64,000 bases of DNA from Ferruginibacter sp. (GTDB taxonomy: Bacteria; Bacteroidota; Bacteroidia; Chitinophagales; Chitinophagaceae), in NCBI GenBank assembly GCA_013141435.1, contig JABFQZ010000014.1, positions 49,792-113,791 of the forward strand. The letters are read 5' to 3'. The position numbers were made by a program, and so were the translations under genes. Below are positions 1-64,000 of the stretch, in pieces. The notes under the pieces were generated by a model that was not told where the DNA came from, ran no database searches, and worked only from the letters and a program-made list of their open reading frames with translations. Each line of letters opens with the position of its first letter. Within the stretch, counting starts at the first letter, position 1.

Positions 1-46
1 TTTATTATTTTGTATCAATTTTACAACACTTATTATCACATAACTA

Positions 47-664
47 ATGTATAAATCTGCTCACTTTACCGAAACCAATACACAAGCAATAATTAATTTT
101 TTAAAAGCAAATTCATTTGCAATTATTACGGGTTTTGGTGCTACATATCCCGAATCTACTCAAATACCTTTAGAAATTGAAGAAAAAAATGGCAAAATTT
201 ATTTTAGTGGTCACCTTATGAAAAAAACTGACCACCACAAGGCTTTTGAAGAAAACGAAAATGTGTTGGTGCTTTTTACAGGACCACATTGTTATGTAAG
301 TGCAAGCTGGTACAATAACCCACAAAGCGCATCTACATGGAATTACATGACAGTACATGCCAAAGGAAAAATAAAATTTACAGACGAAGAAGGAACCTAC
401 AATATCATAAAAGTTCTTACCGAAAAGTATGAAAATGCAGAATCAATTGCAGCTTTTAATAAAATACCAAAAGAGTATATTATGCAGCACATAAAGGCCA
501 TTGTGGGTTTTAATATTGAGGTAGATAGTTTAGAAAATGTGTTTAAACTAAGTCAAAATAAAACAGAGGCTGAAAAAATAAATATTATATCCAAGTTGAG
601 AGAAAGAAATTGTACTGATGATGATATTCAAATTGCAAATGAGATAGAAAAAAGATTAAATTAA
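47..664 (+). CDS. paiB: FMN-binding negative transcriptional regulator (PaiB family)
   Basis: 205 aa; FTGPHCYVSASWY and STWNYMTVHAKG segments plus a C-terminal FKLSQNK are typical of PaiB split-barrel proteins. Confidence 0.85.
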   Translation: MYKSAHFTETNTQAIINFLKANSFAIITGFGATYPESTQIPLEIEEKNGKIYFSGHLMKKTDHHKAFEENENVLVLFTGPHCYVSASWYNNPQSASTWNYMTVHAKGKIKFTDEEGTYNIIKVLTEKYENAESIAAFNKIPKEYIMQHIKAIVGFNIEVDSLENVFKLSQNKTEAEKINIISKLRERNCTDDDIQIANEIEKRLN

Positions 665-670
665 TAAATA

Positions 671-1516
671 ATGCACCGCAACATACTTATACAACAAATA
701 AAACAGAAAAAAACTTACTTATGTGTAGGTTTAGATACCGATATTGATAAAATACCAAAGCACTTATTGCAAAATAAAAATGCTATAGTAGATTTTAATA
801 AAGCAATAATAGATGCTACAAAAAATTATTGCGTAAGCTATAAAATAAACACTGCTTTTTACGAAGCCCTTGGCAGCAAAGGTTGGGCAGCTATGGAAGA
901 AACCGTAGATTATATACCAAGCACACATTTAAAAATTGCCGATGCCAAGCGTGGAGATATTGGCAATACATCATCCCAATACGCAAAAGCATTTTTTGAA
1001 ACTTTAAAATTTGATGCTATTACCATAGCACCATACATGGGCGAAGATAGTATTAGGCCTTTTTTAGAATATGAAGATAAATGGACAATAGTGCTTGGGC
1101 TTACAAGTAATAAAGGTGCAGCAGATTTTGAAATGAAGCGTTTGGTTGGTGAGGTCACTAACAAAGGCGATGGGCAATTGCGAAGCGAATATTTGTATGA
1201 AAATGTAATAAAAAAAATTGCATTATGGGGCTCACCCAACAATTTAATGTTCGTAATTGGTGCTACACAAGCTAACGAGTTAGAAAATATAAGAACAATA
1301 ATTCCCCATAATTTTTTATTGATACCAGGCGTGGGGTTTCAAGGAGGCAGTTTAGCCGAAACAAGCAAACATGGCATGAATAAAGATTGTGGCTTATTGG
1401 TAAATGCCAGTCGTGCCATTATTTATGCAGGCAGTGGCGAAAATTTTGCGGCGGAAGCAGCTGAAATAGCAAAACAATATCAAACTGAAATGAGCAATTT
1501 TTTAGCCAATATTTGA
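671..1516 (+). CDS. pyrF: Orotidine-5'-phosphate decarboxylase (type 2)
   Basis: LCVGLDTD, YKINTAFYE, catalytic IADAKRGDIGNTS, LIPGVGFQGG, LVNASRAII. Confidence 0.95.
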   Translation: MHRNILIQQIKQKKTYLCVGLDTDIDKIPKHLLQNKNAIVDFNKAIIDATKNYCVSYKINTAFYEALGSKGWAAMEETVDYIPSTHLKIADAKRGDIGNTSSQYAKAFFETLKFDAITIAPYMGEDSIRPFLEYEDKWTIVLGLTSNKGAADFEMKRLVGEVTNKGDGQLRSEYLYENVIKKIALWGSPNNLMFVIGATQANELENIRTIIPHNFLLIPGVGFQGGSLAETSKHGMNKDCGLLVNASRAIIYAGSGENFAAEAAEIAKQYQTEMSNFLANI

Positions 1517-2098
1517 TTCTATTGTATCAGCCAATTTTTTTGCCCAATTAATATATTCCAAGCCCGATGGATGCAAACCATCGGCTGCTAAATACGCTTC
1601 CTTATTACCATTTAAAATTTGCTCTGTTGTTATATCAATAAAATAGCAGTTAAATTGAGAAGTAATTGTTTTACATACTTCGTTGTACATTTTAATTTCT
1701 GTTGCTATATCATTTGCATTACTTGTAGCAGCAAATGGTGTAACACCCCAATCGGGTATGCTCAATACAAATACATGATTTGAATTATTATTTGCAAATT
1801 TTATAGCCAATTGTAATAAGTGCGAAAACTCTGTTTCAAATTCTTTTACACTTCTACCTCTGTATTGATTATTTACACCAATTAACAAAGTAACTATATC
1901 ATAACTAGGCAAAAAAGTTGTTTTACTTATTGCTGTATCTAATTCATCAGTTGTCCAACCAGTTTTTGCTATAATTTCGGGAGCCGCTATTTTTATATTT
2001 TTTTTGCGAAGTAGTTGTACAGTCTGATAAGGATACGATTCGGAAAGCATCACACCCTCACCAATTGTGTAACTGTCGCCTAATGCTAAATAATTCAT
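1502..2098 (-). CDS. SGNH/GDSL hydrolase family protein
   Basis: Block I LALGDSYT, block III LIGVNNQY, block V DGLHPS; overlaps the pyrF 3' end convergently by 15 bp. Confidence 0.9.
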   Translation of the reverse strand: MNYLALGDSYTIGEGVMLSESYPYQTVQLLRKKNIKIAAPEIIAKTGWTTDELDTAISKTTFLPSYDIVTLLIGVNNQYRGRSVKEFETEFSHLLQLAIKFANNNSNHVFVLSIPDWGVTPFAATSNANDIATEIKMYNEVCKTITSQFNCYFIDITTEQILNGNKEAYLAADGLHPSGLEYINWAKKLADTIESNIG

Positions 2099-2107
2099 TG
2101 TAGTTAT

Positions 2108-3184
2108 TTAATAATTCATTGCCAATTTGAATTTAGCCCAAAGATCGCTATCAAAACTACTAGGGCCAAGTGCAGTAGTGCCTGCCGAGTCGCCAAGCCG
2201 TACTACAACAACATCTAAACTTGGTATCACATATATTTTTTTATCGTCTTTACCCAAAGCCATAACCATATCAGTCGGAGCGTTTGTATTTAAACTAGTA
2301 GGAAAAACCATTTGCGAACCTGGCACCATGGCACTAGCCTTACCATTGAGCCACCATAAATAACCATAGCTTAAATTTAGGTTTTGCGAAGTATTTACCA
2401 TAGCATTAAAATAAGTAGCATCATCAAGAACCGAAGTAGCATTCCATTTACCTTTGTTTAAAATTAATGAACCAAACCTTGCAGCTTCTCTGGTGGTGCA
2501 GTACATTATGTAATTTAACCAGAAAGCATTGGGCATACCAATTTTATCAAATAATTTTTGTTTGCAATAAGTATTAAATGTAGTGCCAGCTGCTGCTGCA
2601 ATTACATTTTGAACCAAATGATATGGAGCATTGTGGTATGCCCATCTGTTACCAGCATCAGCTTTATAAACAAGACATGCTGGTGTTGTACAATCTTGAT
2701 CGGGCACTCCATCATCTAACCCAGTGGTCATAGTTAGTTGGTTCTTTACGGTTATTAAATTTTCTTTTGCTAACGGCAGGCTTGTCCAACCAATACCAAG
2801 GTATTGCGATGTTTTATTGTTGATGTTAATGATACCTTCTTTTTGAGCTATACCTGCTACAAATGCTGCTACACTTTTGCCAGCACTGGCTATATAATAT
2901 TTGGTATCTTTTGTCCAACTATTCCAATATTGTTCTTTTACAATTTTGCCTTTGTGCAGCACTATTAATCCATAAGTATTTTTTGTAGCTGCATAGTCAA
3001 ATGCAGCTTGCAAATTTGTTTCGTTCCAATTTATTGATGAGGCAGTTTTGGTATCCCAAGTATCGCTTGTAGTTGGCGGAAAATAATACGAATCGGTTGT
3101 TGGTGTTGGTGTAGCATCGGGCACGGGGCTTTTGTGGCAGCTCAGTAATATTGCTATAACAGAAATGCTTATAATTATTTTCAT
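2108..3184 (-). CDS. Serine hydrolase, beta-lactamase class C-like, lipoprotein
   Basis: Lipobox-like LLSC at residue 15, SxxK motif (SAGK), WAYHN, YGYLWWLN, VVVRLG. Confidence 0.85.
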   Translation of the reverse strand: MKIIISISVIAILLSCHKSPVPDATPTPTTDSYYFPPTTSDTWDTKTASSINWNETNLQAAFDYAATKNTYGLIVLHKGKIVKEQYWNSWTKDTKYYIASAGKSVAAFVAGIAQKEGIININNKTSQYLGIGWTSLPLAKENLITVKNQLTMTTGLDDGVPDQDCTTPACLVYKADAGNRWAYHNAPYHLVQNVIAAAAGTTFNTYCKQKLFDKIGMPNAFWLNYIMYCTTREAARFGSLILNKGKWNATSVLDDATYFNAMVNTSQNLNLSYGYLWWLNGKASAMVPGSQMVFPTSLNTNAPTDMVMALGKDDKKIYVIPSLDVVVVRLGDSAGTTALGPSSFDSDLWAKFKLAMNY

Positions 3185-3498
3185 AAACGTTATTTTTTAT
3201 TGGACTTTGGAAGTTATATTTAGTTTAAAGGTATTAATTTACAACTACGCAAAATAAAAAATTGTTAAATAATACTTCCACAAAATACTATTTACTATTA
3301 GTATAATTTTCATTGCGGCATAAAGTATTGCCTAGGTAAAAGCTTAATTGAAATACAACTTTTCAAATGTGCGACGCCAATGAAGCCGAATACAGAACAA
3401 ATGCTTGTTACCAAAAAATAAAAAATGATTACAATTATGTTAATGCATTTCCATTTAATACTATCGTTTAATGCTAAATATTTCTTCATTTTATGTGC

Positions 3499-4653
3499 TT
3501 AAATGTTAGCAATTTCTCTCCAAGATACAAGGCCAATATCATTATTTAAAATTTCATTTTTAGTTCCGCCATACAATAACATTACTGTGGCATTTTGATT
3601 ATATTTTTTCCAATATTTCAAACCCTGAAAATCTTTACTATCTAATTTTTTTGCAGATTTAATTTCAATTCCTATTAAATCACTATTTTTTTCTAATAAC
3701 AAATCAATTTCATTACCTGCGCTATCTCTAAAAAAAAACATTCCTCCATTTACGCCTTCATTCGTTCTGTTTTTTTTAATTTCTGTAATATTCCAGTTTT
3801 CAAAAATTGCTCCATATCTAGCATGTTTTATCAAATTTAATTGGTTGGTAATACCTAGCAAATAACACAACAACCCTGTATCATAAAAATATAATTTTGG
3901 GCTTTTTACAATGCGTTTGTTTAAATTGTTGTGCCATGGTTGTAGCAAATAAATAATATAACTGCTTTCTAATACGCCTAGCCAAGCCTGTATAGTTTTT
4001 GCATCTACACCTACAGTTTTAGCCAATTCATCTTTGTTTAATAACTGCCCAGCATAATTTGCACATAAATAAATAAACCTATTAAAAGCTGCAAAGTTTG
4101 TGATGTTTCTAAGTAAGCGTACATCTCTTTGCAAATAGGTTTGTACATAAGCATTCATCCATTTGGTAGGGTTCAGTTTTTCGTTCCATATTTCTGGATA
4201 GCCTCCCATTAGTATATGATGATTTACGTTGCTTGTGGCTAGTTTTGCTTTTTGTAATTCTGCATACGATAGTGGCAATAATTCTAAATAGCCTGCACGC
4301 CCTGCTAATGATTGACTAATTTGCTCTTGCAATAAAAAATTATTAGACCCTGTAAGGATAAATTGCCCTCGTTTTGAATTCGTATCTAGCATGCCCTGCA
4401 ATTGTCTAAATACATTAGGCACACGCTGCACTTCATCAAAAATAGCTCCCTTGGCATATTTTTTCATAAAATTTTCAATATTATCATCGGCTTCATTTTG
4501 CAATAATGGGTTTTCAAAACTTAAGTATGGTTTGCCTTTAAATAGCATTTTACTTATAGTAGTTTTACCGCTTTGCCTTGGTCCAGTTACACACATAGCT
4601 CTAAACTGTGTAAGAGAGTACTTAGCATCTTTTAATATTTGTCTTTCTATCAT
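3499..4653 (-). CDS. AAA+ ATPase with C-terminal DUF4143 / PD-(D/E)XK nuclease-like domain (AAA_14 family)
   Basis: Walker A GPRQSGKTT, Walker B IFDEVQ, ILTGS, KSPKLYFYDTGLL, EIDLL...IEIKS. ATG at 4653 preferred over the TTG at 4671. Confidence 0.88.
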   Translation of the reverse strand: MIERQILKDAKYSLTQFRAMCVTGPRQSGKTTISKMLFKGKPYLSFENPLLQNEADDNIENFMKKYAKGAIFDEVQRVPNVFRQLQGMLDTNSKRGQFILTGSNNFLLQEQISQSLAGRAGYLELLPLSYAELQKAKLATSNVNHHILMGGYPEIWNEKLNPTKWMNAYVQTYLQRDVRLLRNITNFAAFNRFIYLCANYAGQLLNKDELAKTVGVDAKTIQAWLGVLESSYIIYLLQPWHNNLNKRIVKSPKLYFYDTGLLCYLLGITNQLNLIKHARYGAIFENWNITEIKKNRTNEGVNGGMFFFRDSAGNEIDLLLEKNSDLIGIEIKSAKKLDSKDFQGLKYWKKYNQNATVMLLYGGTKNEILNNDIGLVSWREIANI

Positions 4654-4656
4654 ACG

Positions 4657-4836
4657 ATTCCGTTTTTGCAAAAATATGTAAAAATGGAATACAATTCCGT
4701 TTTTACATAATATTACAATTATGGAATCAAATTCCCGATTTACATAAATATGTAAATCAGGAATTTAAAAATAAAAATATACAGCGACAAAAAATACTAA
4801 ATTCCCGATTTGCATAAACATGCAAATCGGGAATTT
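4657..4836. repeat. Array of four related ~34-38 bp dyad-symmetric elements upstream of the ATPase
   Basis: ATTCC starts at 4657, 4694, 4731 and 4801; consensus ATTCC-nn-TTTRCA-N6-TGYAAA-nn-GGAAT; copy 4 (4799-4836) is a perfect 17-bp inverted repeat, copy 2 has a degenerate right arm. Confidence 0.85.
4669..4676 (-). promoter_or_regulatory. Bacteroidota sigma-A -7 element for the ATPase gene
   Basis: Minus strand TATTTTTG matches TAnnTTTG, 15 nt upstream of the ATG at 4653; lies inside dyad copy 1. Confidence 0.5.
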
Positions 4837-5160
4837 TTGTCTGTATTACAATGTTAGTATGCATTTTAACAGTTTAAAACCATGTGAAAAATTACTATTA
4901 TATATTCTCACCATCCTTTTTTACAAATTTATTTGCATACACTCTATTGGTATATTTCAAAAAAAATAATTCCTTCTTAGAAAATAATAATAAGTAATTT
5001 GTTTAATAACAAAACAAAAGATGCCTTCTAATCACCTATCTTATATAACCATATTAATTAAAAAGGCAAGTACCTTTATACCTAAAACATAAAAGTATAA
5101 GAAAGACAAAAAAAACAAAACTTTGTCGCAATTTTACCCCAATTTCAATGACAATGATAG

Positions 5161-5168
5161 TATCTTTG
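5161..5168 (+). promoter_or_regulatory. Bacteroidota sigma-A -7 element
   Basis: TATCTTTG, 78 nt upstream of the acyl-CoA dehydrogenase ATG; no well-spaced -33 TTTG found. Confidence 0.55.
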
Positions 5169-5246
5169 TGTAATTAAGTAAGTTACTAATAAATAAAACA
5201 CCTTAATATAAATACATCAATACTAGGTACTAAATACTTTAAAATT

Positions 5247-6431
5247 ATGGCTATAAAAACAGATAATTTTCAATCACCAGATTACTTTAATGTAGATGAA
5301 TTATTGACAGAAGAACAAAAACTGATAAGAGAAAGTGTACGCAGCTATGTAAAAAAAGAAATTTCGCCTATTATAGAAGATTATGCACAAAGGGCTGAGT
5401 TTCCACAACAAATAATTAAACAACTTGGCGACCTAGGATGCTTTGGACCAACAGTGCCTGAGCAGTATGGTGGTGGTGGGTTAGATTATATTTCGTACGG
5501 ATTAATGATGCAAGAGTTAGAAAGAGGTGATAGTGGCGTAAGAAGTACTGCTAGTGTACAAGGCAGTTTGGTTATGTTTCCTATTTACCAATATGGCAGC
5601 GAAGCCCAACGCAATAAATATTTGCCAAAGCTTGCAAGTGGTGAGTGGCTTGGCTGCTTTGGCCTTACCGAACCCAACCATGGTAGTGACCCTAGCAGTA
5701 TGCTTACCAATATAAAAGATGCAGGCGAACATGTAATATTAAACGGTGCCAAAATGTGGATTAGCAATGCACCCTTTGCACAAGTAGCTGTAGTATGGGC
5801 TCGCAATGAGCAAAATGAAATACAAGGCATAATTGTAGAAAGAGGTATGGAAGGTTTTACAACTCCTACCACTCATGGCAAATGGAGCCTACGTGCAAGT
5901 GCCACTGGCGAGCTAGTATTTGATAATGTAAAAGTACCTAAAGAAAATATTTTGCCCAATGTAAAAGGCCTAAAAGGACCATTGGGTTGTCTTACCAAAG
6001 CTAGGTATGGCATAGCCTGGGGTGCTATTGGTGCAGCTATGGATTGCTACTATATTGCATTGGAGTACAGCAAAGAGCGTATCCAGTTTGGCAGACCAAT
6101 AGGAGGCTTTCAATTACAACAAAAAAAATTGGCCGAAATGGTAACAGAAATTACCAAAGCACAATTGCTAAATTGGAGAATGGGCGTATTAATGAATGAA
6201 GGTAAAGTTACTCCACAACAAGTAAGCATGGCCAAACGAAATGCTTGCGAAGTGGCAACAAATATAGCAAGAGATGCACGACAAATGCTAGGCGGAATGG
6301 GTATTACAGGCGAATACCCAGTAATGCGCCACATGATGAATTTGGAAAGTGTAATTACCTACGAAGGCACACACGATATTCATTTGCTTATAACAGGAAT
6401 GGATGTAACTGGTTTTAATGCGTTTAAATAA
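5247..6431 (+). CDS. gcdH: Acyl-CoA dehydrogenase, most likely glutaryl-CoA dehydrogenase
   Basis: ELERGDSGVRS, GCFGLTEPNHGSDP, LNGAKMWISN, KWSLRASATG, ITYEGTHDIH are characteristic of the GCDH clade. Confidence 0.85.
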   Translation: MAIKTDNFQSPDYFNVDELLTEEQKLIRESVRSYVKKEISPIIEDYAQRAEFPQQIIKQLGDLGCFGPTVPEQYGGGGLDYISYGLMMQELERGDSGVRSTASVQGSLVMFPIYQYGSEAQRNKYLPKLASGEWLGCFGLTEPNHGSDPSSMLTNIKDAGEHVILNGAKMWISNAPFAQVAVVWARNEQNEIQGIIVERGMEGFTTPTTHGKWSLRASATGELVFDNVKVPKENILPNVKGLKGPLGCLTKARYGIAWGAIGAAMDCYYIALEYSKERIQFGRPIGGFQLQQKKLAEMVTEITKAQLLNWRMGVLMNEGKVTPQQVSMAKRNACEVATNIARDARQMLGGMGITGEYPVMRHMMNLESVITYEGTHDIHLLITGMDVTGFNAFK

Positions 6432-6611
6432 TAAGGTTTAATTTTTTTTTGATTTCAACATTTAATCTTTAATGAATTTTATAGGCGTCGCACCCATCAA
6501 CATTTTATCTTTACTCATCTTTAATTTTGCAAAATATAAATGCTAAATAAATATTTATAACCTTGCGTATTTGCTCCATTGCGAGCATTGCGTGAAAACA
6601 AAAAAATAAAA

Positions 6612-7502
6612 ATGACTAACATTAGCGTAATAGGCGCAGGCCAAATGGGGAATGGCATAGCACACGTATTTGCACAAGCAAATTTTAAAGTAACATTAAT
6701 AGATGTAAATGCCGAGCAACTTGCAAAAGCAATTACTACTATCAACAAAAATTTTGATAGACAAATAGCCAAAGGCACATTAACTGAAGCCGACAAAACA
6801 AATGCTTTAAATAATATTACAACAAATACCGACTTAGCAAGTGGTGTAAGCAATGCAAACTTAGTTGTAGAAGCGGCTACTGAAAATATTGACTTAAAAT
6901 TAAAAATATTTAAAGCAATAGATGAAGCTGCACCAACAGCTTGTATATTGGCTACAAACACATCATCTATATCTATCACAAAAATAGCAGCTGCAACAAA
7001 TAGACCACAAGATGTAATAGGCATGCACTTTATGAACCCCGTACCAGTAATGAAATTGGTAGAAATTATAAATGGCTATGCTACAAAAAAAGAAGTTACA
7101 AATACCATTGTAGAGCTAAGTAAAAAACTTGGCAAAACACCATGTGTAGTAAATGATTACCCAGGGTTTGTAGCCAACCGTATTTTAATGCCCATGATAA
7201 ACGAAGCTATTACTACTTTATTTGAAGGTGTAGCAGGCGTAGCAGAAATAGATACTGTTATGAAACTTGGCATGGCACACCCAATGGGACCATTGCAACT
7301 TGCCGATTTTATAGGTTTAGATACTTGCTTATCAATATTAAAAGTATTGCATGATGGCTTTGGTAACCCTAAATATGCACCTTGCCCTTTATTGGTAAAT
7401 ATGGTAACTGCAGGCAAACTTGGTGTAAAAAGTAGCGAAGGTTTTTACGCATATACTGCAAGCAACAAAGATTTAATTGTGAGTGATGCATTTATAAAAT
7501 AG
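6612..7502 (+). CDS. hbd: 3-hydroxybutyryl-CoA dehydrogenase
   Basis: GAGQMGNG Rossmann motif, LATNTSSISIT, GMHFMNPVP, PMGPLQLADFIGLD; ATG at 6612 preferred over the TTG at 6579. Confidence 0.92.
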   Translation: MTNISVIGAGQMGNGIAHVFAQANFKVTLIDVNAEQLAKAITTINKNFDRQIAKGTLTEADKTNALNNITTNTDLASGVSNANLVVEAATENIDLKLKIFKAIDEAAPTACILATNTSSISITKIAAATNRPQDVIGMHFMNPVPVMKLVEIINGYATKKEVTNTIVELSKKLGKTPCVVNDYPGFVANRILMPMINEAITTLFEGVAGVAEIDTVMKLGMAHPMGPLQLADFIGLDTCLSILKVLHDGFGNPKYAPCPLLVNMVTAGKLGVKSSEGFYAYTASNKDLIVSDAFIK

Positions 7503-7599
7503 AATTTGTACTACTACCACACAAACACAGGCATTTCAAAATAAATTATACATCAATATTTATCTTCTCTTTGTACTATATAATTTAACCTGAATTCAA

Positions 7600-7804
7600 A
7601 ACGTAACAATTATCCTAAATATCAATTAAATCTAGGATTTTTATTAAATTGTGGTGAACACTTTATATTCAGTTACTTCACCAATTCAAAAGTTTCCTTT
7701 TGACCAGCTCAATATCTCCGTTCAAAACTTTTTGTATTGTTGGTTGCCTCATTTGTAGTTATACTTGTATTATTTGTATATTTAACATCAATTAGGCAAT
7801 TATG
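7600..7804 (+). pseudogene. Frameshifted 3' remnant of a Bacteroidota membrane protein gene
   Basis: Allowing two 1-nt frameshifts, 7629-7804 reads NLGFLLN-(I)-VVNTLYSVTSPIQKFPFDQLNISVQNFLYCWLP-(S)-FVVILVLFVYLTSIRQL*. This resembles, from memory, a Bacteroidota hypothetical membrane family ending QFAFDQPN...WLP.F.VP.VLF.HL.SIRQL. Confidence 0.45.
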
Positions 7805-9274
7805 AAAATCAAAAAAATAACAATAAATAATAGCATATTTATGAAATCAAAACTTACAACTTGTACATTTTTAAAAGTAAAATCATTGATTATTTTACTT
7901 TGCTATTCAATTACATGCTTTTCACAAAAGACATTGGCACAAAAGCCATTATTTGTAGTAAAAAACATCAATATCATAACCATGACATCTTCAAATACCA
8001 TTTTAGAAAATGCAACAGTGGTTATTTCTAAAAATTTTATTGAATCAATAAACGGTGTTATTCCTAAAAATGCTACAATTATTGATGGTAAAGGCAAATG
8101 GCTTATTCCTGGCTTAATAGATATGCACGTACACATACCTACAGATGGCGGTCCATTTGGGCCAAAAATACCAACACAAGGCGCCACTTTTTTTATGGAT
8201 ATTCAAAATTACATGACGCTTTATAATGCAAATGGAGTTACTACCATTTTTGATTTAGGCTCTAGAGCAGAACATTTTGGGCAAAGAAATGAAATAGGAA
8301 AAGGGCATGTAATAGGCCCTAGAATGGCTTTGGCTGCAATGATTGATGGAGGCGAAGGGCAAGGAAGAAGAGCAAATACTGCTGAAGATGGAAGGCAAGC
8401 TGTACGCTTTGCAAAAGCAGAAGGCTATGAATTTATTAAAATATATTCAGATTTGAATATTGAAACCTTTAATGCCATTATTGATGAAGCAAATATACAA
8501 GGTCTTAAAACAATTGGTCATATACCTGATTCGTTTCAAGGGAAATTAAAAGATGCATTTGTACCACATTTTGGCATGGTGGCACATGCTGAGGAATTAA
8601 CTAAACATGCAATAAAATTTGACAAGACAGAAGCTAAAGAAATGGCAGAAATGCTCAAGAAAAATGAAACATGGTTTTGTCCTACTTTAATAACAATAGA
8701 ATGGATATTAAAACAAGTAAAATCCCTTGATGACACTAAGGCATTGCCAACACTCAAATATGTACATCCACTTACGCAAAGTAAATGGCTTACTGCTAAC
8801 AAGTATAACCAATGGTCTGATTCGGCAACTATAGCTAAATTTGAAAACTATGTAAAATTTAATAACTATTTGGTACAAGCTTGCAAACAAATAGGAGTGC
8901 CAATTGTTGCAGGTACCGATGCTGGCACCTCTAGTGTAGTGCCAGGGTTTACCATGCATGACGAACTAGAGCTTTATGTAGCTGCAGGACTTACACCACA
9001 AGAAGCCTTAGCTTCTGCTACAAGGCTGCCTGCCAATTGGCTAGGTATTGAAAGTATTGTAGGTTCTATTGAAAAAGGTAAATTGGCAGATTTGGTTTTG
9101 CTTGATGCAAATCCATTAGACAATATAAATAATACTAGAAAAATAGCAGGAGTTTTTATAAACGGAGTATGGATTGATAAAAAGAAAATTGATTCTACTC
9201 TTGCTGAGTTAGCAAAATGGAATAATGCAAACAAAGATAAATTTGATTGGAAAACAATGATGAAAAAGAAGTAG
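7802..9274 (+). CDS. Amidohydrolase family protein, secreted
   Basis: IDGKGKWLIPGLIDMHVH (HxH), AGTDAG, GSIEKGKLADLVLLDANP; signal-peptide-like N-terminus; start could be 7802 or 7841. Confidence 0.88.
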   Translation: MKIKKITINNSIFMKSKLTTCTFLKVKSLIILLCYSITCFSQKTLAQKPLFVVKNINIITMTSSNTILENATVVISKNFIESINGVIPKNATIIDGKGKWLIPGLIDMHVHIPTDGGPFGPKIPTQGATFFMDIQNYMTLYNANGVTTIFDLGSRAEHFGQRNEIGKGHVIGPRMALAAMIDGGEGQGRRANTAEDGRQAVRFAKAEGYEFIKIYSDLNIETFNAIIDEANIQGLKTIGHIPDSFQGKLKDAFVPHFGMVAHAEELTKHAIKFDKTEAKEMAEMLKKNETWFCPTLITIEWILKQVKSLDDTKALPTLKYVHPLTQSKWLTANKYNQWSDSATIAKFENYVKFNNYLVQACKQIGVPIVAGTDAGTSSVVPGFTMHDELELYVAAGLTPQEALASATRLPANWLGIESIVGSIEKGKLADLVLLDANPLDNINNTRKIAGVFINGVWIDKKKIDSTLAELAKWNNANKDKFDWKTMMKKK

Positions 9275-9406
9275 TAGGAGAAAAAAGTAAAATGAAAGAA
9301 CTAATTATATTTTAATAAAACTGCGTTCACCACTTTTTTTGAAACAAATGTGAACAAAAAATTCAAGATTTGGTAAAAAAGTTTAGAAAAGGTGTAATAC
9401 TGAAAG

Positions 9407-9525
9407 GCTGCTGGATAGAAGTGGAAAACCCGGAATGTAGGTGTAGCGTAGCGAAACCGAAATGAGGATTTGTAACGCATAGCCAGTACAAATGCTTTGT
9501 ATTGTACTACTGGTGAGAGCCCAAA
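9407..9525 (+). ncRNA. Structured intergenic element, Flavo-1-like / Bacteroidota interspersed repeat (copy A)
   Basis: GC-rich island CTGGATAGAAGTGGAAA...TTGTAACGCATAGCCAG-TACAAATGCT sharing ends with the element at 48294; the family name is recalled from memory, not computed. Confidence 0.4.
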
Positions 9526-9531
9526 AAAAAA

Positions 9532-10275
9532 TTAAAAAATAATTTCTTGATTTAATGTTTTACCAGCAAATATGTTGGCAAATATTTGTTTGTTTTGTGG
9601 GTGTTGTAGGGCTTGCAAGTGGCGTTGGTGATGCAAATCGGTGGCGGTAAATGATGCCAAATCATTTTTAATAATATATGCTGCTGCTTTGGCTACAGGC
9701 TTGCCATAATAGCCTGTAAGCGATAATATATTTACTTGCAATAAAAAACCTATGTCGCTTAAATGATTGTATTGTTTATAATCGTTGTGAAAATAGGCGT
9801 AGCGTTCGGGGTGTGCCAAAATAGGTTGGTAACCTTCTGTAATGATTGTGTAAAGCATTTGCTCTACATTGTAAGGTTTATCGGCATACGAAAACTCTGT
9901 AAGTATAATATTATTTTGTAAAGTAAGCAGATGTGCTTTTTGTTGTAATAATTCAAAAAAATACGAGTCGAGCATATACTCGGCTGCGGCTTTTATTTCG
10001 AAATTTATTTTATTTTGGGCTATTGCATTTTGCAACTCTTTTAATGCAGTGTTTATTGTAGTTGCATTATTTTTATACAAATCGCCAATTATATGTGGGG
10101 TTGCTATTGATTTGTTTACTCCTAGGTTTATAAGACCAGTAATAAGCTCCAACGATGTTTGTATGTTTGGCGAACCATCATCTATACCTGGCAATATATG
10201 CGAATGTATATCGGTAGATATTGGGAAATAATTGGAAGAAACTGCTGTATTTTTTTTTTTGAAGATGGAAAACAT
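9532..10275 (-). CDS. CpsB/CapC (Wzb-like) PHP-family tyrosine-protein phosphatase
   Basis: DIHSHILPGIDDGS, IATPH, AAEY, PILAHPERY, TDLHH; last gene of the polysaccharide locus. Confidence 0.9.
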   Translation of the reverse strand: MFSIFKKKNTAVSSNYFPISTDIHSHILPGIDDGSPNIQTSLELITGLINLGVNKSIATPHIIGDLYKNNATTINTALKELQNAIAQNKINFEIKAAAEYMLDSYFFELLQQKAHLLTLQNNIILTEFSYADKPYNVEQMLYTIITEGYQPILAHPERYAYFHNDYKQYNHLSDIGFLLQVNILSLTGYYGKPVAKAAAYIIKNDLASFTATDLHHQRHLQALQHPQNKQIFANIFAGKTLNQEIIF

Positions 10276-11042
10276 TAGAATATGCCGATGTTTACTCCTA
10301 TATTAAATTGATGCATTTTGATAAGTGGCTTTAGTACCGAAACCAAAAATGGCATTGGAATACTATTTACTTTCATAGCAAGATAATCTCTTCTATTAGC
10401 CCTTATACGCTGTTTGAAATTAACATTACTTGCACCACCTGTACGCATTTTTACAATTAGTTGTGGCAAATAGTAAGATGAAATTTTGTGTTTGTATAAA
10501 TAACGAGCCATAAATTCGTAATCGGCTGCTGTGTAATAATGGTTTTCGTAACCGCCAAATTTATCGATAGCCGACTTTTTTATATAAAATGTAGGGTGTC
10601 CGGGCATCCAACCCATTCTAAATAAATTTCTGTTGTATGTTTTACCTTTCCAAGCTCTAAAAACTCTATCGCTGTTTTGCTGATCTACATATTCTAAATC
10701 ACCATATACAGAATCTACTTGTTGTTCGTTAAAGGTTTTTACAATTTCTTCGATAGCATTTGCAGATGCAAGCATATCATCGCTATTTAAAATTCCAATT
10801 ACATCACCTGTTGCCAAATTTATGCCTTTATTTATTGCATCGTACATGCCTCTATCGGGTTCCGAAATCCATGTAGCAATTTTGGATTGGAATTGTTTTA
10901 TAATAGACACTGTATTATCGGTAGAATTACCATCAATTATAATATGCTCTATATTCTTATAGGTTTGATTTTGAACCGATTCAATACAATGAGAAAGAAA
11001 TTTCTCTGCATTGAATGTTACAGTTATAAGTGATATTTTCAT
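10275..11042 (-). CDS. Glycosyltransferase family 2 (WcaE-like)
   Basis: KISLITVTFN, IIIDGNSTDNT, YDAINKG, ILNSDD, HPTFYIKK, AADYEF. Confidence 0.9.
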   Translation of the reverse strand: MKISLITVTFNAEKFLSHCIESVQNQTYKNIEHIIIDGNSTDNTVSIIKQFQSKIATWISEPDRGMYDAINKGINLATGDVIGILNSDDMLASANAIEEIVKTFNEQQVDSVYGDLEYVDQQNSDRVFRAWKGKTYNRNLFRMGWMPGHPTFYIKKSAIDKFGGYENHYYTAADYEFMARYLYKHKISSYYLPQLIVKMRTGGASNVNFKQRIRANRRDYLAMKVNSIPMPFLVSVLKPLIKMHQFNIGVNIGIF

Positions 11043-11421
11043 AATTAGAAGCGTTTACTTCAGATAATTGGAATGTAAAGATAGTCTTATAAAAAAAATA
11101 TTTTTACATCTTTATATTTTAAACGCAAAATTTAGGAAAATATTATACTAATACTCTATTATTTATTAACAAATGAATTATAAATGTGGATATAGGTATA
11201 AGTTAGAGTAGATTTAGTAATAAATTCAAAGAATTTTAAAGAATTGAGAAAATTATTTGAAAGGGGAAAATTTAGAAAAAGATAGAAAAGAACCTGAAAA
11301 AATAAAGACAAATTTTACCTCAAAAAGCACAAAGAAAATTCGTACAAAGAATGCAAAGAAATGTTCATCATTGTTTCTTTTGTGGTGCCCAAACTTAGTT
11401 TTTTGAGATGCGCATAAGAAC

Positions 11422-11967
11422 TTAACTTATTGTTCTGGTTTTTATCATTTTTGCTGGAGTACCTTGGTAAATACCAAAGGGCAGGGTGCTTGAAGATAAA
11501 GTAGATGATGTAGATAAAATAGAATGCTGTGCACACACAACGCCACAGCAAACAACAGATTTTGCACAAAGCCAAACACCTTCTTCTATAACAATTGGCT
11601 TTACTATTAAATCGAAAGTTGTTTTAGTATAATCATGATTACCGCATAGTAACAAAGCACCTTGAGATATGCAAACATTGTTTCCAATGGTTACTTGTGC
11701 TAAATTATCTATCCACACTTCTTCGCCTATCCATACATTATTACCTATTTGCAATAACCAAGGATATTTGATACTTACATGTGGTTTTATTAAAACATTA
11801 CTACCCACTGTAGCCCCAAATAATTTTAATAAAAAAGTTTTTATTGCATAAAAAGGAAAAAGTCCACTACGAAAAAAAAATAAATTTATGTAATGCCACA
11901 AAAATCTTTTAATTACACTGCCAGGCTTATACCAATCATTATTGTATGTAGCTAAATCAAGTTTCAA
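11422..11967 (-). CDS. wcaF: WcaF family polysaccharide O-acetyltransferase
   Basis: IKYPWLLQIGNNVWIGEEVWIDNL, SQGALLLCGNHDY, hexapeptide repeats; TTG start. Confidence 0.88.
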   Translation of the reverse strand: MKLDLATYNNDWYKPGSVIKRFLWHYINLFFFRSGLFPFYAIKTFLLKLFGATVGSNVLIKPHVSIKYPWLLQIGNNVWIGEEVWIDNLAQVTIGNNVCISQGALLLCGNHDYTKTTFDLIVKPIVIEEGVWLCAKSVVCCGVVCAQHSILSTSSTLSSSTLPFGIYQGTPAKMIKTRTIS

Positions 11968-12520
11968 GGGTATTGTTTTTTATATTTTTTTCGTAAAAAT
12001 AAATCATAATGAAAATAGAAAGATAAGCAATAATATTAAACCAAGTGTGGTGATCTAAACCAAATGGAAACCGCCAAGCCTTATTAGCAGAAGCTAATAC
12101 CAAACTAATACGTACTACATTTATAACCCAAAGTAAAAATAAGCCAAAAAAAAGCCAATACAATTTTACTTTTATTTTTGCTGAAGAAGCTACAGTATAT
12201 GCTACCCAAAAACTCATAATTGCAAAGCCTAAGCATGCGTACACAATACGTACACCTCTGCCCCCTACTTTTCGTAATACGTACTCGTTTTCTCTAACAG
12301 TATCGGTACCAAAAAAAGAAACTACATATTTGGTGCCCCAAATTATTGATGTGCGTAACCATGCAGCAATATCGAAATATTTTTTTACAAACGGACTATA
12401 ATAGCCACCTGGCACAGCTAAGCCAGTAATAAAAAGCGTACCATAATAACAAAATAAATATATGGCAATAAAAACGAAAACGAATTTCAAAAACTTTTTA
12501 TTGGCTATAATTTTAAACAT
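11957..12520 (-). CDS. xrtY: Exosortase family transpeptidase (XrtY-like)
   Basis: 187 aa multi-TM protein with the exosortase/archaeosortase catalytic triad in context: VYAC*LG (Cys), INVVR*I (Arg), DH*H (His). Confidence 0.75.
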   Translation of the reverse strand: MFKIIANKKFLKFVFVFIAIYLFCYYGTLFITGLAVPGGYYSPFVKKYFDIAAWLRTSIIWGTKYVVSFFGTDTVRENEYVLRKVGGRGVRIVYACLGFAIMSFWVAYTVASSAKIKVKLYWLFFGLFLLWVINVVRISLVLASANKAWRFPFGLDHHTWFNIIAYLSIFIMIYFYEKNIKNNTLET

Positions 12521-12522
12521 TT

Positions 12523-13635
12523 TTATACAGAAAACATTTTTTGGTAAGCTTCCATTTTTGAGGCAGAGTTAGATTTTATTACTGAATAATTTTCTGCACC
12601 TTGTACAAATTGCAAATAGGTATCGTTATTCATTTTTGCAAAAATATTTAACGCCGTACATATTTCTACTTTGTTTGTTGCTACATTTATACCTGCTTTA
12701 TTTTCTAATAAATTTACCCAAGGAGTGTTATAGCTTGTGATTACAGGCTTAGCTGCTGCTAGAGCTTCGGCAATGGCATGGCCAAAATTTTCGCTTTTAC
12801 TTGGCATTATAAATAAATGATTTTTAGCAAGTACAGCTTCTACTTCTTTTGGTTGTATTTCGCCAAAATAATTTACATGTATATTTTTGGGCAAGTTTTT
12901 TATTTGCTCTAAACAATTATGCCAATATGTGGTATCTTTTATTGGACCATAAATATTGTAAGTAATATTTGCAGTACAATTTATCAATGCCTTTAAAACC
13001 AATAAATGATTTTTCATAGGGCTTATGAGTGCAATGGTAACAATGTGTAGGGAATTTTCAATTTTAACTAATGGTTCATTTTTTTTAACTTTTTTTGTAA
13101 AATTATTTGCCACAAATACTTTTGTGTTTTGTCCAAATTGGTTTTTAATAAAGCCATTTTCTACATCATCGGTAGCATGAAAAAAAACTTTTTTATTTAT
13201 ACCCCATAATTTTAATGCTTGTACAAAAAAACGTTTTTTCCATTTTTTTTGTGAGAGAGCACCTGGATGTAGCATACCTCTAACAGACAGAATTTTTTTA
13301 TAGCCAGTAGCAATTAATAATGGCATTATATTAAAATGCCAAGAAAATAAGCCTATTATAAAAAGCACATCGGCATTTGTTTCTTTAAGCTGCTTGCTTA
13401 AATTTTGTTTGCATTTTTTTTGGGATGTGTACCACACTTGGGTGTGTGAATTATAAATTATCCACTCATCTGTTATAATATTTTGTAGTGGCTCTCCATT
13501 CAAATCTTTATTACTACAAAAAATTTTATACTCTATATTGTCGGATAAATTATTTATTAGATTAGCAATAGATTGTATTGGACCGCCTGCTTTATATGCT
13601 GGAAGAAACCATGGTATGGATATAAAAACTTTCAT
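12523..13635 (-). CDS. Glycosyltransferase family 4, exosortase-adjacent
   Basis: PAYKAGGP N-terminus, SVRGML, PSKSENFGHAIAEA (ExxxxxxxE). Confidence 0.88.
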   Translation of the reverse strand: MKVFISIPWFLPAYKAGGPIQSIANLINNLSDNIEYKIFCSNKDLNGEPLQNIITDEWIIYNSHTQVWYTSQKKCKQNLSKQLKETNADVLFIIGLFSWHFNIMPLLIATGYKKILSVRGMLHPGALSQKKWKKRFFVQALKLWGINKKVFFHATDDVENGFIKNQFGQNTKVFVANNFTKKVKKNEPLVKIENSLHIVTIALISPMKNHLLVLKALINCTANITYNIYGPIKDTTYWHNCLEQIKNLPKNIHVNYFGEIQPKEVEAVLAKNHLFIMPSKSENFGHAIAEALAAAKPVITSYNTPWVNLLENKAGINVATNKVEICTALNIFAKMNNDTYLQFVQGAENYSVIKSNSASKMEAYQKMFSV

Positions 13636-15044
13636 GCCTCTATTTTTTTTAAAGGCATTTGTATATAAGCCATTATTTTTGGAAAAAAGAAAATTTTTAA
13701 AAGAAAAAATATCAGTAGGTTTACATAAAGCCTACCTATTAAAAAAATACTGTCGGATTCAAACGCAAATAATTCTAAATAAATAGCTCCAACTACTGCA
13801 AAATTAAATATATAATTATTAGAAGATTTTTTTATGAAATAAAAATAACTTTTGCCGTAAATAAAGCCAAGTATTAGCAAAGGTATATACATGCCAATGT
13901 ATCCAAAATCGATATATCCATCGGCAAAATATCCAAGGCTTACGGAAACTCCTTTCTTTATGCCCGCATATTGAATGCCAGTGTATTTAGATGCTCTAAC
14001 AGAAGCATCGTAAACCCCTTTATTTGGATTTAAAACCCTTGGGGTGAATACGAATGCAAGTGTAGAACCTAAATTTGCTCCATATTGATATGGAATAACC
14101 TTTGGCACTCTATCCATAGTTTTTGCAAGATGATATGTGTATTGTAGCCTATCTAAAAAGTTTTCGGTAGCCCCAGTAAAAGTACTTGCATTTTGATTTT
14201 CGGAAAGTTCTATTAGTTTATTTAAGGCATCGGCTTTTTCTACCTGAACCGATTGTGTTTTACTGCCTTTATTTAGAAATAAACGATATTCGCCTTTAAT
14301 ACTTGTCCAAAAAACACCAGCAAAAAATAATAGAATTAATGTAACAAAAGCGATGAGCATTTTATTAATTTTAATAATTGTAAGAAGGCTCAAAAGTAAA
14401 ATTGCAATAAAAAATATAATTGTTTTAAAATCGGAAAAATAACTGTAAAAGCCCATTACAAACTCTAAGGCACAAAAAATATAAAACTCTTTTCGTTTTC
14501 TATTTTTTAAAATACTTTGAAAACCAAATAATAAAAATAAAAACCATTTTATATTGCCAAGGCTAAATATAATTTGTGTAAGCGATGGTACTAAAAAAGC
14601 AATACCAGTTAAAGCATTCATTGCAACAAAACCTACTACATACGCTTTAAAAGTTTTGTCTATAGAAATTCTATCGGCATGTTTTTTAAGTTGGCTTAAA
14701 GAAAGTTTTGGTATTTTATTTTGGTAGTATATTATTGGCAAAAAAATAAATAATAAGCCTACGTATGATGATAGTATTGCATAATCGGTACTATCGGATC
14801 TGTAGTTAATATCATTACCAAGGTTATTGCTTTGCCAAACGCCTGCCGAAATTTGTAGAAAATGATATATTAATGTTATTGTAAATACTGAAGGCTTAAG
14901 AGGTTGCTGAAGATTATAAAAAAGAATATAAAAAAGTGCTAAGCCTACAAATAAGATTAAGCCATTTGTAAAAAAAAGTTGGCTTATTAATAGTAAAATT
15001 AAAAACCCTTTTGTGCCTTCGTCTAAATATACTTTTGTTCTCAA
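13632..15044 (-). CDS. Wzy/O-antigen-ligase-like integral membrane protein
   Basis: 470 aa, about 10-11 hydrophobic segments, a large periplasmic loop (about residues 250-370) and YIDFG motif; TTG start overlapping the upstream TGA. Confidence 0.65.
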   Translation of the reverse strand: MRTKVYLDEGTKGFLILLLISQLFFTNGLILFVGLALFYILFYNLQQPLKPSVFTITLIYHFLQISAGVWQSNNLGNDINYRSDSTDYAILSSYVGLLFIFLPIIYYQNKIPKLSLSQLKKHADRISIDKTFKAYVVGFVAMNALTGIAFLVPSLTQIIFSLGNIKWFLFLLFGFQSILKNRKRKEFYIFCALEFVMGFYSYFSDFKTIIFFIAILLLSLLTIIKINKMLIAFVTLILLFFAGVFWTSIKGEYRLFLNKGSKTQSVQVEKADALNKLIELSENQNASTFTGATENFLDRLQYTYHLAKTMDRVPKVIPYQYGANLGSTLAFVFTPRVLNPNKGVYDASVRASKYTGIQYAGIKKGVSVSLGYFADGYIDFGYIGMYIPLLILGFIYGKSYFYFIKKSSNNYIFNFAVVGAIYLELFAFESDSIFLIGRLYVNLLIFFLLKIFFFPKIMAYIQMPLKKIEA

Positions 15045-16222
15045 TTGTGGTTGATATTTTCAAAGTTCAAAAGTAAATTTTCTAAAGCAATACAATCATG
15101 TTGGTAACTGTACTCTTTTATTATTTGGGCTGACACTTGCCCCATTTGTGTTGCAGCATTTTTATTATTTACGAAATATTGCAAACATTTTGCCAAATCA
15201 TTTTTATTATTATTTTCAAATACAAATCCATTTACGTTATTTTCTACTAGGTTATTAACTGCACCGCATGCGCTGCTTGCAATTATTGCTTTGCCAGCTG
15301 CCATTGCTTCGTTTATTGCAAGCCCCCAAGTTTCGTTAGGTCCTTTTGATGGCAGTACAAAAACATTACATGCAGCATACAAGGCAGGCATAGACTCTTG
15401 ATTTTGAAAATCTAAAAAATGAATATTTGCTATATTTTCATACTCAAACTTCAACGAATTTTCCAAAATACCATTGCCTGCAAATATTAAATGACTTTCT
15501 TTATTTTTTAGTGCAGAAAAAACTGTGGCTAACAAATGTGGATGTTTTTTGGACTCTAACTTACCAGCAAATACAAATACCAAGGCATTGCTTGGTATTT
15601 GTAAATTGGTTCTAATTTTTAATGCCACATTGCTATTTTTCTCACTTTCTGCAAATCTTTCATTATCTATTGCATGTGGCATAAATACTAGTTTATCATT
15701 TTTTAAGCCATGGGCTAAAAAATATGCTTTGTTGGCATTACCAGTATACAATGCAAAATCTATTTTGGTGTAAATAAATTTTAATATTTGTCTTCTAATT
15801 ATTTTTTTAACTCCTTTTTTTTCATCTAATAAAGTTGAATCTCCTCTAAATAAAACAGGAATTTTACCTTTAAAAAATCGCATTGCATTAAAATGGCTTA
15901 TAAAACTCCATCCATAAACCAATACAACATTTGCTCCCCAATCTTTAATTTCACTTATCAGTGTTGGGTTATTAATTCCTTTATAATGATGAGAGCCAGG
16001 CTTAGTAGAAATATTATTTACAAAACAATAATCGTACCCTTGCAATAAAGGAATATCCCATTTTATTTCTTTGCCAAAACCTGGGTCGTATTTAATGCCA
16101 TCTTGAGATTGACTCCAAGTATAAAATACTTTTAGTTCAATATTATTTCTCTCATTTAATAATTTAAAAAATGGAGCATTGTATTGAATGGGGTGAGTAG
16201 ATATGATAGCAAGTTTTTGCAA
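15041..16222 (-). CDS. Glycosyltransferase family 4
   Basis: KLAIISTHPIQY, FRGDST, VFAGKL, LPSKGPNETWGLAINEAMA. Confidence 0.9.
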   Translation of the reverse strand: MQKLAIISTHPIQYNAPFFKLLNERNNIELKVFYTWSQSQDGIKYDPGFGKEIKWDIPLLQGYDYCFVNNISTKPGSHHYKGINNPTLISEIKDWGANVVLVYGWSFISHFNAMRFFKGKIPVLFRGDSTLLDEKKGVKKIIRRQILKFIYTKIDFALYTGNANKAYFLAHGLKNDKLVFMPHAIDNERFAESEKNSNVALKIRTNLQIPSNALVFVFAGKLESKKHPHLLATVFSALKNKESHLIFAGNGILENSLKFEYENIANIHFLDFQNQESMPALYAACNVFVLPSKGPNETWGLAINEAMAAGKAIIASSACGAVNNLVENNVNGFVFENNNKNDLAKCLQYFVNNKNAATQMGQVSAQIIKEYSYQHDCIALENLLLNFENINHN

Positions 16223-17509
16223 TTATATTGTAGCTATAGTTTCATCTAATAATGAAGCAAGTTTTTTTGTAACTTCAAAAGCTGAATACTCATTAAATAA
16301 CTCAGTATTTACTTGTTCTTTTTTAAATGTGTGTAAAAACTTTTTATATCCCAAAAAAGAATGGACAAAAGATTTTTTTATATTTTCTACATCATTCTCA
16401 CCATTAAAATCAATTACTACACCAACGTTAGAATCTTTTATAACTTTTACCGCACTGCTTTGAGCATGCAATACAGCAAATAAAGATTTGCCAGAAAGTA
16501 TTGCTTGATAAACTTTACTTGGAGTATAATGTGGCTCTGTACTTCCCAAAATAAATACAGCATCTGCAATATTTAAGTGTACCAATACATCTAAATAAGG
16601 AATACGAGCAGGATATTCAAAAACAATTAAATTCCATAGCCCATATTTTTCGGCTAAAGGTTTTATATTATAACTTTCTGCATCATTTGTTCTTTTGCCA
16701 GTGCCTATAAAATGAAATTCTACAGTTTCAAATAATGCATTGTTTTCTGATATTGCTTCAAATATTTTCTCTAAGGGCTTATAAGCCTTGGGCAACATTG
16801 CCCCTGCATATACAAATTGCAATTTGTTCGTATTCTTTTTAAAAAGATTTGGTTCTATATTTAATGATTTAATTATTTCATGATCTTTTGCTTCGCCTCC
16901 ATAAGGCATTGCACCAGTTATAACATTTTTAAGATGCTGATTTCTATTAAGCACTGGTTGATAGTAGCCTTCGGCTACACCAGTTATAAGCGATGCTTTT
17001 TTTACTGCAATTGGTTCTAAAAATTTTGCAAGTTTTGTGCTAAGCCAGTGCCTGCTAAATATTTTTTCGCTGCCAGGGAAAGTGTGTACCCATGGATCTA
17101 TGTAATCTATACCGTATTTTATTTTAGTTTTACCATATAGCATCCTACCAAGCAAGGCACAGTAAAAAGAAGGTATAGGGATATATAAAAAATCAAATTT
17201 TTCTGTACACAATAATTCTTTTGCTTTTTTATATAATTGAAAAAATGCACGCAACCCTATATCGCCAAATAGTCTTATTTTTTTTGTAGAAAATGCATTA
17301 ACTTTTACAATTCTTAAATTTAAAGGCAATAGTTTTTCTAAATTATAATCTAATTTTTCTTCATAAAAATTTTTATGAACTGTTAATATAGTAGGCTCCC
17401 AACCAAATGTTGGTAAATGTTGGGCAAATAGCCTAGCCCTATGCACTCCTGCAAGGTTAGATGGTGGAAAATGTGGGTAGAGGATAAGGATTTTTTTGTT
17501 ATCTATCAT
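16223..17509 (-). CDS. GT-B fold (GT4-like) protein
   Basis: ILILYPHFPPSNLAGVHR, DYIDPW, FVYAGA, TPSKVYQ; atypical C-terminal motif. Confidence 0.65.
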   Translation of the reverse strand: MIDNKKILILYPHFPPSNLAGVHRARLFAQHLPTFGWEPTILTVHKNFYEEKLDYNLEKLLPLNLRIVKVNAFSTKKIRLFGDIGLRAFFQLYKKAKELLCTEKFDFLYIPIPSFYCALLGRMLYGKTKIKYGIDYIDPWVHTFPGSEKIFSRHWLSTKLAKFLEPIAVKKASLITGVAEGYYQPVLNRNQHLKNVITGAMPYGGEAKDHEIIKSLNIEPNLFKKNTNKLQFVYAGAMLPKAYKPLEKIFEAISENNALFETVEFHFIGTGKRTNDAESYNIKPLAEKYGLWNLIVFEYPARIPYLDVLVHLNIADAVFILGSTEPHYTPSKVYQAILSGKSLFAVLHAQSSAVKVIKDSNVGVVIDFNGENDVENIKKSFVHSFLGYKKFLHTFKKEQVNTELFNEYSAFEVTKKLASLLDETIATI

Positions 17510-18642
17510 TGTAAAAAAGAGTGTACCTTATCCATAATATCTGTATAAGTTGGGGCGGTATTTTGTATTTTTATTACTTCTTCTTTGTATTTTTTGCAAG
17601 CATCAATATTATAAGCCAAATCGCTTATCAAATTAGCCATTTCTTCTGCTCCACTACAAGTGGGTATATTACCTTCTTTCCAAAGATAGCCACGCAATCC
17701 TATTTCTGATGTAATTACAGGCATACCATAACTTAATGATTTACCAAGTTTAGTACTCACACCTCTTGAATAATAAAAAACTGGGTTCAAGGCAAATGTC
17801 CAGGTTGAAAATTCAGCTAACAGATTTTCATTAGATAAATATCCTAGATATTTAACAAACTTAAATCTTTGCTCCAAATTTTCTCCACGCTCTTTGCCTG
17901 CACCTGCTAATTGTAGTTGAATATTTGAACAATTATTTTTTTGTAAGCATTCGCACACCTGAAGAATTCCGTAATAGTTAGGTTCATGACTAAGATCTGA
18001 AAAAAATCCAACCTTACCCAATACAGGGTTGTATGGTATTTGCATTTTATCAATATACCTTGGCACCATAAATACCTTTGTAGCACCAAGCCATTTTTCT
18101 ATACCAACTTCTACATCTGACACAGTTAAAACTAAGTCTATTTCTGTTCTTAAAGTTGCTTCCATTTCTAGCATTTTACCAAGCGAAAAAGTTGCAAATA
18201 TTTTTTTTATTCCATTGTATTTTTGATGTTTTACCAGTTCGTGCAAATAATCTCCACTTTCATTACCATGCGAACAAAGAATTACTTTTACATTATTATC
18301 TATGTCTTTAATCAGTTTAGCAAAAACTGTTGTATTAGTTAAATTCAAAAAAATAAATTGTATTTTATTTTCATTTATAATTTTTACAATGGTTTCCTTA
18401 AAAGAATTTACATCATAGTCATTATATGAGCTTATAGCAAGTTTCTTTGATAATTTGTAAAAAAAACTTTTTGAATAGGTAACTGGTAAGTATAATAAAT
18501 TAAACTTTGTGGACAATAGAGTGATGTACTCATTTGTGCAAAATTTTACTCCTCCCTCATTAGAATTGGAGTTCAAAAATTTTTCATTACAAATAAAAAG
18601 TGCTTGATTTGAATTCATTACTTTTCTACCAATTTCTATCAT
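17506..18642 (-). CDS. GT-B fold (GT4-like) protein
   Basis: C-terminal LAGAG...GYL...GVSTKLGKSLSYGMPVITSEIG resembles Glyco_trans_1_4; alternative ATG at 18618. Confidence 0.65.
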   Translation of the reverse strand: MIEIGRKVMNSNQALFICNEKFLNSNSNEGGVKFCTNEYITLLSTKFNLLYLPVTYSKSFFYKLSKKLAISSYNDYDVNSFKETIVKIINENKIQFIFLNLTNTTVFAKLIKDIDNNVKVILCSHGNESGDYLHELVKHQKYNGIKKIFATFSLGKMLEMEATLRTEIDLVLTVSDVEVGIEKWLGATKVFMVPRYIDKMQIPYNPVLGKVGFFSDLSHEPNYYGILQVCECLQKNNCSNIQLQLAGAGKERGENLEQRFKFVKYLGYLSNENLLAEFSTWTFALNPVFYYSRGVSTKLGKSLSYGMPVITSEIGLRGYLWKEGNIPTCSGAEEMANLISDLAYNIDACKKYKEEVIKIQNTAPTYTDIMDKVHSFLQ

Positions 18643-19342
18643 TTACAAACTCAGAATCTTTTTTTATATACATTACATCCATTTGATACATTGCTCTGTC
18701 AAAAGGTCTTCGCATAAATTGTGTAATATCATATACTTGAAAACCTTGGGCATCCATAAAATTGTTTAGCTCTGTAAATAATACATCATTATCTCCTAAT
18801 TTTATTAATGTAACTTCAAGTAAACAAATTTCTACATTAGCAAGAACATTTAAACAACCCTTGAGTACTTCTATTTCATGCCCTTGTACATCTAACTTTA
18901 AAAAATTAGGATATGTAATATTTTTTTCAGATAGAATAGTGTTTAATGATTTTGTTTTTACAATTTTTGTAGAATTAAGATCAATAATATTTGAAAAATT
19001 TATATGACTTGCTGTTTCATTTTCATAAAAATTCACTTCCAAATTATCGTCTGACGAAACCAATGCTATGATATAATCAATATTTTTATTTTTTAATAAC
19101 TTTAAAATAGATTCTTTTTGGGGCTGTGCTTCTATCATCAATATATTTGATTGAGGATAAACTTCTAAAAAGTCTTTTGTCCATCCACCTTCATAAGCAC
19201 CAATATCTACCACTTGTGTTGGGTTGAATCCTTTTTTCTTAAGATTTTGCAAGCTCCAATGTAATGATGGTACTCCTAAATGTTCTTTTACTGAACGCTT
19301 AAATGAAAATGGAAAAATACTTTTTATAAACTTAGTTATCAC
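18626..19342 (-). CDS. FkbM family methyltransferase
   Basis: VVDIGAYEG, MIEAQ, FLKLDVQGHE; GTG start. Confidence 0.88.
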   Translation of the reverse strand: MITKFIKSIFPFSFKRSVKEHLGVPSLHWSLQNLKKKGFNPTQVVDIGAYEGGWTKDFLEVYPQSNILMIEAQPQKESILKLLKNKNIDYIIALVSSDDNLEVNFYENETASHINFSNIIDLNSTKIVKTKSLNTILSEKNITYPNFLKLDVQGHEIEVLKGCLNVLANVEICLLEVTLIKLGDNDVLFTELNNFMDAQGFQVYDITQFMRRPFDRAMYQMDVMYIKKDSEFVNDRNW

Positions 19343-19348
19343 TTTCTT

Positions 19349-20368
19349 TTAATTTATTGCTAAATATTGTTGAGCAATTATTTTTATATCGAAGCGTTTT
19401 TCAGCTTGCTTTCTGCAATTTTCCCTATTGAAATTAGAGAGTTGTTCAACCACCTTAATCATTTCATTTTTGTTAACAACTTTATAACCTGTTACTCTAT
19501 CATCTATAACTTCGGCAACGGAACCCTTTTTAAACCCAATTACTGGTGTACCGCAAGCCATGGCTTCTACCATAACAATACCAAAAGGTTCTTCCCATTC
19601 AATAGGAAAAAGCAATGCTTTAGATTTACCTAACCATACATTTTTTTGCTCATCGTTTACTGTACCTATATATTTTATTTGTACACCATCAATGTGAGGT
19701 TTTATTTCTTCTTCAAAGTATTTTTGCTCCTCTGGCAATGGAGAAATATTGCCAGCAATTATTAATACATTATTGGTTGCCTTAGCTACAGCAATTGCGG
19801 TATGACAGCCTTTTATTTTTTCAATACGTCCAAGAAAAATTAATGGCGAATGTTCATTAATATTGTTATTTAAATTATACATTTTAAAATCGCAACCATT
19901 AAAAATTGAATGCCAATTACCTGGTACATTTGCCCTATCTACCAAATTTTTACTACAGCTGCTATAAAACATATTTTTGTTTGGAAACTTGCAAAAGAGT
20001 TTAATATTTCTTTGGGTTATTTCTCTTTGATAACTCATTATCTTTTTCACTTTACAGTTTAAGATAGGCAATAAATAAACTAACCTTCCAAAATTGTGAA
20101 TAAAATCATAGTCACTTCTTTTTTTCCATATAAATTTCCAAGCATATAATATGGCAAACCTTGCATCCCATTTATTTGGAGGAAAACCTTCTTTTCCAAA
20201 GGAATGAATGGTACACCCATTTATATTTGATCCTGTTGTAATTAATAAATCAACTTTATGACCAAGTGACAAATACTCTTTTGCTAATAACTCTATAATC
20301 CTCTCTATACCTCCATAACCATTTACTGGAATGACTATACCTGGATCCATTACAATTAAAATTTTCAT
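19349..20368 (-). CDS. Glycosyltransferase family 4
   Basis: PVNGYGGIER, FLGRIEKIKG, FPIEWEEPFGIVMVEAMACGTPV. Confidence 0.92.
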   Translation of the reverse strand: MKILIVMDPGIVIPVNGYGGIERIIELLAKEYLSLGHKVDLLITTGSNINGCTIHSFGKEGFPPNKWDARFAILYAWKFIWKKRSDYDFIHNFGRLVYLLPILNCKVKKIMSYQREITQRNIKLFCKFPNKNMFYSSCSKNLVDRANVPGNWHSIFNGCDFKMYNLNNNINEHSPLIFLGRIEKIKGCHTAIAVAKATNNVLIIAGNISPLPEEQKYFEEEIKPHIDGVQIKYIGTVNDEQKNVWLGKSKALLFPIEWEEPFGIVMVEAMACGTPVIGFKKGSVAEVIDDRVTGYKVVNKNEMIKVVEQLSNFNRENCRKQAEKRFDIKIIAQQYLAIN

Positions 20369-21690
20369 ACTGCTAGCAAAATTTGGTTATACAACTTTTG
20401 ATACTCACTTACAACATTGTAAAAAGATTTTACAGGTTTAATTTTTGATTTTGCAGTATCAATTAAAGCAGGATTTTTAATCAACAACTGTATTTTATTT
20501 TCCAAATCTTTTCTATCATTAAAATTAAATAACCAGCCAATTTCTCTATCCGTAATTTGCTCCGCATTACCATATACATTAGAGGCAAGCACTGGTATAC
20601 CAGCAGCAAATGCTTCTTGTATTACGAGTGGGCTCATTTCTGAAAATGTAGAGGGAAGACAAAGTAAATGATTATTTGCCATAGTTTGCAAAACAACATT
20701 TGAAGGTAAAATGTTATACAAATGTACATGAGGCATTTCGTCTATCATTAGTTTACATTCGTTAGCGTAAGCATCATTATTATCTTTTCCATAAATATTT
20801 AGCTCAAGTTGTGTAGTATTAAATCTTTTACAAACATCGAGTAAGAGATGTAATCCTTTAAAATGGCTTATACGCCCAACAAAAATTATTTTTAAAGGCA
20901 ATACTGTTTTACAATTCATTTTTTTCACAATTGCATCACTTGGCAATCCCTGGGAAATAAGCGATAATTTGTCTTCTGCAATTCCGTTTTGAAGCAATAT
21001 TTTTTTATACCAATTAGTAAGTACTACAAACTTATCACAGGTAGTAACTAATGTGTTTAAGTCAGCTTTTAGCTTTTTTATAATAAAAGGAAAACCAAAA
21101 GCTGTGCCTACACTATTATCAAATTTTGTGGTATCGAAACCAAGATAATATAAAAAGGATGAAAAAGAATAAATCAAACTAGTTTTAAGCGTTTTTCCAT
21201 GAGTGCTTACCAATGCACATTTTGTACATTTCAAATTATTTATAACACCGTCACAATAGGTTTCTTTTTGATACATCAATGCTCCATTCTTACAAGTGTA
21301 AGAAGCAAGGTGTGCAGTAAAAACAACTTTAAATCCTAGTCTCTTTGTTTCAACAACATGGCTCAATGTTATTCCATTACTACCTGCCAGTTCATGAAAA
21401 TGTACAATAGTAGGATTTTCATTTTTGAGTATTTCCAAAAAATTATTTAATCCATCAGGTTTTCTTTTACCCATGATTAGTTTTCTATCTACAATGGAAG
21501 GCTCTGCATATTTTATGACTTTGATATTATCTACAAAATATGTTTCATCTAAGTTATTGTTATAATTGGGAATTAATACAGTGCAATCGTAAGATTTATC
21601 TAATAAAATTGTGGCTAGTGTTTTTACATACACTTCTGTACCTGCTATCTGGTTAGGAAAAAAATCATTTAAAACAAATAGAATTTTCAT
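20365..21690 (-). CDS. Glycosyltransferase family 4 with Cys-rich insert
   Basis: AGTEVY, HFHE, FVGRISHFKG, PSTFSEMSPLVIQEAFA; C..C..KC..C insert near residues 130-160. Confidence 0.88.
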   Translation of the reverse strand: MKILFVLNDFFPNQIAGTEVYVKTLATILLDKSYDCTVLIPNYNNNLDETYFVDNIKVIKYAEPSIVDRKLIMGKRKPDGLNNFLEILKNENPTIVHFHELAGSNGITLSHVVETKRLGFKVVFTAHLASYTCKNGALMYQKETYCDGVINNLKCTKCALVSTHGKTLKTSLIYSFSSFLYYLGFDTTKFDNSVGTAFGFPFIIKKLKADLNTLVTTCDKFVVLTNWYKKILLQNGIAEDKLSLISQGLPSDAIVKKMNCKTVLPLKIIFVGRISHFKGLHLLLDVCKRFNTTQLELNIYGKDNNDAYANECKLMIDEMPHVHLYNILPSNVVLQTMANNHLLCLPSTFSEMSPLVIQEAFAAGIPVLASNVYGNAEQITDREIGWLFNFNDRKDLENKIQLLIKNPALIDTAKSKIKPVKSFYNVVSEYQKLYNQILLAV

Positions 21691-21692
21691 AG

Positions 21693-22418
21693 CTACTTTT
21701 TCTCGAAATAAAAATTTCTTCCATCTTCCAAATCAATTACTTTCTCAAATTTGCTTTTTGCTAGTAATGTAAATATTTCTTCACATTTATCTTCCCCTAA
21801 AATAGATGGATGCAATTCAAATTGAACTTTTTTAATACTTTGAAAATTAATTATTTTAAAAATATCATACTCCCCTCCTTCTATATCCATTATAAGAAAA
21901 CTAGGTTTAATCTTACTAATGATTTCATTTATATTTAATTTTTGTAAATGTATATTTTCATTATTAATATTGATACTTACCGAAGACGCAAGCCTACTTT
22001 TTTTATTTATAGAAAAATTTGTAGCCCCATTATCATTTGCCAATAACGCATTGGTAATATTAGGACTAACATTATTTTTTTTGAAAACCTCTCTAGCTTT
22101 TACAATGTTTAATGGATTAGCTTCGTAAGTATGTACATTGTTAGAACCTACAATTGTTGAACAATAGGAAGATATAAAACCCAATCCTGTGCCTATTTCC
22201 ATGACAACATCTTGCTTACTTATTTTTTGGCTAACAATAGTATATTCTCCCATTTCATATTGCCCATTTACAATCCACCTTAGTGTATTAAACCCAATAC
22301 TAAATTGTAAAGGCATATAAATACCTTGCACTAATTTCCATGAATTACCTATTATATACCTGTATAAAACATAAGTAAGTATATATAACTTGTATAACCA
22401 AAAACTAATTCTATCCAT
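21693..22418 (-). CDS. FkbM-like methyltransferase
   Basis: VMEIGTGLG, YEANP, LIMDIEGGE; ATG at 22418 or TTG at 22424. Confidence 0.82.
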   Translation of the reverse strand: MDRISFWLYKLYILTYVLYRYIIGNSWKLVQGIYMPLQFSIGFNTLRWIVNGQYEMGEYTIVSQKISKQDVVMEIGTGLGFISSYCSTIVGSNNVHTYEANPLNIVKAREVFKKNNVSPNITNALLANDNGATNFSINKKSRLASSVSININNENIHLQKLNINEIISKIKPSFLIMDIEGGEYDIFKIINFQSIKKVQFELHPSILGEDKCEEIFTLLAKSKFEKVIDLEDGRNFYFEKK

Positions 22419-23013
22419 TTCCAATATTCGTCTTATTTTTTACATCAATTTTCAATTGCTGGTTACAAGTAACCACACAATCATCAGGTATTGATTTATA
22501 AACTAAACAATTTGCACCAATTACAACATTATTACCAATTGATACATTTTTTAGTATAATAACATTAGCACCAAACCAACAATTATTGCCAATTTTTATT
22601 TTACCAGTATTCCAGCCTTGGCTTGAGATTAAAACATCTGCATTTTTATAATTATGATTTGCATCATAAAACTTTACTGCTTCACCAAACAAACAATCAT
22701 TTCCTATTGTAATTTCATCAAAACAATTTATAGAACAATTGCTATTGAAGAATACATTATTACCAATTGAAAGTTTACTATCGCAACCAGAACGTATGAT
22801 ACAATAATCTCTAAACGTTACACTATTTCCAATTTGTACTAAAGAATTTGAAATATCAAAATTCAACGAAAATAAATTTCCAAAATCAAATCCACTTTTT
22901 AAATAAAATCTATTTTTATAAAGCGCTTTCCACTCTACTATTTGTAGTTTTTTAAATTGAATATCTATCAATTTATATATTCTATTCTTTGCTTTAAAAA
23001 TAAATCTTAGCAT
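22411..23013 (-). CDS. Acyltransferase, hexapeptide-repeat (LbH)
   Basis: IGNNVFFN, IGNDCLFG, DANH, IGNNCWFGANVIILKNVSIGNNVVIGA. Confidence 0.88.
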   Translation of the reverse strand: MLRFIFKAKNRIYKLIDIQFKKLQIVEWKALYKNRFYLKSGFDFGNLFSLNFDISNSLVQIGNSVTFRDYCIIRSGCDSKLSIGNNVFFNSNCSINCFDEITIGNDCLFGEAVKFYDANHNYKNADVLISSQGWNTGKIKIGNNCWFGANVIILKNVSIGNNVVIGANCLVYKSIPDDCVVTCNQQLKIDVKNKTNIGNG

Positions 23014-23969
23014 TTAGTATTAGTTTCTACAAAATTATAATCGTTTTTCAAAGGCAGTAATTCTGGCGACTTAATCTTATAAGTATAGTTTCCTCTTTTA
23101 AATAAATACTTTATATCCGATAAAGGAATGTGTAATCGTTTTAATAACTGAAAAAAATCAAAAATTTTAAGCTTTTGGATAGTATTTTTAAAAATGAGTT
23201 TTATGGTTCTTATTTTTAAATTACTTCTGGCTTTTAGAAGCGTATCGGATGAGAAAGGATGATAATTAGATGACAAAATTTCTTTATCGATCAAATAAGT
23301 TTCCATCAAATTTTTATAGGCCGTCCTTACCTTATTACTAGCTTGGCCGTCATGTTGCCTCCAAAATACTGCTCCTGCAGGTATTAAGAGTACATCGTAG
23401 ATACAACTAAATTTTCTTTTTAAAAATGTATCACCGCTTGCAAATCTCTCATCTAACCCTCCCATTTCTTTTAGTGAGCTTACTTTAAAAAGTGACTCTG
23501 CAAAACCAACAACTGTAATTGGATAGGTGCTTAAAAAATTTAGACTAGACAATTCAAGAGCAGTAAATAAATAAGGGAACACTACAAAATCAAAATATAC
23601 AGGATATACTCCCCAAATAGCAGGCACTTCTGGAAAATAATTTATTAAAGAAGCATAAGTACTCAAACTATTTTTATACAAAATATCATCTCCATCTACA
23701 AATAAAATATATTGCCCTTTTGCACTATTTAATACCTTATTTCTATTAGGATATTCTCCAATATTATTTTCATTTCTCCATGAGCGTATTCTTACATCTT
23801 TATATTCAGAAACTATATCCCAAGTATTGTCAGTGGAGCAATCATCAGAAATTACTAACTCAAAATTAGTATATGAAGAAGCTAAAATACTTTCAATAGC
23901 TTGCCTTATCCACTTAGAAGAATTATAGGTAATGGTAGCAATAGTAAATAATGGTTCGCTGTTATGCAT
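23007..23969 (-). CDS. Glycosyltransferase family 2
   Basis: TITYNSSKWI, ISDDCSTDNT, LFVDGDD. Confidence 0.88.
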   Translation of the reverse strand: MHNSEPLFTIATITYNSSKWIRQAIESILASSYTNFELVISDDCSTDNTWDIVSEYKDVRIRSWRNENNIGEYPNRNKVLNSAKGQYILFVDGDDILYKNSLSTYASLINYFPEVPAIWGVYPVYFDFVVFPYLFTALELSSLNFLSTYPITVVGFAESLFKVSSLKEMGGLDERFASGDTFLKRKFSCIYDVLLIPAGAVFWRQHDGQASNKVRTAYKNLMETYLIDKEILSSNYHPFSSDTLLKARSNLKIRTIKLIFKNTIQKLKIFDFFQLLKRLHIPLSDIKYLFKRGNYTYKIKSPELLPLKNDYNFVETNTKC

Positions 23970-25059
23970 TTATTTCTAAAAGATATTTTTTCAACTTTAT
24001 GATTTCTTCATTTTCATCGTAAGCTAATTTATTTTCAGAATTATTAAATGTGCAATTACCATTAAAGATTTTTATTAAGTCCATTTCAGTATTATATAAG
24101 ATTCCATTTGTTTCATTTACCAACTCTGGAGCTCCTCCACTATTATTTACAATTACTTTTAAGCCCATTTTATTGGCTTCTATAATTACTCTTCCAAATG
24201 CTTCTGCTTTTGAAGCTACAATAAGAAAATTATACTGTGGTAATATTTCTTCTTTTATAAAAAAGCCTGTTTTTATTTTTACATTACTTGTCAATCCATT
24301 TTCAAAAATAAAATTCTGTAATGTTTCTACATATTTAGCATCTTCACTAGGGCCAATTATGTGTAACAATTCTTTATTAAATCTGTTATCAACTTTTGCC
24401 AGTGCGGATAAAACTTCTAAATGCCCTTTATTTTTTATCAGTTGTCCAAACATTAAATAAGGTGCTGTTTTTTTTTCTATTACTTCAAAATGTTTTACTG
24501 TTACAGGCTGGTAAATACATTTAATATTTGCTACAGGCATTAAAGCTTGAAATTTATTTAAAATTGCTTTTGAATTAGCTATAAACAATTTGCTTTTTTG
24601 CATCCAAGCATAAGCCTTTTGTTTTTTCCCAAAACCAATTGTAAAACCAAAATCTTCCTCACCAAACTCATGCAACCACCATACATGTGGCTTACACATT
24701 ATATATGCTGCTATACTTGCTATAAATGGAACTTGTGTATTTGTAAAAACAGTGGATGGTTTTTCTTTAAATATTAAGATGCAAGTTTTACATATTGCAA
24801 TTAGAGATCTAACAAAAACTTTGATTTTGTTTTTAACAATTGGCAAATCAGCTGAAACTGCCCAGGCGTATTGGTAAATTATTGCAGAACCGAAATTCTG
24901 TTTTTGGATTACTTCAACCATGTTGCCTTGATGCGGTTGTATAAAATGAAAATCGTACTCATCTTTTAATGCATTTGCATACTCAAGCATAGCAATATTT
25001 GCTCCACTTAAATTTGCTTCATGAGTGAGCCATAGTATTTTCTTTTTGGAAGAAGCCAC
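23962..25059 (-). CDS. Glycosyltransferase family 4
   Basis: HEANLSGAN, WWLHE, ASKAEAFGRVIIEA; GTG start. Confidence 0.88.
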   Translation of the reverse strand: MASSKKKILWLTHEANLSGANIAMLEYANALKDEYDFHFIQPHQGNMVEVIQKQNFGSAIIYQYAWAVSADLPIVKNKIKVFVRSLIAICKTCILIFKEKPSTVFTNTQVPFIASIAAYIMCKPHVWWLHEFGEEDFGFTIGFGKKQKAYAWMQKSKLFIANSKAILNKFQALMPVANIKCIYQPVTVKHFEVIEKKTAPYLMFGQLIKNKGHLEVLSALAKVDNRFNKELLHIIGPSEDAKYVETLQNFIFENGLTSNVKIKTGFFIKEEILPQYNFLIVASKAEAFGRVIIEANKMGLKVIVNNSGGAPELVNETNGILYNTEMDLIKIFNGNCTFNNSENKLAYDENEEIIKLKKYLLEINA

Positions 25060-25958
25060 TATATAATTTCATTTTTTGCAAAAGCTTTAATAGCCCCAAG
25101 AGACTGCCTTGAAAAACTTGCATTTTTATATTCAAAAATATTTTGCAAAAGCTTAATTACTTTATAAAAAAAAGTAGTATCACTCTTAGATAAATCTGAT
25201 AAAAAACCTGTCCAATTCGTTTTCGATATTTTATATTTACAAGCACTATGCAAACCTTCAAACTCAGGCATAGTATAAATATGTTCTATTATTTTTCTTT
25301 CTTCCAAAACAAATCGCTCACTTAGAGATTGTGTTTTAGATTGTTCATGCAACCTGAAATGTACTAACAAATCAGGTATTTCTTTTACTACTGGAAAATT
25401 GTACAGGTATCGTATATACAAATCCCAATCAAAAGCATAATGAAAATTTTCATTTATACCGCTGCATTTTTCAATCATTTCTCTACGCATCCATACACCA
25501 GGTTGTACAAATTTTACATTTTGCTTCCAACACATTAAGCCCTCTGCTGATAAATATTGGTTTTGTATTATTTCTTCATTTGTTGAGGAGAAATTTCTAA
25601 CTTTCCCTGCAACCATCTGCACTTTTTCATCTTCAAAAGCAGTGGCAATTTTGTACAACGAATCAGGCTCTAGGTAATCATCACTGTTAAGCCAATTAAA
25701 TATTTTTCCTGTGCAAAACTTTAATCCTTTATTAATAGCATTTGCTTGGCCACTATCTTTCTCACTAATCCAATATTTTAAATAGTTTTCGTATTTTTTT
25801 ATAATTTCAACAGTGTTATCTGTACTTCCACCATCAATTATAATATACTCTAGATTAGGATAATTTTGATTGAGGATACTTAAAATTGTTTCTTCAATAA
25901 AATGCCCTTGGTTAAAACATGGTGTAACTATTGATATTTTTGGAAATAGTGTATTCAA
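25059..25958 (-). CDS. Glycosyltransferase family 2
   Basis: ISIVTPCFNQG, IIDGGSTD, QANAINKG, WLNSDD, FDWDL; TTG start. Confidence 0.9.
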   Translation of the reverse strand: MNTLFPKISIVTPCFNQGHFIEETILSILNQNYPNLEYIIIDGGSTDNTVEIIKKYENYLKYWISEKDSGQANAINKGLKFCTGKIFNWLNSDDYLEPDSLYKIATAFEDEKVQMVAGKVRNFSSTNEEIIQNQYLSAEGLMCWKQNVKFVQPGVWMRREMIEKCSGINENFHYAFDWDLYIRYLYNFPVVKEIPDLLVHFRLHEQSKTQSLSERFVLEERKIIEHIYTMPEFEGLHSACKYKISKTNWTGFLSDLSKSDTTFFYKVIKLLQNIFEYKNASFSRQSLGAIKAFAKNEII

Positions 25959-26899
25959 TTATTTTTAAGTTTTTTAGAAATGAGTTGTTTTAAATAAAAA
26001 CTTACTGGTAAACGTTTATGATAACACCAAACCCATTTAACAAAATTTTCTTCATAATCAACATCCGGTTTTATTTGGGCTGGGTGTAAATATGGGGTAA
26101 GTAATTCTTTTGAAACAATATTTGCAGAAGGATTATTTGCTTCGTTTGTATGTGTTGCATTTTCGTCAAACCCAATATTAGTAACCAAGTTTACTGATGG
26201 TACTATTGATAATTGATTATTTTCAATTTGATGGAAAATCCATTGCCAGTCCCACCAAGTAATATTTTCTTTAGTTACAGTAATATCAAATTTGTGTTGC
26301 CAATATTTATACCAATTAATATCCAAATCAAACAAATGATTACTTAATTTTTTATGCAGATATAACAATGGATTTTTTACGCATTTCCAATACTTTAAAT
26401 TGTAATCAATTTTATTTGCTCTATCTGCCCATGTAGCCCAGCCCCACATATTCATATACCTGCTAAAGCTATAACTATCTCCATTCTTTAATTTATAACC
26501 AAGGTTAGAACCATTTATAGATATAATTTTTTTATTGGCTCTATACTTTTCCAACATAGCTGTAGCGAAACAAAAAAAAGAACCATCAGGCACACAATCA
26601 TCTTCTAAAATAATACCTTCTTGCTCTTGAGAAAAAAACCAATCAAATGCCGCCCGTGGACCAAGACTACAACCTAAGTTATCTGATTGATATAACCTAA
26701 AAACTTGGCAAGGCCAATCTATATTTTCAGTATATTTTTTTGCATCAAAACATTTCTTCTTATCTTCTTTGTTTTTTCGAGGAGCATCTGCAGCTATGTA
26801 TAATTTGCTTGGTTTTGCCTTACGAATAGCTTCAAACACAATTTTTGTAGAACTTGGACGATTGAAAATAATAAACAATATTGGTGCTAAAGGGGTCAC
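25955..26899 (-). CDS. Nucleotide-diphospho-sugar transferase (GT-A fold, HlpA-like)
   Basis: PILFIIFNRP, YIAADAPR, IILEDDC, WGWATW, WDWQW, NLVTNIGF; GTG start. Confidence 0.82.
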   Translation of the reverse strand: MTPLAPILFIIFNRPSSTKIVFEAIRKAKPSKLYIAADAPRKNKEDKKKCFDAKKYTENIDWPCQVFRLYQSDNLGCSLGPRAAFDWFFSQEQEGIILEDDCVPDGSFFCFATAMLEKYRANKKIISINGSNLGYKLKNGDSYSFSRYMNMWGWATWADRANKIDYNLKYWKCVKNPLLYLHKKLSNHLFDLDINWYKYWQHKFDITVTKENITWWDWQWIFHQIENNQLSIVPSVNLVTNIGFDENATHTNEANNPSANIVSKELLTPYLHPAQIKPDVDYEENFVKWVWCYHKRLPVSFYLKQLISKKLKNN

Positions 26900-26900
26900 T

Positions 26901-27644
26901 TTACTTGGTTAAGCCCATTTTCTTTAAAATACTCTTACAAAATAATTTGAAGTACATTCCTACCTTCTCTTTTCCCCAAGCCAAATTAATATACTTTTCA
27001 TATAAATCATTTCGATTGTTAACAATTAAAGTAAACAACTCTGGATGTATAAACGTGTTTATTGATTCTACTTTTGCAAGTCCAAAATTATCAACTTTAT
27101 CATCAATTATTATAAACATATTTTGCTTATACCAAAACTCTACATCATCATTATTCCAAAACTTCAGACGCATAATATCATAAAAAGAATAACCTTGCCT
27201 TTTAAATTTATTTTGCCAATAGTCAACCCATTTTTCATTTAAATGATTTTGCCCCCCCTGACCTGGTATAGCCGCAGAAAATAAGATAACTCCACTCAAT
27301 TTTGTGAGTGAATGTACAAAGTCATCTGCAGTAGACTCAGCTAAATGTTCTGCAACTTCTAAACAAATAGCTAAATCAAACTTTCTATCAAAACTAAATA
27401 GCTTTTGTAAATCAACTGTATCAATTAAAGAGGAGTCCACGTAAAGTTTACTTCTATCCAACCAATCACCTTCTACACCTTTTATATCTTTTAACCCCAA
27501 ATCTGACAACACAGATAAAAAACTTCCAGTACCACAACCAACATCAATAACACTTTTTGGATTAAATAAATTGATAATTATTGGAAGGATTGTACTTGCA
27601 GATTTTTTATTATGAGTTAGCTCTAAATGAGTGTATGTTGACAT
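26901..27644 (-). CDS. Class I SAM-dependent methyltransferase
   Basis: VIDVGCGTG, FDLAICLEVAEHL, FSAAIPGQGGQNHLNE; ATG at 27644 (TTG at 27665 also possible). Confidence 0.88.
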   Translation of the reverse strand: MSTYTHLELTHNKKSASTILPIIINLFNPKSVIDVGCGTGSFLSVLSDLGLKDIKGVEGDWLDRSKLYVDSSLIDTVDLQKLFSFDRKFDLAICLEVAEHLAESTADDFVHSLTKLSGVILFSAAIPGQGGQNHLNEKWVDYWQNKFKRQGYSFYDIMRLKFWNNDDVEFWYKQNMFIIIDDKVDNFGLAKVESINTFIHPELFTLIVNNRNDLYEKYINLAWGKEKVGMYFKLFCKSILKKMGLTK

Positions 27645-27658
27645 ATTTTTTATTTTAT

Positions 27659-28648
27659 TTACCAATAAGATTTTGAACCATTACCTACAATTTCAAAAGA
27701 AATAGGTATTTCTGTATCATCAGGCCTTATCCAGTATTTGTTTTTTATATCTTTAATTACTGGGTGATTATCCCATCTTTTACCTAATATACCAAAGTAC
27801 AATTGAAGTGCCCCACCTACATGTATTGCTTGTTTACCTTTATTTTTTATAAAAGAAGCTAAAGGCAATCCATAAGCTCCACATCCAATTAACGCTATAT
27901 CAAAATCAATATTATCAATCTTCAATTCCATATCCTTTAAAGCTTCAAACCAATCATTAAACCCTGTTTCATTAAACCCTATACTTTGTACAGATTTTAA
28001 TGTTTTTAAATTAAAACTAGGTAAGAACTCTTTAGGGAAGACCTTATCATGGTTTTCATAATTACTTTCTATAGATTTTTGAAAAGGATGTATTACAAGA
28101 ACTTTTTTGTTTTTTAGATAACTTGGCCAAGTTATTTTATTATAAGCTAGTGCATCAAGAGCAGAGACAGTAATTATATTTACAAAAGGGTTAAGTTTAT
28201 TTATTACAAAATCTTCCCCTCTGTTATTATACCAACCATCAAGACCTTGGGCTGTGCCGAAATAATCTATATTTTTTATTCCGTTTACATAAATTTCTGA
28301 AATCTTAAATAACAGATTCTCATTTTTTGGAAAAAAGCCAGAATCATTTACTATTGTATTAAATCCTGTCCAAATATTTTTTTCTCCGTATTTTAAATAA
28401 TCAAAAAATAGAAAAAATTTTGATTTTTTTTTATTCCTTTCAATTGCAAAATAGTTTCTCAATACCTCAAGCTCAGACTCACCTAGCTTAGCAATCATAA
28501 AAGGTTTACCACTTGCAATTGCAGCTCCAATAAAATCATCAGATGCATTAATATCATTAATTTTAGATCTAAAGCGTTTAAAATTTGGCTTTCTTCTAAT
28601 TAATCTAAAATAGTTGCTACGAAAGAAATCAAGAAGTTTATAATTCAT
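27659..28648 (-). CDS. Conserved polysaccharide-locus protein, putative GT-D-like (paralog 1)
   Basis: KKVLVIHPF, DIALIGCGAYGLPLA, AIHVGGALQLYFGI.GKRW, ends SYW; function inferred from context. Confidence 0.6.
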   Translation of the reverse strand: MNYKLLDFFRSNYFRLIRRKPNFKRFRSKINDINASDDFIGAAIASGKPFMIAKLGESELEVLRNYFAIERNKKKSKFFLFFDYLKYGEKNIWTGFNTIVNDSGFFPKNENLLFKISEIYVNGIKNIDYFGTAQGLDGWYNNRGEDFVINKLNPFVNIITVSALDALAYNKITWPSYLKNKKVLVIHPFQKSIESNYENHDKVFPKEFLPSFNLKTLKSVQSIGFNETGFNDWFEALKDMELKIDNIDFDIALIGCGAYGLPLASFIKNKGKQAIHVGGALQLYFGILGKRWDNHPVIKDIKNKYWIRPDDTEIPISFEIVGNGSKSYW

Positions 28649-28658
28649 CAAACGCTAA

Positions 28659-29654
28659 TTACCTATTAAAATATTTTGTAGCTAAATGAATAAACTTAGC
28701 TTTATGAGGAATACATTTTAATGTTGCTACCCCTTGCTGCTGCCCTGTAATTGATGCTAAATTTATTAGAGATTTTCGAATCCCATTTCTTTTAACAAAA
28801 AAATTACTGTATATTGATTTGATAAAATCATAATTGCTTATCATTTTAAACTCATTAATTTTAGATTTATCCCATTTTAAAACCTCAGCATGAGCAGGGA
28901 AAACACTGCTTTCAAGCCCATAAATTAATTTACATATTTTTAATATTGAAGTTTTGTTTTCTATAATATTATGTTTCATAAATAAATTTCCTATTTTCCC
29001 AACAGAAAAGCCTAAATCTGTTGCAGTTAATACCAGCTGTAAGTCTCCACCACTACTGGTACTTTTCCCTTTTCTATCTGTTAAAGTATACGTATTATTT
29101 TCTACACGTTTACAATATTCAATTGCAACATTCTTAGCTACACATAATCCAGTGCCGTAAGGATAATAATCTTGTGAACCAACTTCATTTCCAAAGAACG
29201 TTTTATCAGTGTACTGTTCTTGAAAAATATACTTGTATGCATCTAACCATTTAGGCGTATGCAAATTCATATAAGTTACCTCTATATTACCTGGGCCCCA
29301 AGCAGCTACTCTTTGATGCTTAATTATATTTTGTTTCAATACTGTTAAGTAATCAAATTTTGGTTCATTATCATCATCAAAAAAAATAAGCCACTCATAT
29401 TTAGCAGCTTTAATTCCACACATTCTTGCCGCAGTAAGACCAGGTTCAATTTCATTAATTATTTTTATACAATGATGTGTCAAAAGTAATTCCGTAACAA
29501 TTGGCAAAGTAACCAAAGCAGGTATTGAATTATTATCAACAATCAAAACCTCAAATGCAATGTCTGATTTATCTAATCCTTTAACAGCATCGAGTAACCT
29601 TTTAAAGCAATTAAGATTTGGGTTGTATGCATTTATAATAATAGAAAAATTCAA
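28659..29654 (-). CDS. Glycosyltransferase family 2
   Basis: IVDNNS, GLTAAR, FFDDDNEP, SGGD; TTG start. Confidence 0.85.
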   Translation of the reverse strand: MNFSIIINAYNPNLNCFKRLLDAVKGLDKSDIAFEVLIVDNNSIPALVTLPIVTELLLTHHCIKIINEIEPGLTAARMCGIKAAKYEWLIFFDDDNEPKFDYLTVLKQNIIKHQRVAAWGPGNIEVTYMNLHTPKWLDAYKYIFQEQYTDKTFFGNEVGSQDYYPYGTGLCVAKNVAIEYCKRVENNTYTLTDRKGKSTSSGGDLQLVLTATDLGFSVGKIGNLFMKHNIIENKTSILKICKLIYGLESSVFPAHAEVLKWDKSKINEFKMISNYDFIKSIYSNFFVKRNGIRKSLINLASITGQQQGVATLKCIPHKAKFIHLATKYFNR

Positions 29655-29683
29655 AGATATAATTTTAAGCTTTTATGCTAATT

Positions 29684-30649
29684 TTACCAATAAGATCCTT
29701 TATCAATTTTATTTTTAATTCCCAAATTAGGTACTTCAGATTCGTCAGGCTTTACCCAGTATTCATTCATATATTTTAAAAATTCTGGTCTTTCTTCCCA
29801 CCTATTGCCTTTTATACCGAATAACAACTGCAACGCACCACCAACATGTACTGCCTTTTTTCCTATGTCTTTTATTGCTGATGCCAATGGCAAACCAAAT
29901 GGCCCTGCTGCTACAAGCGCTATATCAAAATCAATAGCTTTAATTTCATCTTTCATTTTTTGCAAATAAAAAAACCAATCTTTACCTACCTCTGGAATAT
30001 CAATATAGCTATTGTAAGGCTTATAAACCCTTAGCAAAAAATCTGGAAGTACAAATTCATTTGAAAACAACTTTTCTTTTCTAAGATATTGCATTGAAAT
30101 TGTTTTTTCAAAAGGCAAAACAACTAGTACTTTTTTACCTTTTAAAGCCCTACTCCATGGATTATTAAATCTAAAAGGCTCCAAACTTTCCAAATTAAAA
30201 AGTGGGGCTTTCTTAAAATATTTTTTATGAAAAATATTCTCTCCATAATTATACCATACCCCTAATCCATCTATGTTTGGCAAGCAAGCTGCATACAACC
30301 CATAAAATTTCTGTAGTGTTTCTTGGGTTGGTGGAAAAACTCCATTAACATTAAAAATACCTAGTTTTATTCTATCAAAATCCCATTCAGACAATTTACT
30401 ATTTTCTATAAATAATCCATTTAATAAAACTGTTAATTCTGCAGACCCAAACCTAGTAATTAAAACGGGGTGAGGGTTAGTTAATAACTCATAGATAATT
30501 TCATTCCCTTTTTGAAAATCAAAGATTTCTTTTATATAATCTTTTTCATTTATTCTTGGTAATCCGAGTAAAAATTTATAATCAATGCCCTTTATTATTT
30601 TTAATACTTTAAATAAGAATGGAAAATATATGGAAATGATTTTTTTCAC
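29684..30649 (-). CDS. Conserved polysaccharide-locus protein, putative GT-D-like (paralog 2)
   Basis: KKVLVVLPF, DIALVAAGPFGLPLA, AVHVGGALQLLFGI.GNRW, ends SYW; GTG start. Confidence 0.6.
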   Translation of the reverse strand: MKKIISIYFPFLFKVLKIIKGIDYKFLLGLPRINEKDYIKEIFDFQKGNEIIYELLTNPHPVLITRFGSAELTVLLNGLFIENSKLSEWDFDRIKLGIFNVNGVFPPTQETLQKFYGLYAACLPNIDGLGVWYNYGENIFHKKYFKKAPLFNLESLEPFRFNNPWSRALKGKKVLVVLPFEKTISMQYLRKEKLFSNEFVLPDFLLRVYKPYNSYIDIPEVGKDWFFYLQKMKDEIKAIDFDIALVAAGPFGLPLASAIKDIGKKAVHVGGALQLLFGIKGNRWEERPEFLKYMNEYWVKPDESEVPNLGIKNKIDKGSYW

Positions 30650-30692
30650 AATGAGTTAAAGCATAATTTTAAAAGTACTCAGAAATGAATCT

Positions 30693-31559
30693 TTATTTTT
30701 TATAATATAAAGTTAAGTCGCCTGAATGGGTTTTATAATACCCACCTAATTCCATTTTCAAATCAATATCTTCTCTTATATCAAATTCATCGTGTATTTC
30801 AATTACAATATTTTCAACAAATTCTAAAACAGACTTGTAAAAATCATTATCTGAAAAAAGAAATCTTTCAGCACCTTCTATATCAATTTTTAATAAATCA
30901 ATTTTCTTAATACTGTATTTATTAATTATTTGTTTAAGAGTAATACCTTTAAGATTAGAAATGCTTTTTGATGAAGCAGATTTTACGGATATTGACCATT
31001 GTTTTTTATCTCTAAAATCATCACTAATATCTAAAATATTATCATTAATCCAAATTGCATTTCGCAAAAGTGTAACAGTATCTAAACTATTTATTTGAAT
31101 GTTCTGTTTGAGCAAATTAAAATTTGCTTGCGCAGGCTCAATACTATAAATAGTTGCTTTGGGTAAAAATGACTTGAAAAATATTGTACTAGTTCCAATA
31201 TTTGCCCCAGCATCAATTATTACTGCATTTTCTTTTAATAATATTGTTTTTAAAACAAAACTATATTCTTCATTTAATAAAATATCTCTAAAAACCAAAT
31301 CATCGCTGCTATTTTTACGAACTACTAGCTTAATATTTTTTTTATTTAAAATAGAAGAAAAGAGGTAACTGTTATCATTATTTTTTTTAATTGAAATACC
31401 CTTTTTTATAAACCAAATTAATTGTACAAATTCATTTACACTTTTATCAAAAATTTTAGGACTTTTACTAAAAACTTTTTTAAAAAGAAAGGCTAATGCT
31501 ACGATACATTTTTTATAAAATGCTAATAGTGAAAATGCTACTTTAGTTTCCCTTAACAA
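30693..31559 (-). CDS. FkbM family methyltransferase
   Basis: IIDAGANIG, SIEPAQAN, LLKIDIEGAE, IEIHD; TTG start. Confidence 0.88.
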   Translation of the reverse strand: MLRETKVAFSLLAFYKKCIVALAFLFKKVFSKSPKIFDKSVNEFVQLIWFIKKGISIKKNNDNSYLFSSILNKKNIKLVVRKNSSDDLVFRDILLNEEYSFVLKTILLKENAVIIDAGANIGTSTIFFKSFLPKATIYSIEPAQANFNLLKQNIQINSLDTVTLLRNAIWINDNILDISDDFRDKKQWSISVKSASSKSISNLKGITLKQIINKYSIKKIDLLKIDIEGAERFLFSDNDFYKSVLEFVENIVIEIHDEFDIREDIDLKMELGGYYKTHSGDLTLYYKK

Positions 31560-31560
31560 T

Positions 31561-32124
31561 TTATCTTTTTTTTATAAATTTTGCTGGCACACCTCCTACA
31601 ATAGTGTATGATTCTACTGATTTATTAACTACACTTCCTGCTGCTACTATTGCTCCTTTTCCTATAGTAACACCATCTAATATTTGACATCCAGCACCAA
31701 TCCATACATCATCTTCAATACGGATTCCTTTATAATTTTCTCCTTGCAATTTTATTGGGATATCTTTTCTATCAAATTTATGATTGGCCGGTATTATTAC
31801 ACAATGTGCTGCAATTAAAACATTATCTCCAATTACTACTCCTTTTCCATGTCCATATATTATTGTATATGGATTTATACTACAATTATTTCCAATTTTT
31901 ATACTACCGCCATTTGTAATCAATAAACTACCTATACGAAATTCATTACCGTTACCAATACTAATTGTTCCTGAAAGCGGATTTTCAAAAATTACAAAAT
32001 CATCAATTCTATTATTAGATCCAATAAAAATATTCTTAAGTTTATATTTAGATTGCAAATTTTTATAACCCAATCCTGGGTTAAACATTATCAGTTTAAT
32101 TTTCTTTATTATTTTATTTAACAT
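31561..32124 (-). CDS. Acyltransferase, hexapeptide-repeat (LbH)
   Basis: IGNNCSINP, IGDNVLIA, PANH, IEDDVWIGAG, VGGVPAK. Confidence 0.9.
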   Translation of the reverse strand: MLNKIIKKIKLIMFNPGLGYKNLQSKYKLKNIFIGSNNRIDDFVIFENPLSGTISIGNGNEFRIGSLLITNGGSIKIGNNCSINPYTIIYGHGKGVVIGDNVLIAAHCVIIPANHKFDRKDIPIKLQGENYKGIRIEDDVWIGAGCQILDGVTIGKGAIVAAGSVVNKSVESYTIVGGVPAKFIKKR

Positions 32125-33364
32125 TCCAATCACACTTTAAATAAAAACTTCCAATATTGCTATTACTATATGTTGATAGTTCAGATTCCAAATCCTCTAT
32201 CTCAAAAGAACACACTTCTGTTAAATATTCAAATGGTTGTTGGTTTTGTAAAAAAATTGCTGCATCAACAAAATACAAACCTGTTAATAGAATTTTACTT
32301 GGAATAATTACTTCTATTTTACTTTCTAACTTATTGAGGTTGTATTCAGGTATAACAAAAGTATCAGTAAAAATTTTTTGTTGCCATCTATCTTTAATAG
32401 CAATTCCAATAGTTGTTCCTTTAATTTTAGACAAATGTTTTATCGAAAAAAAAATTTTTATTGGTTTAGCAAAATTAAAAGTTGAATTTTCTGATTCATT
32501 GCTAATTTTAATACTATAAATACTTTCGTTCAAATTATTGTTTGTATTTTTAAAATCTGCATTGCTATTTAAGCCTGTATTTAGATATTGTTTTACAACT
32601 GATTCAATGTTATCATTACAATTTACATTGCCATTAATCAACAATAAACCTCTATCGCAAAGAGTTGATATTGCTCCCATATTATGACTCACAAACAAAA
32701 CCGTTCTCCCTCCTTTCTCACTCACATCCTTCATCTTCCCCAATGCTTTTTTTTGAAACTCTGCATCGCCTACTGCAAGCACTTCATCTACAATCAAAAT
32801 TTCTGGTTCTAAATGCGCAGCCACCCCAAAGGCAAGGCGCACATACATACCGCTGCTGTAGCGTTTTACAGGTGTATCTATATATCGTTCTACGCCAGCA
32901 AAATCTACAATTTCATCAAACTTGCTTTTTATTTCTTGCTTGGTCATGCCCAAAATAGCACCATTTAAAAAAATATTTTCTCTACCGCTAAGCTCGGGGT
33001 GAAAGCCAGTACCTACTTCTAACAAACTTGCTATTCTTCCTTTTAGCTTTATACTTCCAGTGGTAGGTGTTGTTGTTTTACTAAGTATTTTTAAGAGGGT
33101 ACTTTTACCTGCTCCGTTTCTTCCTATTATACCCAGCACTTCGCCTTGTTTTACTTCAAAATTTATATTTTTTAATGCCCATACATAATCGCTATCTGCT
33201 TTTGTAGCCCTGTCATTTATTTCGCCGATTTTTAAATATGGGTTTTCTTTGCCACGTACTTTGTGCCACCATTTGTTTACATCATGTGCAAGTGCACCTG
33301 TACCTACATCTCCTAGGCGGTATTGTTTAGATATATTTTCTACTTTTATTACAGTATCACTCAT
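32114..33364 (-). CDS. wzt: ABC transporter ATP-binding protein Wzt with C-terminal Wzt_C domain
   Basis: GRNGAGKST, TPVKRYSSGM, LIVDEVLAVGD, plus a ~150 aa C-terminal beta-rich extension. Confidence 0.92.
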   Translation of the reverse strand: MSDTVIKVENISKQYRLGDVGTGALAHDVNKWWHKVRGKENPYLKIGEINDRATKADSDYVWALKNINFEVKQGEVLGIIGRNGAGKSTLLKILSKTTTPTTGSIKLKGRIASLLEVGTGFHPELSGRENIFLNGAILGMTKQEIKSKFDEIVDFAGVERYIDTPVKRYSSGMYVRLAFGVAAHLEPEILIVDEVLAVGDAEFQKKALGKMKDVSEKGGRTVLFVSHNMGAISTLCDRGLLLINGNVNCNDNIESVVKQYLNTGLNSNADFKNTNNNLNESIYSIKISNESENSTFNFAKPIKIFFSIKHLSKIKGTTIGIAIKDRWQQKIFTDTFVIPEYNLNKLESKIEVIIPSKILLTGLYFVDAAIFLQNQQPFEYLTEVCSFEIEDLESELSTYSNSNIGSFYLKCDWNVK

Positions 33365-33365
33365 G

Positions 33366-33992
33366 TTACTTTTTTGATATTGATTTGGCTGGTATACCTA
33401 CTACAGTTTCACCATCAGCTACATCTTTTACTACTACTGCACCTGCTCCCACTATTACATTATTACCTAGTACAACCTTTGGTAAAATGGTTGCGTTTGT
33501 TCCAATATTACAAAAAGATCCTATTATACAATTACCCGAAATGCTCACCCCTGGCGAAAGCTCTGTAAATTCCCCAATTGTGGTATCATGCCCAACAGTA
33601 GAATTCAAATTTATTAAGCAACCCCTTTTTATTGAAACATCATTTGTAATAATTGTACCAGTCATTATGTTACAACCTTCTTCAATAACATTACCATAGT
33701 TTCCAATTACAGCAAATGGGCTTATAGTGCTTATAAATTTTCCGCCAAGCTGCAAGAATTTTTCATACAAAATGGCTCTTGTTACTGGATTTCCAATTCC
33801 GATTGTAAACCTATTATCATTTTTAAAAAGCGTAGCTACATCTTTTTCACTTTTTAAGATATGAAAATTATACAATTTATCTCCGATGTCATTTGTAACA
33901 TCATCATAAAAAAAAATATTATCCAACTTGTTTTGCTGATGAAAAATTTCTAGTACCTCTTTAGCAAAACCCTTTGCACCGATTATCAACAT
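33366..33992 (-). CDS. Sugar N/O-acetyltransferase (NeuD/PglB/VioB-like)
   Basis: MLIIGAKGFA, IGIGNP, VGHD, LbH repeats, VVGIPA. Confidence 0.88.
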   Translation of the reverse strand: MLIIGAKGFAKEVLEIFHQQNKLDNIFFYDDVTNDIGDKLYNFHILKSEKDVATLFKNDNRFTIGIGNPVTRAILYEKFLQLGGKFISTISPFAVIGNYGNVIEEGCNIMTGTIITNDVSIKRGCLINLNSTVGHDTTIGEFTELSPGVSISGNCIIGSFCNIGTNATILPKVVLGNNVIVGAGAVVVKDVADGETVVGIPAKSISKK

Positions 33993-33996
33993 TTTT

Positions 33997-35070
33997 TTAT
34001 TTTTTTATAATTGATAAAATACATGTAATGATTGTTTGTATATGTTCATCTTCCAACCCATAATAGAATGGAAGGCAAAACACCCGCCTACTAATATCTT
34101 CAGATACGACACAAGGCTGCTTTTCTATAAATGGCAATTCATTTAATGATGGATAAAAATACCTGCGCCCTGATATTTGTTGTTCTTTTAATTTTTCTAC
34201 TACTTGCAACAATACTTCTTCCGACTTAAATACAACAGGATAATAAGCATAGTTATAACTAAGTGTATTTTCCATTTTTGGCCTTTGTAAAATAGTAGCA
34301 AGCGATGCATCGTATAACAACGAAATACGTTTTCTATCGGCAATTATTGCTGCAACATTTGGCAATACACAAAGCCCCATAGCTGCATGAAATTCAGAGT
34401 TTTTCCCATTTATGCCTATACTATAAAAATCATCAAATACATGTCCAAATTGCCTATACAACATTAATTTATTTGCAAGCTCTTTATCATTTGCAATGAT
34501 ACAACCACCTTCTCCTGTATGAAATAATTTTGTAGCATGAAAACTACAAGTAATTATATCGCCATATTGCAACAATGATTTGCCTTTGTATGTACTTCCA
34601 AAAGCATGTGCAGCATCGTAAATAACTTTTAAATTATACTTTTTTGCAATAGCTTCAATTGTTTCAATATCACAATTTATACCAAACACATGAGTGGCTA
34701 GTATAGCTTCGGTTTCACTTGTAATAGCTGCTTCTATTTTTGAAGCATCTATACAAAATGTATTGGGATCTATATCAACAAACACAGGTTTACAACCCTC
34801 CCAGATAATAACATTTGTAGTAGCCACATAACTAAAAGGAGTTGTAATTACCTCTTTGGTAATACCCAATACTTTTAATGCCATTTGCAAAACGATGGTA
34901 CCATTGTTTGTAAATAAAAAGTTTTCTACTCCTAGATATTCTTTTAACTTGCCTTCAAGTTCTAGCACCAGTTCACCATTGTTTGTAAGCCAAGCTTTAT
35001 CCCAAGCACGCTTTAAAGTAACGGTGTATTCATCAAAATTAGGAAGGTATGTTTTAGTTACGTTTATCAT
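33997..35070 (-). CDS. DegT/DnrJ/EryC1/StrS aminotransferase (VioA-like)
   Basis: TNNG, ITTPFSYVAT, IYDAAH, SFHATK (PLP Lys), GINGKNSEFHA, RRYFYP. Confidence 0.88.
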   Translation of the reverse strand: MINVTKTYLPNFDEYTVTLKRAWDKAWLTNNGELVLELEGKLKEYLGVENFLFTNNGTIVLQMALKVLGITKEVITTPFSYVATTNVIIWEGCKPVFVDIDPNTFCIDASKIEAAITSETEAILATHVFGINCDIETIEAIAKKYNLKVIYDAAHAFGSTYKGKSLLQYGDIITCSFHATKLFHTGEGGCIIANDKELANKLMLYRQFGHVFDDFYSIGINGKNSEFHAAMGLCVLPNVAAIIADRKRISLLYDASLATILQRPKMENTLSYNYAYYPVVFKSEEVLLQVVEKLKEQQISGRRYFYPSLNELPFIEKQPCVVSEDISRRVFCLPFYYGLEDEHIQTIITCILSIIKK

Positions 35071-35651
35071 TTTGTTCTTACTACCATTTCATTTTTTAAA
35101 AAATATTTTTCTCCACTTTCTTTACATACCCATTCTCCATTATTGTCAAATTCTATTGTATTACCATATTCACTCACCCAACCTATTTGTTTTGCAGGGT
35201 TGCCAACTACGAGTGCGTAAGGTTTTACTGGTTTTGTTATTACAGCTCCTGCACCTATCATTGCATATTGTCCAATTTCATTGCCGCATACAATTGTTGC
35301 GTTTGCACCTATGCTTGCACCTTTTCTTACAACGGTTTCTTTGTATTCATGTTTTCTTACAATTGCACTACGAGGGTTTATTACATTGGTAAATACCATT
35401 GATGGTCCTAGAAAAACATCATCTTCACACACTACACCCGTATATAAAGAAACGTTATTTTGTATTTTTACATTTCTACCTAATACAACTTTTGGCGATA
35501 CAACCACATTTTGGCCAATATTACAATCCTCTCCTATTACACATCCTTTCATTATGTGCGAATAGTGCCAAATTTTTGTTCCTTTTCCTATTTCACATCC
35601 ATCATCTATATAGGATGATTCGTGTACAAAATATTCAATTTTATTTTTCAT
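35067..35651 (-). CDS. N-acetyltransferase, WbpD/WlbB-like
   Basis: YFVHESSYID, KIWHYSHI, KIQNNVS, FTNV.NPRS, VGNPA, WVSEYG; ATG at 35651. Confidence 0.88.
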   Translation of the reverse strand: MKNKIEYFVHESSYIDDGCEIGKGTKIWHYSHIMKGCVIGEDCNIGQNVVVSPKVVLGRNVKIQNNVSLYTGVVCEDDVFLGPSMVFTNVINPRSAIVRKHEYKETVVRKGASIGANATIVCGNEIGQYAMIGAGAVITKPVKPYALVVGNPAKQIGWVSEYGNTIEFDNNGEWVCKESGEKYFLKNEMVVRTK

Positions 35652-35723
35652 TTTAATCAAAAAAATTAAATTGTTTTTTCTAGCCAAAATACACTTCGGG
35701 CTAATATAGAAGGCTTTCAACTT

Positions 35724-36584
35724 CTACACTGTATCCATAAAACTACGCTCTACTTTATTAAAAATAACTGCACCAAAAAATAATGTAGTCAATATAAAGA
35801 TAGCACTGTATAATAAATGTAATGGCTCAAAACTCCCTTTGCCCAACAAGGCATACCTAAATGCTTCTACAATTGGAGTAAGCGGATTGTATTGTAATAA
35901 CCAAGCATAACTTTTACCTTTAAGAATAGAAAGTGGATAAGCAATTGGTGTTAAATACATTAATAATTGTACAGCAAATCCTATAAGTACTGTAAAGTCT
36001 CGGTATTTGGTGGTGAGTGATGAAATAATAATTCCAAGGCCTAAACCCATGCCAGCCATCATTACAACTAATAATGGAATAAGCAACCATGTGGCTCCAA
36101 AATAAAAATACTGCTCTTTAAAACCTATCCAAACCATTACCAAAAAAAGTACAAAAAATTGTATGACAAACTTAATAATATTGCTAAGTACTGTGCTTAA
36201 TGGTATTACTAATCTTGGAAAATAAACTTTACCAAAAATGCCCGCATTGGCTACAAATGTATTTGAAGTACCTGTAAGGCATGCCGAAAAATAATTCCAA
36301 ATAGTAATGCCACTCATAAAAAAAAGTGTTGCATTTATACCATCGGTTTGTATGCCTGCAATACTTTTAAATACAAATAAAAAAACTATAGTAGTAAATA
36401 CTGGTTGTATTAAATGCCATAATGGGCCAAGTATTGTTTGTTTATATTGTGCTGCAAAATCTCTTTTTACAAATAGTATAAGCAAATCTCTATATCTCCA
36501 CACTTCTTTTAGTCGTAGGTCAAATAATTTTGATCTAGGTTCAATTATTTCATCCCAATGTTCGTCTGTAATTATTTTTTCCAT
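35724..36584 (-). CDS. wzm: ABC transporter permease Wzm
   Basis: YKQTILGPLW, KVYFPRL, KYRDF, NPLTPIVEAFR; ATG at 36584 (GTG at 36605 possible). Confidence 0.92.
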   Translation of the reverse strand: MEKIITDEHWDEIIEPRSKLFDLRLKEVWRYRDLLILFVKRDFAAQYKQTILGPLWHLIQPVFTTIVFLFVFKSIAGIQTDGINATLFFMSGITIWNYFSACLTGTSNTFVANAGIFGKVYFPRLVIPLSTVLSNIIKFVIQFFVLFLVMVWIGFKEQYFYFGATWLLIPLLVVMMAGMGLGLGIIISSLTTKYRDFTVLIGFAVQLLMYLTPIAYPLSILKGKSYAWLLQYNPLTPIVEAFRYALLGKGSFEPLHLLYSAIFILTTLFFGAVIFNKVERSFMDTV

Positions 36585-36664
36585 TTTATTTTCCACTAAG
36601 TTCACGAAGTGAATTTATGAATTATTCGATACTATAAAAACCATATTAATTTAAGGCCAAATAA

Positions 36665-37774
36665 CTAATTTAAGAATGTATCCAAGTTTTGTTTGTAATT
36701 TTCGTACCCAAAATGTTTCATCAATAATGCTTGATTGGGTTTGTAATCGTTGTAGCTTTCAATCATTTTTTGCAAAGCTGTTGTTATACCATTTGTATCT
36801 TCAGGATTTATAATAATACCAAGTTTTCCTTGCAACAATGCATCTACTGAGCCATCTACATTACCTGCTATTACTGGCACTCCGTAATACATTGCTTCTA
36901 CAAATACTATTCCAAATCCTTCTTTGGAACTTGGCATAATGTAAATATCTGCAAGCGAAAAATGCCATGCCAATTCTTCTTCTTTTATAAAGCCAGTTAT
37001 TATTACATTGCTTTGCAAATTATATTTTGCAATTAATGATTCTACATATTTTTTTTCTTGTACTTCATAACTACCGGCAAGTATGTATTTAATATTTTTA
37101 TTTTTGTTTACAATTAACACTAATGATTTTAATACTTGTGTATAGCCTTTGTATCTATCTTTTTCGGAAAGTCGTGTAATTGTCAATAAAATTATATCAT
37201 TGCTTTTAAGGTTATACCTTTTTATTAATTCAATATTTCTAATTTTTTTATCTGGTTTTTCTAAAAATGGATCTATACAATTGTTAAAAACAAAACATTT
37301 TTCTTTTGGTATATTATGAACTGCTTGTATTCTTTCATTTGTAAAACTACTTACCGATAATATTTTGTTGCAAGCAGTCAACATCATCATTTTTTGTTTG
37401 CTTAATGTGCTCCAAATTTCGATACCATGTGCTAACAATATTACCGTTGTATTTGGGGCTATTTTTTTTATGAGCCAACCAACAAGTAATAGATTTATAT
37501 GGCTTAATATTACAATATTACTACGAGCCCCAGCTTTTAGTGCATCTTTTACAAAAATTGTTTTGTTTGCATTATAGCCACAAAAAATTTCGGTCGGAAA
37601 ATATTTATTATCTACTGCACAAACTTTGGGGTCGTGCATGCTCATAATTTTTATTGTTTTATTATTTTGTAGCCCATATTCAAACAAGGCTTTACCAGCA
37701 ACTTTACATACTTTTTCGATACCGCCGGTAGCAGAAAATACTTTGAGTGTTAAAAATAAAATTTGGTTTGAAAT
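36665..37774 (-). CDS. Glycosyltransferase family 4 with non-canonical start
   Basis: TITRL, MPSSKEGFGIVFVEA. The frame stays open upstream of the TTG at 37687 and encodes ILFLTLKVFSATGGIEK, with only ATT/ATA as possible starts; 37774 is a guessed start. Confidence 0.82.
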   Translation of the reverse strand: MSNQILFLTLKVFSATGGIEKVCKVAGKALFEYGLQNNKTIKIMSMHDPKVCAVDNKYFPTEIFCGYNANKTIFVKDALKAGARSNIVILSHINLLLVGWLIKKIAPNTTVILLAHGIEIWSTLSKQKMMMLTACNKILSVSSFTNERIQAVHNIPKEKCFVFNNCIDPFLEKPDKKIRNIELIKRYNLKSNDIILLTITRLSEKDRYKGYTQVLKSLVLIVNKNKNIKYILAGSYEVQEKKYVESLIAKYNLQSNVIITGFIKEEELAWHFSLADIYIMPSSKEGFGIVFVEAMYYGVPVIAGNVDGSVDALLQGKLGIIINPEDTNGITTALQKMIESYNDYKPNQALLMKHFGYENYKQNLDTFLN

Positions 37775-37795
37775 AAAGCGAAATTTTATAAAATA

Positions 37796-39592
37796 TTAAA
37801 TCAAGTTTTTATTTTTTAATACTATTAGCGACATAATTCTGCTCCAGTGCAAAGTACCCGAAAGAAAATCTTGACAAGCTTTTTTTGTATAATCATTATT
37901 ATTATTATGCGATAATTCATTAACAAATTCACTATTTTTCATCCACTCTGCAAAAGGAAAACTAAAGCCCATTTTGGGTCTGTTCCAAACTTCTTTTGGC
38001 AAAATATTTTCAAAAGATTTTATTAATAATTGTTTGGGCATTTTACCAGCATACTTAATATTTTCGTTGATGGAAAAAACAGATTCTATTACTTCATTAT
38101 CCAAAAAAGGCACTCTTATTTCTAACCCATGAGCCATACTCATTATATCTGCATCTTTTAATAATTGATCTTGCATATACAAATTATATTCTAGCCAGCT
38201 TGCAGTATTTTTTGCTTCACAATTTTCTAAAATTGGAGATGTTGGCATGTTTTGTATAATATTCCAAACATCTTTTTCATACGCCCCTAATTGTTGAGCA
38301 ATTTGTTTAGTATTAAAATGCCCTCTCAAAAACAAATACAAGCCTCGTATGCCTCCAAGTTTTAAATATGATAATCTAGCTAATTTTTTATTGTTGATAT
38401 TGCCTAGTCCAAGTAAAACTGCTTTTGGTAGTTTTGCTAAAATTTTTGCTTTTTTTATTCTATCAAAAGATGGGTAACCTCCAAACAATTCATCGGCTCC
38501 AACTCCCGACAATACAGCTTTTAAACCTTCGTTGGCAGCAAACTTGCTAATAAACCAAGTGTTTATTCCATCGCAAGTGGGCATATCCATTGCAACCATA
38601 AAATCGGCAAAGTTGGCATGAAATTCATTTTCAGTTAATAGTATTGAATGATGATTACTTCCAATTTTTTGAGCAACAATATCTTGATATTTTTTTTCGG
38701 AATAATTTTCTTCATTAAAATAAATGGATAAGGTATGTACATTTTTTTTTGAATTGCTGCTTGCCAAATTAGCAATTATTGCAGAATCAATACCGCCACT
38801 TAAAAAAACACCCACAGGTGCATCGGCAATCATTTGCCTTTGTACAGCATTATTTAAAGACTTATGTATTATTTGTTTTGCATCAATTTCAGAATTTATT
38901 TTATTACCGAAACTAAAATAATTAAATGAGAATAAATTACCCTTATTGGTATTGGCGTTGTATTTATAATAGCAGCCTTTGGGTAAACACTGTACATTTT
39001 TTAAAGTTGTAACTGGCTCTGGTATATAACCGTAAGCCAATTGAAAAACACTTGCATTTTCATTTTTAGTACTCAAATACTCTAAGGGAGCAAAAGCCCT
39101 TATTTCTGAAGCAAAAGCAAGCGCTGTAGTGTGTGTAGAATAATATAGTGGTTTTATACCTGCCGCATCTCTTACCAAATAAATTATTTTTTCTTCATTA
39201 TCCCAAAGTGCAAATGCAAACATACCATTGAATTTTGCAAAACTTTTTGTATTCCATTTTGCAAAAGCTGCAAGTACAACTTCGGTATCGGTGTTGGTTT
39301 TAAATTGCAAACCTTCCGCTATTAATTCGGCTTTTAGGTCTAAGTAATTATACAATTCTCCATTGAAAGTAATGGTATATCGATCGGTAAATTGCATTGG
39401 CTGATGCCCAGCAGTTGTTAAATCTAACAAAGAAAGCCTTCTATTACCAAGTACTAAGTTATCGTTTTTAAATGTAGCAATTCCACCATCGTCTGGTCCG
39501 CCATGTTGAAGCAGTTGGCACATTTTTCCTACAATTGTTTCTAATTGTAATGTATCCAATTTTTTATTAAGTACTCCAGCTATTCTACACAT
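37796..39592 (-). CDS. asnB: Asparagine synthase (glutamine-hydrolysing)-like amidotransferase, polysaccharide-associated
   Basis: N-terminal Cys (MCRIAG), GPD, FNGELYN, DTEV, LSGGIDS, GADELFGGY, RVPFLD, KMGF. Confidence 0.92.
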   Translation of the reverse strand: MCRIAGVLNKKLDTLQLETIVGKMCQLLQHGGPDDGGIATFKNDNLVLGNRRLSLLDLTTAGHQPMQFTDRYTITFNGELYNYLDLKAELIAEGLQFKTNTDTEVVLAAFAKWNTKSFAKFNGMFAFALWDNEEKIIYLVRDAAGIKPLYYSTHTTALAFASEIRAFAPLEYLSTKNENASVFQLAYGYIPEPVTTLKNVQCLPKGCYYKYNANTNKGNLFSFNYFSFGNKINSEIDAKQIIHKSLNNAVQRQMIADAPVGVFLSGGIDSAIIANLASSNSKKNVHTLSIYFNEENYSEKKYQDIVAQKIGSNHHSILLTENEFHANFADFMVAMDMPTCDGINTWFISKFAANEGLKAVLSGVGADELFGGYPSFDRIKKAKILAKLPKAVLLGLGNINNKKLARLSYLKLGGIRGLYLFLRGHFNTKQIAQQLGAYEKDVWNIIQNMPTSPILENCEAKNTASWLEYNLYMQDQLLKDADIMSMAHGLEIRVPFLDNEVIESVFSINENIKYAGKMPKQLLIKSFENILPKEVWNRPKMGFSFPFAEWMKNSEFVNELSHNNNNDYTKKACQDFLSGTLHWSRIMSLIVLKNKNLI

Positions 39593-39608
39593 TTATTTAT
39601 ACTAAGAT

Positions 39609-40559
39609 CTAGTTTTTTTTTGCAATATACTTTGTGTAATTTTTACTGAAATCTTCATAAGTATATTTTAAGCCAGTAGTTAAATCTATAGAGTATTTCC
39701 AACCCAGATTTTCTAATTTATGTACGTCTAATAATTTTTGCATTGTACCATCGGGTTTTGTATCATCAAAAATTAAATCTCCTAAATAGCCTACAATTTC
39801 TTTTATTTTTAACGCCATTTCTTTTATAGAAAAATCGATACCACAGCCTATATTTACAATAGAAGAATCATTATAATTTTGCATTAAATAAATACATGCA
39901 GCAGCAGCATCATCTACATGCAAAAATTCTCTTTTAGGCTTGCCTGTACCCCAAATGGTTACTGTTGGTTCATTATTTATTTTAGCCTCATGAAATTTTC
40001 TTATAAGTGCTGGTAACACATGTGCATTGTCTAAATCATAATTATCGTTTGGTCCATATAAGTTTGTAGGCATAACACTTATAAAGTTGCAGCCATATTG
40101 TGTATTGTATGCTTTGCACATTTCTATTCCTGCAATTTTAGCCATTGCGTAGGGTGAGTTTGTAGGTTCTAATGGTCCAGTCATTAAATACTCTTCTTTT
40201 ATTGGCTGTGCTGCAAGCTTAGGATAAATGCAACTACTGCCTAAAAACAATAATTTTTCTACACCGTTTTTATAGGCTTCGTTTATTACATTATTTTGTA
40301 CTGCAAGGTTATCGTAAATAAACTCTGCTCCATAAGTTTTGTTTGCCATAATGCCACCAACCTTTGCAGCTGCTAAAAACACAAATTGTGGTTTTTCTTG
40401 CTGAAAAAATTTCTTTACGGCAAACTGATCTCTTAAATCTAAATCGGAAGAATTAGCTGTAATGATATACCTGTAACCAAGTTTTGTAAGCAACCTTACA
40501 ATAGCACTACCTACTAAACCCTTATGACCAGCCACATATATTTTATCGTTGAAATTCAT
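39609..40559 (-). CDS. fcl: GDP-L-fucose synthase
   Basis: AGHKGLVGSA, LAAAKVGGI, LGSSCIYPK, YAMAK, PTNLYGP, REFLHVDD. Confidence 0.95.
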   Translation of the reverse strand: MNFNDKIYVAGHKGLVGSAIVRLLTKLGYRYIITANSSDLDLRDQFAVKKFFQQEKPQFVFLAAAKVGGIMANKTYGAEFIYDNLAVQNNVINEAYKNGVEKLLFLGSSCIYPKLAAQPIKEEYLMTGPLEPTNSPYAMAKIAGIEMCKAYNTQYGCNFISVMPTNLYGPNDNYDLDNAHVLPALIRKFHEAKINNEPTVTIWGTGKPKREFLHVDDAAAACIYLMQNYNDSSIVNIGCGIDFSIKEMALKIKEIVGYLGDLIFDDTKPDGTMQKLLDVHKLENLGWKYSIDLTTGLKYTYEDFSKNYTKYIAKKN

Positions 40560-40656
40560 TTATTATTAATTAGTATTTAGATGTTATTATTGAGTATTGA
40601 GATTAGTACTGCAAATATTTGAATTTTTTGAAAATAAAACGGATTAGGTAAAAAAT

Positions 40657-40694
40657 ATTATTCATTATTCATTATTCATTATTCATTATTCATT
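40657..40694. repeat. Heptanucleotide tandem repeat (ATTATTC)x5.4
   Basis: Five perfect ATTATTC units plus ATT, between upxY and fcl. Confidence 0.95.
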
Positions 40695-40718
40695 TAATAT
40701 TTACTCATTTATAAATTA

Positions 40719-41219
40719 TTAAATAATGCATTTCTCCAAATTTGATCTTTCTATAATGGCTGTAATGGCTATACCCATTGATTCTAATTTTACTTTTGCT
40801 TTATTGCCAAATATTTCTACAATTATTCCTTTATAGTTCATCAAAACGCCTTTCTTTACCTCTACATTTTCATTAATACCTGCATCTAAATTATTTACTT
40901 CTACTTCGTCAAATTCATTTAAAAATTTTCTGATATTATCTATTTCCGAATTTTTTACTACTGCAGGTTTACCTAACCAATACACATAGTTTAAAATACC
41001 ATCTACCATTTTTAAATCCCATTTATTTTTTGTTTCGGGGCATACAAAAACGTAGCCTTTAAATAATGGCACTTCTATTATCTTTTTTCTATCGCTCCAT
41101 TGTTTTTCTATTTTATTTAATGGACAATAATGTTCTATTTCTTTTTTCTCAAGGGCAGCTGCAATTTTTTTTTCCCATCTTGGTTTTGTATAAACTACAT
41201 ACCATTTTTTTTCCAACAT
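40719..41219 (-). CDS. upxY: UpxY family (NusG paralog) transcription antiterminator
   Basis: WYVVYTKPRWEKK, WSDRKKII.VPLF.GYVFV, C-terminal KOW. Confidence 0.93.
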   Translation of the reverse strand: MLEKKWYVVYTKPRWEKKIAAALEKKEIEHYCPLNKIEKQWSDRKKIIEVPLFKGYVFVCPETKNKWDLKMVDGILNYVYWLGKPAVVKNSEIDNIRKFLNEFDEVEVNNLDAGINENVEVKKGVLMNYKGIIVEIFGNKAKVKLESMGIAITAIIERSNLEKCII

Positions 41220-41259
41220 GTATTTTTTTTATATTTTACAATTGTTACCAACTGGGCAA

Positions 41260-41268
41260 AGCTTCGCT
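41260..41268 (-). promoter_or_regulatory. Candidate ops-like UpxY loading site (GCGAAGC DNA mini-hairpin)
   Basis: Non-template strand AGCGAAGCT, about 40 nt upstream of the upxY ATG. Confidence 0.5.
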
Positions 41269-41352
41269 ATTCCTCAGTCACATGGATTTTAATCCATTTT
41301 ACTTTAGGAGATTTACAATTAATATTTTTTTGCAAAAAATTGCAACTTCAAA

Positions 41353-43794
41353 TTATTTAAAACTTTGTTTTCGTTTAAATAATTTTTTCAAAAAACCTAC
41401 AAACCCAAAAATATTTTTGTACCCAGGCATGCCACCATCGGCAGTATAATAACTTCCTGCTTCGCTACCATAACCATAGCCGTATCCATAACCATAACCG
41501 TAGCCATAGCCATAGCCATTTCCATAACCGCCAAATCCAAAATTAAAGAACGATGCTCCTCTTGGTTTTACACCATTAAACACTACACACATACCGTTAA
41601 ACTTTTTTTCTTTTTTCAAGCTATCGGCAAGTTTTAAAAATACCGATGGTGTTACATCATGCCTAACTACATAAATAGTAATACCTGCATAAATATTTAA
41701 TAATTGAGAATCGGTAACTGGCCCAATAGGTGCAGAATCTATAATAATATAATCGAATCTGTTTTTTAATTCTGTTATCATTTCTCCAAACTCGGTTTTG
41801 CCTATAAGTTCTGTAGGGTTTGGTGGTATTGGACCTGCGGTTACCAAAAATAAATTATTGTAAGCAGTAGGTTTTATAATTTCATCTAAAGATGATTTTC
41901 CAATTAAATAAGAAGATATACCTGGATCTCTTTTTATACCAAGCTCTTTACTAAGTTTTGGTTTACGAAGATCCATTTCTAATAATGCAACTTTTTTTCC
42001 CGTAAGGGTTATGCTTAATGCAAGGTTTGTAGCTACAAAACTTTTTCCTTCGCCAGATATACTTGAGGTAACTAAAATAGTTTTATTTTTTTCGTTAAGC
42101 CCCATAAAACCTAAGTTGGTTCTTAAAGAACGGAATTGCTCTGCAATTACTGTTCTTTTCCCTTCGGTAATTGCAATATTATTTTTATCTGGTGTTTGTA
42201 TTATTTCTCCTATAACTGGTATTTTGGTTTTATTTTCTATTTCATTTCTAAATAAAACTTTGCTGCTCAAAGGCTCGTTTAATTGTACAAATAAAAGAAA
42301 ACCTAATAAGCCTAAAAGCAAACCCATTAAATAATAGTTTTTAGCAATTGGGCGTATTGGCCCATACGAATATCCATTTTCTAAAACTCTTAAATCGGCC
42401 GAAGTAGATGCAGATGATATGGCTGTTTCTTCTCTTTTATTTAAGAGAAAAGTATATATATTTGTTTTAATGGCTCTTTGTCTGCTAACTTCTAAAATTG
42501 CTCTTTCTTTGCCAGGTAATTGTGAAAGTAAGCTGCTGTTTTTTGCAATATTAGCTGTTATACTATTTTTTTCTAACTGATAATTATTTCTTACATTATT
42601 TATGTTTTCTTTAATATCATTTTTTATACGAACAACTTTTTCGTTAGCAAGTAGTACTGTTTCGCTTTTATCTCCATTTGTAGCTTTAACCTTATCTAAA
42701 TCAAATTCGGCAGTGTATAATTGATTTAAAAGATTACCCAACAATGGGTCGCTCACCATTTGTGTAGCAGGCACTGTACCTGGGTGCCTGCCCTTACTAT
42801 TTACATAACTTTGCACACCCGATAGTACATCTAATTGCAATTCTATCTCTGTTTTTTTCTGATCTAAATCTTTTACTACACTAGCATATTGTTCTCCTTG
42901 TACCGACACATCAGTTATCCCTTCTCTTGCCCTAATGGCTGCTTCACTTCTTTCTACACTATCTAAATCTGCTGTTACTTTTGCTAGCCTATCATCTACA
43001 AATTTTAGTGTTCGTAATGCTATTTGATTTTTATCTTCTATACCAACAATGTTATATATCTCAAATAATTTATTCAAAATTTTAATGCCTTTTTCGGGCA
43101 CTGGTGTTTCTATACTTACATTAATAACTGTAGATGAAAACGATAAAGGTGAAGCATTTATAGAGCCTGCAATAGCTCCAGATACGGATCCTAAATCATT
43201 AAAAATTACAAAATAATTTTTACCAATTACATTTTTACTGTAGGATTCGTTTATTACTATCTTATAATTAGTTCCATTAATATTTACAATATCTAAAAAG
43301 TTATATACTGTTTTATTTAATTTAATGGTATTGTTTTTCCAATTAATATCAAGTGTAAATTTCCCTCCGCCATTTATAGCACTATCCTTATTTACTGCTA
43401 CAAAATATAAAGGAGCATTGTTACCATACAATTCTTCGGTTTGTACTTTTCCTTCATTATACAAAGTTGTATAAAGGTCTAATTGTTTTACTACATCTTG
43501 CATTAAAGAGGTAGATTTTAAAACCAATATTTCGTTTTCTACAATTTTTTTTTCGCCAAAAATATTTAATGCCTCTAGAACTTTACTATCACTTCCTCCT
43601 TTTTGGGGATCTTTTAATAATACTTTTGCCGCAGCTACGTATATTTTTGTTTGCGATCGTAAATAAATAAAAGCAACAGATAATGATATGGCTAATAGAA
43701 TGGCAAGCAATGGCCAAAAAGGCAAATATCGATGTACAATTTGTACCAAAATATTTGCTTGGGGTTTATCTTCAAAAAATTGATCTTCGCTCAT
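41353..43794 (-). CDS. wzc: Polysaccharide biosynthesis tyrosine autokinase Wzc
   Basis: Two TM segments around a coiled-coil periplasmic region, EQFRSLRTN, Walker A SGEGKS, DLRKP, IIDSAP, C-terminal (GY)8 Tyr cluster. Confidence 0.95.
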   Translation of the reverse strand: MSEDQFFEDKPQANILVQIVHRYLPFWPLLAILLAISLSVAFIYLRSQTKIYVAAAKVLLKDPQKGGSDSKVLEALNIFGEKKIVENEILVLKSTSLMQDVVKQLDLYTTLYNEGKVQTEELYGNNAPLYFVAVNKDSAINGGGKFTLDINWKNNTIKLNKTVYNFLDIVNINGTNYKIVINESYSKNVIGKNYFVIFNDLGSVSGAIAGSINASPLSFSSTVINVSIETPVPEKGIKILNKLFEIYNIVGIEDKNQIALRTLKFVDDRLAKVTADLDSVERSEAAIRAREGITDVSVQGEQYASVVKDLDQKKTEIELQLDVLSGVQSYVNSKGRHPGTVPATQMVSDPLLGNLLNQLYTAEFDLDKVKATNGDKSETVLLANEKVVRIKNDIKENINNVRNNYQLEKNSITANIAKNSSLLSQLPGKERAILEVSRQRAIKTNIYTFLLNKREETAISSASTSADLRVLENGYSYGPIRPIAKNYYLMGLLLGLLGFLLFVQLNEPLSSKVLFRNEIENKTKIPVIGEIIQTPDKNNIAITEGKRTVIAEQFRSLRTNLGFMGLNEKNKTILVTSSISGEGKSFVATNLALSITLTGKKVALLEMDLRKPKLSKELGIKRDPGISSYLIGKSSLDEIIKPTAYNNLFLVTAGPIPPNPTELIGKTEFGEMITELKNRFDYIIIDSAPIGPVTDSQLLNIYAGITIYVVRHDVTPSVFLKLADSLKKEKKFNGMCVVFNGVKPRGASFFNFGFGGYGNGYGYGYGYGYGYGYGYGSEAGSYYTADGGMPGYKNIFGFVGFLKKLFKRKQSFK

Positions 43795-43807
43795 TCTTAA
43801 CTTAATT

Positions 43808-44611
43808 TTACTTTATTATTCTGCTCAAAATTATTATAACAAGCGATACAACCGATGCTACTAAAGATAAGTTGGTTTGCAATTTTTTCTTATTTTCTTC
43901 TTTTACATATTTTACATTATCTGCAGCTACAATAATAATATCGTTTGGTTTTGCATAATACCAGCTCGATGTAAAAATGGAATGATCTTCTAAATTGATA
44001 TGTTTTACTTTTTTCTGATTTCCTTCTTCTCTAATTACTGTAATGTTATTTCTTATTGCATTTGGTGTTACATCTCCACTCAAAACCAAAGCATCTATTA
44101 TAGAAATTTGTTCTTCGGGCATATTTAATACCTGAGGTTTGCTTACCTCTCCTAGTATTGTAATTTTATGATTTAGGTAATTTACAGTAACTATAGGCTC
44201 TTTGGTATATGGCAACAACCCATTCTCAATTTTTTTTGATAACTCCTTTCTTGTAAGTCCTTCGGCTACGATGGCTCCGAGCCTATGCAATAATATTGTA
44301 CCATCTTGTTGTACTAAATAGCCTGCTGTAGTTGCTAATGATGAAGTGCTAGCTGGGTTATTAAAAAATGCATCTTCAGATGGGCTCAAACTGCTTACAG
44401 ATATTGAAATTTTATCGCCTTTTATTATTTTAGATTCGTAATCGTTAGATACAAAATTTTGTAAAGTTGTATCTTTTTGCAGAGTTTTGAAATAAGATCC
44501 TTGGCTTGTAACCTTGCATGAGGATAAAGATAAAATTGCAATATAAATCAGTAATACATTTATATACAAAATACACTTACCACTCACAGAATGTGGGTAT
44601 TTATTTTTCAT
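43808..44611 (-). CDS. wza: Polysaccharide export lipoprotein Wza
   Basis: Lipobox LSSC, GDKISISV, ILGEV.KP, DALVLSGD, PNDIIIV. Confidence 0.92.
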   Translation of the reverse strand: MKNKYPHSVSGKCILYINVLLIYIAILSLSSCKVTSQGSYFKTLQKDTTLQNFVSNDYESKIIKGDKISISVSSLSPSEDAFFNNPASTSSLATTAGYLVQQDGTILLHRLGAIVAEGLTRKELSKKIENGLLPYTKEPIVTVNYLNHKITILGEVSKPQVLNMPEEQISIIDALVLSGDVTPNAIRNNITVIREEGNQKKVKHINLEDHSIFTSSWYYAKPNDIIIVAADNVKYVKEENKKKLQTNLSLVASVVSLVIIILSRIIK

Positions 44612-44749
44612 TTAGATTAATATTCAATTAGAAAAGCCTTTCTATTTTATAATGTAACAAAAATCGTTAAAAAAACTGATTAAAAGATTAAGTAAAATAA
44701 ATATTTTTATTGTATATGTTAAATAAAATATATTGCTCATCTATAATTC

Positions 44750-44797
44750 AATTTAAGCATAAAGCCGTTTATTTCTAAACGGCTTTATGCTTAAATT
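44750..44797. terminator. Perfect 22-bp hairpin after the T9SS gene
   Basis: AATTTAAGCATAAAGCCGTTTA-tttc-TAAACGGCTTTATGCTTAAATT, 12 nt downstream of the stop at 44810. Confidence 0.75.
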
Positions 44798-44809
44798 ATT
44801 GTACTTAAT

Positions 44810-47467
44810 TTAGTATTTTACTAATCTGGTTGTTTTTCTTTCTCCATCATCATTACTTGCAGTTATGGTATATGTACCAGCATTTATATTTTGAAAAAGT
44901 AGGTCTATAGAGTTATAACCTGCAATAACATTTATGGTTTGTGTAGCTACAATTTTACCCACTATATCTGCCACTGTAATAATATATTTTCCTGCTTTTG
45001 CACTAGTTAAGGCTAATACAGCATTTCCTTTTGAAGGATTAGGGGTAACATTTATAAGTTCAAAACCTTTTTCGTTATTTAAAAGTACTACAATTGTACT
45101 GTATCTTAATGAGCCGTTAGTTTCAATTACTTTTAAACGGTAATAATTTTTGCCTGCAAACGGATTAGCATCAGTGTAGCTAAAATCTTGCAAACAACGA
45201 GTTGAAGTTGCTGTTTCATCGTATACAGTTTTAAAATTAATTCCGTCAGTACTACGTTCCAATACCAATAATAATATTGAAGAACTTATAGCATTTACTT
45301 TCCAATTCAAATAATTTCCAAAACTACTTTTACTTCCTCTAAAAAATTCGATACCTACTGGCAGAACGGTGGTTGGCCCCACTCCGCTTGCATAAGTACC
45401 TCCACTAAAACTTGTAAGGCCATTAAACTGTGCATAAAGTACTCCATTTATTGTAGCAGCCCCAGTATTTGCATCTGTAAGTGGTATTGCATTTAAAACT
45501 AAATCGGAATTTACATGAGCAGCATCACCAACAAAAGAACCAGATGTAGTTTTAAACCAACTTGATGGTTCTAAGATACTACCAGTATTAGTAGCTTGAA
45601 AGGCAATAGCTGCGGCATCTGTAGCTGTTTTTTCGGCGGCATTGTAAAAGAAACGAACATTTACTGGAGTTGTAGGTTGTACGCCAGCCACATCTATATT
45701 CCAATATCTTTTCATAGTAAATGTACCTTTTGCTGTAGCACCACTACCAGTTGTAGTTGCGTAATCTGTGGCATCGTATGTAAGTGTAGCTGTAGCTGCT
45801 GCTTTAGATGCAGTGTTTGAACCCCACTCTACAGCTAATACATTTTTATTAGATGCATCGTTGTAATAAGTCCAACCTAGGTCTTCACAATTATTTGTAA
45901 GGGTATATGTATTTACAACAGTTTCTAATGCTACATTATTTGTTGGTAATCCTTCTTCTATGGTTATATCATCTAAGCCAAATGCATTACCATATTTACT
46001 TACACCTTCAAAACCAATTTGTATAGTTTGCCCTGCATAAGCACTTAAATCTACTATATTTTTACTCCAAATTGGTGCCGCATTTGCGGTTAATGTGGCA
46101 TCATGCCTTTGTAAACCAGCACCTATATTTAAAATATTTTTCCTTACCCATGTAATGCCTTTATCTACAGATACAGATACGTACATACTATCCAATTCTG
46201 GGAGTGTTGTTGTATTATCATGGCTCATCCAAAAACTTACTTGGTAAGGGCAACCAGTAGCTGGTATGGCAAAACAATCGCTAAAATACTTACTACTAAA
46301 ACCACTAGAGCTTGCGCCAGAGTAGGAATCGAACAGCATAAATTTGGTGCCACTATGTGCATTTAAAGCAGCTGTTTGATCTGTGTTTGTATATGCAGTA
46401 CTTCTTATACCCCATAACTGCCGAGTACCTGAAATTGTACTTACCCATTTAAAACTATTTAAACCTGTGGTTTCTACATCTTCTAAACTTGGAAAAGTAG
46501 AAATGGTAGGTGTAGTAATTACTGAAGTTGTACCATTATTATCAGATGTATTTGTATCACCTGCTAAACTAATAGATACTGAGAAATTACTTGTACCTGC
46601 ATTATTTAAATTGATACCTGTAAAAGTTACAGTACCTGTAGCCCCAGGCGCTATAGCTGTAGTGTTGCTAGCTGTATAAGTACCAGTATTTGCTGTAGTT
46701 ACAGTAAGGGTTAAAGTAGCATCGCCAATATTTATGGTAGATGTACCCCTATTGGTAATAGTAGTAGTAATACTTTGGGTAGTGGCATGGCAAGAAAATG
46801 TAGGAAAATTGCTAAACCCTACATACGCAGCATCGTTTGGTATTTGATGTGCAAAATAAACCATTGGCCTAAAGCCACTTCCAACTAAATTTGTAGTGCC
46901 TGAAACTGGCGCACTAGTACCACTAAATCTTCTGGATGTAAGATGAGTAGTTGTTGCCAATGCATCGTTAGCGTTTCCTATAGATGCATTCCATAAAATA
47001 CCAGTGCCAGACGCTGCAGTAGTTCTTTCTAATAATATCTGCACATTATCTGAGCCTACTGTACGTACAAATGGAGTAGTTAAGTTTACATAATTCCAAC
47101 CAACTGCATTGGCAACTAGTGTACCACTATATACCAATGTATAACCTGTAGTAGAATATATTCCTGAAGCCATATCAGTAGTTGATGCTGGTACTTCTTT
47201 TAAATAAATATTGTACCCAGCAAAAGAAGTAACAGCGGCTACGGTTGCCAAATTAAATCCTATTCTGTTTATTGCAGTCCCAGCAGTCAAAAAATTTGTT
47301 GACCCTACCTCCGATGATAAATATATAGCTTCGTTGGCATTAAAACTAGAAAGACCAGTAACAATATTGCCACTAGTACCTGGCCATACTGTAATGGAAG
47401 ATGATTGTGCAATTGCAAAAGAATTTAGTATAAATACTAATGCAATAAAAAGTAGATTTTTTTTCAT
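44810..47467 (-). CDS. T9SS type A sorting domain-containing surface protein
   Basis: Sec signal ending AIA-Q, CARDB/Ig-like segment, adhesin-like FGLDDITI segment, LPV..F..G Ig module, C-terminal PNPSKG...DIVGK...AGTY...LVK sorting domain. Confidence 0.88.
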   Translation of the reverse strand: MKKNLLFIALVFILNSFAIAQSSSITVWPGTSGNIVTGLSSFNANEAIYLSSEVGSTNFLTAGTAINRIGFNLATVAAVTSFAGYNIYLKEVPASTTDMASGIYSTTGYTLVYSGTLVANAVGWNYVNLTTPFVRTVGSDNVQILLERTTAASGTGILWNASIGNANDALATTTHLTSRRFSGTSAPVSGTTNLVGSGFRPMVYFAHQIPNDAAYVGFSNFPTFSCHATTQSITTTITNRGTSTINIGDATLTLTVTTANTGTYTASNTTAIAPGATGTVTFTGINLNNAGTSNFSVSISLAGDTNTSDNNGTTSVITTPTISTFPSLEDVETTGLNSFKWVSTISGTRQLWGIRSTAYTNTDQTAALNAHSGTKFMLFDSYSGASSSGFSSKYFSDCFAIPATGCPYQVSFWMSHDNTTTLPELDSMYVSVSVDKGITWVRKNILNIGAGLQRHDATLTANAAPIWSKNIVDLSAYAGQTIQIGFEGVSKYGNAFGLDDITIEEGLPTNNVALETVVNTYTLTNNCEDLGWTYYNDASNKNVLAVEWGSNTASKAAATATLTYDATDYATTTGSGATAKGTFTMKRYWNIDVAGVQPTTPVNVRFFYNAAEKTATDAAAIAFQATNTGSILEPSSWFKTTSGSFVGDAAHVNSDLVLNAIPLTDANTGAATINGVLYAQFNGLTSFSGGTYASGVGPTTVLPVGIEFFRGSKSSFGNYLNWKVNAISSSILLLVLERSTDGINFKTVYDETATSTRCLQDFSYTDANPFAGKNYYRLKVIETNGSLRYSTIVVLLNNEKGFELINVTPNPSKGNAVLALTSAKAGKYIITVADIVGKIVATQTINVIAGYNSIDLLFQNINAGTYTITASNDDGERKTTRLVKY

Positions 47468-47495
47468 AATTTATATATAAAGGATTATTAATAAC

Positions 47496-47503
47496 CAAAT
47501 ATA
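47496..47503 (-). promoter_or_regulatory. -7 element for the T9SS cargo gene
   Basis: Minus strand TATATTTG, 28 nt upstream of the ATG at 47467. Confidence 0.45.
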
Positions 47504-47784
47504 ATTAAAATTTTATAAATAACATTGATTAGCTTTTTTCAAAGTATGGTTTTACTTTAGAAGTATTTTAAAACTTTACAAGGAAAGTTATCACAGAAAA
47601 GCCTTTAAATTAAAATAATATCAAAACTTTAACCACATAGATTCACATATATTTTCTATTGTTTTTCTATGTAACTATCTGTTATATATCATACAACTTT
47701 TAAAATTTATTCTACTAAATTATGGACACTGAATAGTTTCTATGATGTAAGCTTTTACTAATTGTGTAAGAAAGAAAGAAATAT

Positions 47785-47997
47785 TTATTGCAATTTTAAA
47801 ATTGTATTTTTACTAGTATTAAAATCATAAGCTTTTTTTGCGGCTATAACTACAGATGCTGCTATAAGTAAAACTACACCATTGTCTATGGGGCAAGGAT
47901 CTGCTGGGTCGGTACAAGGATCATCTGGGTCTTGCGCATGCAAATTTAAAGGAAAACAAATTGCAATTAAAAATAAAAAAGCCAATAATTGTTTCAT
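47785..47997 (-). CDS. Small PID-CTERM protein-sorting domain peptide
   Basis: Signal peptide (1-21), QDPDDPCTDPADPC, then PIDNG, a hydrophobic helix and KK. Confidence 0.78.
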   Translation of the reverse strand: MKQLLAFLFLIAICFPLNLHAQDPDDPCTDPADPCPIDNGVVLLIAASVVIAAKKAYDFNTSKNTILKLQ

Positions 47998-48021
47998 ATT
48001 TTTTTGTTAATCTAATTTGTA

Positions 48022-48029
48022 CAAAAATA
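48022..48029 (-). promoter_or_regulatory. -7 element for the PID-CTERM gene
   Basis: Minus strand TATTTTTG, 24 nt upstream of the ATG; TTG about 18 nt further upstream. Confidence 0.5.
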
Positions 48030-48293
48030 AGTTTTGTTTGGGATATAACAATCATGTATTTGTACTAATGTTGGTATTTTTTTTAATACAATCGCTATTT
48101 TCTCAATACTTTATTCTTTTAACGAATAATTTTCATTTTTATTGTAATAAAGTAAAGTTGATTAGATTTAACAGAAGGGAACCGTGATTGTAAATAAGGT
48201 TGTGGTTTAGTGTTTTATTTGGCAAAGCTTGTGGCATTCACTTTTATTTTTGATACACAAATAATTGTTGATTTTTTTCTTGATGATGCCACT

Positions 48294-48388
48294 AGCCCTG
48301 ATAGTAATGGAAATAAGTGAGGAACGAACTTATTGAAATGAATAGCAGGTTACAAATGCTGGGCAATGTTATGCTGCTCATGCTCCTT
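48294..48388 (+). ncRNA. Structured intergenic element, Flavo-1-like / Bacteroidota interspersed repeat (copy B)
   Basis: AGCCCTGATAGTAATGGAA-[AATAAGT/ACTTATT hairpin]-GAAATGAATAGCAGG-TTACAAATGCT...GCTCCT; shares ends with copy A at 9407. Confidence 0.4.
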
Positions 48389-48400
48389 AAAAAAAATGTA

Positions 48401-48435
48401 AAAAATAGCCATTGAAAATTTCAATGGCTATTTTT
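48401..48435. terminator. Rho-independent terminator of the aconitase gene
   Basis: AAAAATAGCCATTGAAA-A-TTTCAATGGCTATTTTT inverted repeat with T-tails on both strands, 18 nt past the stop. Confidence 0.88.
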
Positions 48436-48453
48436 AATTTTTATAATCTCAAA

Positions 48454-50730
48454 TTAAGCTTTGCTTGCTTCAAATTCTTTTCTTATAATATTTAATGCTG
48501 CACCTGCTTTAAACCATTCTATTTGCTGTGTATTGTAGGTATGGTTTACTGTTATTGTATTGCTTGTGCCATCTTTATGGTTCAATACTAACGTTAATGG
48601 TTGATTTGGAGCAAATGTTGTAAGGCCAACAATATCTATTGTATCGTCTTCTTGAAACTTATCGTAATCAGCTTTGTCGGCAAATGTTAGCCCTAACATT
48701 CCTTGTTTTTTTAGGTTTGTTTCGTGTATGCGTGCAAACGATTTTACTAATACAGCTCTTACTCCTAAGTGGCGTGGCTCCATGGCTGCATGTTCTCTTG
48801 ATGAGCCTTCGCCATAGTTTTCGTCGCCTACTACTATACTGCCTACACCTTCTGCTTTGTATGCACGCTGCACATCGGGCACTGGTGCGTACTCATTTGT
48901 TAATTGGTTTTTTACACTGTTGGTTTTATCGTTTGCAAAGTTTACTGCACCTATTAGCATGTTGTTGCTAATATTATCTAAATGCCCACGGAATTTTAAC
49001 CAAGGACCTGCCATTGATATATGATCGGTTGTACATTTTCCTTTGGCTTTTATGAGTAGCTTTAAACCCTTTAAATCTGTACCTTCCCAAGCCGCAAATG
49101 GCTCAAGTATTTGTAAACGTTTGCTATCTGGCGATACTTTTACAACTACTGCACTACCATCTTCGGCAGGTGCTTGAAAGCCTGCATCTTCTACTGCAAA
49201 GCCTTTTATAGGAAGCTCCCAACCTGTTGGAGGATCTAGTTTTACTTGCTCACCTTTATCGTTTGTAAGGGTATCGGTAAGCGGATTAAAATCCAACGTA
49301 CCAGCAATAGCCATGGCTGTAACTATTTCAGGACTACCTACAAATGCATAAGTATTTGGATTACCATCTGCTCGTTTTGCAAAGTTTCTATTAAAGCTAT
49401 GTACTATTGTATTTTTTTCTGCTTTTTCGGCTCCTACCCTAGCCCACATACCTATACATGGACCACAAGCATTTGCAAATACAGTAGCGCCAATTTTTTC
49501 AAATGTATCTAAAAAGCCATCTCTTTCAATAGTATAACGTACTTGCTCACTACCTGGTGTAATGGTAAATTCGGCATTTAATTTTAATCCTTTTGCTGCT
49601 ACTTGTTTTGCTAAACTTTCGGAACGGCTTATATCTTCGTAGCTTGAGTTGGTGCAGCTTCCAATTAAACCCACTTCAATTTTTGTAGGCCATCCGTTAG
49701 CTGCTGCTGCTGCTTTCATTTGCGAAATAGGCGTAGCCAAATCGGGCGTAAATGGACCATTTAAATGCGGCTCTAAAGTATTTAAGTCAATTTCTATTAC
49801 TTCATCGAAATAAGCTGATGGGTTTGCATAAACTTCGGTATCGCCTGTTAAATGCTCTTTAATACCGTCGGCCATGGTTGCAATTTCTGCACGCCCTGTT
49901 GCGCCTAAGTAACGGCTCATACTTTCGTCGTACCCAAAGGTAGATGTAGTAGCACCTATTTCCGCCCCCATGTTACAAATAGTACCTTTACCTGTACAAC
50001 TCATGCTAGTAGCACCTTCGCCAAAATATTCTACCACAGCACCTGTACCACCTTTTACGGTAAGTATACCTGCCACTTTTAAAATTACATCTTTAGCAGA
50101 TGTCCATCCATTTAATTTTCCTATAAGTTTTACACCTATTAATTTGGGCATTTTAAGTTCCCATGCAAGCCCAGCCATTACATCGCAAGCATCGGCACCA
50201 CCTACACCAATAGCTATCATACCTAAACCACCAGCATTTACAGTATGGCTATCGGTACCTATCATCATACCACCCGGAAAGGCATAGTTTTCTAACACCA
50301 CTTGGTGTATGATACCTGCACCTGGTTTCCAAAATCCAATACCATATTTATCTGAAACTGATGCTAAAAAATCGTATACTTCGCTACTTTCGGTAACGGC
50401 TCTTTTTAAATCTACAGAGCTATTTTCTTTGGCTTCAATTAAATGATCGCAATGTACAGTACTAGGCACAGCCACTTTGGTACGGCCGCTTTGCATAAAT
50501 TGCAACAATGCCATTTGTGCTGTAGCATCTTGCATGGCTACTCTATCGGGTGCAAAATCTACATACGATCCACCTCTTTCAAAAGGTGCTGTGTGGTTGT
50601 TTTCCCAAAGATGTGCATACAAAATCTTTTCGGTAAGGGTAAGTGGTTTGTTAATAAGTTTACGTGCTGCTGCTACTCTTTCTGGGAAAGATGCGTAGAG
50701 CTTTTTAATCATTTCGATGTCGAATGCCAT
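48454..50730 (-). CDS. acnA: Aconitate hydratase (mitochondrial-like AcnA)
   Basis: [62 protein letters not shown]. Confidence 0.96.
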
Positions 50731-50871
50731 AGTGTTGTTTTTATTTTATTGTGAATCAACTTCTTGTTTTTTGATATACTTGGTGATGAAACTACGTTGA
50801 AAAGTAAATCTTTACATTACAATAATTATGAATTAGAAAAAAAATATTTCTAAATCTTACCTCATTTTATG

Positions 50872-50879
50872 CAAATTTA
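50872..50879 (-). promoter_or_regulatory. -7 element for aconitase
   Basis: Minus strand TAAATTTG, about 140 nt upstream of the ATG. Confidence 0.45.
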
Positions 50880-50941
50880 CAAAATATGTTTGAGTATAAA
50901 AAGAAGTTGTTGATTGTTTGATTATTGTTTAATTTAGCTGT

Positions 50942-51163
50942 ATGAATAGGTTTAAACATTTTGTAGAGTGGCATGTATTTGGTGTATGCTCCGCCATTGG
51001 CGAACGTTTAGGCATTGCTACTACTACTATACGCAAGTATTTTATTTACCTTTCTTTTGCTACCATTGGCTCATCGGTATTGGTGTATTTTTTTGTAGCT
51101 TTTTGGATGAATGTAAAACGCTATGTTGTAAATGCTAGAAGAAACCCATTGAGGCATTTGTAG
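50942..51163 (+). CDS. PspC domain-containing protein
   Basis: FGVCSAIGERLGI...IRKYFIYLSF is typical of the Bacteroidota small PspC family. Confidence 0.85.
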   Translation: MNRFKHFVEWHVFGVCSAIGERLGIATTTIRKYFIYLSFATIGSSVLVYFFVAFWMNVKRYVVNARRNPLRHL

Positions 51164-51167
51164 TAAT

Positions 51168-51587
51168 TTAGTACTTTTCAATTCCTTGCTTTCGCATTAT
51201 TTTTGTTGTATCATTTGTAAGTTTAAACCCAAATTTTTGGTACAAGCCATGAGCATCTTTGGTGGCAAGCATCCAACTTCTAAACCCTTGCAATTCGTCG
51301 TTATCCAAAATAGTTTGCAATAGCCATTTGCTTAGTCCTTTACCTCTATGAGCTTCTATTATAAACACATCGGCCAAATACCCAAAAGTAGCTTTGTCGG
51401 TAATTGCTCTTGCAAAACCAATTTGCTCATCTTTAAAAAAAACACTAAAGCAAACCGAATTTTCTATAGATTTTTTTACTGTTTCGGCAGGTATATTTTT
51501 ACTCCAATAACTTTCGTTACTTAAATAATTATAAACAAAATTGAAATCAATTTTTTGTTTGTTAGTAGTAATGGTATAATGTAACAT
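51168..51587 (-). CDS. GNAT family N-acetyltransferase
   Basis: SYWSKNIP, QIGFARAITD, YLADVFI...RGKGLSKWL, DAHGLYQKFGF. Confidence 0.92.
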   Translation of the reverse strand: MLHYTITTNKQKIDFNFVYNYLSNESYWSKNIPAETVKKSIENSVCFSVFFKDEQIGFARAITDKATFGYLADVFIIEAHRGKGLSKWLLQTILDNDELQGFRSWMLATKDAHGLYQKFGFKLTNDTTKIMRKQGIEKY

Positions 51588-51596
51588 TTATAAAAA

Positions 51597-52826
51597 TTAT
51601 CTAAAACTAATTGCTTTTACTGGTTGTACTTTTTTTACTAAATATGTAGGTATTATTAGTGTTGTAAAACAAATTACTAAAGTAATAAAATCTATTGCTA
51701 CCACTTGCAACCAGTTAATATCGGCTTGCGCTACACTCATGTAATACGACTCTTCGTTTAATTTTATAAAGCCAGTTTTTTGTTGTATAAAACAAATACA
51801 AATGGCTAAAATTGTACCTGCAATAATACCAATAATGGCTACTGCCGATGTATTAAACAAAAATATTTTTTGAATATCCCAATCTTTTGTTCCTAGTGCT
51901 TTTAAAATTCCTGTCATATTAGTACGTTCTAAAGCAAGTATAATGAGGCATGTAATTAAATTTACTACTGCTATTATTATCATTATTGCTATCAAAATAT
52001 TTTTTAATTGACCTTGTAAATTGAGCCAGTCAAAAATTTGTGGCTGCAAATCTTTTACACTTTTACTGTACCAACTATCTGGCAGTTCTTCGTACATCTT
52101 TTTTGTAATGGTGTCTATTTTTTTGTAATCTTTTAAAAGTATTTCGTAACCGCCAATTTGGTTTTGCTCCCAATTATTTAGCCTTCTAATTAGGTTAATA
52201 TCACAAATAGCAAAATTTTTATCATATTCTTCAATACCTATTTTGTAAATACCAGCAATGTTGAGCTTACGTGCACTTTTCGACCCATCTTGTTTAAAAA
52301 AATACACAATTAAACTATCGGCCACTTTTAAATTTAATTGTGTAGCTGTATAGTTACTAATATTTATTTGTTTGCTGTAGCCACTATCTTCAAAATTTAT
52401 CCATTTACCTTTTAGTAAAAAAGGTTGCAACCTTGCAAAATTATATTTGCTATCTATACCTTTTAAAAATACACTTTCTATATCTGTACCAAACTTTAAT
52501 ATTGCCGATTTTGTTGCGTATTTTTCTACTGAAATTACTTCAGGTTCAGCTTTTAAATATTTTTCGATAGTATCATTTGCGTTTATGTGATAATCTTCGG
52601 TGTTGCCACCTCTATCATCAAAAGATTGCAAAACCCTTACATGCCCCCAAAAATTAAATACTTTAGTACTTATTACTCTCTGAAAACCATTTACAAAACT
52701 TAATGCCACAATCATAACTGCTACGCTAAGTGTAGTAGCAGCTACAGCTAAGCCAATTATGAACCTACTAAAGTTTTTTTGTTTAATAGATGCTAATCTT
52801 TTTGCAATAAAGTACGAGGCATTCAA
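51597..52826 (-). CDS. ABC transporter permease, LolC/E-FtsX family
   Basis: N-terminal TM, MacB periplasmic domain, [14 protein letters not shown]-terminal PVKAISF; TTG start. Confidence 0.88.
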
Positions 52827-52833
52827 ATTGGTG

Positions 52834-52860
52834 TTATTTTTGTTGTATATTCAAAAATAA
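52834..52860. promoter_or_regulatory. Overlapping face-to-face -7 elements
   Basis: TTATTTTTG-N9-CAAAAATAA; TAnnTTTG on the + strand (52835-52842) and on the - strand (52852-52859) within a 50-bp divergent gap. Confidence 0.5.
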
Positions 52861-52876
52861 TTAATAATAAGCGTAA

Positions 52877-54169
52877 ATGAGTTTCAAAAAAATATTTGTA
52901 TTTTCTTTTGCAGTTATATCTATTTTTTGCATTAGTAAAAGTTATGCTCAAATGTCCGAAAAAATATGTGTGCCATATATAGCAACTGCACAACTTTTTC
53001 AATATGGCGACCAAACACAATTACCTGTATATAACCTTGGCGGTGGTAAAGGTGTAGATTTAGAATTTGATGATATGGAAGGTGGTTATAAAAGTTATTA
53101 TTACACTTACCAACTATGCGATTATAATTGGAAGCCTGTAGATATTTCGCCATTCGATTTTATAAAAGGATTTACACAAAACAGAATTACCACTTACCGT
53201 TATTCATCTATTGCACTTACAAAATATACACATTATCAAGCTATATTACCTGAGCAAAATTGTATGCCAATAAAATCGGGTAATTATATTTTAAAAGTTT
53301 TTTTGAATGGCGATACTGCAAACCTAATTTTTACCAAACGCTTACTGGTTGTAGATGCAAAGGCTTCTATAAACGCATCGGTAGTACAATTATTAGGAGC
53401 TCAAAATTTTACTACACATCAAAAAGTACGTTTTACAATAACTACTGGAGATGTAAATGCATTTAGTGCAGCACAACAAATAAAAACAGTTGTATTACAA
53501 AATAACAGATGGGATAATGCTCAAAAAGATATAGTACCAACTTTTGTAAGAGGCAATGTGCTAGATTTTAGCAGCGATAACTTAGCTCAATTTGCCGGAG
53601 GCAAAGAATGGCGTTGGCTAGATTTGAGAAGTTTTAGGCTACAAAGTGAAAGAATAGACCATGCTGATTATGGAAAAACTTATACCAATATATATATGCT
53701 TCCCGATATGGATAGAAGTGCTCAGAAGTATGTATACTATCCCGATTTTAATGGCACTTATGGCATATTTACTTATGAGAGCATTAATCCTTTTTGGCAA
53801 GGAGATTATGCTACAGTAAAGTTTTTGTACGCACCAGCAGAAGGAAAACCATTTGATAAAAAAAATATTTATTTAGCAGCACAATTTACCAACTATGAAA
53901 TAAACGACAAATACAAAATGAAATATAACGAAACTACAGGCATGTATGAATTATCGTTATATCTAAAACAAGGCTATTATTCTTATACATATTTATTGCA
54001 AGATGAAAATGGAATTGATAATTCAAATAAACTAGAAGGCAATTATTGGGAAACAGAAAACAATTATACAATTTTAGTTTACTATAAAGGTTTTAATGAT
54101 AGAGCCGATCAGCTAATTGGTGTAGGCAGAATAAATTCTCGGAGAGATAGACCTGGATTGAGCTTTTAA
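52877..54169 (+). CDS. DUF5103 domain protein (probable T9SS plug protein)
   Basis: LEFDD, CDYNW, SGNYILKV, QNNRWDNA, GGKEWRWLDLRS, KQGYYSY, GNYWETENNY; the plug assignment is recalled family knowledge. Confidence 0.72.
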   Translation: MSFKKIFVFSFAVISIFCISKSYAQMSEKICVPYIATAQLFQYGDQTQLPVYNLGGGKGVDLEFDDMEGGYKSYYYTYQLCDYNWKPVDISPFDFIKGFTQNRITTYRYSSIALTKYTHYQAILPEQNCMPIKSGNYILKVFLNGDTANLIFTKRLLVVDAKASINASVVQLLGAQNFTTHQKVRFTITTGDVNAFSAAQQIKTVVLQNNRWDNAQKDIVPTFVRGNVLDFSSDNLAQFAGGKEWRWLDLRSFRLQSERIDHADYGKTYTNIYMLPDMDRSAQKYVYYPDFNGTYGIFTYESINPFWQGDYATVKFLYAPAEGKPFDKKNIYLAAQFTNYEINDKYKMKYNETTGMYELSLYLKQGYYSYTYLLQDENGIDNSNKLEGNYWETENNYTILVYYKGFNDRADQLIGVGRINSRRDRPGLSF

Positions 54170-54181
54170 ATTTATTAATGC

Positions 54182-55528
54182 ATGATTTTTTTACAGAAAT
54201 TTAAAGAAAATATAATAAGTAATAACCTTTTTACTATAAAAGATAAATTACTTATTGGTGTAAGTGGTGGCGCAGACTCAACCATACTTTGCCAATTGTG
54301 TAATGATGTTGGGTATAATTTTGCAATAGCACATTGCAATTTTAATTTGAGAGGAGAAGAAAGTAATAGAGACGAAGAATTTGTAAAGGAATTGGCACAA
54401 AAATATAAAGTACAATATTTTGCAACTCATTTTGATACCATAACTATTGCAAAAAAAGAAAAAAAATCGATAGAAGAAACAGCCCGTAGCCTACGATATT
54501 ATTGGTTTAAACAATTGATGAAAGAAAATAGTTTTGATTATTTACTCACTGCACACCATGCCGATGATAATATAGAAACAGTAATGATGAATTTTTTTAG
54601 AGGTACTGGTATAAAAGGATTGAGAGGAATTTTACCTAAGCATCAAAAAATTGTACGCCCATTATTATTTGCACGGCGTGCCGATATTGAAACCTATGCA
54701 AATGAAAATAATATTGACTTTGTAACCGATAGTACTAATGCCGAAAATGATTATACTCGTAATTATTTTAGAAATGACATTTTACCTTTTATTGAAAAAA
54801 TATATCCTGAAACTAAAAAAAATATTTTAAACAATATTAAACGATTTAAAGAAATTGAAGAAATTTATGAAACTACTGTGCAAAAAACAATAGAAAGCCT
54901 AGTAGAAAAAAAAGGTAACGAAATTTATATTCCTGTTTTAAAATTGAGCCATAGTAAATCATTACAAACTATAATTTATGAAATTATAAAAGAGTACAAT
55001 TTTTCGGCAGCACAGGTTGCAGAGGTAGAAAAACTTTTAAAAAGCGAATCGGGAAAATATATTTTATCAAGCACACATCGTATATTAAAGAATAGAAAGT
55101 GGCTAATAATTTCGCCAACAAAAAAAGATGAATTTGTAGCACATTATTTAATAGAAGAAGATACAAAAACTATAGAGTTACCAGATCACAAAATTGATAT
55201 AACACATATTGTAACCAACATTCCTACAGATGCTAACGAGCATGTAGCAATATTAAATAGTGTTAATATTACTTACCCTTTATTGGTTCGTAAATGGAAA
55301 GCTGGCGATTATTTTTATCCATTAGGAATGCAAAAAAAGAAAAAACTAAGTAAGTTTTTTATCGATTTAAAACTCTCTATTACACAAAAAGAAAACATTT
55401 GGGTAATAGAAAGTAATAAAAAAATTATTTGGATAATTGGGTTGCGTATTGATGATAGATTTAAAATTATTGCCCACCAAACAAATGCAATAAAACTGAA
55501 CTTGGTTCAGAAGAACCAAAAAGGCTAA
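54182..55528 (+). CDS. tilS: tRNA(Ile)-lysidine synthetase
   Basis: GVSGGADS, AHCNFNLRGEES, TAHHADD, C-terminal LGMQKKKKLSKFFID. Confidence 0.95.
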   Translation: MIFLQKFKENIISNNLFTIKDKLLIGVSGGADSTILCQLCNDVGYNFAIAHCNFNLRGEESNRDEEFVKELAQKYKVQYFATHFDTITIAKKEKKSIEETARSLRYYWFKQLMKENSFDYLLTAHHADDNIETVMMNFFRGTGIKGLRGILPKHQKIVRPLLFARRADIETYANENNIDFVTDSTNAENDYTRNYFRNDILPFIEKIYPETKKNILNNIKRFKEIEEIYETTVQKTIESLVEKKGNEIYIPVLKLSHSKSLQTIIYEIIKEYNFSAAQVAEVEKLLKSESGKYILSSTHRILKNRKWLIISPTKKDEFVAHYLIEEDTKTIELPDHKIDITHIVTNIPTDANEHVAILNSVNITYPLLVRKWKAGDYFYPLGMQKKKKLSKFFIDLKLSITQKENIWVIESNKKIIWIIGLRIDDRFKIIAHQTNAIKLNLVQKNQKG

Positions 55529-56159
55529 AATGTTTGAAATCGTTTATTATATACGGAAAACAATCTGACCGCATTACGGCAATTAATATAACTGTAAATA
55601 CAAATCCAAAAACTGAGCCCCACAAATGTGCATCATGATTAATATTATCGGTATTTTGCTTACTCATATATACACAATAACCTAGGTATAATACAGCATA
55701 TACAAGCATAGAAACCTTTATAGCACCATATAAATAAATAGAACTCCAAGGACTAAATATAATAGACGCAAATAGCACTGCCGATACAGCACCCGATGCA
55801 CCAAGCGACCTGTAATGTTGATTATTATTGTGTTTTAAATAGCTCGGAATATCAGCTGCAACCATTCCAAAAAAATATAATGCTAAGTAAGTAAAGCTGC
55901 CACCAAGCCCTTGTGCCGAAAAAAAGAATTCTACATTTCGACCAAAAAAGAATAGCGTAAACATATTAAATATTAAATGTGCCCAATCGGCATGTAAAAA
56001 ACCAGAAGTAATAAAACGATAATACTGTTTTTCATTTTTTTCGTAATAAGGCCAACCAATAGTTTTAGATAAAAATGCATGATTGGAAAACCCAATTAAA
56101 GAAAAGATAACATTTGCAACAATAATTATTAAAGTAATTGGAAATTCTAAAAAGTTCAT
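55467..56159 (-). CDS. Rhomboid family intramembrane serine protease
   Basis: FLHADWAHLIFNM, GASG (catalytic Ser), HDAHLWG (catalytic His); overlaps the tilS 3' end by 62 bp. Confidence 0.92.
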   Translation of the reverse strand: MNFLEFPITLIIIVANVIFSLIGFSNHAFLSKTIGWPYYEKNEKQYYRFITSGFLHADWAHLIFNMFTLFFFGRNVEFFFSAQGLGGSFTYLALYFFGMVAADIPSYLKHNNNQHYRSLGASGAVSAVLFASIIFSPWSSIYLYGAIKVSMLVYAVLYLGYCVYMSKQNTDNINHDAHLWGSVFGFVFTVILIAVMRSDCFPYIINDFKHFSLFGSSEPSSVLLHLFGGQ

Positions 56160-56204
56160 ACGGATGTTTATAATTAAAAAAATATAGTTGTAAATATATG
56201 TTAT

Positions 56205-56678
56205 TTATACATGATGGTATTTTTCGTTTCGCATAATACTACAAGCTCTATAAATTTGTTCGGCCAAAATAAGGCGCACAAGTTGATGTGGGAAAACCAA
56301 TGATGATAAACTCCATGTAAAATTTGCTCTTTTTTTTACAACATCGCTTACTCCAAAAGCTCCACCAATGAGGAACACCACATTTTTGGTACTATCAGCC
56401 ATACGTTGCTCCAAAAATTGAGAAAATTTTTCACTGCTAAATATTTTTCCAGTTTCATCTAATAAAACTAAGTAATCATCTTTTTGCAAAAGTGTTATAA
56501 TAGTTTCTCCTTCTTTTATTTTTAAAATATCAGGTTCCATAATACCTGCATTTTTTGGCATTGGAATTATTTTCCATTCTATAGCAAAATAATTTGTAAC
56601 TCGTTTGGTAAATATTTCAATACCTTGTTTTACAAAATCTTCGTGGGGTTTACCAATACTCCAAAGTTGTATTTTCAT
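56205..56678 (-). CDS. rlmH: 23S rRNA (pseudouridine1915-N3)-methyltransferase
   Basis: LLDETG, FLIGGAFG, FPHQLVRLILAEQIYRA, YHH; ATG at 56678. Confidence 0.95.
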   Translation of the reverse strand: MKIQLWSIGKPHEDFVKQGIEIFTKRVTNYFAIEWKIIPMPKNAGIMEPDILKIKEGETIITLLQKDDYLVLLDETGKIFSSEKFSQFLEQRMADSTKNVVFLIGGAFGVSDVVKKRANFTWSLSSLVFPHQLVRLILAEQIYRACSIMRNEKYHHV

Positions 56679-56792
56679 GTGTTCATTTTTATTGTTTTTG
56701 CCACATGTTTGCAAAAGGGAAATCAACTTTTAAAAAAAAATGATACCAATTTTGCAAATACTCAGAATGTGAATTTCTGTTTCAAAAAAAAA

Positions 56793-57188
56793 TTATTTTT
56801 CGCCAAGTTGGGCTTTGTATCTAGCAATTGTATTGTTGGCTTCTATAAGTTTTAGTTTCATGTCATGTAGGGCTGGCTCTCCTTTAGCTAAAAGCATTTC
56901 TGTTTCTTCATTGCTTTTTTGCAACAATAAAATATCATTATCTATTAACTTTATATGTGCTATTGCCTTGGCTAATTTATCTTTTGTGGTAAGTAAAGCT
57001 GCATCGCCAGATTGTATTAAAAATTGGTTTTCTTTTTGTGCGGTTTCTTTTTTTAGTCGTTCGCTTTCCAAAAGTCCCAAGTTACTTTTGTATTCTTTTT
57101 TAATCTTTGCCAATGCCAAAGATTGTATGATAAAAGCCAAAATAAAACCGCCAATAAAGGCAGCAAAAATGTAAAAGTATATTGCCAT
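56793..57188 (-). CDS. Hypothetical protein, N-terminal TM plus coiled coil
   Basis: Hydrophobic residues 3-27 followed by a heptad-rich charged region. Confidence 0.7.
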   Translation of the reverse strand: MAIYFYIFAAFIGGFILAFIIQSLALAKIKKEYKSNLGLLESERLKKETAQKENQFLIQSGDAALLTTKDKLAKAIAHIKLIDNDILLLQKSNEETEMLLAKGEPALHDMKLKLIEANNTIARYKAQLGEK

Positions 57189-57313
57189 AATATAAAATTA
57201 ATACATTTTAGTATGGTGGCAATATTTTTGGATAAATTTAAAATATAATGGTGCAATTTGCTATTCCAATTCTAATACATAAAATTGCCAATATTACGAT
57301 ACAAGTTCTTATT

Positions 57314-58609
57314 TTAGATATTATCTATTTCACCAATTACAAAAAAACTTCCACAAATCATAATCACATCATTTGTTGCTACATTTACTTTTGCATTGGC
57401 AAGAGCATCATTCACATTATCAAAAGCATCTCCATCAAGCCCAGCAAGTAAGGCTATTTGCTTTAAATCGTTTACTGGCATTGCCCTTGCAATATGTGCA
57501 TTGGTAAAATAATATTTAGCGTTTTTTGGAAAAAGTTTTAAAGTTTCTGCTACATCTTTATCCTTTACAAAACCTAAAATAAAATGTAAATTACTATATG
57601 AGTATTCGGTTTCTAACTGGTAAAGTACCTGCCCAATGCCGTCTTTATTGTGTGCTACATCTAATATTATTGTTGGGTTTTGTTGCAATATTTCCCACCG
57701 CCCTTGCAAGCCTGTAATTTTTTTTACTTCCTGCAAGCCTTGGCTCAATGCGGTGTTGGTAATATTTATTCCTATGTTTTTCAATTGCTCCACAGATTCT
57801 AAAACGGTGCAAATATTTTTTGATTGATACAACCCAATTAAACCTAGTTTATATTTTTCGGTTTTACAAGTCATAACATTGTGTACATCTACAACCAATA
57901 CATTGCCTTCATAAGCAATACCTGAGGGTGTAAATAATTCATTTGCAAAAAACAAATCGGCATTTTTACTGTTGGCAATATCAATAAATATTTGCTTGGT
58001 TTCGGGCAAAGTATCGCCAATAACTACAGGTACATTTTGCTTTATTATGCCAGCTTTTTGCATAGCAATCTCTTGCAAAGTATTACCCAATATATTTTGA
58101 TGATCGTAGCCAATATTTGTGATAATAGACAGTATTGGTGTTATAATGTTAGTGCTATCTAACAAGCCACCTAGCCCAGTTTCTACAACAACTATATCGC
58201 AATTTTGGTTTTCAAAATAGTCAAAAGCCATAGCTACAGTAAGTTCAAAAAAAGATGGAGAAATTTCTGCAGTAATATTTTTTGTTTTTTTTACAAAATC
58301 TATAACAGCTTGCTCCAAAATCATTTGGCCATTTACCTTTATACGTTCTCTAAAATCTTTAATATGAGGCGATGTGTAAAGCCCAGTTTTATACCCAGCA
58401 CATTGTAATATTGCTGCAAGCATGTGCGCTGTACTGCCTTTGCCGTTAGTACCTGCAATATGTATTGTTTTTATTTTTTGTTGTGGATTGCCAATGGCAT
58501 TACAAAGTGCAATGGTATTATGCAAATCTGCTTTATAAGCTGCAGCACCAATTTTACTAAACATTGGTAACCTATCGTATAAATAATTGAGAGTTTGTTG
58601 GTATGTCAT
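57314..58609 (-). CDS. folC: Bifunctional folylpolyglutamate synthase/dihydrofolate synthase
   Basis: HIAGTNGKGS, YTSPH, VETGLGG.LDSTN, LDVAHN, CGSFF. Confidence 0.95.
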   Translation of the reverse strand: MTYQQTLNYLYDRLPMFSKIGAAAYKADLHNTIALCNAIGNPQQKIKTIHIAGTNGKGSTAHMLAAILQCAGYKTGLYTSPHIKDFRERIKVNGQMILEQAVIDFVKKTKNITAEISPSFFELTVAMAFDYFENQNCDIVVVETGLGGLLDSTNIITPILSIITNIGYDHQNILGNTLQEIAMQKAGIIKQNVPVVIGDTLPETKQIFIDIANSKNADLFFANELFTPSGIAYEGNVLVVDVHNVMTCKTEKYKLGLIGLYQSKNICTVLESVEQLKNIGINITNTALSQGLQEVKKITGLQGRWEILQQNPTIILDVAHNKDGIGQVLYQLETEYSYSNLHFILGFVKDKDVAETLKLFPKNAKYYFTNAHIARAMPVNDLKQIALLAGLDGDAFDNVNDALANAKVNVATNDVIMICGSFFVIGEIDNI

Positions 58610-58648
58610 TTACCAAAATAATAAAAAATGGTTAATAGAAAATTTAAC

Positions 58649-59524
58649 TTATTTCACATTAAAATTAAACTGAACAGTAACCGTACTTTCTTCATCGGCC
58701 ACATCAAATTTCATTGTTTGCAAATAGCCTCTTATTGCATTTGCATAAGCAGCACTTGTACTAGTGCTACCTTGGCCAAAACGTACAAAATTACCTACAC
58801 CTGCAGGAGAAACTTTTACAACTGCATTAATTGTAGCCTTTTCTAATTCGCCAGTAAAGTTGTATGATCGGTACACAACTTTTCTATTTCCGCTAATAAC
58901 CTTTGGCCCAACAGTACCACCACCAGTACCTGTTTTATTACCATAAGTATCTTTATTTCCATTGGGTGCTCCAGCATCGCCCTTGCCATTTTTATTGTTG
59001 CCTTGCATGGTATAACCATTATCTTCGGCTGCATTATTTCCTCCACCATTGCCTGCACCTGGGTATATAATTTTGGGCACTTTTGGTTTTGGTGCTTGTG
59101 TAATTATGGGAGCAGTAACTACAGGTTTTGTTGTAGGTTTTATAATAGTTGTTGGCGTTACAGTTTTTATTGGATCTATTTTTTTTATAGGTTTCACTAC
59201 AGCTGCAGCATCTTCTGCAGCATTATCATCGGGTGTTATTTTATCTTCAGCAGCTGGTTCATTGTCAGCTACTGGTTGTGCAGCAGGTGGTGTAGGTGGG
59301 GTTTCTACCTCTGGCGATCGTTCTCCTTTTATAAGCGGTTGCTCTTCTCCAAAACCTTCGTTATCATTACCAAGGTTTATTTCCATTAAATCTTGTACTA
59401 CAGGTGGCGCTGGTGGCAATACTTTCCAGCTAATAAATATAAAAGCAACTAACAATAAGCTGCATATTGCAGTTGTGTAAATAAATGCTTTTCTATGTCT
59501 TTCGTTATCAAATTTTGTAGCCAT
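58649..59524 (-). CDS. TonB-like energy transducer protein
   Basis: N-terminal TM, MEINLG, Pro/Thr/Ala-rich spacer, Gly/Asn-rich segment, C-terminal TonB_C-like domain. Confidence 0.6.
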   Translation of the reverse strand: MATKFDNERHRKAFIYTTAICSLLLVAFIFISWKVLPPAPPVVQDLMEINLGNDNEGFGEEQPLIKGERSPEVETPPTPPAAQPVADNEPAAEDKITPDDNAAEDAAAVVKPIKKIDPIKTVTPTTIIKPTTKPVVTAPIITQAPKPKVPKIIYPGAGNGGGNNAAEDNGYTMQGNNKNGKGDAGAPNGNKDTYGNKTGTGGGTVGPKVISGNRKVVYRSYNFTGELEKATINAVVKVSPAGVGNFVRFGQGSTSTSAAYANAIRGYLQTMKFDVADEESTVTVQFNFNVK

Positions 59525-59770
59525 GGCATAAAGTTAAATTACTCTTTTCATATTGATGAAAAAAAGAATGATTTTATATATTAAAATTTCATATTTTAAC
59601 ATTTTTGTTTTTTTACCAGTAGTCGTTTTTTATGGGATCTGCAATGGCAATAATTATTAGTTGTTTTGCCTTTTTGTGGAAAAGAAAAAAAATCACCTTT
59701 CATCATTTGTATATTAAGCCTCATTTAATATTTTTAATAAAAAACACTTATATTTTTAAAATAATCGTAT

Positions 59771-59778
59771 TAACTTTG
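59771..59778 (+). promoter_or_regulatory. -7 element for the FKBP gene
   Basis: TAACTTTG, 30 nt upstream of the ATG at 59809. Confidence 0.6.
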
Positions 59779-59808
59779 GTTTCGTAAAACTTATTAAACC
59801 TCAAAACA

Positions 59809-61221
59809 ATGCAACAAAAATTACTTTTTACTCTAATTTTTATTTCTTTTTTTGCATGCACAAATGCTCAATACAAAAGTTTGCAAAATGGGTTAGAGTA
59901 TCGTTACATTAAAAAAGGAAAAACTACGCAAACTGGTAAAGTAGGCGATTTTATAGGTATGATATTAAGAAACACTTGTGGCAACCAAGTACTTTTCGAT
60001 ACAAAAAAATACAATAAAGGCACAGACTCTCCAGTAAATTTTCCTATTGCAAAAAGCAAATCTAATTACGATATAAATGATGTGTTGCAGTTACTACACG
60101 AAGGCGATAGTGTAATTGTGCGCATACCGCAAGATTCGTTTTATAGAGGACTACCACAAGCCCAACGCAAAGGCTTAAAGGCTGGCGAGCCAGTAATGTA
60201 TTACATTGGAGTACACTCTATAAAAACGGCTGCACAATTTAAAAAAATACAAGACGATTATAAAAAATCTTTAGCCGCATTTGCAAAACAACAAGCCGAA
60301 TTTAAAAAACAACAACAGGCACAATTACTCTTACAAAAACAACAACTTATCATTGATAAAAATCAAGACGAAGAATTAAAAAAATATTTTGCAAAAAATA
60401 ATATAAACAATGTTACAAAATTACCATCGGGTATTTATACAATTATTGAAAAAGAAGGTAAAGGTGATTTTATAAAACCAGGTGTAGAAGTAACAATGAA
60501 TTACGAAAAACAATCATTGAGCGGTAAAAAATATGATAGTAATATCGATACGATATTTAAAAACACTACAGCACTTAAAGCAAATATTGGGCAACGCAAA
60601 TTACTTGCTGGTTGGGAAGAAGGTTTACAAAAATTTAATAAAGGTGCAAAAGGGCAAATATTTATTCCAAGCAAATTAGCTTATGGCAATAATAAGTTTG
60701 GTGTAAGACCAAATGATACAATACCTGCCAATACTATTTTAAAAATAGATGTAGAAGTTTTAGATGTTATAGACCTAGCAGTAGTTGCAAAACAATTAGC
60801 AGAAAAACAAGACAGCGATATTCAAACTTTTTTAAAGACAAATAATTTAACCGCCACTAAAACCAATTCGGGCATGTATTATATTATTACAAGAGATGGT
60901 ACTGGCGAAAAACCAGCCGTAGGAACAGAAGTTACTATGAATTATACTGGCATGTTTTTAGATGGCAAAAAATTTGATAGTAATGAAGACAGTACCTTTA
61001 ATCATGTATCGCCATTTAAGTTTACTTTAGGCAAAGGGCAAGTTATAAAAGGCTGGGACGAAGGTGTAGCTTTACTACAAAAAGGCACTAAAGCAAAATT
61101 TATTTTACCAAGTAGTATGGCTTATGGAGCCAATGGCACTGGCGGTATTCCGGCAAATAGTATTTTACAATTTGATGTAGAATTGGTAGATTTTAAAAAT
61201 GTAGTAGCAGTATCAAAATAG
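59809..61221 (+). CDS. FKBP-type peptidyl-prolyl isomerase with three FKBP-like domains
   Basis: Signal peptide; degenerate domain 1; domains 2 and 3 with GWEEG/GWDEG and LAYG/MAYG...IPAN motifs. Confidence 0.9.
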   Translation: MQQKLLFTLIFISFFACTNAQYKSLQNGLEYRYIKKGKTTQTGKVGDFIGMILRNTCGNQVLFDTKKYNKGTDSPVNFPIAKSKSNYDINDVLQLLHEGDSVIVRIPQDSFYRGLPQAQRKGLKAGEPVMYYIGVHSIKTAAQFKKIQDDYKKSLAAFAKQQAEFKKQQQAQLLLQKQQLIIDKNQDEELKKYFAKNNINNVTKLPSGIYTIIEKEGKGDFIKPGVEVTMNYEKQSLSGKKYDSNIDTIFKNTTALKANIGQRKLLAGWEEGLQKFNKGAKGQIFIPSKLAYGNNKFGVRPNDTIPANTILKIDVEVLDVIDLAVVAKQLAEKQDSDIQTFLKTNNLTATKTNSGMYYIITRDGTGEKPAVGTEVTMNYTGMFLDGKKFDSNEDSTFNHVSPFKFTLGKGQVIKGWDEGVALLQKGTKAKFILPSSMAYGANGTGGIPANSILQFDVELVDFKNVVAVSK

Positions 61222-61245
61222 ATTTTACAAAAATTAGTTTTACAT

Positions 61246-61295
61246 AATAAGGCTAAAAAAACAAGTTAAATATTATTTGTTTTTTTAGCCTTATT
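61246..61295. terminator. Bidirectional terminator between the FKBP gene and yggS
   Basis: 19-bp perfect arms AATAAGGCTAAAAAAACAA / TTGTTTTTTTAGCCTTATT with a 12-nt loop. Confidence 0.8.
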
Positions 61296-61325
61296 GTATT
61301 TTTATATTCTTTATTGCTACAGCTT

Positions 61326-61970
61326 TTATCGCTTTCCAAATAACAAACTACCTATACGCACCATATTGCTACCACAAGTTATAGCAAGTACATAATCATC
61401 GCTCATGCCCATACTTAGTGTGGTAAGTTTACTATTTGTTTGCTTACAAAAGTTTACATATATTTTATGCAAATTTTCAAATTCATTTTTTACTTTTTCT
61501 TTATCATTGGTAAAAGTTGCCATTCCCATTAAGCCAATAATTTCAATGCTTTTAAAGTTTAAAAAATCAACATTGCTTAATTCTAACTCATCAAACCCAA
61601 ACTTAGTTTCTTCTTCGGCTATATGTATTTGCAACAATACTTTTATAATTCTATTGTTTTTTTTTGCCTGCTTATCAATTTCAGTTAATAGTTTTATACT
61701 ATCTACACTTTGAATAATATGTACAAATGAGGCTATATATTTAACTTTATTGCTTTGTAAGTGCCCAATAAAATGCCAACAAATATCGTTTGGCAATTGT
61801 GTTTGCTTATCTACCAACTCTTGCACATAGTTTTCGCCAAAATGCCTTTGCCCAAGCGCATACAATTTTGCTATATCGCTTGCTGGCTTTAGTTTAGATA
61901 CAGCTACAAGTGTAGCTTTATTTGCATTACAAAAAGTGTTTATATCTTTATACTTTTCTTCGTTAACCAT
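61326..61970 (-). CDS. yggS: YggS family pyridoxal phosphate homeostasis protein
   Basis: LVAVSK, FGENYVQE, WHFIGHLQSNK, MGMSDDY, VRIGSLLFG. Confidence 0.95.
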   Translation of the reverse strand: MVNEEKYKDINTFCNANKATLVAVSKLKPASDIAKLYALGQRHFGENYVQELVDKQTQLPNDICWHFIGHLQSNKVKYIASFVHIIQSVDSIKLLTEIDKQAKKNNRIIKVLLQIHIAEEETKFGFDELELSNVDFLNFKSIEIIGLMGMATFTNDKEKVKNEFENLHKIYVNFCKQTNSKLTTLSMGMSDDYVLAITCGSNMVRIGSLLFGKR

Positions 61971-61972
61971 AT

Positions 61973-63634
61973 TTAGTTACTTATTTTTTGCCAACTATAA
62001 TTTTGTATTGTACGAAATAAAAAATAACAACACATAGCCGATACAGGAATTAGTAAAACAACCAACCACCATATTTTTAATGCCAAATAATGAAGACCTA
62101 CAAGAGCAGCTATTAAAATCATTTGTACAATTATTTGTACAAATTTACCAGTTTGTTCTTTTACACTTGGTTGCATACTAAAAGGCAAATGCATTTTACC
62201 AAATATAGAAAGTAATAAAAAAATTATTACATTATTAAAAAGTCCTAAAATAAAATCATCAATAATTTTGTAACCCCAAACCCAATAAGAAAATAAAAAT
62301 AAAATAATAATTATTGGTAAAAGAAATTTTAATAATAGTGTTTTTAAAGCACCACTTATTAAACTGCCAGGTTTATATATTGGTTTTGATAAGTAAATCC
62401 ATGATGCTGCAAAATTTTCGTTAAAAGCAATTAAAGAAATTGCAGCCGATATGGTAAACATGGGTAAATATACAAACCATAAAAAGTTAGAAGACGCTCC
62501 TAAATTATTCCAAGTATTGGCAAAATCTTTACCATTTTTAAATACAAAAACAAAAGCAAATACCACTAAGTATGCCAAACTTGGATAAAATTGTATTTTA
62601 AAACTTTTATCTCTACTTGTCATTTTCCATGTAAGTTCAAAACCTGCTTGTTCGGCTTTGTTTGTACAAAGTATTGGCGATAATTTTTCTTCTAATACTA
62701 TACTATTTTTTGTTTTTATTATTTTATCATCAGCAATATTATTACCCAAGGCGGCTATTTTTTTTGAAAACGATGGAGCCAAAAATTTTATCATTATCCA
62801 AAAAGTAAAAATAGGCAATACCAAAGCACATACTATCATTATAATATGAGGTATATCTGCTTTGAGCTCTTGTATGGCTTGTAAGGTATGCGCCATCCAA
62901 AAGGGCGGAAGCAAGTATGTGTACCAATGAATAGGCATGGTGGCATTTAGGTATTTGTCAACATTTATAAGCCTTGGTACAATTTGAAACCCAGCAGCAA
63001 AAATAATTGTCATAGCTATTTGAAACCAACTAATAATATTTTTTACTTTTTCTTCGCTGCTTACTTTTAGTATTAATATGTATAAAAGATATGTAATAAA
63101 TACAGCAAACATTACAGTAAGCAAAACGGTTGCAATACTTGCTATACCAACTAAAAAACCAAATATTGCAAAAGTAAAAATTATTGGAAACAACGAAAGT
63201 GCAATAGTAAATTGTAAAAGATAAACCAAAATATGTACTAATCTTGCTACAAAAAAAGTTTTACTATTTACAGGTCTTGGTAATATAATTTGGTTATCGG
63301 TAGTATCTAAAAGCACACTACTAAAATCTGTAATAAGCGTCATTGCCATCATAAATAATATGTAGGTATGAAATAAAGTCATGCTTATTATAATGCTCTT
63401 AAAAAACAAAATTGCAAACCCAATCATTAACCCCATAATAGCATATACTACTAGGGTAACCAATATTTGATTTTTTGGTTCTTTCTCTGTTTTTTGTTTC
63501 ATTGCTACACGTACACGCCGCCTATCCAATAGCAATTTTGTTTGAGTAATTATTTTCAACTTTTCAAAATCTACATCTTTTTTAAGAAAAAATTTTACAA
63601 TAAATAATACAAATTTTAAAATAAATTTATCCAT
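61973..63634 (-). CDS. ABC-2-type permease-like membrane protein
   Basis: 553 aa, about 12 hydrophobic segments, DTTDNQIILPRPV; directly downstream of an ABC ATPase. Confidence 0.7.
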   Translation of the reverse strand: MDKFILKFVLFIVKFFLKKDVDFEKLKIITQTKLLLDRRRVRVAMKQKTEKEPKNQILVTLVVYAIMGLMIGFAILFFKSIIISMTLFHTYILFMMAMTLITDFSSVLLDTTDNQIILPRPVNSKTFFVARLVHILVYLLQFTIALSLFPIIFTFAIFGFLVGIASIATVLLTVMFAVFITYLLYILILKVSSEEKVKNIISWFQIAMTIIFAAGFQIVPRLINVDKYLNATMPIHWYTYLLPPFWMAHTLQAIQELKADIPHIIMIVCALVLPIFTFWIMIKFLAPSFSKKIAALGNNIADDKIIKTKNSIVLEEKLSPILCTNKAEQAGFELTWKMTSRDKSFKIQFYPSLAYLVVFAFVFVFKNGKDFANTWNNLGASSNFLWFVYLPMFTISAAISLIAFNENFAASWIYLSKPIYKPGSLISGALKTLLLKFLLPIIIILFLFSYWVWGYKIIDDFILGLFNNVIIFLLLSIFGKMHLPFSMQPSVKEQTGKFVQIIVQMILIAALVGLHYLALKIWWLVVLLIPVSAMCCYFLFRTIQNYSWQKISN

Positions 63635-63636
63635 TT

Positions 63637-64000
63637 TTAGTTGTTTAAAACATGAATAAATTCGTTAGCAGTATTTTGTGTTTGTGCACTATCACCTGTA
63701 AGGCTTGTAAATATATTTTCAAGCGATCCTTCATGGGCACTGGCTTTCAGCTCATCAAAAGTACCATCGGCTTTTACTTCACCTTTGTCAATTATTATTA
63801 TTCTATCGCTTATTTTTTCTACCACATCCATTATATGTGAGCTGTAAAATATTGTTTTGCCAGCAGTTTTTAATTGTGCTAATATTTCTTTTACCAAAAT
63901 AACGGCGTTGGCATCTAAACCGCTCAATGGTTCATCTAAAAAAATAATTTCGGGGTTATGCATTAATCCGCTAATGAGCAACACTTTTTGTTTCATACCT
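63637..64000 (-). CDS. ABC transporter ATP-binding protein, 3' part (5' end outside the window)
   Basis: (G)MKQKV signature end, Walker B FLDEP, H-loop SSH. Confidence 0.9.
   Translation of the reverse strand, partial: GMKQKVLLISGLMHNPEIIFLDEPLSGLDANAVILVKEILAQLKTAGKTIFYSSHIMDVVEKISDRIIIIDKGEVKADGTFDELKASAHEGSLENIFTSLTGDSAQTQNTANEFIHVLNN

Follow-up and report, generated by a model that had tools for sequence, protein, structure and literature searches.

Upstream of a gene for an AAA_14/DUF4143 ATPase in Ferruginibacter sp. lie four related inverted repeats, the nearest of which almost touches the start codon. What are these dyads for, and which protein reads them? The locus was examined in a 64-kb window, meaning the whole stretch of 64,000 nucleotides that was analysed. 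A sequence-only reading had proposed that the array serves the ATPase itself as an operator or oligomerisation platform, with a stacked RNA-hairpin leader as the alternative, and that the gene may be a one-gene selfish or defence module. The gene and the relevant segments of its product are as follows.

3499–4653, minus strand: AAA_14 + DUF4143 gene, 384 aa, ATG start (translation, Pfam and PADLOC PDC-S01 matches)
4561–4584, minus strand: Walker A, GPRQSGKT, residues 24–31, invariant in 24 orthologs
4426–4446, minus strand: Walker B region, AIFDEVQ, residues 70–76 (D73, E74); D73, E74 and Q76 invariant in orthologs and paralogs
3889–4095, minus strand: predicted winged-helix-like segment, residues ~187–255 (AF2 secondary structure)
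3649–3741, minus strand: PD-(D/E)xK nuclease core, residues ~305–335 (D310, E315, D317, E330, K332), invariant in orthologs

The protein consists of an AAA+/STAND-like ATPase, the winged-helix-like segment and a PD-(D/E)xK nuclease. It matches Pfam AAA_14 (1.4e-29, 103.1 bits, gathering cut-off 27), Pfam DUF4143 (1.3e-46, 158.7 bits, gathering cut-off 28.1) and the PADLOC candidate PDC-S01 model PDLC04790 (E = 1.2e-99, residues 1–365). Orthologs of 384 aa number in the thousands, and the start of a longer, TTG-started open reading frame that reaches 4671 is used by none of them. The Walker A and B motifs, described earlier as intact, and the C-terminal nuclease motif proved invariant in 24 orthologs, the last as D317...E330-x-K332. 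Conservation extends to paralogs: G24, R26, G29, K30 and T32 are unchanged at 25–46% identity, and E315, D317, E330 and K332 are invariant in the five distant paralogs compared. DUF4143 belongs to a published listing of the PD-(D/E)xK superfamily (PMC3424549). Foldseek matched the nuclease core to Can2/Card1 nucleases; the best structural neighbours of the protein model were the archaeal AAA+ ATPases 2fna and 2qen, and Avs4 was also among its structural matches. An nSTAND3 profile match fell below threshold, and searches of solved structures by sequence and of NCBIfam gave no useful match. In the AF2 model (mean pLDDT 73) the winged-helix-like segment comprises three helices and a basic beta-hairpin wing (K246, R247, K250, K253) with pLDDT <50; profile matches to HTH_36, MarR_2 and HTH_29 are all below Pfam thresholds. 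Directly downstream of the gene lies a 59-codon open reading frame (3310–3489), which lacks conservation even among the closest relatives.

The array and the predicted promoter element that it contains are listed below.

4657–4690, unstranded: dyad 1 (proximal), ending 3 nt short of the ATG, -7 box in its spacer (dyad pattern search)
4669–4676 (plus-strand numbering), minus strand: predicted sigma-A -7 box TATTTTTG (TAnnTTTG), read from the sequence
4694–4727, unstranded: dyad 2 (distal), 37 bp from dyad 1, arm facing dyad 3 degenerate (dyad pattern search)
4731–4764, unstranded: dyad 3, near-perfect palindrome, 18-nt arms, 94% complementary
4801–4834, unstranded: dyad 4 (outermost), perfect palindrome, 17-nt arms, bidirectional terminator-like hairpin score

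A degenerate pattern with up to three mismatches found four sites in 64 kb, all upstream of the AAA_14/DUF4143 gene, where 0.01 were expected; none of 100 shuffles reached four. The positions reported earlier for the four 34-bp dyads, and their spacings of 37, 37 and 70 bp, were exact. The earlier consensus had two-nucleotide spacers in the arms and has been corrected to N3 on both sides, giving ATTCC-N3-TTTRCA-N6-TGYAAA-N3-GGAAT. The only symmetric copies in the window are 3 and 4, which carry C:G and G:C arm pairs; copy 1 has TTTGCA opposite TGTAAA, and one arm of copy 2 is degenerate. DNA homology with the closest relatives (L001 and L002) starts at dyad 4. In the DNA contigs of four metagenome runs no variants or joints were found inside the array, only assembly breaks near it.

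Copy 1 begins 4 nt from the A of the ATG and contains TAnnTTTG on the gene strand, as had been noticed. In flavobacteria the -7 box occupies positions -12 to -5 (PMC9723704). Its location inside the proximal dyad leads to a predicted transcription start near 4664 and a predicted leader of ~11 nt, the promoter being assigned by consensus only and the start site inferred from it. A search of RNA runs found none that covers this locus or the Emticicia ortholog. No convincing -33 TTTG was seen at the expected spacing in the window, and only the -7 box is claimed. A sigma-70 scan relied on a model unsuited to Bacteroidota promoters; its sole relevant output was a terminator-like call on dyad 4. Conservation agrees with a promoter element at this place: at orthologous loci TAnnTTTR lies in the centre of 62/66 proximal dyads vs 14/69 distal ones.

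It had been suggested that homologs be searched for upstream dyads, and that homologs lacking them, or a dyad scattered independently of the gene, would speak against the proposal. A weight matrix was run over about 80 orthologous loci with ±3 kb flanks (~490 kb), from at least four Bacteroidota orders. Of the 165 dyads that it found, four sit immediately 3' of the stop codon and the remainder 0–220 bp ahead of the gene start; there were none elsewhere in the ±3 kb flanks of the 81 loci. At the four loci with a 3' dyad the gene is bracketed by dyads on both sides. An orthologous proximal dyad is present in 66/81 loci. The commonest arrangement is two tandem dyads, the last ending 3–5 nt before the ATG, and the period is 37–38 bp in 72/78 adjacent pairs. 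Metagenome contigs were scanned with the exact pattern: 33 of the 49 matches adjoin an AAA_14/DUF4143 gene, so the distribution of the dyad is not independent of that gene; the others are at contig ends, are four chance look-alikes, or are relics, two of them beside gene remnants. Solo dyads close to other genes are few; one of them, in L091, precedes a VOC-family gene by 10 nt.

Genomic contexts vary widely. The gene is often inside tandem paralog arrays, its neighbours in orthologous loci include histidine kinases, permeases and housekeeping genes, and in many loci the array directly follows the end of an upstream gene on the same strand. No neighbouring gene is common to all 81 loci, which indicates that nothing else travels with the dyads. 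The half-site comes in two variants, TTTGTA and TTTGCA, and these track the protein clade, not host taxonomy: same-variant proteins from Chitinophagaceae and Cyclobacteriaceae are 77–82% identical, whereas other-variant Chitinophagaceae proteins are 64–66% identical to those. The protein tree is in conflict with taxonomy. In conclusion, judged from these alignments and scans, the array exists, is strictly linked to the gene across orders and contexts, and overlaps the predicted promoter element.

Orthologs thus almost always have the same array, and more distant members of the family have repeats of their own. In a first group of alphaproteobacterial plasmid genes, whose products are 59–89% identical among themselves and ~32% identical to the Ferruginibacter protein, a conserved 39-bp dyad ends at the ATG. 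A second such group has three to four direct repeats with a period of ~22 bp at the same position. Paralogs from Moraxella, Runella, Allochromatium and Bacteroidota likewise have distinct dyads of their own; Thermus and Subdoligranulum homologs show no obvious upstream repeat. Many family members are plasmid-borne, the Bacteroidota copies being chromosomal, and a search of viral contigs for diverse homologs gave 6 loci only. Repeat scores of at least 9 were obtained for 16/24 family representatives vs 45/289 control genes (p=1.6e-7), and inverted repeats alone for 12/24 vs 29/289, in a comparison that treats the two sets unequally, family starts being annotated or hand-curated and control starts ORF-derived. 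By a hand count on the alignment, the winged-helix-like segment is the best-conserved stretch between subfamilies, ~50% identical to the alphaproteobacterial subfamily vs 32% overall.

Some subfamily sites look alike: W-type ATTCCA..TTTGCA, TTGCAAAT-cTTCCA in the first alphaproteobacterial group and TTCCAAT in the second. A recognition word TTCCA/TGGAA shared by the family was considered and rejected, being present at 0.375 per 120 nt in the 24 representatives vs 0.367 in the 289 controls; the resemblance is therefore taken as anecdotal.

Taken together, the orthologous loci, the metagenome matches and the subfamilies show sites that are passed on together with the gene and change as the protein changes. 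The four dyads are probably an autoregulatory operator at which the gene's own product recognises half-sites and represses transcription. Operator and gene would then form one conserved two-part unit. The protein would recognise the 14-bp half-site ATTCCAGATTTGCA through its winged-helix segment, and dimers or a higher oligomer would sit on half-sites that are alternately 20 and 17 bp apart. Because the proximal dyad holds the -7 box and ends 3 nt before the ATG, its occupancy should block RNA polymerase, and the gene would be autorepressed. The extra upstream dyads (two are the norm, four are found here) would add cooperative occupancy, and the outermost one may double as a hairpin insulator. 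We infer the gene product as binder, repression by binding and the oligomeric state; subfamilies in other phyla with different repeats at the same place fit a binder that diverges with the gene. Some observations point the other way: the dyad 3' of the gene in four loci is not explained by autorepression alone, and there are also some arm co-variation, the terminator-like outermost dyad and the repeat-less Thermus and Subdoligranulum homologs.

Could the dyads instead act as nucleic-acid hairpins, either intrinsic terminators or insulators, or an RNA leader controlling translation or stability? The dyad region folds as RNA into stacked hairpins (-75.6 kcal/mol, z = -11.9), but any palindrome folds in silico, and the fold energy is therefore not discriminating. 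Dyad 4 has a bidirectional terminator score with T-rich tails, and in L008 and L010 the 3' dyad sits between convergent genes. The same-strand genes that end just before the array in many loci would suit a terminator, whereas in the window the upstream gene is divergent and there is no transcript to terminate at the array. The co-variation of the arms claimed earlier was checked on 80 dyads from other loci: it held at pair 13/22, which shows compensatory changes and contributes most of the signal, and was weak or absent at other pairs. Pairing arm cells (88.3%) slightly exceed those in shuffles (85.3%), but 3 of the 14 stem pairs (7/28, 8/27 and 12/23) are unpaired in 31–49% of dyads. The arm symmetry appears, on this sequence evidence, to stem mainly from conserved half-sites rather than from base pairing. 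No Rfam match at gathering score was found across the window. A stacked RNA-hairpin leader is further disfavoured by the -7 box, whose location in the proximal dyad at nearly all loci leaves only ~8 nt of the array in the gene's own transcript, and by the subfamily with direct repeats at the same position, which cannot form hairpins. We consider a hairpin function unlikely. The dyads might instead be operators of a different host-encoded regulator, with the ATPase gene as one member of its regulon; the few solo dyads near other genes, such as the VOC-family gene, would fit this. This explanation is quite unlikely: the dyads are almost never away from an AAA_14/DUF4143 gene, no regulator gene is co-conserved with them, the site variant tracks the protein clade across host orders, and the repeats at this position differ in subfamilies from other phyla.

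Two further explanations assign the dyads to the nuclease or to movement of the gene. The dyads may be recombination or mobility sites around a one-gene cassette, or fragile palindromes driving its gain and loss, the gene being a selfish horizontal module. In two presence/absence comparisons (L087 vs L055, and L119 vs L115/L098) the breakpoint falls within the array, solo dyads occur, L104 and L117 have dyads joined to gene remnants, and the bracketed loci, the conflict between protein tree and taxonomy, the variable contexts and the frequent tandem paralog arrays all fit. A 3' dyad is nevertheless found in only 4/81 loci, no recombinase is co-conserved with the dyads, the locus is syntenic within Ferruginibacter, and in L119 the gene is replaced by a different gene, with no clean excision. 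Mobility sites are thus very unlikely as the explanation of the array; such a role is compatible with the operator and is no substitute for it. Restriction-type nucleases bind palindromes as dimers, and the dyads might be the target of the protein's own nuclease domain, as a self-mark holding the enzyme inactive or as a nucleation site for an ATP-dependent oligomer. The PD-(D/E)xK catalytic residues are invariant, and the residues correlating most closely with the half-site variant (311, 312, 320 and 347) fall in the nuclease domain. That association is confounded by phylogeny, since the variant marks essentially one clade, and for this reason these four residues were set aside as half-site determinants. 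A cleavage target in its own promoter would be self-destructive without protection, and regulation is the simpler account of the fixed position of the dyad on the -7 box, which makes a nuclease target highly improbable.

Sequenced prokaryotes encode PDC-S01 proteins by the tens of thousands; these are classed as defence genes, in a family described as unvalidated (PMC12988326). By reported abundance the family ranks fourth among the predicted defence families of prokaryotes, and its genes number roughly 40,000. The one PDC-S01 gene with a published test, unrelated to the Ferruginibacter one, gave no protection against T7, T5 and T4 in E. coli B (bioRxiv 10.1101/2024.09.26.614923). None of the eight flanking proteins in the window has a PADLOC match, and all are metabolic enzymes; the locus thus differs from the defence-island criterion by which PDC families are nominated. 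A defence or selfish role at the Ferruginibacter locus is not supported, and neither is self-recognition that restrains a nuclease, which the sequence-only reading had also suggested; the operator that it proposed for the ATPase is supported by gene-linked, promoter-overlapping dyads. The finding calls for caution about the defence label, as here an ortholog group situated among housekeeping genes carries a tightly conserved putative regulatory element.

A subfamily-specific site array is a first concrete handle on PDC-S01 proteins. It predicts that they bind specific DNA, it supplies exact candidate sequences, and the natural protein/site pairs are available for working out a recognition code. 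A wider generalisation is possible, although rather unlikely: AAA_14/DUF4143 (PDC-S01) proteins in general would be sequence-specific DNA-binding ATPase-nucleases with subfamily-cognate promoter arrays, each array serving as the address for an ATP-dependent oligomer that silences the nuclease and as a boundary for gain, loss and exchange of the one-gene unit.

How does this arrangement compare with known systems? The Ferruginibacter protein matches, over its full length, both Pfam domains and the PDC-S01 models of the PDC-S01/AAA_14 + DUF4143 (COG1373) 'ATP-binding protein' family. This family has been described as a single gene, ATPase plus PD-(D/E)xK nuclease (PMC12988326, PMC3424549). The lack of a conserved neighbour at 81 loci fits a single-gene system without an obligate partner. 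No description of a cis-element for the AAA_14/DUF4143 family was found in the literature searched.

With archaeal Orc1/Cdc6 on ORB repeats, and DnaA on its boxes in the dnaA promoter, the locus shares an AAA+ protein with a (here predicted) winged helix and a site array at its own gene. Those initiators also bind repeats near or on their own genes through a winged-helix domain, some of their sites are dyads, and dnaA is autoregulated. Unlike them, the Ferruginibacter protein includes a nuclease domain and is a member of another AAA+ branch, with SSO1545 and PABY2304 as the nearest folds. Plasmid Rep initiators (RepE, pi, TrfA) are winged-helix proteins that act on iterons or inverted repeats, with sites that diverge with the protein and an inverted repeat that overlaps their own promoter for autorepression. 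AAA_14/DUF4143 subfamilies resemble them in having inverted repeats in some cases and ~22-bp direct repeats in others, and in being often plasmid-borne; Rep initiators differ in having neither ATPase nor nuclease, the Bacteroidota copies lie on chromosomes, and nothing at the locus points to a role in replication. STAND NTPases such as MalT and Avs4 fuse an NTPase to a DNA-binding or nuclease effector and oligomerise on activation, and MalT recognises arrays of short sites whose orientations are mixed. The combination of NTPase with a DNA-binding or nuclease part is similar, and the structural match to Avs4 agrees with it, but at 384 aa the Ferruginibacter protein is much smaller, lacks a sensor repeat domain and reaches only a sub-threshold nSTAND3 match. 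Finally, in small, mobile toxin-antitoxin/Abi modules such as AbiE, a DNA-binding component represses its own promoter via inverted repeats abutting the start codon. Inverted repeats at the start codon of a putative autorepressor are found here too, whereas the binder and the potential toxic activity would share one polypeptide and no partner gene is conserved.

Four copies of a 34-bp palindrome (dyads 1 to 4, numbered outwards from the ATG; window 4657-4834) with the consensus ATTCC-N3-TTTRCA-N6-TGYAAA-N3-GGAAT precede the ATPase gene, whose product AlphaFold2, given 24 orthologs, models in four parts (mean pLDDT 73).

Dyad copies, starts 4657, 4694, 4731 and 4801, directly upstream of the minus-strand ATPase gene
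3499-4653, minus strand, AAA_14/DUF4143 gene, ATG start, 384 aa
Residues 1-135, AAA+ core (AlphaFold2 model)
Helical lid (AlphaFold2 model)
Residues about 187-255, three-helix bundle, then basic beta-hairpin (AlphaFold2 model)
C-terminal alpha/beta domain, invariant D317, E330 and K332 (AlphaFold2 model and orthologs)

The four related inverted repeats described in the sequence-only reading are the sole matches to the dyad in the 64-kb window (degenerate search, up to 3 mismatches; expected 0.01), a number reached in 0 of 100 shuffles. Symmetry is perfect or nearly so in copies 3 and 4, and lower in copies 1 and 2.

The protein, from a Ferruginibacter-like bacterium (Chitinophagaceae) of drinking-water metagenomes, matched Pfam AAA_14 and DUF4143 well above threshold and the PADLOC candidate PDC-S01 at E = 1e-99, and has thousands of relatives of 384 aa at 65-90% identity. 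Among solved structures, the archaeal AAA+ ATPases SSO1545 and PABY2304 come nearest to it in fold, then clamp-loader subunits, Avs4 and the Can2/Card1 nucleases; a search of solved structures by sequence gave nothing useful. Residues 187-255 have sub-threshold matches to HTH_36, MarR_2 and HTH_29 and are about 50% identical (hand count on the alignment) to an alphaproteobacterial subfamily that is 32% identical overall; K246, R247, K250 and K253 of the hairpin, modelled with low confidence, are invariant. A winged-helix DNA-binding function is likely for this candidate segment. A 59-codon ORF with a hydrophobic stretch, 10 nt past the ATPase stop (3310-3489, minus strand), has no counterpart in relatives whose ATPase is 87-89% identical, and is probably not a gene.

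The same palindrome was seen by eye directly 5' of the ATG in almost all of 80 ortholog loci from Chitinophagaceae, Cytophagales, Flavobacteriales, Sphingobacteriales and Saprospiraceae genomes. A weight-matrix scan of these loci and the window, with flanks of 3 kb on either side (about 490 kb), gave 165 dyads, all at most 220 bp upstream of the gene start, bar four perfect ones just past the stop codon, and no further dyads elsewhere in the flanks. Two tandem dyads are the common form, and the four copies of the window stand at the high end. Neighbouring dyads repeat every 37-38 bp in 72 of 78 pairs, and a gap of 3-5 nt separates the proximal dyad from the ATG. Among 49 metagenome loci found by an exact-pattern scan, the dyad adjoins the gene in 33; most of the others fall at contig ends, resemble the dyad by chance in unrelated sequence (four cases) or are relics, among them solo and decayed dyads and two that are joined to a gene remnant. 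The dyad is thus not dispersed independently of the gene. Because no neighbouring gene common to all 81 loci was found, and DNA similarity of the window to its closest relatives starts at the outermost dyad, the conserved unit, as judged by comparison of loci, consists of the array and the gene alone.

The commonest neighbours are same-strand sensor histidine kinases (26 of 81 loci), synteny being otherwise lineage-specific. The ortholog often lies within a same-strand tandem array of paralogous kinases (kinase, kinase, dyads and gene, kinase; L017, L020, L022, L033 and L072 among them) and elsewhere adjoins FtsX-like permease paralogs; this neighbourhood may reflect function, or insertion into recombination-prone paralog arrays. 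The four 3' dyads bracket the gene (approximately L008:2322-2355, L010:4160-4193, L035:4189-4222 and L040:3543-3576). A mirror-image duplicate of a two-dyad array occupies L012:46-220. About 140 nt upstream of the gene in L032 lies a solo palindrome, GGACAAATCCGGAAT-TTG-ATTCCGGATTTGTCC, of the type found 5' of the paralog in L014; L032 itself showed no paralog. Contigs of two drinking-water metagenome runs (X3 and X5) stop inside or just past the array (window 4807-5025), and in run X1 a second, low-depth contig opens with a diverged dyad followed by unrelated sequence.

Read along the strand of the gene, the sequence of the proximal dyad is ATTCCATTTTTACA-TATTTT-TGCAAAAACGGAAT, with CGT and then the ATG after it. 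Its centre, TATTTTTG, fits the Bacteroidetes sigma-A -7 box TAnnTTTG, so that the element previously placed within copy 1 is present; in mapped flavobacterial promoters this box lies at -12 to -5 (PMC9723704). From the consensus, transcription is predicted to start near 4664, with a leader of about 11 nt. TAnnTTTR lies centrally in 62 of the 66 proximal dyads, but in only 14 of the 69 distal ones and 5 of the remaining 30, so that the proximal copy would be specialised as promoter.

Those paralogs at 25-46% identity that the fetched loci contain carry palindromes of their own directly 5' of the start codon, for example GGACAAATTCGGAAT-TCA-ATTCCGGATTTGTCC or CCGATATTTTT-N12-AAAAATATCGG (again 34 bp), as do four homologs on viral contigs. 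Homologs were also found on 355 plasmids, all below 60% identity. Dyads abut the start in homologs from Allochromatium, Emticicia, Moraxella (perfect arms of 21 nt around a central TATAAT), Runella (arms of 27 nt) and Desulfosarcina; none was seen at the start of the Thermus and Subdoligranulum homologs. Six Rhodobacterales/Hyphomicrobiales plasmid genes (59-89% mutual identity, about 32% to the window protein) share a 39-bp dyad ending at the ATG, CCTTGCAAAT-cTTCCA-N5-6-TGGAGt-AATTGCAAGG. In the 40 nt upstream of the ATG in this alphaproteobacterial plasmid subfamily, the outer block CCTTGCAA..TTGCAAGG is fixed, and the inner block takes opposite orientations in Rhodobacterales (TTCCA..TGGAR; L138, L151, L153) and Hyphomicrobiales (TGGAG..CTCCA; L142, L150, L152). 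A further alphaproteobacterial group (54-77% identical) has 3-4 direct repeats that recur about every 22 bp, or every 26-27 bp in its most divergent member, L149 (54-56%). The 120 nt upstream were scored by their best repeat, inverted or direct, for 24 family representatives and 289 non-redundant control genes of the same loci, family starts being annotated or curated by the report's author and control starts ORF-derived. A score of at least 9 was reached by 16/24 representatives versus 45/289 controls (p = 1.6e-7), and at least 12 by 10/24 versus 10/289; a stricter earlier version gave 7/15 versus 15/289.

If base pairing were under selection, the variable positions of the two arms should change together. 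Among 80 distinct non-proximal dyads, pairs 7/28, 8/27 and 12/23 are unpaired in 31-49% of sequences, their Watson-Crick pairing across loci being at the level predicted by independence, and overall arm pairing is 88.3% versus 85.3% in shuffles. The arm co-variation proposed earlier is thus retained at pair 13/22 (C:G versus T:A), the source of most double changes, and weak or absent elsewhere. This variant (TTTGTA versus TTTGCA) marks one protein clade (Chitinophagaceae and Cyclobacteriaceae, 77-82% identity), to which Chitinophagaceae proteins that carry the other variant show just 64-66% identity. Symmetry would therefore be kept mainly by the match of both arms to one half-site consensus, ATTCCAGATTTGCA. 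In these alignments the consensus shifts with the protein and not the host, as a dimeric DNA-binding protein predicts.

That the dyads act as RNA or DNA hairpins is unlikely, though some copies may. The region is predicted to fold strongly as RNA, though any palindrome would; dyad 4 scores on either strand as a terminator-like hairpin (4799-4836; 17 pairs, of which 6 are G-C, and tails rich in T), the gene upstream being divergent; window copies 3 and 4 have extra C:G pairs; and the 3' dyads of L008 and L010 sit between convergent genes (the ATPase gene and pyrF). Rfam had no match anywhere in the window. Against hairpins stand the direct repeats of one alphaproteobacterial group, which cannot form them, and because of which the feature common to the family would be a repeated protein-binding site diverging with the protein. 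With these repeats and a predicted leader of about 11 nt, the earlier alternative of a stacked RNA-hairpin leader is disfavoured.

We consider it probable that the ATPase binds the promoter of its own gene by way of the winged-helix-like segment. Half-sites would be occupied at alternating 20- and 17-bp spacing; once on the proximal dyad, the protein would mask both the -7 box and the start site and so block RNA polymerase, and additional dyads would add cooperativity. Binding of the dyads by a different regulator is quite unlikely, a role as recombination or mobility sites very unlikely, and a role as nuclease target or self-mark the least likely of all, though some of these can coexist with an operator.

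Signs of horizontal movement and turnover are a protein tree at odds with taxonomy, genomic contexts that vary by lineage, relic dyads and truncated genes, and a breakpoint inside the array in both of two presence/absence comparisons; they fit a gene that is gained and lost, and do not show its role. L119 (5535-5600) lacks the gene present in the closely related L115 and L098, keeps one dyad and the decayed form of another, and carries an FtsX-like permease gene where the ATPase gene would be; L087 (1008-1041) keeps a solo dyad where the closely related L055 has the gene. In two separate loci, L104:1633-1951 and L117:245-497, dyads adjoin, with nothing between, a gene remnant that encodes only the nuclease core (residues about 306-384), the deletions ending near the same point; in L104 an in-frame ATG is present in the remnant (MVITGNEIDL...). 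In the window (671-2098) as in the Lacibacter/Chitinophagaceae loci L008 and L010, the ATPase gene has pyrF and a GDSL lipase gene nearby. Because the neighbours are the same and the slot differs (beyond the beta-lactamase-like gene in the window, between lipase gene and pyrF in L008/L010), local relocation is suggested.

The PDC-S01 family is reported to be the fourth most common predicted defence system and unvalidated (PMC12988326). The single PDC-S01 gene assayed in E. coli B did not figure among the protectors against T7, T5 or T4 (bioRxiv 10.1101/2024.09.26.614923), and a Thermus thermophilus member rises 6.6-fold with a plasmid present (PMC4406477). Around the gene in the window lie metabolic genes (FMN-binding protein, pyrF, GDSL lipase, beta-lactamase-like protein, acyl-CoA and 3-hydroxyacyl-CoA dehydrogenases), none of which matched PADLOC; these results do not favour the proposed defence or selfish module at this locus. 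Plasmid members (L150, L153, L151, L136, L141, L142) adjoin repC, integrase/recombinase, or toxin-antitoxin/Abi genes (HipA-family YjjJ, VapC, AbiEii), Bacteroidota orthologs being found in metabolic context instead.

In the literature searched, no cis-element was found described for AAA_14/DUF4143 or PDC-S01 proteins. Operators bound by the product of their own gene are well known as such; what appears new, from sequence comparison, is an AAA+ nuclease family of this size with subfamily-specific site arrays on its promoters.

Follow-up and report, generated by a model that had tools for sequence, protein, structure and literature searches.

A possible exosortase–substrate pair built into a surface-polysaccharide locus of a Chitinophagaceae bacterium

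Exosortases carry a Cys/Arg/His triad and are suspected of transpeptidation (10.1101/2023.06.07.544157). Surface colonisation and biofilm in Flavobacterium johnsoniae depend on one such enzyme, XrtF (Fjoh_1448; PMC10936215). Elsewhere in the Bacteroidota the sortase PorU links the C-terminus of proteins to an amino group on a sugar of A-LPS (PMC7468200). Closest to the locus examined here are exosortase Y (NF046083), PID-CTERM (NF046080) and the XrtY-associated glycosyltransferase XYAG1 (NF046085), which are defined computationally only. A preliminary description of this DNA had named such models and knew of no biochemical characterisation. The three models exist, and our literature search found neither a paper mentioning any of them nor an experiment on any XrtY or PID-CTERM system.

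The window, that is, the whole 64-kb stretch of DNA analysed, contains a surface-polysaccharide gene cluster of about 38 kb from a drinking-water, Ferruginibacter-like member of the Chitinophagaceae. Its first gene, at the 5′ head beside Wza–Wzc, encodes a 70-aa peptide that contains hardly anything beyond a sorting signal; the 3′ cassette has the order GT4–Xrt–(acyltransferase)–GT2–CpsB, where Xrt is the exosortase, the membrane protease predicted to cleave the peptide. From head to tail the features are:

48401..48435, minus strand: terminator-like hairpin of 16 bp, 3′ of the aconitase gene; upstream boundary of the locus
48022..48029, minus strand: TATTTTTG, matching TAnnTTTG, 25 nt ahead of the peptide's ATG; putative −7 promoter box of Bacteroidetes type, read from the sequence
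47785..47997, minus strand: PID-CTERM-type mini-protein, 70 aa (PID_CTERM 21.7 bits, homologues, dN/dS)
44810..47467, minus strand: T9SS cargo protein, 885 aa (Por_Secre_tail), a variable, non-core insert between peptide and Wza
43808..44611, minus strand: Wza-type outer-membrane polysaccharide export protein (Poly_export and SLBB domains)
41353..43794, minus strand: Wzc-type PCP/BY tyrosine autokinase (TIGR01007, 149 bits, above the cutoff of 108)
40719..41219, minus strand: UpxY-family transcription antiterminator, first in the biosynthetic operon (NF033644, 130 bits, above the cutoff of 100)
17506..40559, minus strand: variable biosynthetic middle (domain matches)
35724-36605, minus strand: Wzm, in the variable middle
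32114-33364, minus strand: Wzt with Wzt_C, in the variable middle
16223..17509, minus strand: conserved protein of 428 aa without family match, which many relatives have in their 3′ cassette
15041..16222, minus strand: GT4 glycosyltransferase, 393 aa, 3′ cassette (profile match)
13632..15044, minus strand: polytopic membrane protein, 470 aa, remotely Wzy-like (polymerase or ligase superfamily; TIGR04370, 17.9 bits)
12523..13635, minus strand: GT4 glycosyltransferase, 370 aa, best model XYAG1 (NF046085, 76 bits against a cutoff of 400)
11957..12520, minus strand: XrtY-like exosortase, 187 aa, putative catalytic Cys96, Arg137 and His157/158 (TIGR04178, NF046083, alignment, AF2)
11422..11967, minus strand: WcaF-family acetyltransferase, its start overlapping the Xrt stop by 11 nt (NF007797, 207 bits, above the cutoff of 192)
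10275..11042, minus strand: GT2 glycosyltransferase, 255 aa, conserved tail (profile match)
9532..10275, minus strand: CpsB/Cps4B-type PHP tyrosine phosphatase, final gene of the locus and Wzc partner (PF19567, 160 bits)

The octamer TAnnTTTG is what we take to be the Bacteroidetes promoter consensus. The variable middle encodes a GDP-fucose-synthase-like enzyme, an AsnB-like amidotransferase, a DegT aminotransferase, acyltransferases of PglD/NeuD-like and hexapeptide types, four methyltransferases (three FkbM, one class-I) and several glycosyltransferases (GT2, GT4 and GT-D-like). The locus encodes an ABC exporter and has no gene for a Wzx flippase. The 885-aa cargo protein is found in the related loci L005, L007, L092, L094 and L101 and is missing from L009, L091, L098 and L100; the Wza gene invariably lies one or two genes downstream of the peptide gene in the loci examined.

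The Xrt cassette is conserved over 80 species loci. The 370-aa GT4 stands upstream of Xrt in 62/67 loci, as its immediate neighbour in 48, and the 393-aa GT4 is present in 42 of the 50 loci with sufficient upstream sequence. Where enough downstream sequence is available, 49/51 loci have the 255-aa GT2 and 48/51 the CpsB-type phosphatase. The WcaF-family acetyltransferase occurs in 45/80 loci (a carbamoyltransferase takes its place in L102) and the 428-aa protein, for which family searches gave no match, in 27/80. The 470-aa protein is present in 28 of the 50 Xrt loci with adequate flank. In its family, 8 of 23 members match TIGR04370 (best E 2.3e-6) and one of 23 matches PF14296; a PDB search found no relative. 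No model for an XrtY-associated Wzy, also named in the preliminary description, gave a hit.

Is the 187-aa protein an exosortase? It passes TIGR04178, the NCBIfam signature of the exosortase/archaeosortase superfamily, at 31.4 bits (cutoff 23). Its top specific model is NF046083, exosortase Y, matched over the full length at 120 bits (E 9.3e-35), below the cutoff of 160. In a 34-sequence alignment of the family Cys96, Asn134, Arg137, His157 and His158 are invariant, and an AlphaFold2 model (pLDDT 92, pTM 0.85) places Cys96, Arg137 and His157/158 at helix ends or inside helices. Since all 17 clade sortases tested score below the NF046083 cutoff (range 97–135 bits), we regard the window exosortase and its relatives as a sister clade of XrtY, not as XrtY proper. 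Relatives occur in 249 species-representative genomes, and all 80 of the retrieved loci belong to Chitinophagaceae or related Bacteroidota. We conclude that the protein, judged by its sequence, is an XrtY-like member of the exosortase family.

The peptide consists of MKQLLAFLFLIAICFPLNLHA, preceding the predicted cleavage site, and QDPDDPCTDPADPC-PIDNG-VVLLIAASVVIAA-KK-AYDFNTSKNTILKLQ following it. These segments correspond to a signal peptide (residues 1–21, predicted to be cut between LHA and Q), an exported core (Q22–C35), PIDNG (36–40), a TM helix (about 41–53), KK (54–55) and a tail (56–70), the PID motif directly abutting the hydrophobic helix, which is followed by KK. NF046080 matches residues 36–58 at 21.7 bits (E 1.3e-4), slightly below its cutoff of 26, leaving a tail of 12 residues beyond the match and of 15 beyond KK. 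A tail of this type occurs once in the window, in all six frames of the 64 kb. Over 1.4 Mb of related loci, a domain-only HMM matched only the orthologous head-of-locus peptides and revealed no other PID-type tail. The gene has a dN/dS of 0.06–0.18 with saturated synonymous sites, which indicates purifying selection, and a TTAnTTTTG-like box at equal distance from the peptide start is conserved in 8/10 orthologous loci. On these comparative grounds we conclude that the 70-aa ORF is a real, translated gene for a peptide of PID-CTERM sorting-signal type.

Both ORFs are thus as the preliminary description had them, and its assignments of the larger to the exosortases, nearest to XrtY, and of the smaller to the PID-CTERM-type peptides stand, the latter borne out by dN/dS, promoter box and family profile. 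The tripartite layout also holds, but the peptide does not end at KK. The HMM scan that it proposed returned the superfamily match and the best specific matches, with NF046083 and NF046080 below cutoff.

Fifteen homologues share the invariant core DPCT.P.DPCP.D. The family, as extended by a profile search, comprises no fewer than 301 clusters of tiny proteins, with lengths of 52–122 aa among the best 150, and 10/10 distant members sampled pass the NF046080 cutoff. A P[IVLF]D motif directly abuts the TM helix and basic residues follow in 159/164 members. In the 133 members analysed the exported part has a median length of 15 aa, is rich in Pro (25%), Asp (19%) and Cys (11%), and in every case holds an even number of Cys residues. 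No conserved Ser, Thr or Asn acceptor was found in this part: Ser/Thr occurs in 83 of the 133, N-x-S/T in two and the Bacteroidetes O-glycosylation motif in four. Thr29 is invariant inside the close subfamily. The cytoplasmic tail frequently has a KK(A/T)Y motif, the Tyr of which is not conserved in the wider family. That the exported DP/C core and PID are the most conserved part suggests that this core is probably the functional product.

Do peptide and exosortase belong together? Both locus ends are visible in four contigs, and in all of them a single co-directional locus has the peptide at its head and Xrt in its tail, as the preliminary description has it for the window, at spacings of 36 kb (window), about 33.5 kb (JANNMO010000017.1), about 45.6 kb (a 3.97-Mb contig) and about 34 kb (Ga0654651_0000059). 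The peptide adjoins Wza–Wzc in 13/13 loci, and the Xrt–peptide distance is below 10 kb in none of the 80 loci. A spacing of 33–46 kb is unusual for a dedicated sortase–substrate pair and counts against one. We nevertheless read the locus, tentatively, as a Wza/Wzc-type surface-polysaccharide cluster with such a pair built in.

How might the pair act? The peptide would be exported by Sec and cut by signal peptidase I between LHA and Q; the new N-terminal Gln would become pyroglutamate by the Q-rule of Bacteroidetes (PMC5837995), and the two Cys residues would form a disulfide. The C-terminal helix would hold the peptide in the inner membrane, the KK tail being cytoplasmic. Sortases, ArtA and PorU suggest by analogy that the exosortase would recognise PID at the membrane surface and remove the helix, with Cys96 carrying a thioacyl intermediate. 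The C-terminus of the acidic peptide of about 17 residues (pyroGlu-DPDDPCTDPADPCPID) could then pass to a nucleophile from the same locus, by the same analogy most likely an amine of the polysaccharide or of its lipid-linked precursor, and the peptide-tagged polymer would leave through Wza. That the exosortase thus joins the processed peptide to a locus-supplied nucleophile, likely a polysaccharide amine, is a proposal to which we give somewhat less than an even chance.

The sequence data are explained equally well by hydrolytic release or by a lipid acceptor. In the latter case the new C-terminus would be joined to phosphatidylethanolamine or another membrane lipid, as is proposed for ArtA/PGF-CTERM and rhombosortase/GlyGly-CTERM, and a tiny acidic lipopeptide would accompany the capsule machinery, e.g. 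as an anchor or nucleation point, with no bond to glycan. Among related or analogous systems no acceptor type other than lipid is documented (10.1101/2023.06.07.544157; PMC7157517), and the pair and locus evidence is the same as for glycan attachment. However, lipid anchoring does not explain why both genes are strictly embedded in a single polysaccharide locus, or why GT4 and Xrt are tightly adjacent; the cassette contains no lipid-modifying gene, and we consider this fate unlikely. If, on the other hand, the exosortase merely hydrolysed its substrate, a disulfide-looped acidic peptide would be released to the periplasm or medium, or a small bitopic modulator of Wza/Wzc removed. The peptide always adjoins Wza–Wzc and not the sortase, its KK(A/T)Y motif is near a tyrosine-kinase/phosphatase system, and one-step transpeptidation has been shown for no exosortase (10.1101/2023.06.07.544157). 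Yet the variable Tyr speaks against a regulatory tail, the conservation of core and PID points to the core as the product, and the Cys/Arg/His chemistry is of the transpeptidase type; release seems to us improbable.

Nucleotide sugars are the donors of GT4-family (GT-B) enzymes, so that the GT4 is presumed to be cytoplasmic, whereas the peptide core is periplasmic. This tells against the preliminary description, in which a glycan is primed on the peptide, or linked to it, by the GT4 and the ligase-like protein. In that scheme the 470-aa protein would build or ligate the glycan with the GT4, in the manner of a PglL-like O-oligosaccharyltransferase, the exosortase only trimming the anchor. Its remote Wzy likeness, an ABC exporter with no Wzx, which suits a ligase better than a polymerase, and the invariant Thr29 favour the scheme; the near absence of glycosylation motifs, the cores lacking Ser/Thr and the absence of the 470-aa protein from 22 of the 50 loci make it very unlikely. 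A peptide–glycan conjugate is possible; because the exported part of about 15 residues (Asp, Pro, Cys) has no conserved Ser/Thr/Asn, it would more plausibly arise through the exosortase-made C-terminus than by side-chain glycosylation. Might the two genes instead have no functional link, the small ORF encoding some unrelated membrane protein that belongs to the Wza/Wzc region, with the substrates of the exosortase, if any, lying elsewhere? The 36-kb distance and the sub-cutoff score of the peptide would fit, but the family profile joins the ORF with proteins scoring above the PID-CTERM cutoff, the sortase's top model is the cognate XrtY, the genes share a locus in every informative contig, and 1.4 Mb yielded no other candidate tail. 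We hold the lack of a link to be very unlikely. Uncharacterised and shared by related bacteria, the pair offers an unusually simple handle on what exosortases attach their substrates to.

How does the window system compare with those already described? By its sequence signatures it is a member of the XrtY/PID-CTERM kind, which is known only from computation. The XrtY, PID-CTERM and XYAG1 models are the top specific ones for its sortase, peptide and adjacent GT4, the tripartite PID–TM–basic signal is common to both, and the distant peptides that pass the cutoff are equally tiny. But the window proteins all score below cutoff (120/160, 21.7/26 and 76/400), and the motif of their clade is PID[SN][NGD], that of the XrtY system PIDGG. 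NF046080 does not match the Xrt-paired peptides of L098, L100 and L101; because of such invisible peptides and the sub-cutoff scores, standard annotation would miss the system. The proteobacterial PEP-CTERM/exosortase A system (XrtA, EpsH; PMC1569441) likewise places its exosortase among EPS genes, which also encode an AsnB-like amidotransferase, a tyrosine kinase and a Wza/Wzc-type exporter, and its sorting motif too abuts the TM helix. Its motif is PEP instead of PID, it has many full-size substrates instead of one tiny one, and the window sortase is short; the window locus falls below the XrtA-associated models for amidotransferase (TIGR03108, 367 vs 817) and kinase (TIGR03018, 122 vs 231). 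XrtF comes from the same phylum, is similarly short, and has substrates that are not PEP-CTERM-like or are unassigned. The window sortase, however, scores 22 bits on TIGR04128 (cutoff 90), and the partner of XrtF is an ‘exosortase F system-associated protein’, not a PID peptide or the window cassette. Archaeosortase A/PGF-CTERM (PMC7157517) and rhombosortase/GlyGly-CTERM (PMC3237569) replace a C-terminal helix by a new anchor in coupled reactions, and ArtA shares the Cys/Arg/His residues; their substrates, in contrast, are large surface proteins, the acceptor is a lipid, and neither system lies in a polysaccharide locus. The T9SS sortase PorU joins a protein C-terminus to a sugar amino group, and the A-LPS sugar comes from a Wbp-type pathway that includes an AsnB-like amidotransferase (PMC7468200), but it is an unrelated enzyme of the outer membrane that acts on a folded C-terminal domain, and the analogy is mechanistic only.

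The polysaccharide locus opens with the gene for the predicted substrate, and its tail is marked by the enzyme gene. All substantial ORFs between 9532 and 47997 of the window (about 30% G+C) lie on the minus strand, and housekeeping genes border the locus at both ends. Read 5' to 3' on that strand, an aconitase gene and a hairpin are followed by the 70-aa ORF, a T9SS cargo protein, Wza, Wzc and a UpxY antiterminator. The middle of the locus encodes a GDP-fucose-synthase-like enzyme, an AsnB-like amidotransferase, a GT4, Wzm, acyltransferases, a DegT aminotransferase and Wzt, and then a long series of GT2, GT4 and GT-D-like transferases with FkbM methyltransferases. A compact tail comprises a 428-aa ORF, a GT4 (393 aa), a 470-aa membrane protein, a second GT4 (370 aa), the 187-aa protein, a WcaF acetyltransferase, a GT2 and a CpsB-type phosphatase. 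Identical proteins are present in drinking-water metagenomes as well as in the metagenome-assembled genome GCA_040079375.1, and the closest relatives belong to Ferruginibacter and other Chitinophagaceae. Rfam gave no match within the window.

Features of the window (positions, strand, description)
48401-48435, terminator-like hairpin after the aconitase gene, upstream of the 70-aa ORF
47785-47997, minus, 70-aa ORF (the peptide)
44810-47467, minus, large T9SS-secreted protein between the peptide gene and Wza, with a weak MAM-like hint
40719-41219, minus, UpxY-family antiterminator (130 bits, above the cutoff of 100)
35724-36605, minus, Wzm, ABC exporter component
32114-33364, minus, Wzt with a Wzt_C domain, ABC exporter component
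30693-31559, 21693-22424 and 18626-19342, minus, three FkbM-family methyltransferases
25955-26899, minus, 314-aa ORF, no Pfam or NCBIfam family
16223-17509, minus, 428-aa ORF, no Pfam or NCBIfam family
12523-13635, minus, GT4 (370 aa)
11957-12520, minus, 187-aa protein (Xrt)
11422-11967, minus, WcaF acetyltransferase, its start overlapping the Xrt stop by 11 nt

Is the 187-aa protein an exosortase, as the preliminary description proposed from its Cys, Arg and His residues? It scores 31.4 bits on TIGR04178, the exosortase/archaeosortase superfamily signature (cutoff 23), on which its relatives reach 31-44 bits. Across 34 aligned homologues, Cys96, Asn134, Arg137, His157 and His158 never vary. 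C96, R137 and H157/H158 are the putative catalytic residues, and such a Cys/Arg/His set defines the exosortase/archaeosortase family (10.1101/2023.06.07.544157). AlphaFold2, supplied with the 34-homologue alignment, returned a helical, membrane-type model (pLDDT 92, pTM 0.85) with helices at 8-35, 51-69, 94-111, 116-147 and 157-185 and a small sheet at 74-91; neither Foldseek (best E 2.1) nor an HMM search (best E 0.3) found a relative among the solved structures of the PDB. The identification as an exosortase therefore stands. The top specific model is exosortase Y (XrtY, NF046083), at 120 bits (E 9e-35) over model positions 1-167 of 168 and ahead of XrtX (55 bits) by more than 60 bits; XrtF gives 22 bits. 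At 120 bits, however, the protein falls short of the 160 required for membership of XrtY, as do all 17 clade members tested, the 16 others scoring 97-135 bits. They still score far higher on the XrtY model than on any other exosortase model. By these profile scores, the clade is a sister clade of XrtY. Relatives of the enzyme occur in 249 species-representative genomes, and the loci retrieved come from Ferruginibacter, Ginsengibacter, Hanamia, Niastella and other Chitinophagaceae or related Bacteroidota; cultured carriers of the cassette include Ferruginibacter yonginensis CECT 8289 and Ginsengibacter hankyongi BR5-29.

The signal peptide, PIDNG, helix and KK first described for the 70-aa ORF are present, in the order signal peptide, QDPDDPCTDPADPC, PIDNG directly against a hydrophobic helix, KK and then a 15-residue tail. 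The tripartite signal is thus present, with the motif abutting the TM helix, a basic cluster and an N-terminal signal peptide, and none of the six frames of the window holds another PID-type tail. The PID-CTERM model NF046080 matches residues 36-58 with 21.7 bits (E 1.3e-4), below its cutoff of 26, and matches 10 of the 15 close homologues at E <= 0.1 (best E 1.8e-5). In all fifteen the signal peptide varies but ends in AQ, and it is followed by an invariant core D-P-C-T-x-P-x-D-P-C-P-x-D, the helix and AAKK(A/T)Y. In the peptide-family alignment the predicted cytoplasmic tail bears KK(A/T)Y(D/S)(F/Y), whose Tyr is kept by every member of the close subfamily but varies across the wider family. 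The locus also has genes for a BY-kinase and a PHP phosphatase. A lipoprotein was considered and rejected, since there is no lipobox and the first Cys lies seven residues past the predicted signal peptidase I site.

Is so small an ORF a gene? Comparison of six orthologous genes shows saturation at synonymous sites (pS 0.55-0.91) but little non-synonymous change (pN 0.10-0.23); dN/dS is 0.06-0.18 where calculable. The -7 promoter element of Bacteroidetes is TAnnTTTG. A box that fits it, TTAnTTTTG, stands 20-30 nt upstream of the start codon in eight of ten loci, the window's copy being at 48022-48029. We conclude from these substitution patterns and the conserved box that the ORF is a real gene, translated and probably independently expressed. 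The window's sequence was found only in DNA metagenomes (drinking-water, biofilter and wastewater); no RNA runs held it.

When 1.84 billion representative proteins were searched exhaustively with a profile, the peptide proved to belong to a much larger family: 301 clusters at E <= 0.001, the best 150 of which are 52-122 aa long. All ten distant members sampled, with PIDGG-type motifs, exceed the PID-CTERM cutoff at 28-40 bits, so the window's peptide is, on this profile evidence, a divergent subgroup of genuine PID-CTERM proteins. Across 164 sequences, P[IVLF]D lies directly before a TM helix and basic residues in 159 (PID itself in 132), and the signal peptide ends in AQ in 133; under the Q-rule of Bacteroidetes such an end predicts an N-terminal pyroglutamate (PMC5837995). 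The exported segment, compiled for 133 members, has a median length of 15 residues (range 10-44) and consists of 25% Pro, 19% Asp and 11% Cys, with basic residues almost absent. Its Cys residues come only in even numbers (two in 103 members, none in 21, four in 7 and six in 2), which points to disulfides, and in 105 of 133 the PxD motif has a Cys directly before it. No Ser, Thr or Asn of the exported peptide is conserved across the family; side-chain glycosylation was accordingly rejected for want of a conserved acceptor residue. Judged by composition, the cargo of the sorting signal is just a short, rigid, acidic peptide. PID-CTERM 'proteins' are a sorting signal and almost nothing else.

How are substrate and enzyme linked? 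Within 10 kb of Xrt, none of 80 species loci has a peptide homologue or PID-type tail, and a peptide adjacent to its sortase was rejected as the general arrangement, no such pair occurring in the 80. Instead the peptide always heads a Wza-Wzc-UpxY-epimerase-AsnB locus of the window's type, either directly upstream of Wza or with the T9SS protein in between. A metagenome scan with the peptide gave seven loci, four of them real with the same context and three high-GC false positives. We then searched with Wza and retained matches on contigs that also bear Xrt; JBBJLU010000007.1 was left out, since it stops 683 nt upstream of Wza, short of the expected peptide site. On all four contigs with both ends visible, the window included, peptide and Xrt occur together in one locus.

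Peptide and Xrt on the three further contigs with both ends visible (all same strand)
JANNMO010000017.1: peptide at ~70.3 kb, Xrt at ~36.5-37.0 kb, distance ~33.5 kb
3.97-Mb Ferruginibacter contig: peptide at ~826.3 kb, Xrt at ~780.3 kb, distance ~45.6 kb
Ga0654651_0000059: peptide at ~51.7 kb, Xrt at ~17.1 kb, distance ~34 kb

A domain-only HMM run over 1.4 Mb of related loci matched the head-of-locus peptides only, which makes the signal specific and suggests a single substrate for each locus. NF046080 detected none of the three paired peptides from relatives. With Xrt also below its cutoff, the curated models miss both partners of this clade.

The neighbourhood of Xrt is co-directional and conserved in the 80 fetched loci, the denominators below being loci with enough flank.

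Genes flanking Xrt
GT4 (370 aa), XYAG1-like: upstream, 62/67 loci, directly adjacent in 48
GT4 (393 aa): upstream, 42/50 loci
470-aa membrane protein: upstream, 28/50 loci
GT2 (255 aa): downstream, 49/51 loci
CpsB phosphatase: downstream, 48/51 loci

All through the window's copy of this cassette, genes overlap or abut at their start and stop codons, which suggests a single operon. The top match of the adjacent GT4 is XYAG1 (NF046085), at 76 bits far below the cutoff of 400. What follows Xrt in the acyltransferase slot differs between loci: WcaF occupies it in 45 of 80, a carbamoyltransferase in one (L102, 10561-12285), and in many it is empty or filled by other genes. The 470-aa protein matched no Pfam family, and a PDB profile search gave chance matches only. 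It scores 17.9 bits on the Wzy-type polymerase model TIGR04370 (cutoff 40), which 8 of 23 family members match (best E 2.3e-6); one of the 23 matches PF14296, and a single-sequence AlphaFold2 model was unusable (pLDDT 42.6). From these matches the protein would be remotely Wzy-like and nothing beyond. The 428-aa ORF, kept in 27 of 80 Xrt loci, likewise had no PDB sequence match; its N-terminus resembles a GT-B glycosyltransferase.

The locus unites an ABC exporter (Wzm, Wzt), Wza/Wzc and this remotely Wzy-like protein; between 9532 and 47997, genes for a Wzx flippase and for an initiating phosphoglycosyl transferase are lacking (neither Bac_transf nor MraY-like matches occur). By analogy with some O-antigen systems, the three FkbM methyltransferases and the Wzt_C-bearing Wzt may provide a methyl-capped chain end and its reader in the exporter. 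The UpxY gene does not open the locus but follows Wza-Wzc, so the peptide, T9SS and Wza-Wzc genes are probably transcribed apart from the long biosynthetic operon. The T9SS protein (885-1004 aa) is present in about half of the related loci (L005, L007, L092, L094, L101) and missing from L009, L091, L098 and L100; absent from 4 of 10, it was rejected as a component of the system. On the 3.97-Mb contig (L100, 8861-9661) a 266-aa ORF with no recorded family match lies between the peptide gene and Wza.

What, then, might the exosortase do with this peptide? After Sec export, signal peptidase I would cut before Gln22, pyroglutamate would form, and Cys28 and Cys35 would pair as a disulfide while the C-terminal helix keeps the peptide in the inner membrane. 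The exosortase would recognise the PID motif, cleave via a thioacyl intermediate on Cys96 and pass the new C-terminus to an acceptor. For that acceptor we favour the polysaccharide made by the locus, or its lipid-linked precursor, because both genes are fixed in the same polysaccharide locus, because a GT4 is almost always next to Xrt in operon order, and because, in an exported peptide lacking conserved Ser, Thr or Asn, the C-terminus created by the enzyme is the only universal reactive handle. A precedent in the same phylum is PorU of the T9SS, which joins a protein C-terminus to a sugar amine (PMC7468200). We hold this mechanism tentatively, at somewhat under an even chance, because the sequence data suit two rivals nearly as well: a lipid acceptor, as in ArtA or rhombosortase, and simple release or regulation. 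The preliminary description had instead proposed that the adjacent GT4 and the Wzy-like protein prime or ligate the glycan on the peptide. GT4 enzymes presumably act in the cytoplasm, whereas the peptide core is predicted to be periplasmic; the exported core offers no conserved acceptor, and 22 of 50 loci lack the 470-aa gene. We regard this as the least supported of the readings.

Returning to transfer onto an acceptor made by the locus, a more specific form is rather unlikely in our estimation: that the product is a ~17-residue pyroglutamate-capped, disulfide-looped acidic peptide whose C-terminus the exosortase transpeptidates onto an amino sugar of the polysaccharide or lipid-linked precursor. 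If true, the locus would make a ribosomal-peptide-polysaccharide conjugate, with the peptide capping or tethering a capsule or EPS, and the acceptor of a bacterial exosortase would be revealed for the first time.

Exosortases were predicted in 2006 and are found in many environmental bacteria; to our knowledge, neither the attachment target of their substrates nor whether they are transpeptidases at all is yet known. Here the substrate is a single tiny peptide, easy to track by mass spectrometry; substrate, enzyme and polysaccharide machinery are encoded in one locus, and cultured relatives carry the cassette. The acceptor question is therefore directly testable. The idea itself is not novel; the distinctive points are the smallness of the substrate, its constant position at the locus head and the ease of experimental work that follows. 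In addition, an entire Chitinophagaceae clade of the system is missed by the current curated models.

How does the system compare with those already described? From PEP-CTERM/XrtA it differs in motif, in enzyme size and in having one tiny substrate rather than many proteins, and its proteins fail the XrtA-associated models (amidotransferase TIGR03108, 367/817; kinase TIGR03018, 122/231; GT stp2, 66/409 bits). XrtF of Flavobacterium is a more distant relative. A literature search for PID-CTERM, XrtY and exosortase Y found no paper, only false matches. The closest known entity is the XrtY/PID-CTERM/XYAG1 system, defined solely by NCBIfam models, to which the window's system is homologous and which it would resemble in its working. 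The preliminary description had named these models; the superfamily signature bore out the exosortase assignment, but the XrtY, PID-CTERM and XYAG1 cutoffs were all failed. Homologous yet below all three, the window's system is filed as a sister clade of the XrtY/PID-CTERM/XYAG1 system.

Follow-up and report, generated by a model that had tools for sequence, protein, structure and literature searches.

The window, i.e. the whole stretch of 64,000 nucleotides analysed here from a Ferruginibacter contig, contains a very short gene (hereafter the mini gene) and a small exosortase gene, which are placed at opposite ends of a polysaccharide locus in which every gene from 47997 down to 9532 is carried by the minus strand (Table 1). 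The translation of the mini gene, MKQLLAFLFLIAICFPLNLHAQDPDDPCTDPADPCPIDNGVVLLIAASVVIAAKKAYDFNTSKNTILKLQ (70 aa), can be divided into a signal peptide with a predicted signal peptidase I site at A21|Q22, a short core and a C-terminal sorting signal. This layout of signal peptide, QDPDDPCTDPADPC and PID, as well as the core composition (5 Asp, 4 Pro, 2 Cys), had been proposed in the initial annotation and was recovered from the ORF translation; the two cysteines, Cys28 and Cys35, are spaced as C-x6-C. In the sorting signal, the PID motif is followed by the helix GVVLLIAASVVIAA, by KK and by the conserved AYDF, the tail extending for about 13-15 residues past KK. A lipoprotein reading was considered and rejected, the only candidate (Cys14, within the signal peptide) having no lipobox and not being conserved in the alignment.

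Table 1. Features of the window discussed in the text, with the observation on which each assignment is based
Feature	Positions	Strand	Basis
Mini gene, PID-CTERM type, 70 codons + stop	47785..47997	-	ORF; NCBIfam PID_CTERM match; homologs
Predicted signal peptide MKQLLAFLFLIAICFPLNLHA, residues 1-21 (MKQ…NLHA)	47935..47997	-	n-h-c layout by inspection
Core QDPDDPCTDPADPC, residues 22-35, two DPxDPC units	47893..47934	-	ORF translation
Predicted sorting signal PIDNGVVLLIAASVVIAAKKAYDFNTSKNTILKLQ, residues 36-70	47788..47892	-	PID_CTERM match; lineage-tuned tail HMM
Terminator-like hairpin, 16-pair stem then T run	48401..48435	-	Located after the upstream aconitase gene
Co-oriented polysaccharide locus, ~38.5 kb, mini gene to CpsB-type phosphatase	9532..47997	-	Pfam and NCBIfam annotation
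T9SS cargo gene, 885 aa, type A C-terminal domain	44810..47467	-	Por_Secre_tail, 27.5 bits; directly downstream of mini gene
wza-like polysaccharide export protein	43808..44611	-	Poly_export and SLBB domains
wzc-like chain-length determinant / tyrosine kinase	41353..43794	-	Wzz, GNVR and P-loop domains
Candidate Wzy-like multi-pass polymerase	13632..15044	-	Weak TIGR04370 match; two genes upstream of exosortase
GT4 glycosyltransferase adjoining exosortase	12523..13635	-	Glycos_transf_1; XrtY_assoc_Gly1, 76 bits
XrtY-like exosortase, 187 aa	11957..12520	-	NCBIfam models; single copy in genome

The tandem hexapeptide that had been reported at the DNA level is present in the window, 15 of 18 bases being the same between the six-codon units at 47893-47910 and 47914-47931. 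Most of this identity follows from the fact that five of the six residues are identical between the two units; the same codon is used for four of these five, which hints at a local duplication and falls short of proving one. The general O-glycosylation motif of Bacteroidota, D-(S/T)-(A/I/L/V/M/T), is absent from the mini protein, as had been stated before, and the core lacks it because its sole threonine (T29) comes after a cysteine.

Starting from the mini gene, the locus contains the 885-aa T9SS protein, wza, wzc, a NusG/UpxY-like gene, an epimerase, an AsnB-type amidotransferase and a GT4 glycosyltransferase, then wzm, a DegT aminotransferase, a PglD-like acetyltransferase, wzt and about a dozen glycosyl-, methyl- and acetyltransferases, and it ends with the Wzy-like gene, a GT4 glycosyltransferase, the exosortase, a WcaF-type acetyltransferase, a GT2 glycosyltransferase and the CpsB phosphatase. 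Pfam searches of some 34 locus ORFs returned only glycosyl-, methyl- or acetyltransferases, sugar-nucleotide enzymes and export proteins, three ORFs remaining without a match. The whole locus is colinear with contig C5 (34.1-70.3 kb) of a Ferruginibacter metagenome-assembled genome (MAG), G156, both ends being conserved and the glycosyltransferases in the middle varying. The mini gene heads wza-wzc in 9-10 related genomes checked, with a T9SS cargo gene in between as an optional element: wza lies downstream in six MAGs (five of them also with wzc) and in three further genomes of the same genus, and orthologs of the 885-aa protein are found between the mini gene and wza at loci L046, L047 and L049. 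As a separate observation, ABC-type export genes (wzm, and a wzt whose product has a Wzt C-terminal domain; together 32114-33364 and 35724-36605) coexist in the locus with the Wzy-like gene (13632-15044) and with Wza/Wzc (41353-44611); glycans could thus be exported by two routes, or by a hybrid one.

Upstream of the mini gene, the terminator-like hairpin behind the aconitase gene marks the putative 5' border of the transcription unit. A scan for sigma-70 promoters returned matches at chance level, and a TAnnTTTG element found 25 nt before the ATG (48022-48029) was dropped as a promoter, since this AT-rich window contains 133 such elements against 139 expected. Within the 456 bp that separate the aconitase terminator from the mini gene there is also, on the strand opposite to the mini gene (48290-48356, plus strand), a look-alike of the Flavo-1 RNA (RF01705; 41.8 bits for a gathering score of 42, E about 1e-7); no Flavo-1 match was found at seven related loci.

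The mini ORF is, judging from its homologs, a real and conserved gene. A word-indexed search gave 14 homologs of 67-83 aa, in the alignment of which A21, Q22, D26-P27-C28-T29, P31, D33-P34-C35-P36, D38, A52-A53, K55 and Y57 do not vary and K54 hardly does. For the 17 codons around the core, comparison of four relatives with the window gave 7-9 synonymous and 2-4 non-synonymous changes, and by this count the core is under strong purifying selection. When 1.84 billion representative proteins were searched with a profile, 301 clusters were retrieved at E <= 0.001, and the best 150 of these 301 are all 52-122 aa long. No Rfam match overlaps the mini ORF, which argues against a non-coding RNA, and searches of Pfam and PDB with the mini protein or a 15-member alignment returned no meaningful match and no relative with a solved structure.

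Cores were parsed from the sequences collected by the word-indexed and profile searches, with signal-peptide ends set by rule. The modal core length is 13-15 residues, and the very small product announced by the initial annotation, here about 14-17 residues, is thus the rule in the family. The first core residue is Q in 132 and E in 15 of the 147 relatives parsed. The 141 cores whose composition was computed contain 25.6% Pro, 19.1% Asp, 11.3% Cys, 8.7% Gly and only 0.5% Lys + Arg; exactly two cysteines are present in 107 of them, spaced as C-x6-C in 66 of these 107. The residue immediately N-terminal to P-x-D is Cys in 111 of 141 relatives and V, I, T, A or L in the other 30. The tandem form DPxDPC-T-DPxDPC is rare, being limited to the window, P0002 and L048, and the majority of close relatives read Q-P-[IV]-DPC-TDPADPC. 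Across these alignments the Cys pair and the DP dipeptides are conserved, and the hexapeptide duplication is not. In most close relatives P-I-D occurs at both ends of the core (Q-PID-PC … PC-PID), the first copy being replaced by DPD in the window.

Conservation of the Cys pair and DP repeats among homologs had been proposed as a test of the initial annotation, and it gave a divided answer. Both are kept within the subfamily, as the counts above indicate, and in three of the four other genomes of the same genus the ortholog located before wza-wzc is Cys-free (QLGDPEGDPDAPVDGG, QADPGEDPDAPIDGG and QIGDGDPGGDPDAPIDGG; loci L064, L065 and L066 of genomes G489, G341 and G412). By these sequences, cores with a predicted Cys loop and Cys-free cores are exchanged at one genomic position within the genus. 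A short acidic stretch, rich in Pro and Gly and devoid of basic residues, is constant across the two forms, together with P-x-D and the tail. Given these three Cys-free orthologs and the rarity of the tandem hexapeptide, any disulfide or metal-binding role would be specific to the subfamily at best, and is contradicted as the general function of the peptide.

The affiliation of the C-terminal tail was examined with the PID-CTERM model of NCBIfam (NF046080), which matched the mini protein with 21.7 bits (E 1.3e-4, residues 36-58) and the mini ORF of a six-frame search with 23.1 bits, both scores lying under the cut-off of 26; profile positions 2-24 of 25 are covered by residues 36-55, PIDNGVVLLIAASVVIAAKK. 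As in PID-CTERM proteins, an N-terminal signal peptide is combined with a C-terminal tripartite signal made of P-I-D, a hydrophobic transmembrane helix and a basic (Lys) cluster, and the distribution is similar, being restricted to Bacteroidota and strictly associated with small exosortases (about 180-200 aa). The mini tails differ by PIDNG or PIDSN in place of PIDGG and by an additional conserved KKxYD[FY] tail. By sequence, the mini protein is a divergent PID-CTERM protein lying below the family threshold. NF046080 matches 6 of the 15 closest relatives at E <= 0.01, so that this branch is largely invisible to routine annotation. A tail HMM tuned to the lineage retrieved the mini ORF alone from the genome (E 1.4e-14, the next-best ORF being at 0.59).

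PID-CTERM was curated together with exosortase X (XrtX, NF046081) and an XrtX-associated protein (NF046082), and the partner enzyme of the window is in contrast XrtY-like. An exosortase X system is recognised by an XrtX score of at least 170 bits together with the associated protein; the enzyme of the window scores 55 bits with NF046081, and the associated protein is absent from the genome (best match 16.5 bits, cut-off 75). The top NCBIfam family is exosortase Y (NF046083), with 120 bits for a cut-off of 160, and the general exosortase/archaeosortase signature TIGR04178 is matched above its cut-off (31.4 bits for 23). In an alignment with ten related enzymes, which has an invariant C, N..R and HH, the candidate catalytic residues Cys96, Arg137 and His157/158 all fall in invariant columns. 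As in the exosortase Y system, the small exosortase lies beside a Wzy-like polymerase and a GT4 glycosyltransferase within a polysaccharide locus, and the gene order (Wzy-like, GT4, exosortase) is the same despite models that remain below threshold: the adjacent GT4 scores 76 bits with the XrtY-associated glycosyltransferase model XYAG1 (NF046085), for which the cut-off is 400, and no match to the XrtY-associated Wzy (NF046084, XrtY_assoc_Wzy) was found in the genome. For XrtY itself, no recorded cognate sorting signal was found, and the PID-type mini protein is the sole candidate here: phmmer and HMM searches run without speed filters on all six-frame ORFs of the genome detected one exosortase and one PID-type tail.

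Co-occurrence of mini genes and exosortases was assessed in two genome samples. In a family sample of 151 genomes, searched with the mini-protein profile and for XrtX/Y-like enzymes, the mini gene was found in 32 genomes, the enzyme in 41 and both in 31; the enzyme is thus present in 31 of 32 mini-bearing against 10 of 119 mini-free genomes (Fisher p = 2e-22, kinship being ignored). In a phylum sample of 401 genomes, searched with a broader mini profile and the exosortase signature, the corresponding numbers were 105, 152 and 104, i.e. an exosortase in 104 of 105 mini-bearing against 48 of 296 mini-free genomes (p = 4e-57, kinship again ignored). Shared ancestry inflates these counts, yet their one-sidedness is clear: the mini gene is almost never found without the enzyme. 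About half of the 48 exosortase-positive, mini-free genomes belong to family f24, in which the open frames of the enzymes reach about 275-380 aa; these are of a different exosortase type and presumably have other substrates.

A dedicated sorting system is expected to match one enzyme to one target, with genes located nearby (Haft criteria, 10.1101/2023.06.07.544157). The pairing is 1:1 within the genome of the window, and all six genomes carrying Cys-pair mini genes have an ortholog of the window exosortase (45-64% identity). In ten genomes of the family sample the mini gene lies less than 1 kb from an exosortase gene; nine of these ten have it immediately upstream of the enzyme gene, in the same orientation. 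The two genes of the window are not adjacent, with 35 kb between them; in G156 they are found in the same locus, 33 kb apart, and at six Ferruginibacter loci no exosortase was detected within 6 kb of the mini gene, the enzyme being encoded elsewhere in those genomes.

[quoted passage not shown] Among the ORFs that end just upstream of mini genes (loci L005-L031 and L045-L050), 19 of 20 have a Por_Secre_tail match at E <= 0.01, which exceeds the Pfam cut-off in 14 cases, and triads of cargo, mini gene and exosortase are found at L007, L012 and L022. The window differs in that the upstream neighbour is an aconitase gene and the T9SS cargo gene is located directly downstream instead; no remnant of a lost T9SS cargo gene was found in the upstream spacer. 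Two motif classes preceding the C-terminal domain, NYYR[IV]K and NRF.L, recur in the cargo proteins, and the 885-aa protein of the window is of the NYYRLK type. Taken together, the exosortase partner, the setting in a polysaccharide locus and the T9SS cargo link, none of which appeared in the initial annotation, are the best clue to the function of the mini gene.

On this basis we consider it probable, while well short of certain, that the product of the mini ORF is a substrate without cargo, serving only the one XrtY-like exosortase of the genome, both genes being part of one surface-polysaccharide locus. For the path that follows, we infer cleavage, acceptor and function alike from sequence and from analogy with better-known systems. 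The protein would be exported by Sec and cut by signal peptidase I at A21|Q22, and Gln22 would then be converted to pyroglutamate by the glutaminyl cyclase of the genome (Glu_cyclase_2, 260 bits, C21:50329-51042). The suitability of this Gln for cyclisation had been pointed out before and holds well: the invariant A|Q site agrees with the Q-rule of Bacteroidetes, whereby a Gln following the signal peptidase I site becomes pyroglutamate (PMC5837995, PMC10653852). Cys28 and Cys35 would be oxidised in the periplasm, closing an 8-residue loop. PID, the membrane helix and the KK tail would keep the peptide in the inner membrane, where it would be recognised by the exosortase (Cys96, Arg137, His157/158). 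As sortases and archaeosortase A suggest by analogy, the enzyme would cut at or next to PID, hold the peptide as a thioester and transfer the newly formed C-terminus to an acceptor.

Such a path would yield a peptide of 14-17 residues, carrying a net charge of about -6. Since pyroglutamate and the lack of Lys leave no free amine, such a peptide could act as an acyl donor only, i.e. as a cap or as an anchor piece. Because the mini gene heads wza-wzc and the enzyme gene lies among glycosyltransferase genes, the most likely acceptor would be either a lipid of the envelope or the glycan, containing amino sugars, that the locus produces. The computed neutral monoisotopic mass of pGlu-DPDDPCTDPADPC with one disulfide is 1468.476 Da, and those of the forms extended by P, PI and PID are 1565.529, 1678.613 and 1793.640 Da, respectively.

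In its mode of action, the window system thus appears to belong with the dedicated pairs of exosortase and substrate that NCBIfam catalogues under PID-CTERM/XrtX and XrtY (NF046080-NF046085). Its apparent novelty lies in an XrtY-like enzyme being combined with a PID-type tail in a genome that has no XrtX-associated protein, below the family-level cut-offs of PID-CTERM, XrtX and XrtY, and in the conserved C-x6-C-PID core, which lies outside the 25-position model NF046080 and of which no description was found in the literature searched. In the same literature, no paper using PID-CTERM, XrtX or XrtY as sorting terms was found, nor any experiment on them.

Several known systems offer comparisons. 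PExPT-CTERM/XrtJ (TIGR04200, a 57-position model) resembles the present one in pairing one enzyme with one tiny target made of barely more than its signals; the two are not homologous (14.7 bits for a cut-off of 40, E 0.02) and differ in motif and lineage. The PEP-CTERM/exosortase A (EpsH) system of Proteobacteria (PMC1569441) likewise has its exosortase inside an exopolysaccharide locus and a tripartite signal, and AsnB-type amidotransferase, glycosyltransferase and Wza/Wzc-type export genes are common to both kinds of loci; it differs by its motif (PEP instead of PID) and by its phylum. In PEP-CTERM systems the substrates are usually numerous and carry true passenger domains, whereas one substrate without passenger is found here. 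The partner enzyme is weakly matched by the ArtE and ArtA models. The PGF-CTERM/archaeosortase A system of Haloferax volcanii, which we take to belong to the same enzyme superfamily with its conserved Cys/Arg signature, is the experimentally studied relative. Archaeosortase A couples cleavage to lipid attachment and serves as the model for the transfer step proposed here; its system is archaeal, with large S-layer glycoproteins as substrates, and we know of no bacterial exosortase for which anything comparable has been demonstrated.

Other explanations of the same gene were weighed against this dedicated-substrate reading. The protein could remain uncleaved as a bitopic micro-protein of the inner membrane, with its acidic loop outside and KKAYDF inside, acting as an accessory or regulator of Wza-Wzc or of the exosortase. 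Its predicted cytoplasmic tail is strongly conserved (A52, A53, K55, Y57) and exceeds the usual length of a sorting signal; with KKxYD[FY] plus 10-15 residues it is longer than classical exosortase signals, so that the protein might work intact. The position of the mini gene as first gene of a wza-wzc operon in the 9-10 related genomes would fit, as would a core that can be replaced by Cys-free forms at the same position. We nevertheless hold this micro-protein to be rather unlikely: the near-absolute co-occurrence and frequent adjacency with exosortases are better explained by an enzyme-substrate pair, many mini genes are distant from any wza-wzc, and the succession of motif, helix and basic cluster is that of cleaved sorting signals. 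A role as T9SS cargo adaptor, in which a lipid or glycan would receive the peptide C-terminus from the exosortase and the peptide would in turn serve to join or dock the neighbouring T9SS protein, is suggested by the 19 of 20 upstream ORFs ending in Por_Secre_tail, by the cargo-mini-exosortase triads and by the cargo gene directly downstream in the window. The C-terminus of T9SS cargo is known to be joined to an amine on a linking sugar (PMC7468200); pyroglutamate and a Lys + Arg content of 0.5% would leave the peptide with no amine for such a PorU-type transpeptidation, and in G056, G341 and G412 the mini gene is followed by wza with no adjoining T9SS cargo gene detected, which makes an adaptor decidedly unlikely.

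The description of the product as RiPP-like and membrane-processed can be accepted in part. To speak of a ribosomal peptide that undergoes processing within the membrane is reasonable; the mini gene is not that of a RiPP in the family sense, where the leader is recognised by dedicated modifying enzymes encoded nearby, since the Pfam scan of the locus ORFs gave no maturase-type match and the leader is an ordinary Sec signal. A free peptide, soluble and closed by a disulfide, with a metal-binding or signalling role, would suit the acidic Asp-Pro-rich core with its conserved C-x6-C, and also the purifying selection acting on it. We regard it as very improbable, given that neither a peptide maturase, nor a peptidase-type ABC exporter, nor an immunity gene was seen in the locus, that positional orthologs of the same genus lack Cys, and that neither a Pfam family nor a relative of solved structure corresponds to it. 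The cysteine placed immediately before the motif in 111 of 141 relatives recalls sorting signals handled by CPBP/Rce1-type "myxosortases" instead of exosortases. The mini protein falls outside that signal class (MYXO-, JDVT-, Synerg- and CGP-CTERM); its cysteine is not invariant, 30 of 141 relatives having V, I, T, A or L, no CPBP domain was detected among the locus ORFs scanned, and the statistical partner is the exosortase, so that we give this reading hardly any weight.

The dedicated-substrate reading can be extended in a more speculative and, in our opinion, doubtful way, by supposing that the peptide is a covalent end-piece of the glycan system, joined by the exosortase to an amino sugar or lipid carrier, and that neighbouring T9SS proteins need it for their attachment. 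If glycans were indeed capped or anchored in this manner, exosortase, Wza-Wzc export and T9SS would be linked via one 14-residue peptide. That mini genes regularly follow genes for T9SS surface proteins, and that the one of the window precedes wza-wzc as first gene, suggests that envelope pathways studied separately are connected. Exosortases were reportedly proposed in 2006; to our knowledge, the acceptor of a bacterial exosortase has not been established, and the usual systems comprise dozens of large substrates. With one enzyme, one substrate and a peptide of about 1.5 kDa whose mass is predictable, the adduct mass could directly reveal the acceptor, and such a one-enzyme, one-peptide system could offer a way into what exosortases attach their products to. 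The mini family is widespread in Bacteroidota, being present in a quarter of the sampled genomes, and is largely missed by annotation. Up to 14-16 copies of the mini gene are found in single genomes (G019 and G315), and several of the copies of G019 lie less than 1 kb from contig starts, which suggests repeated cassettes at which assemblies break.
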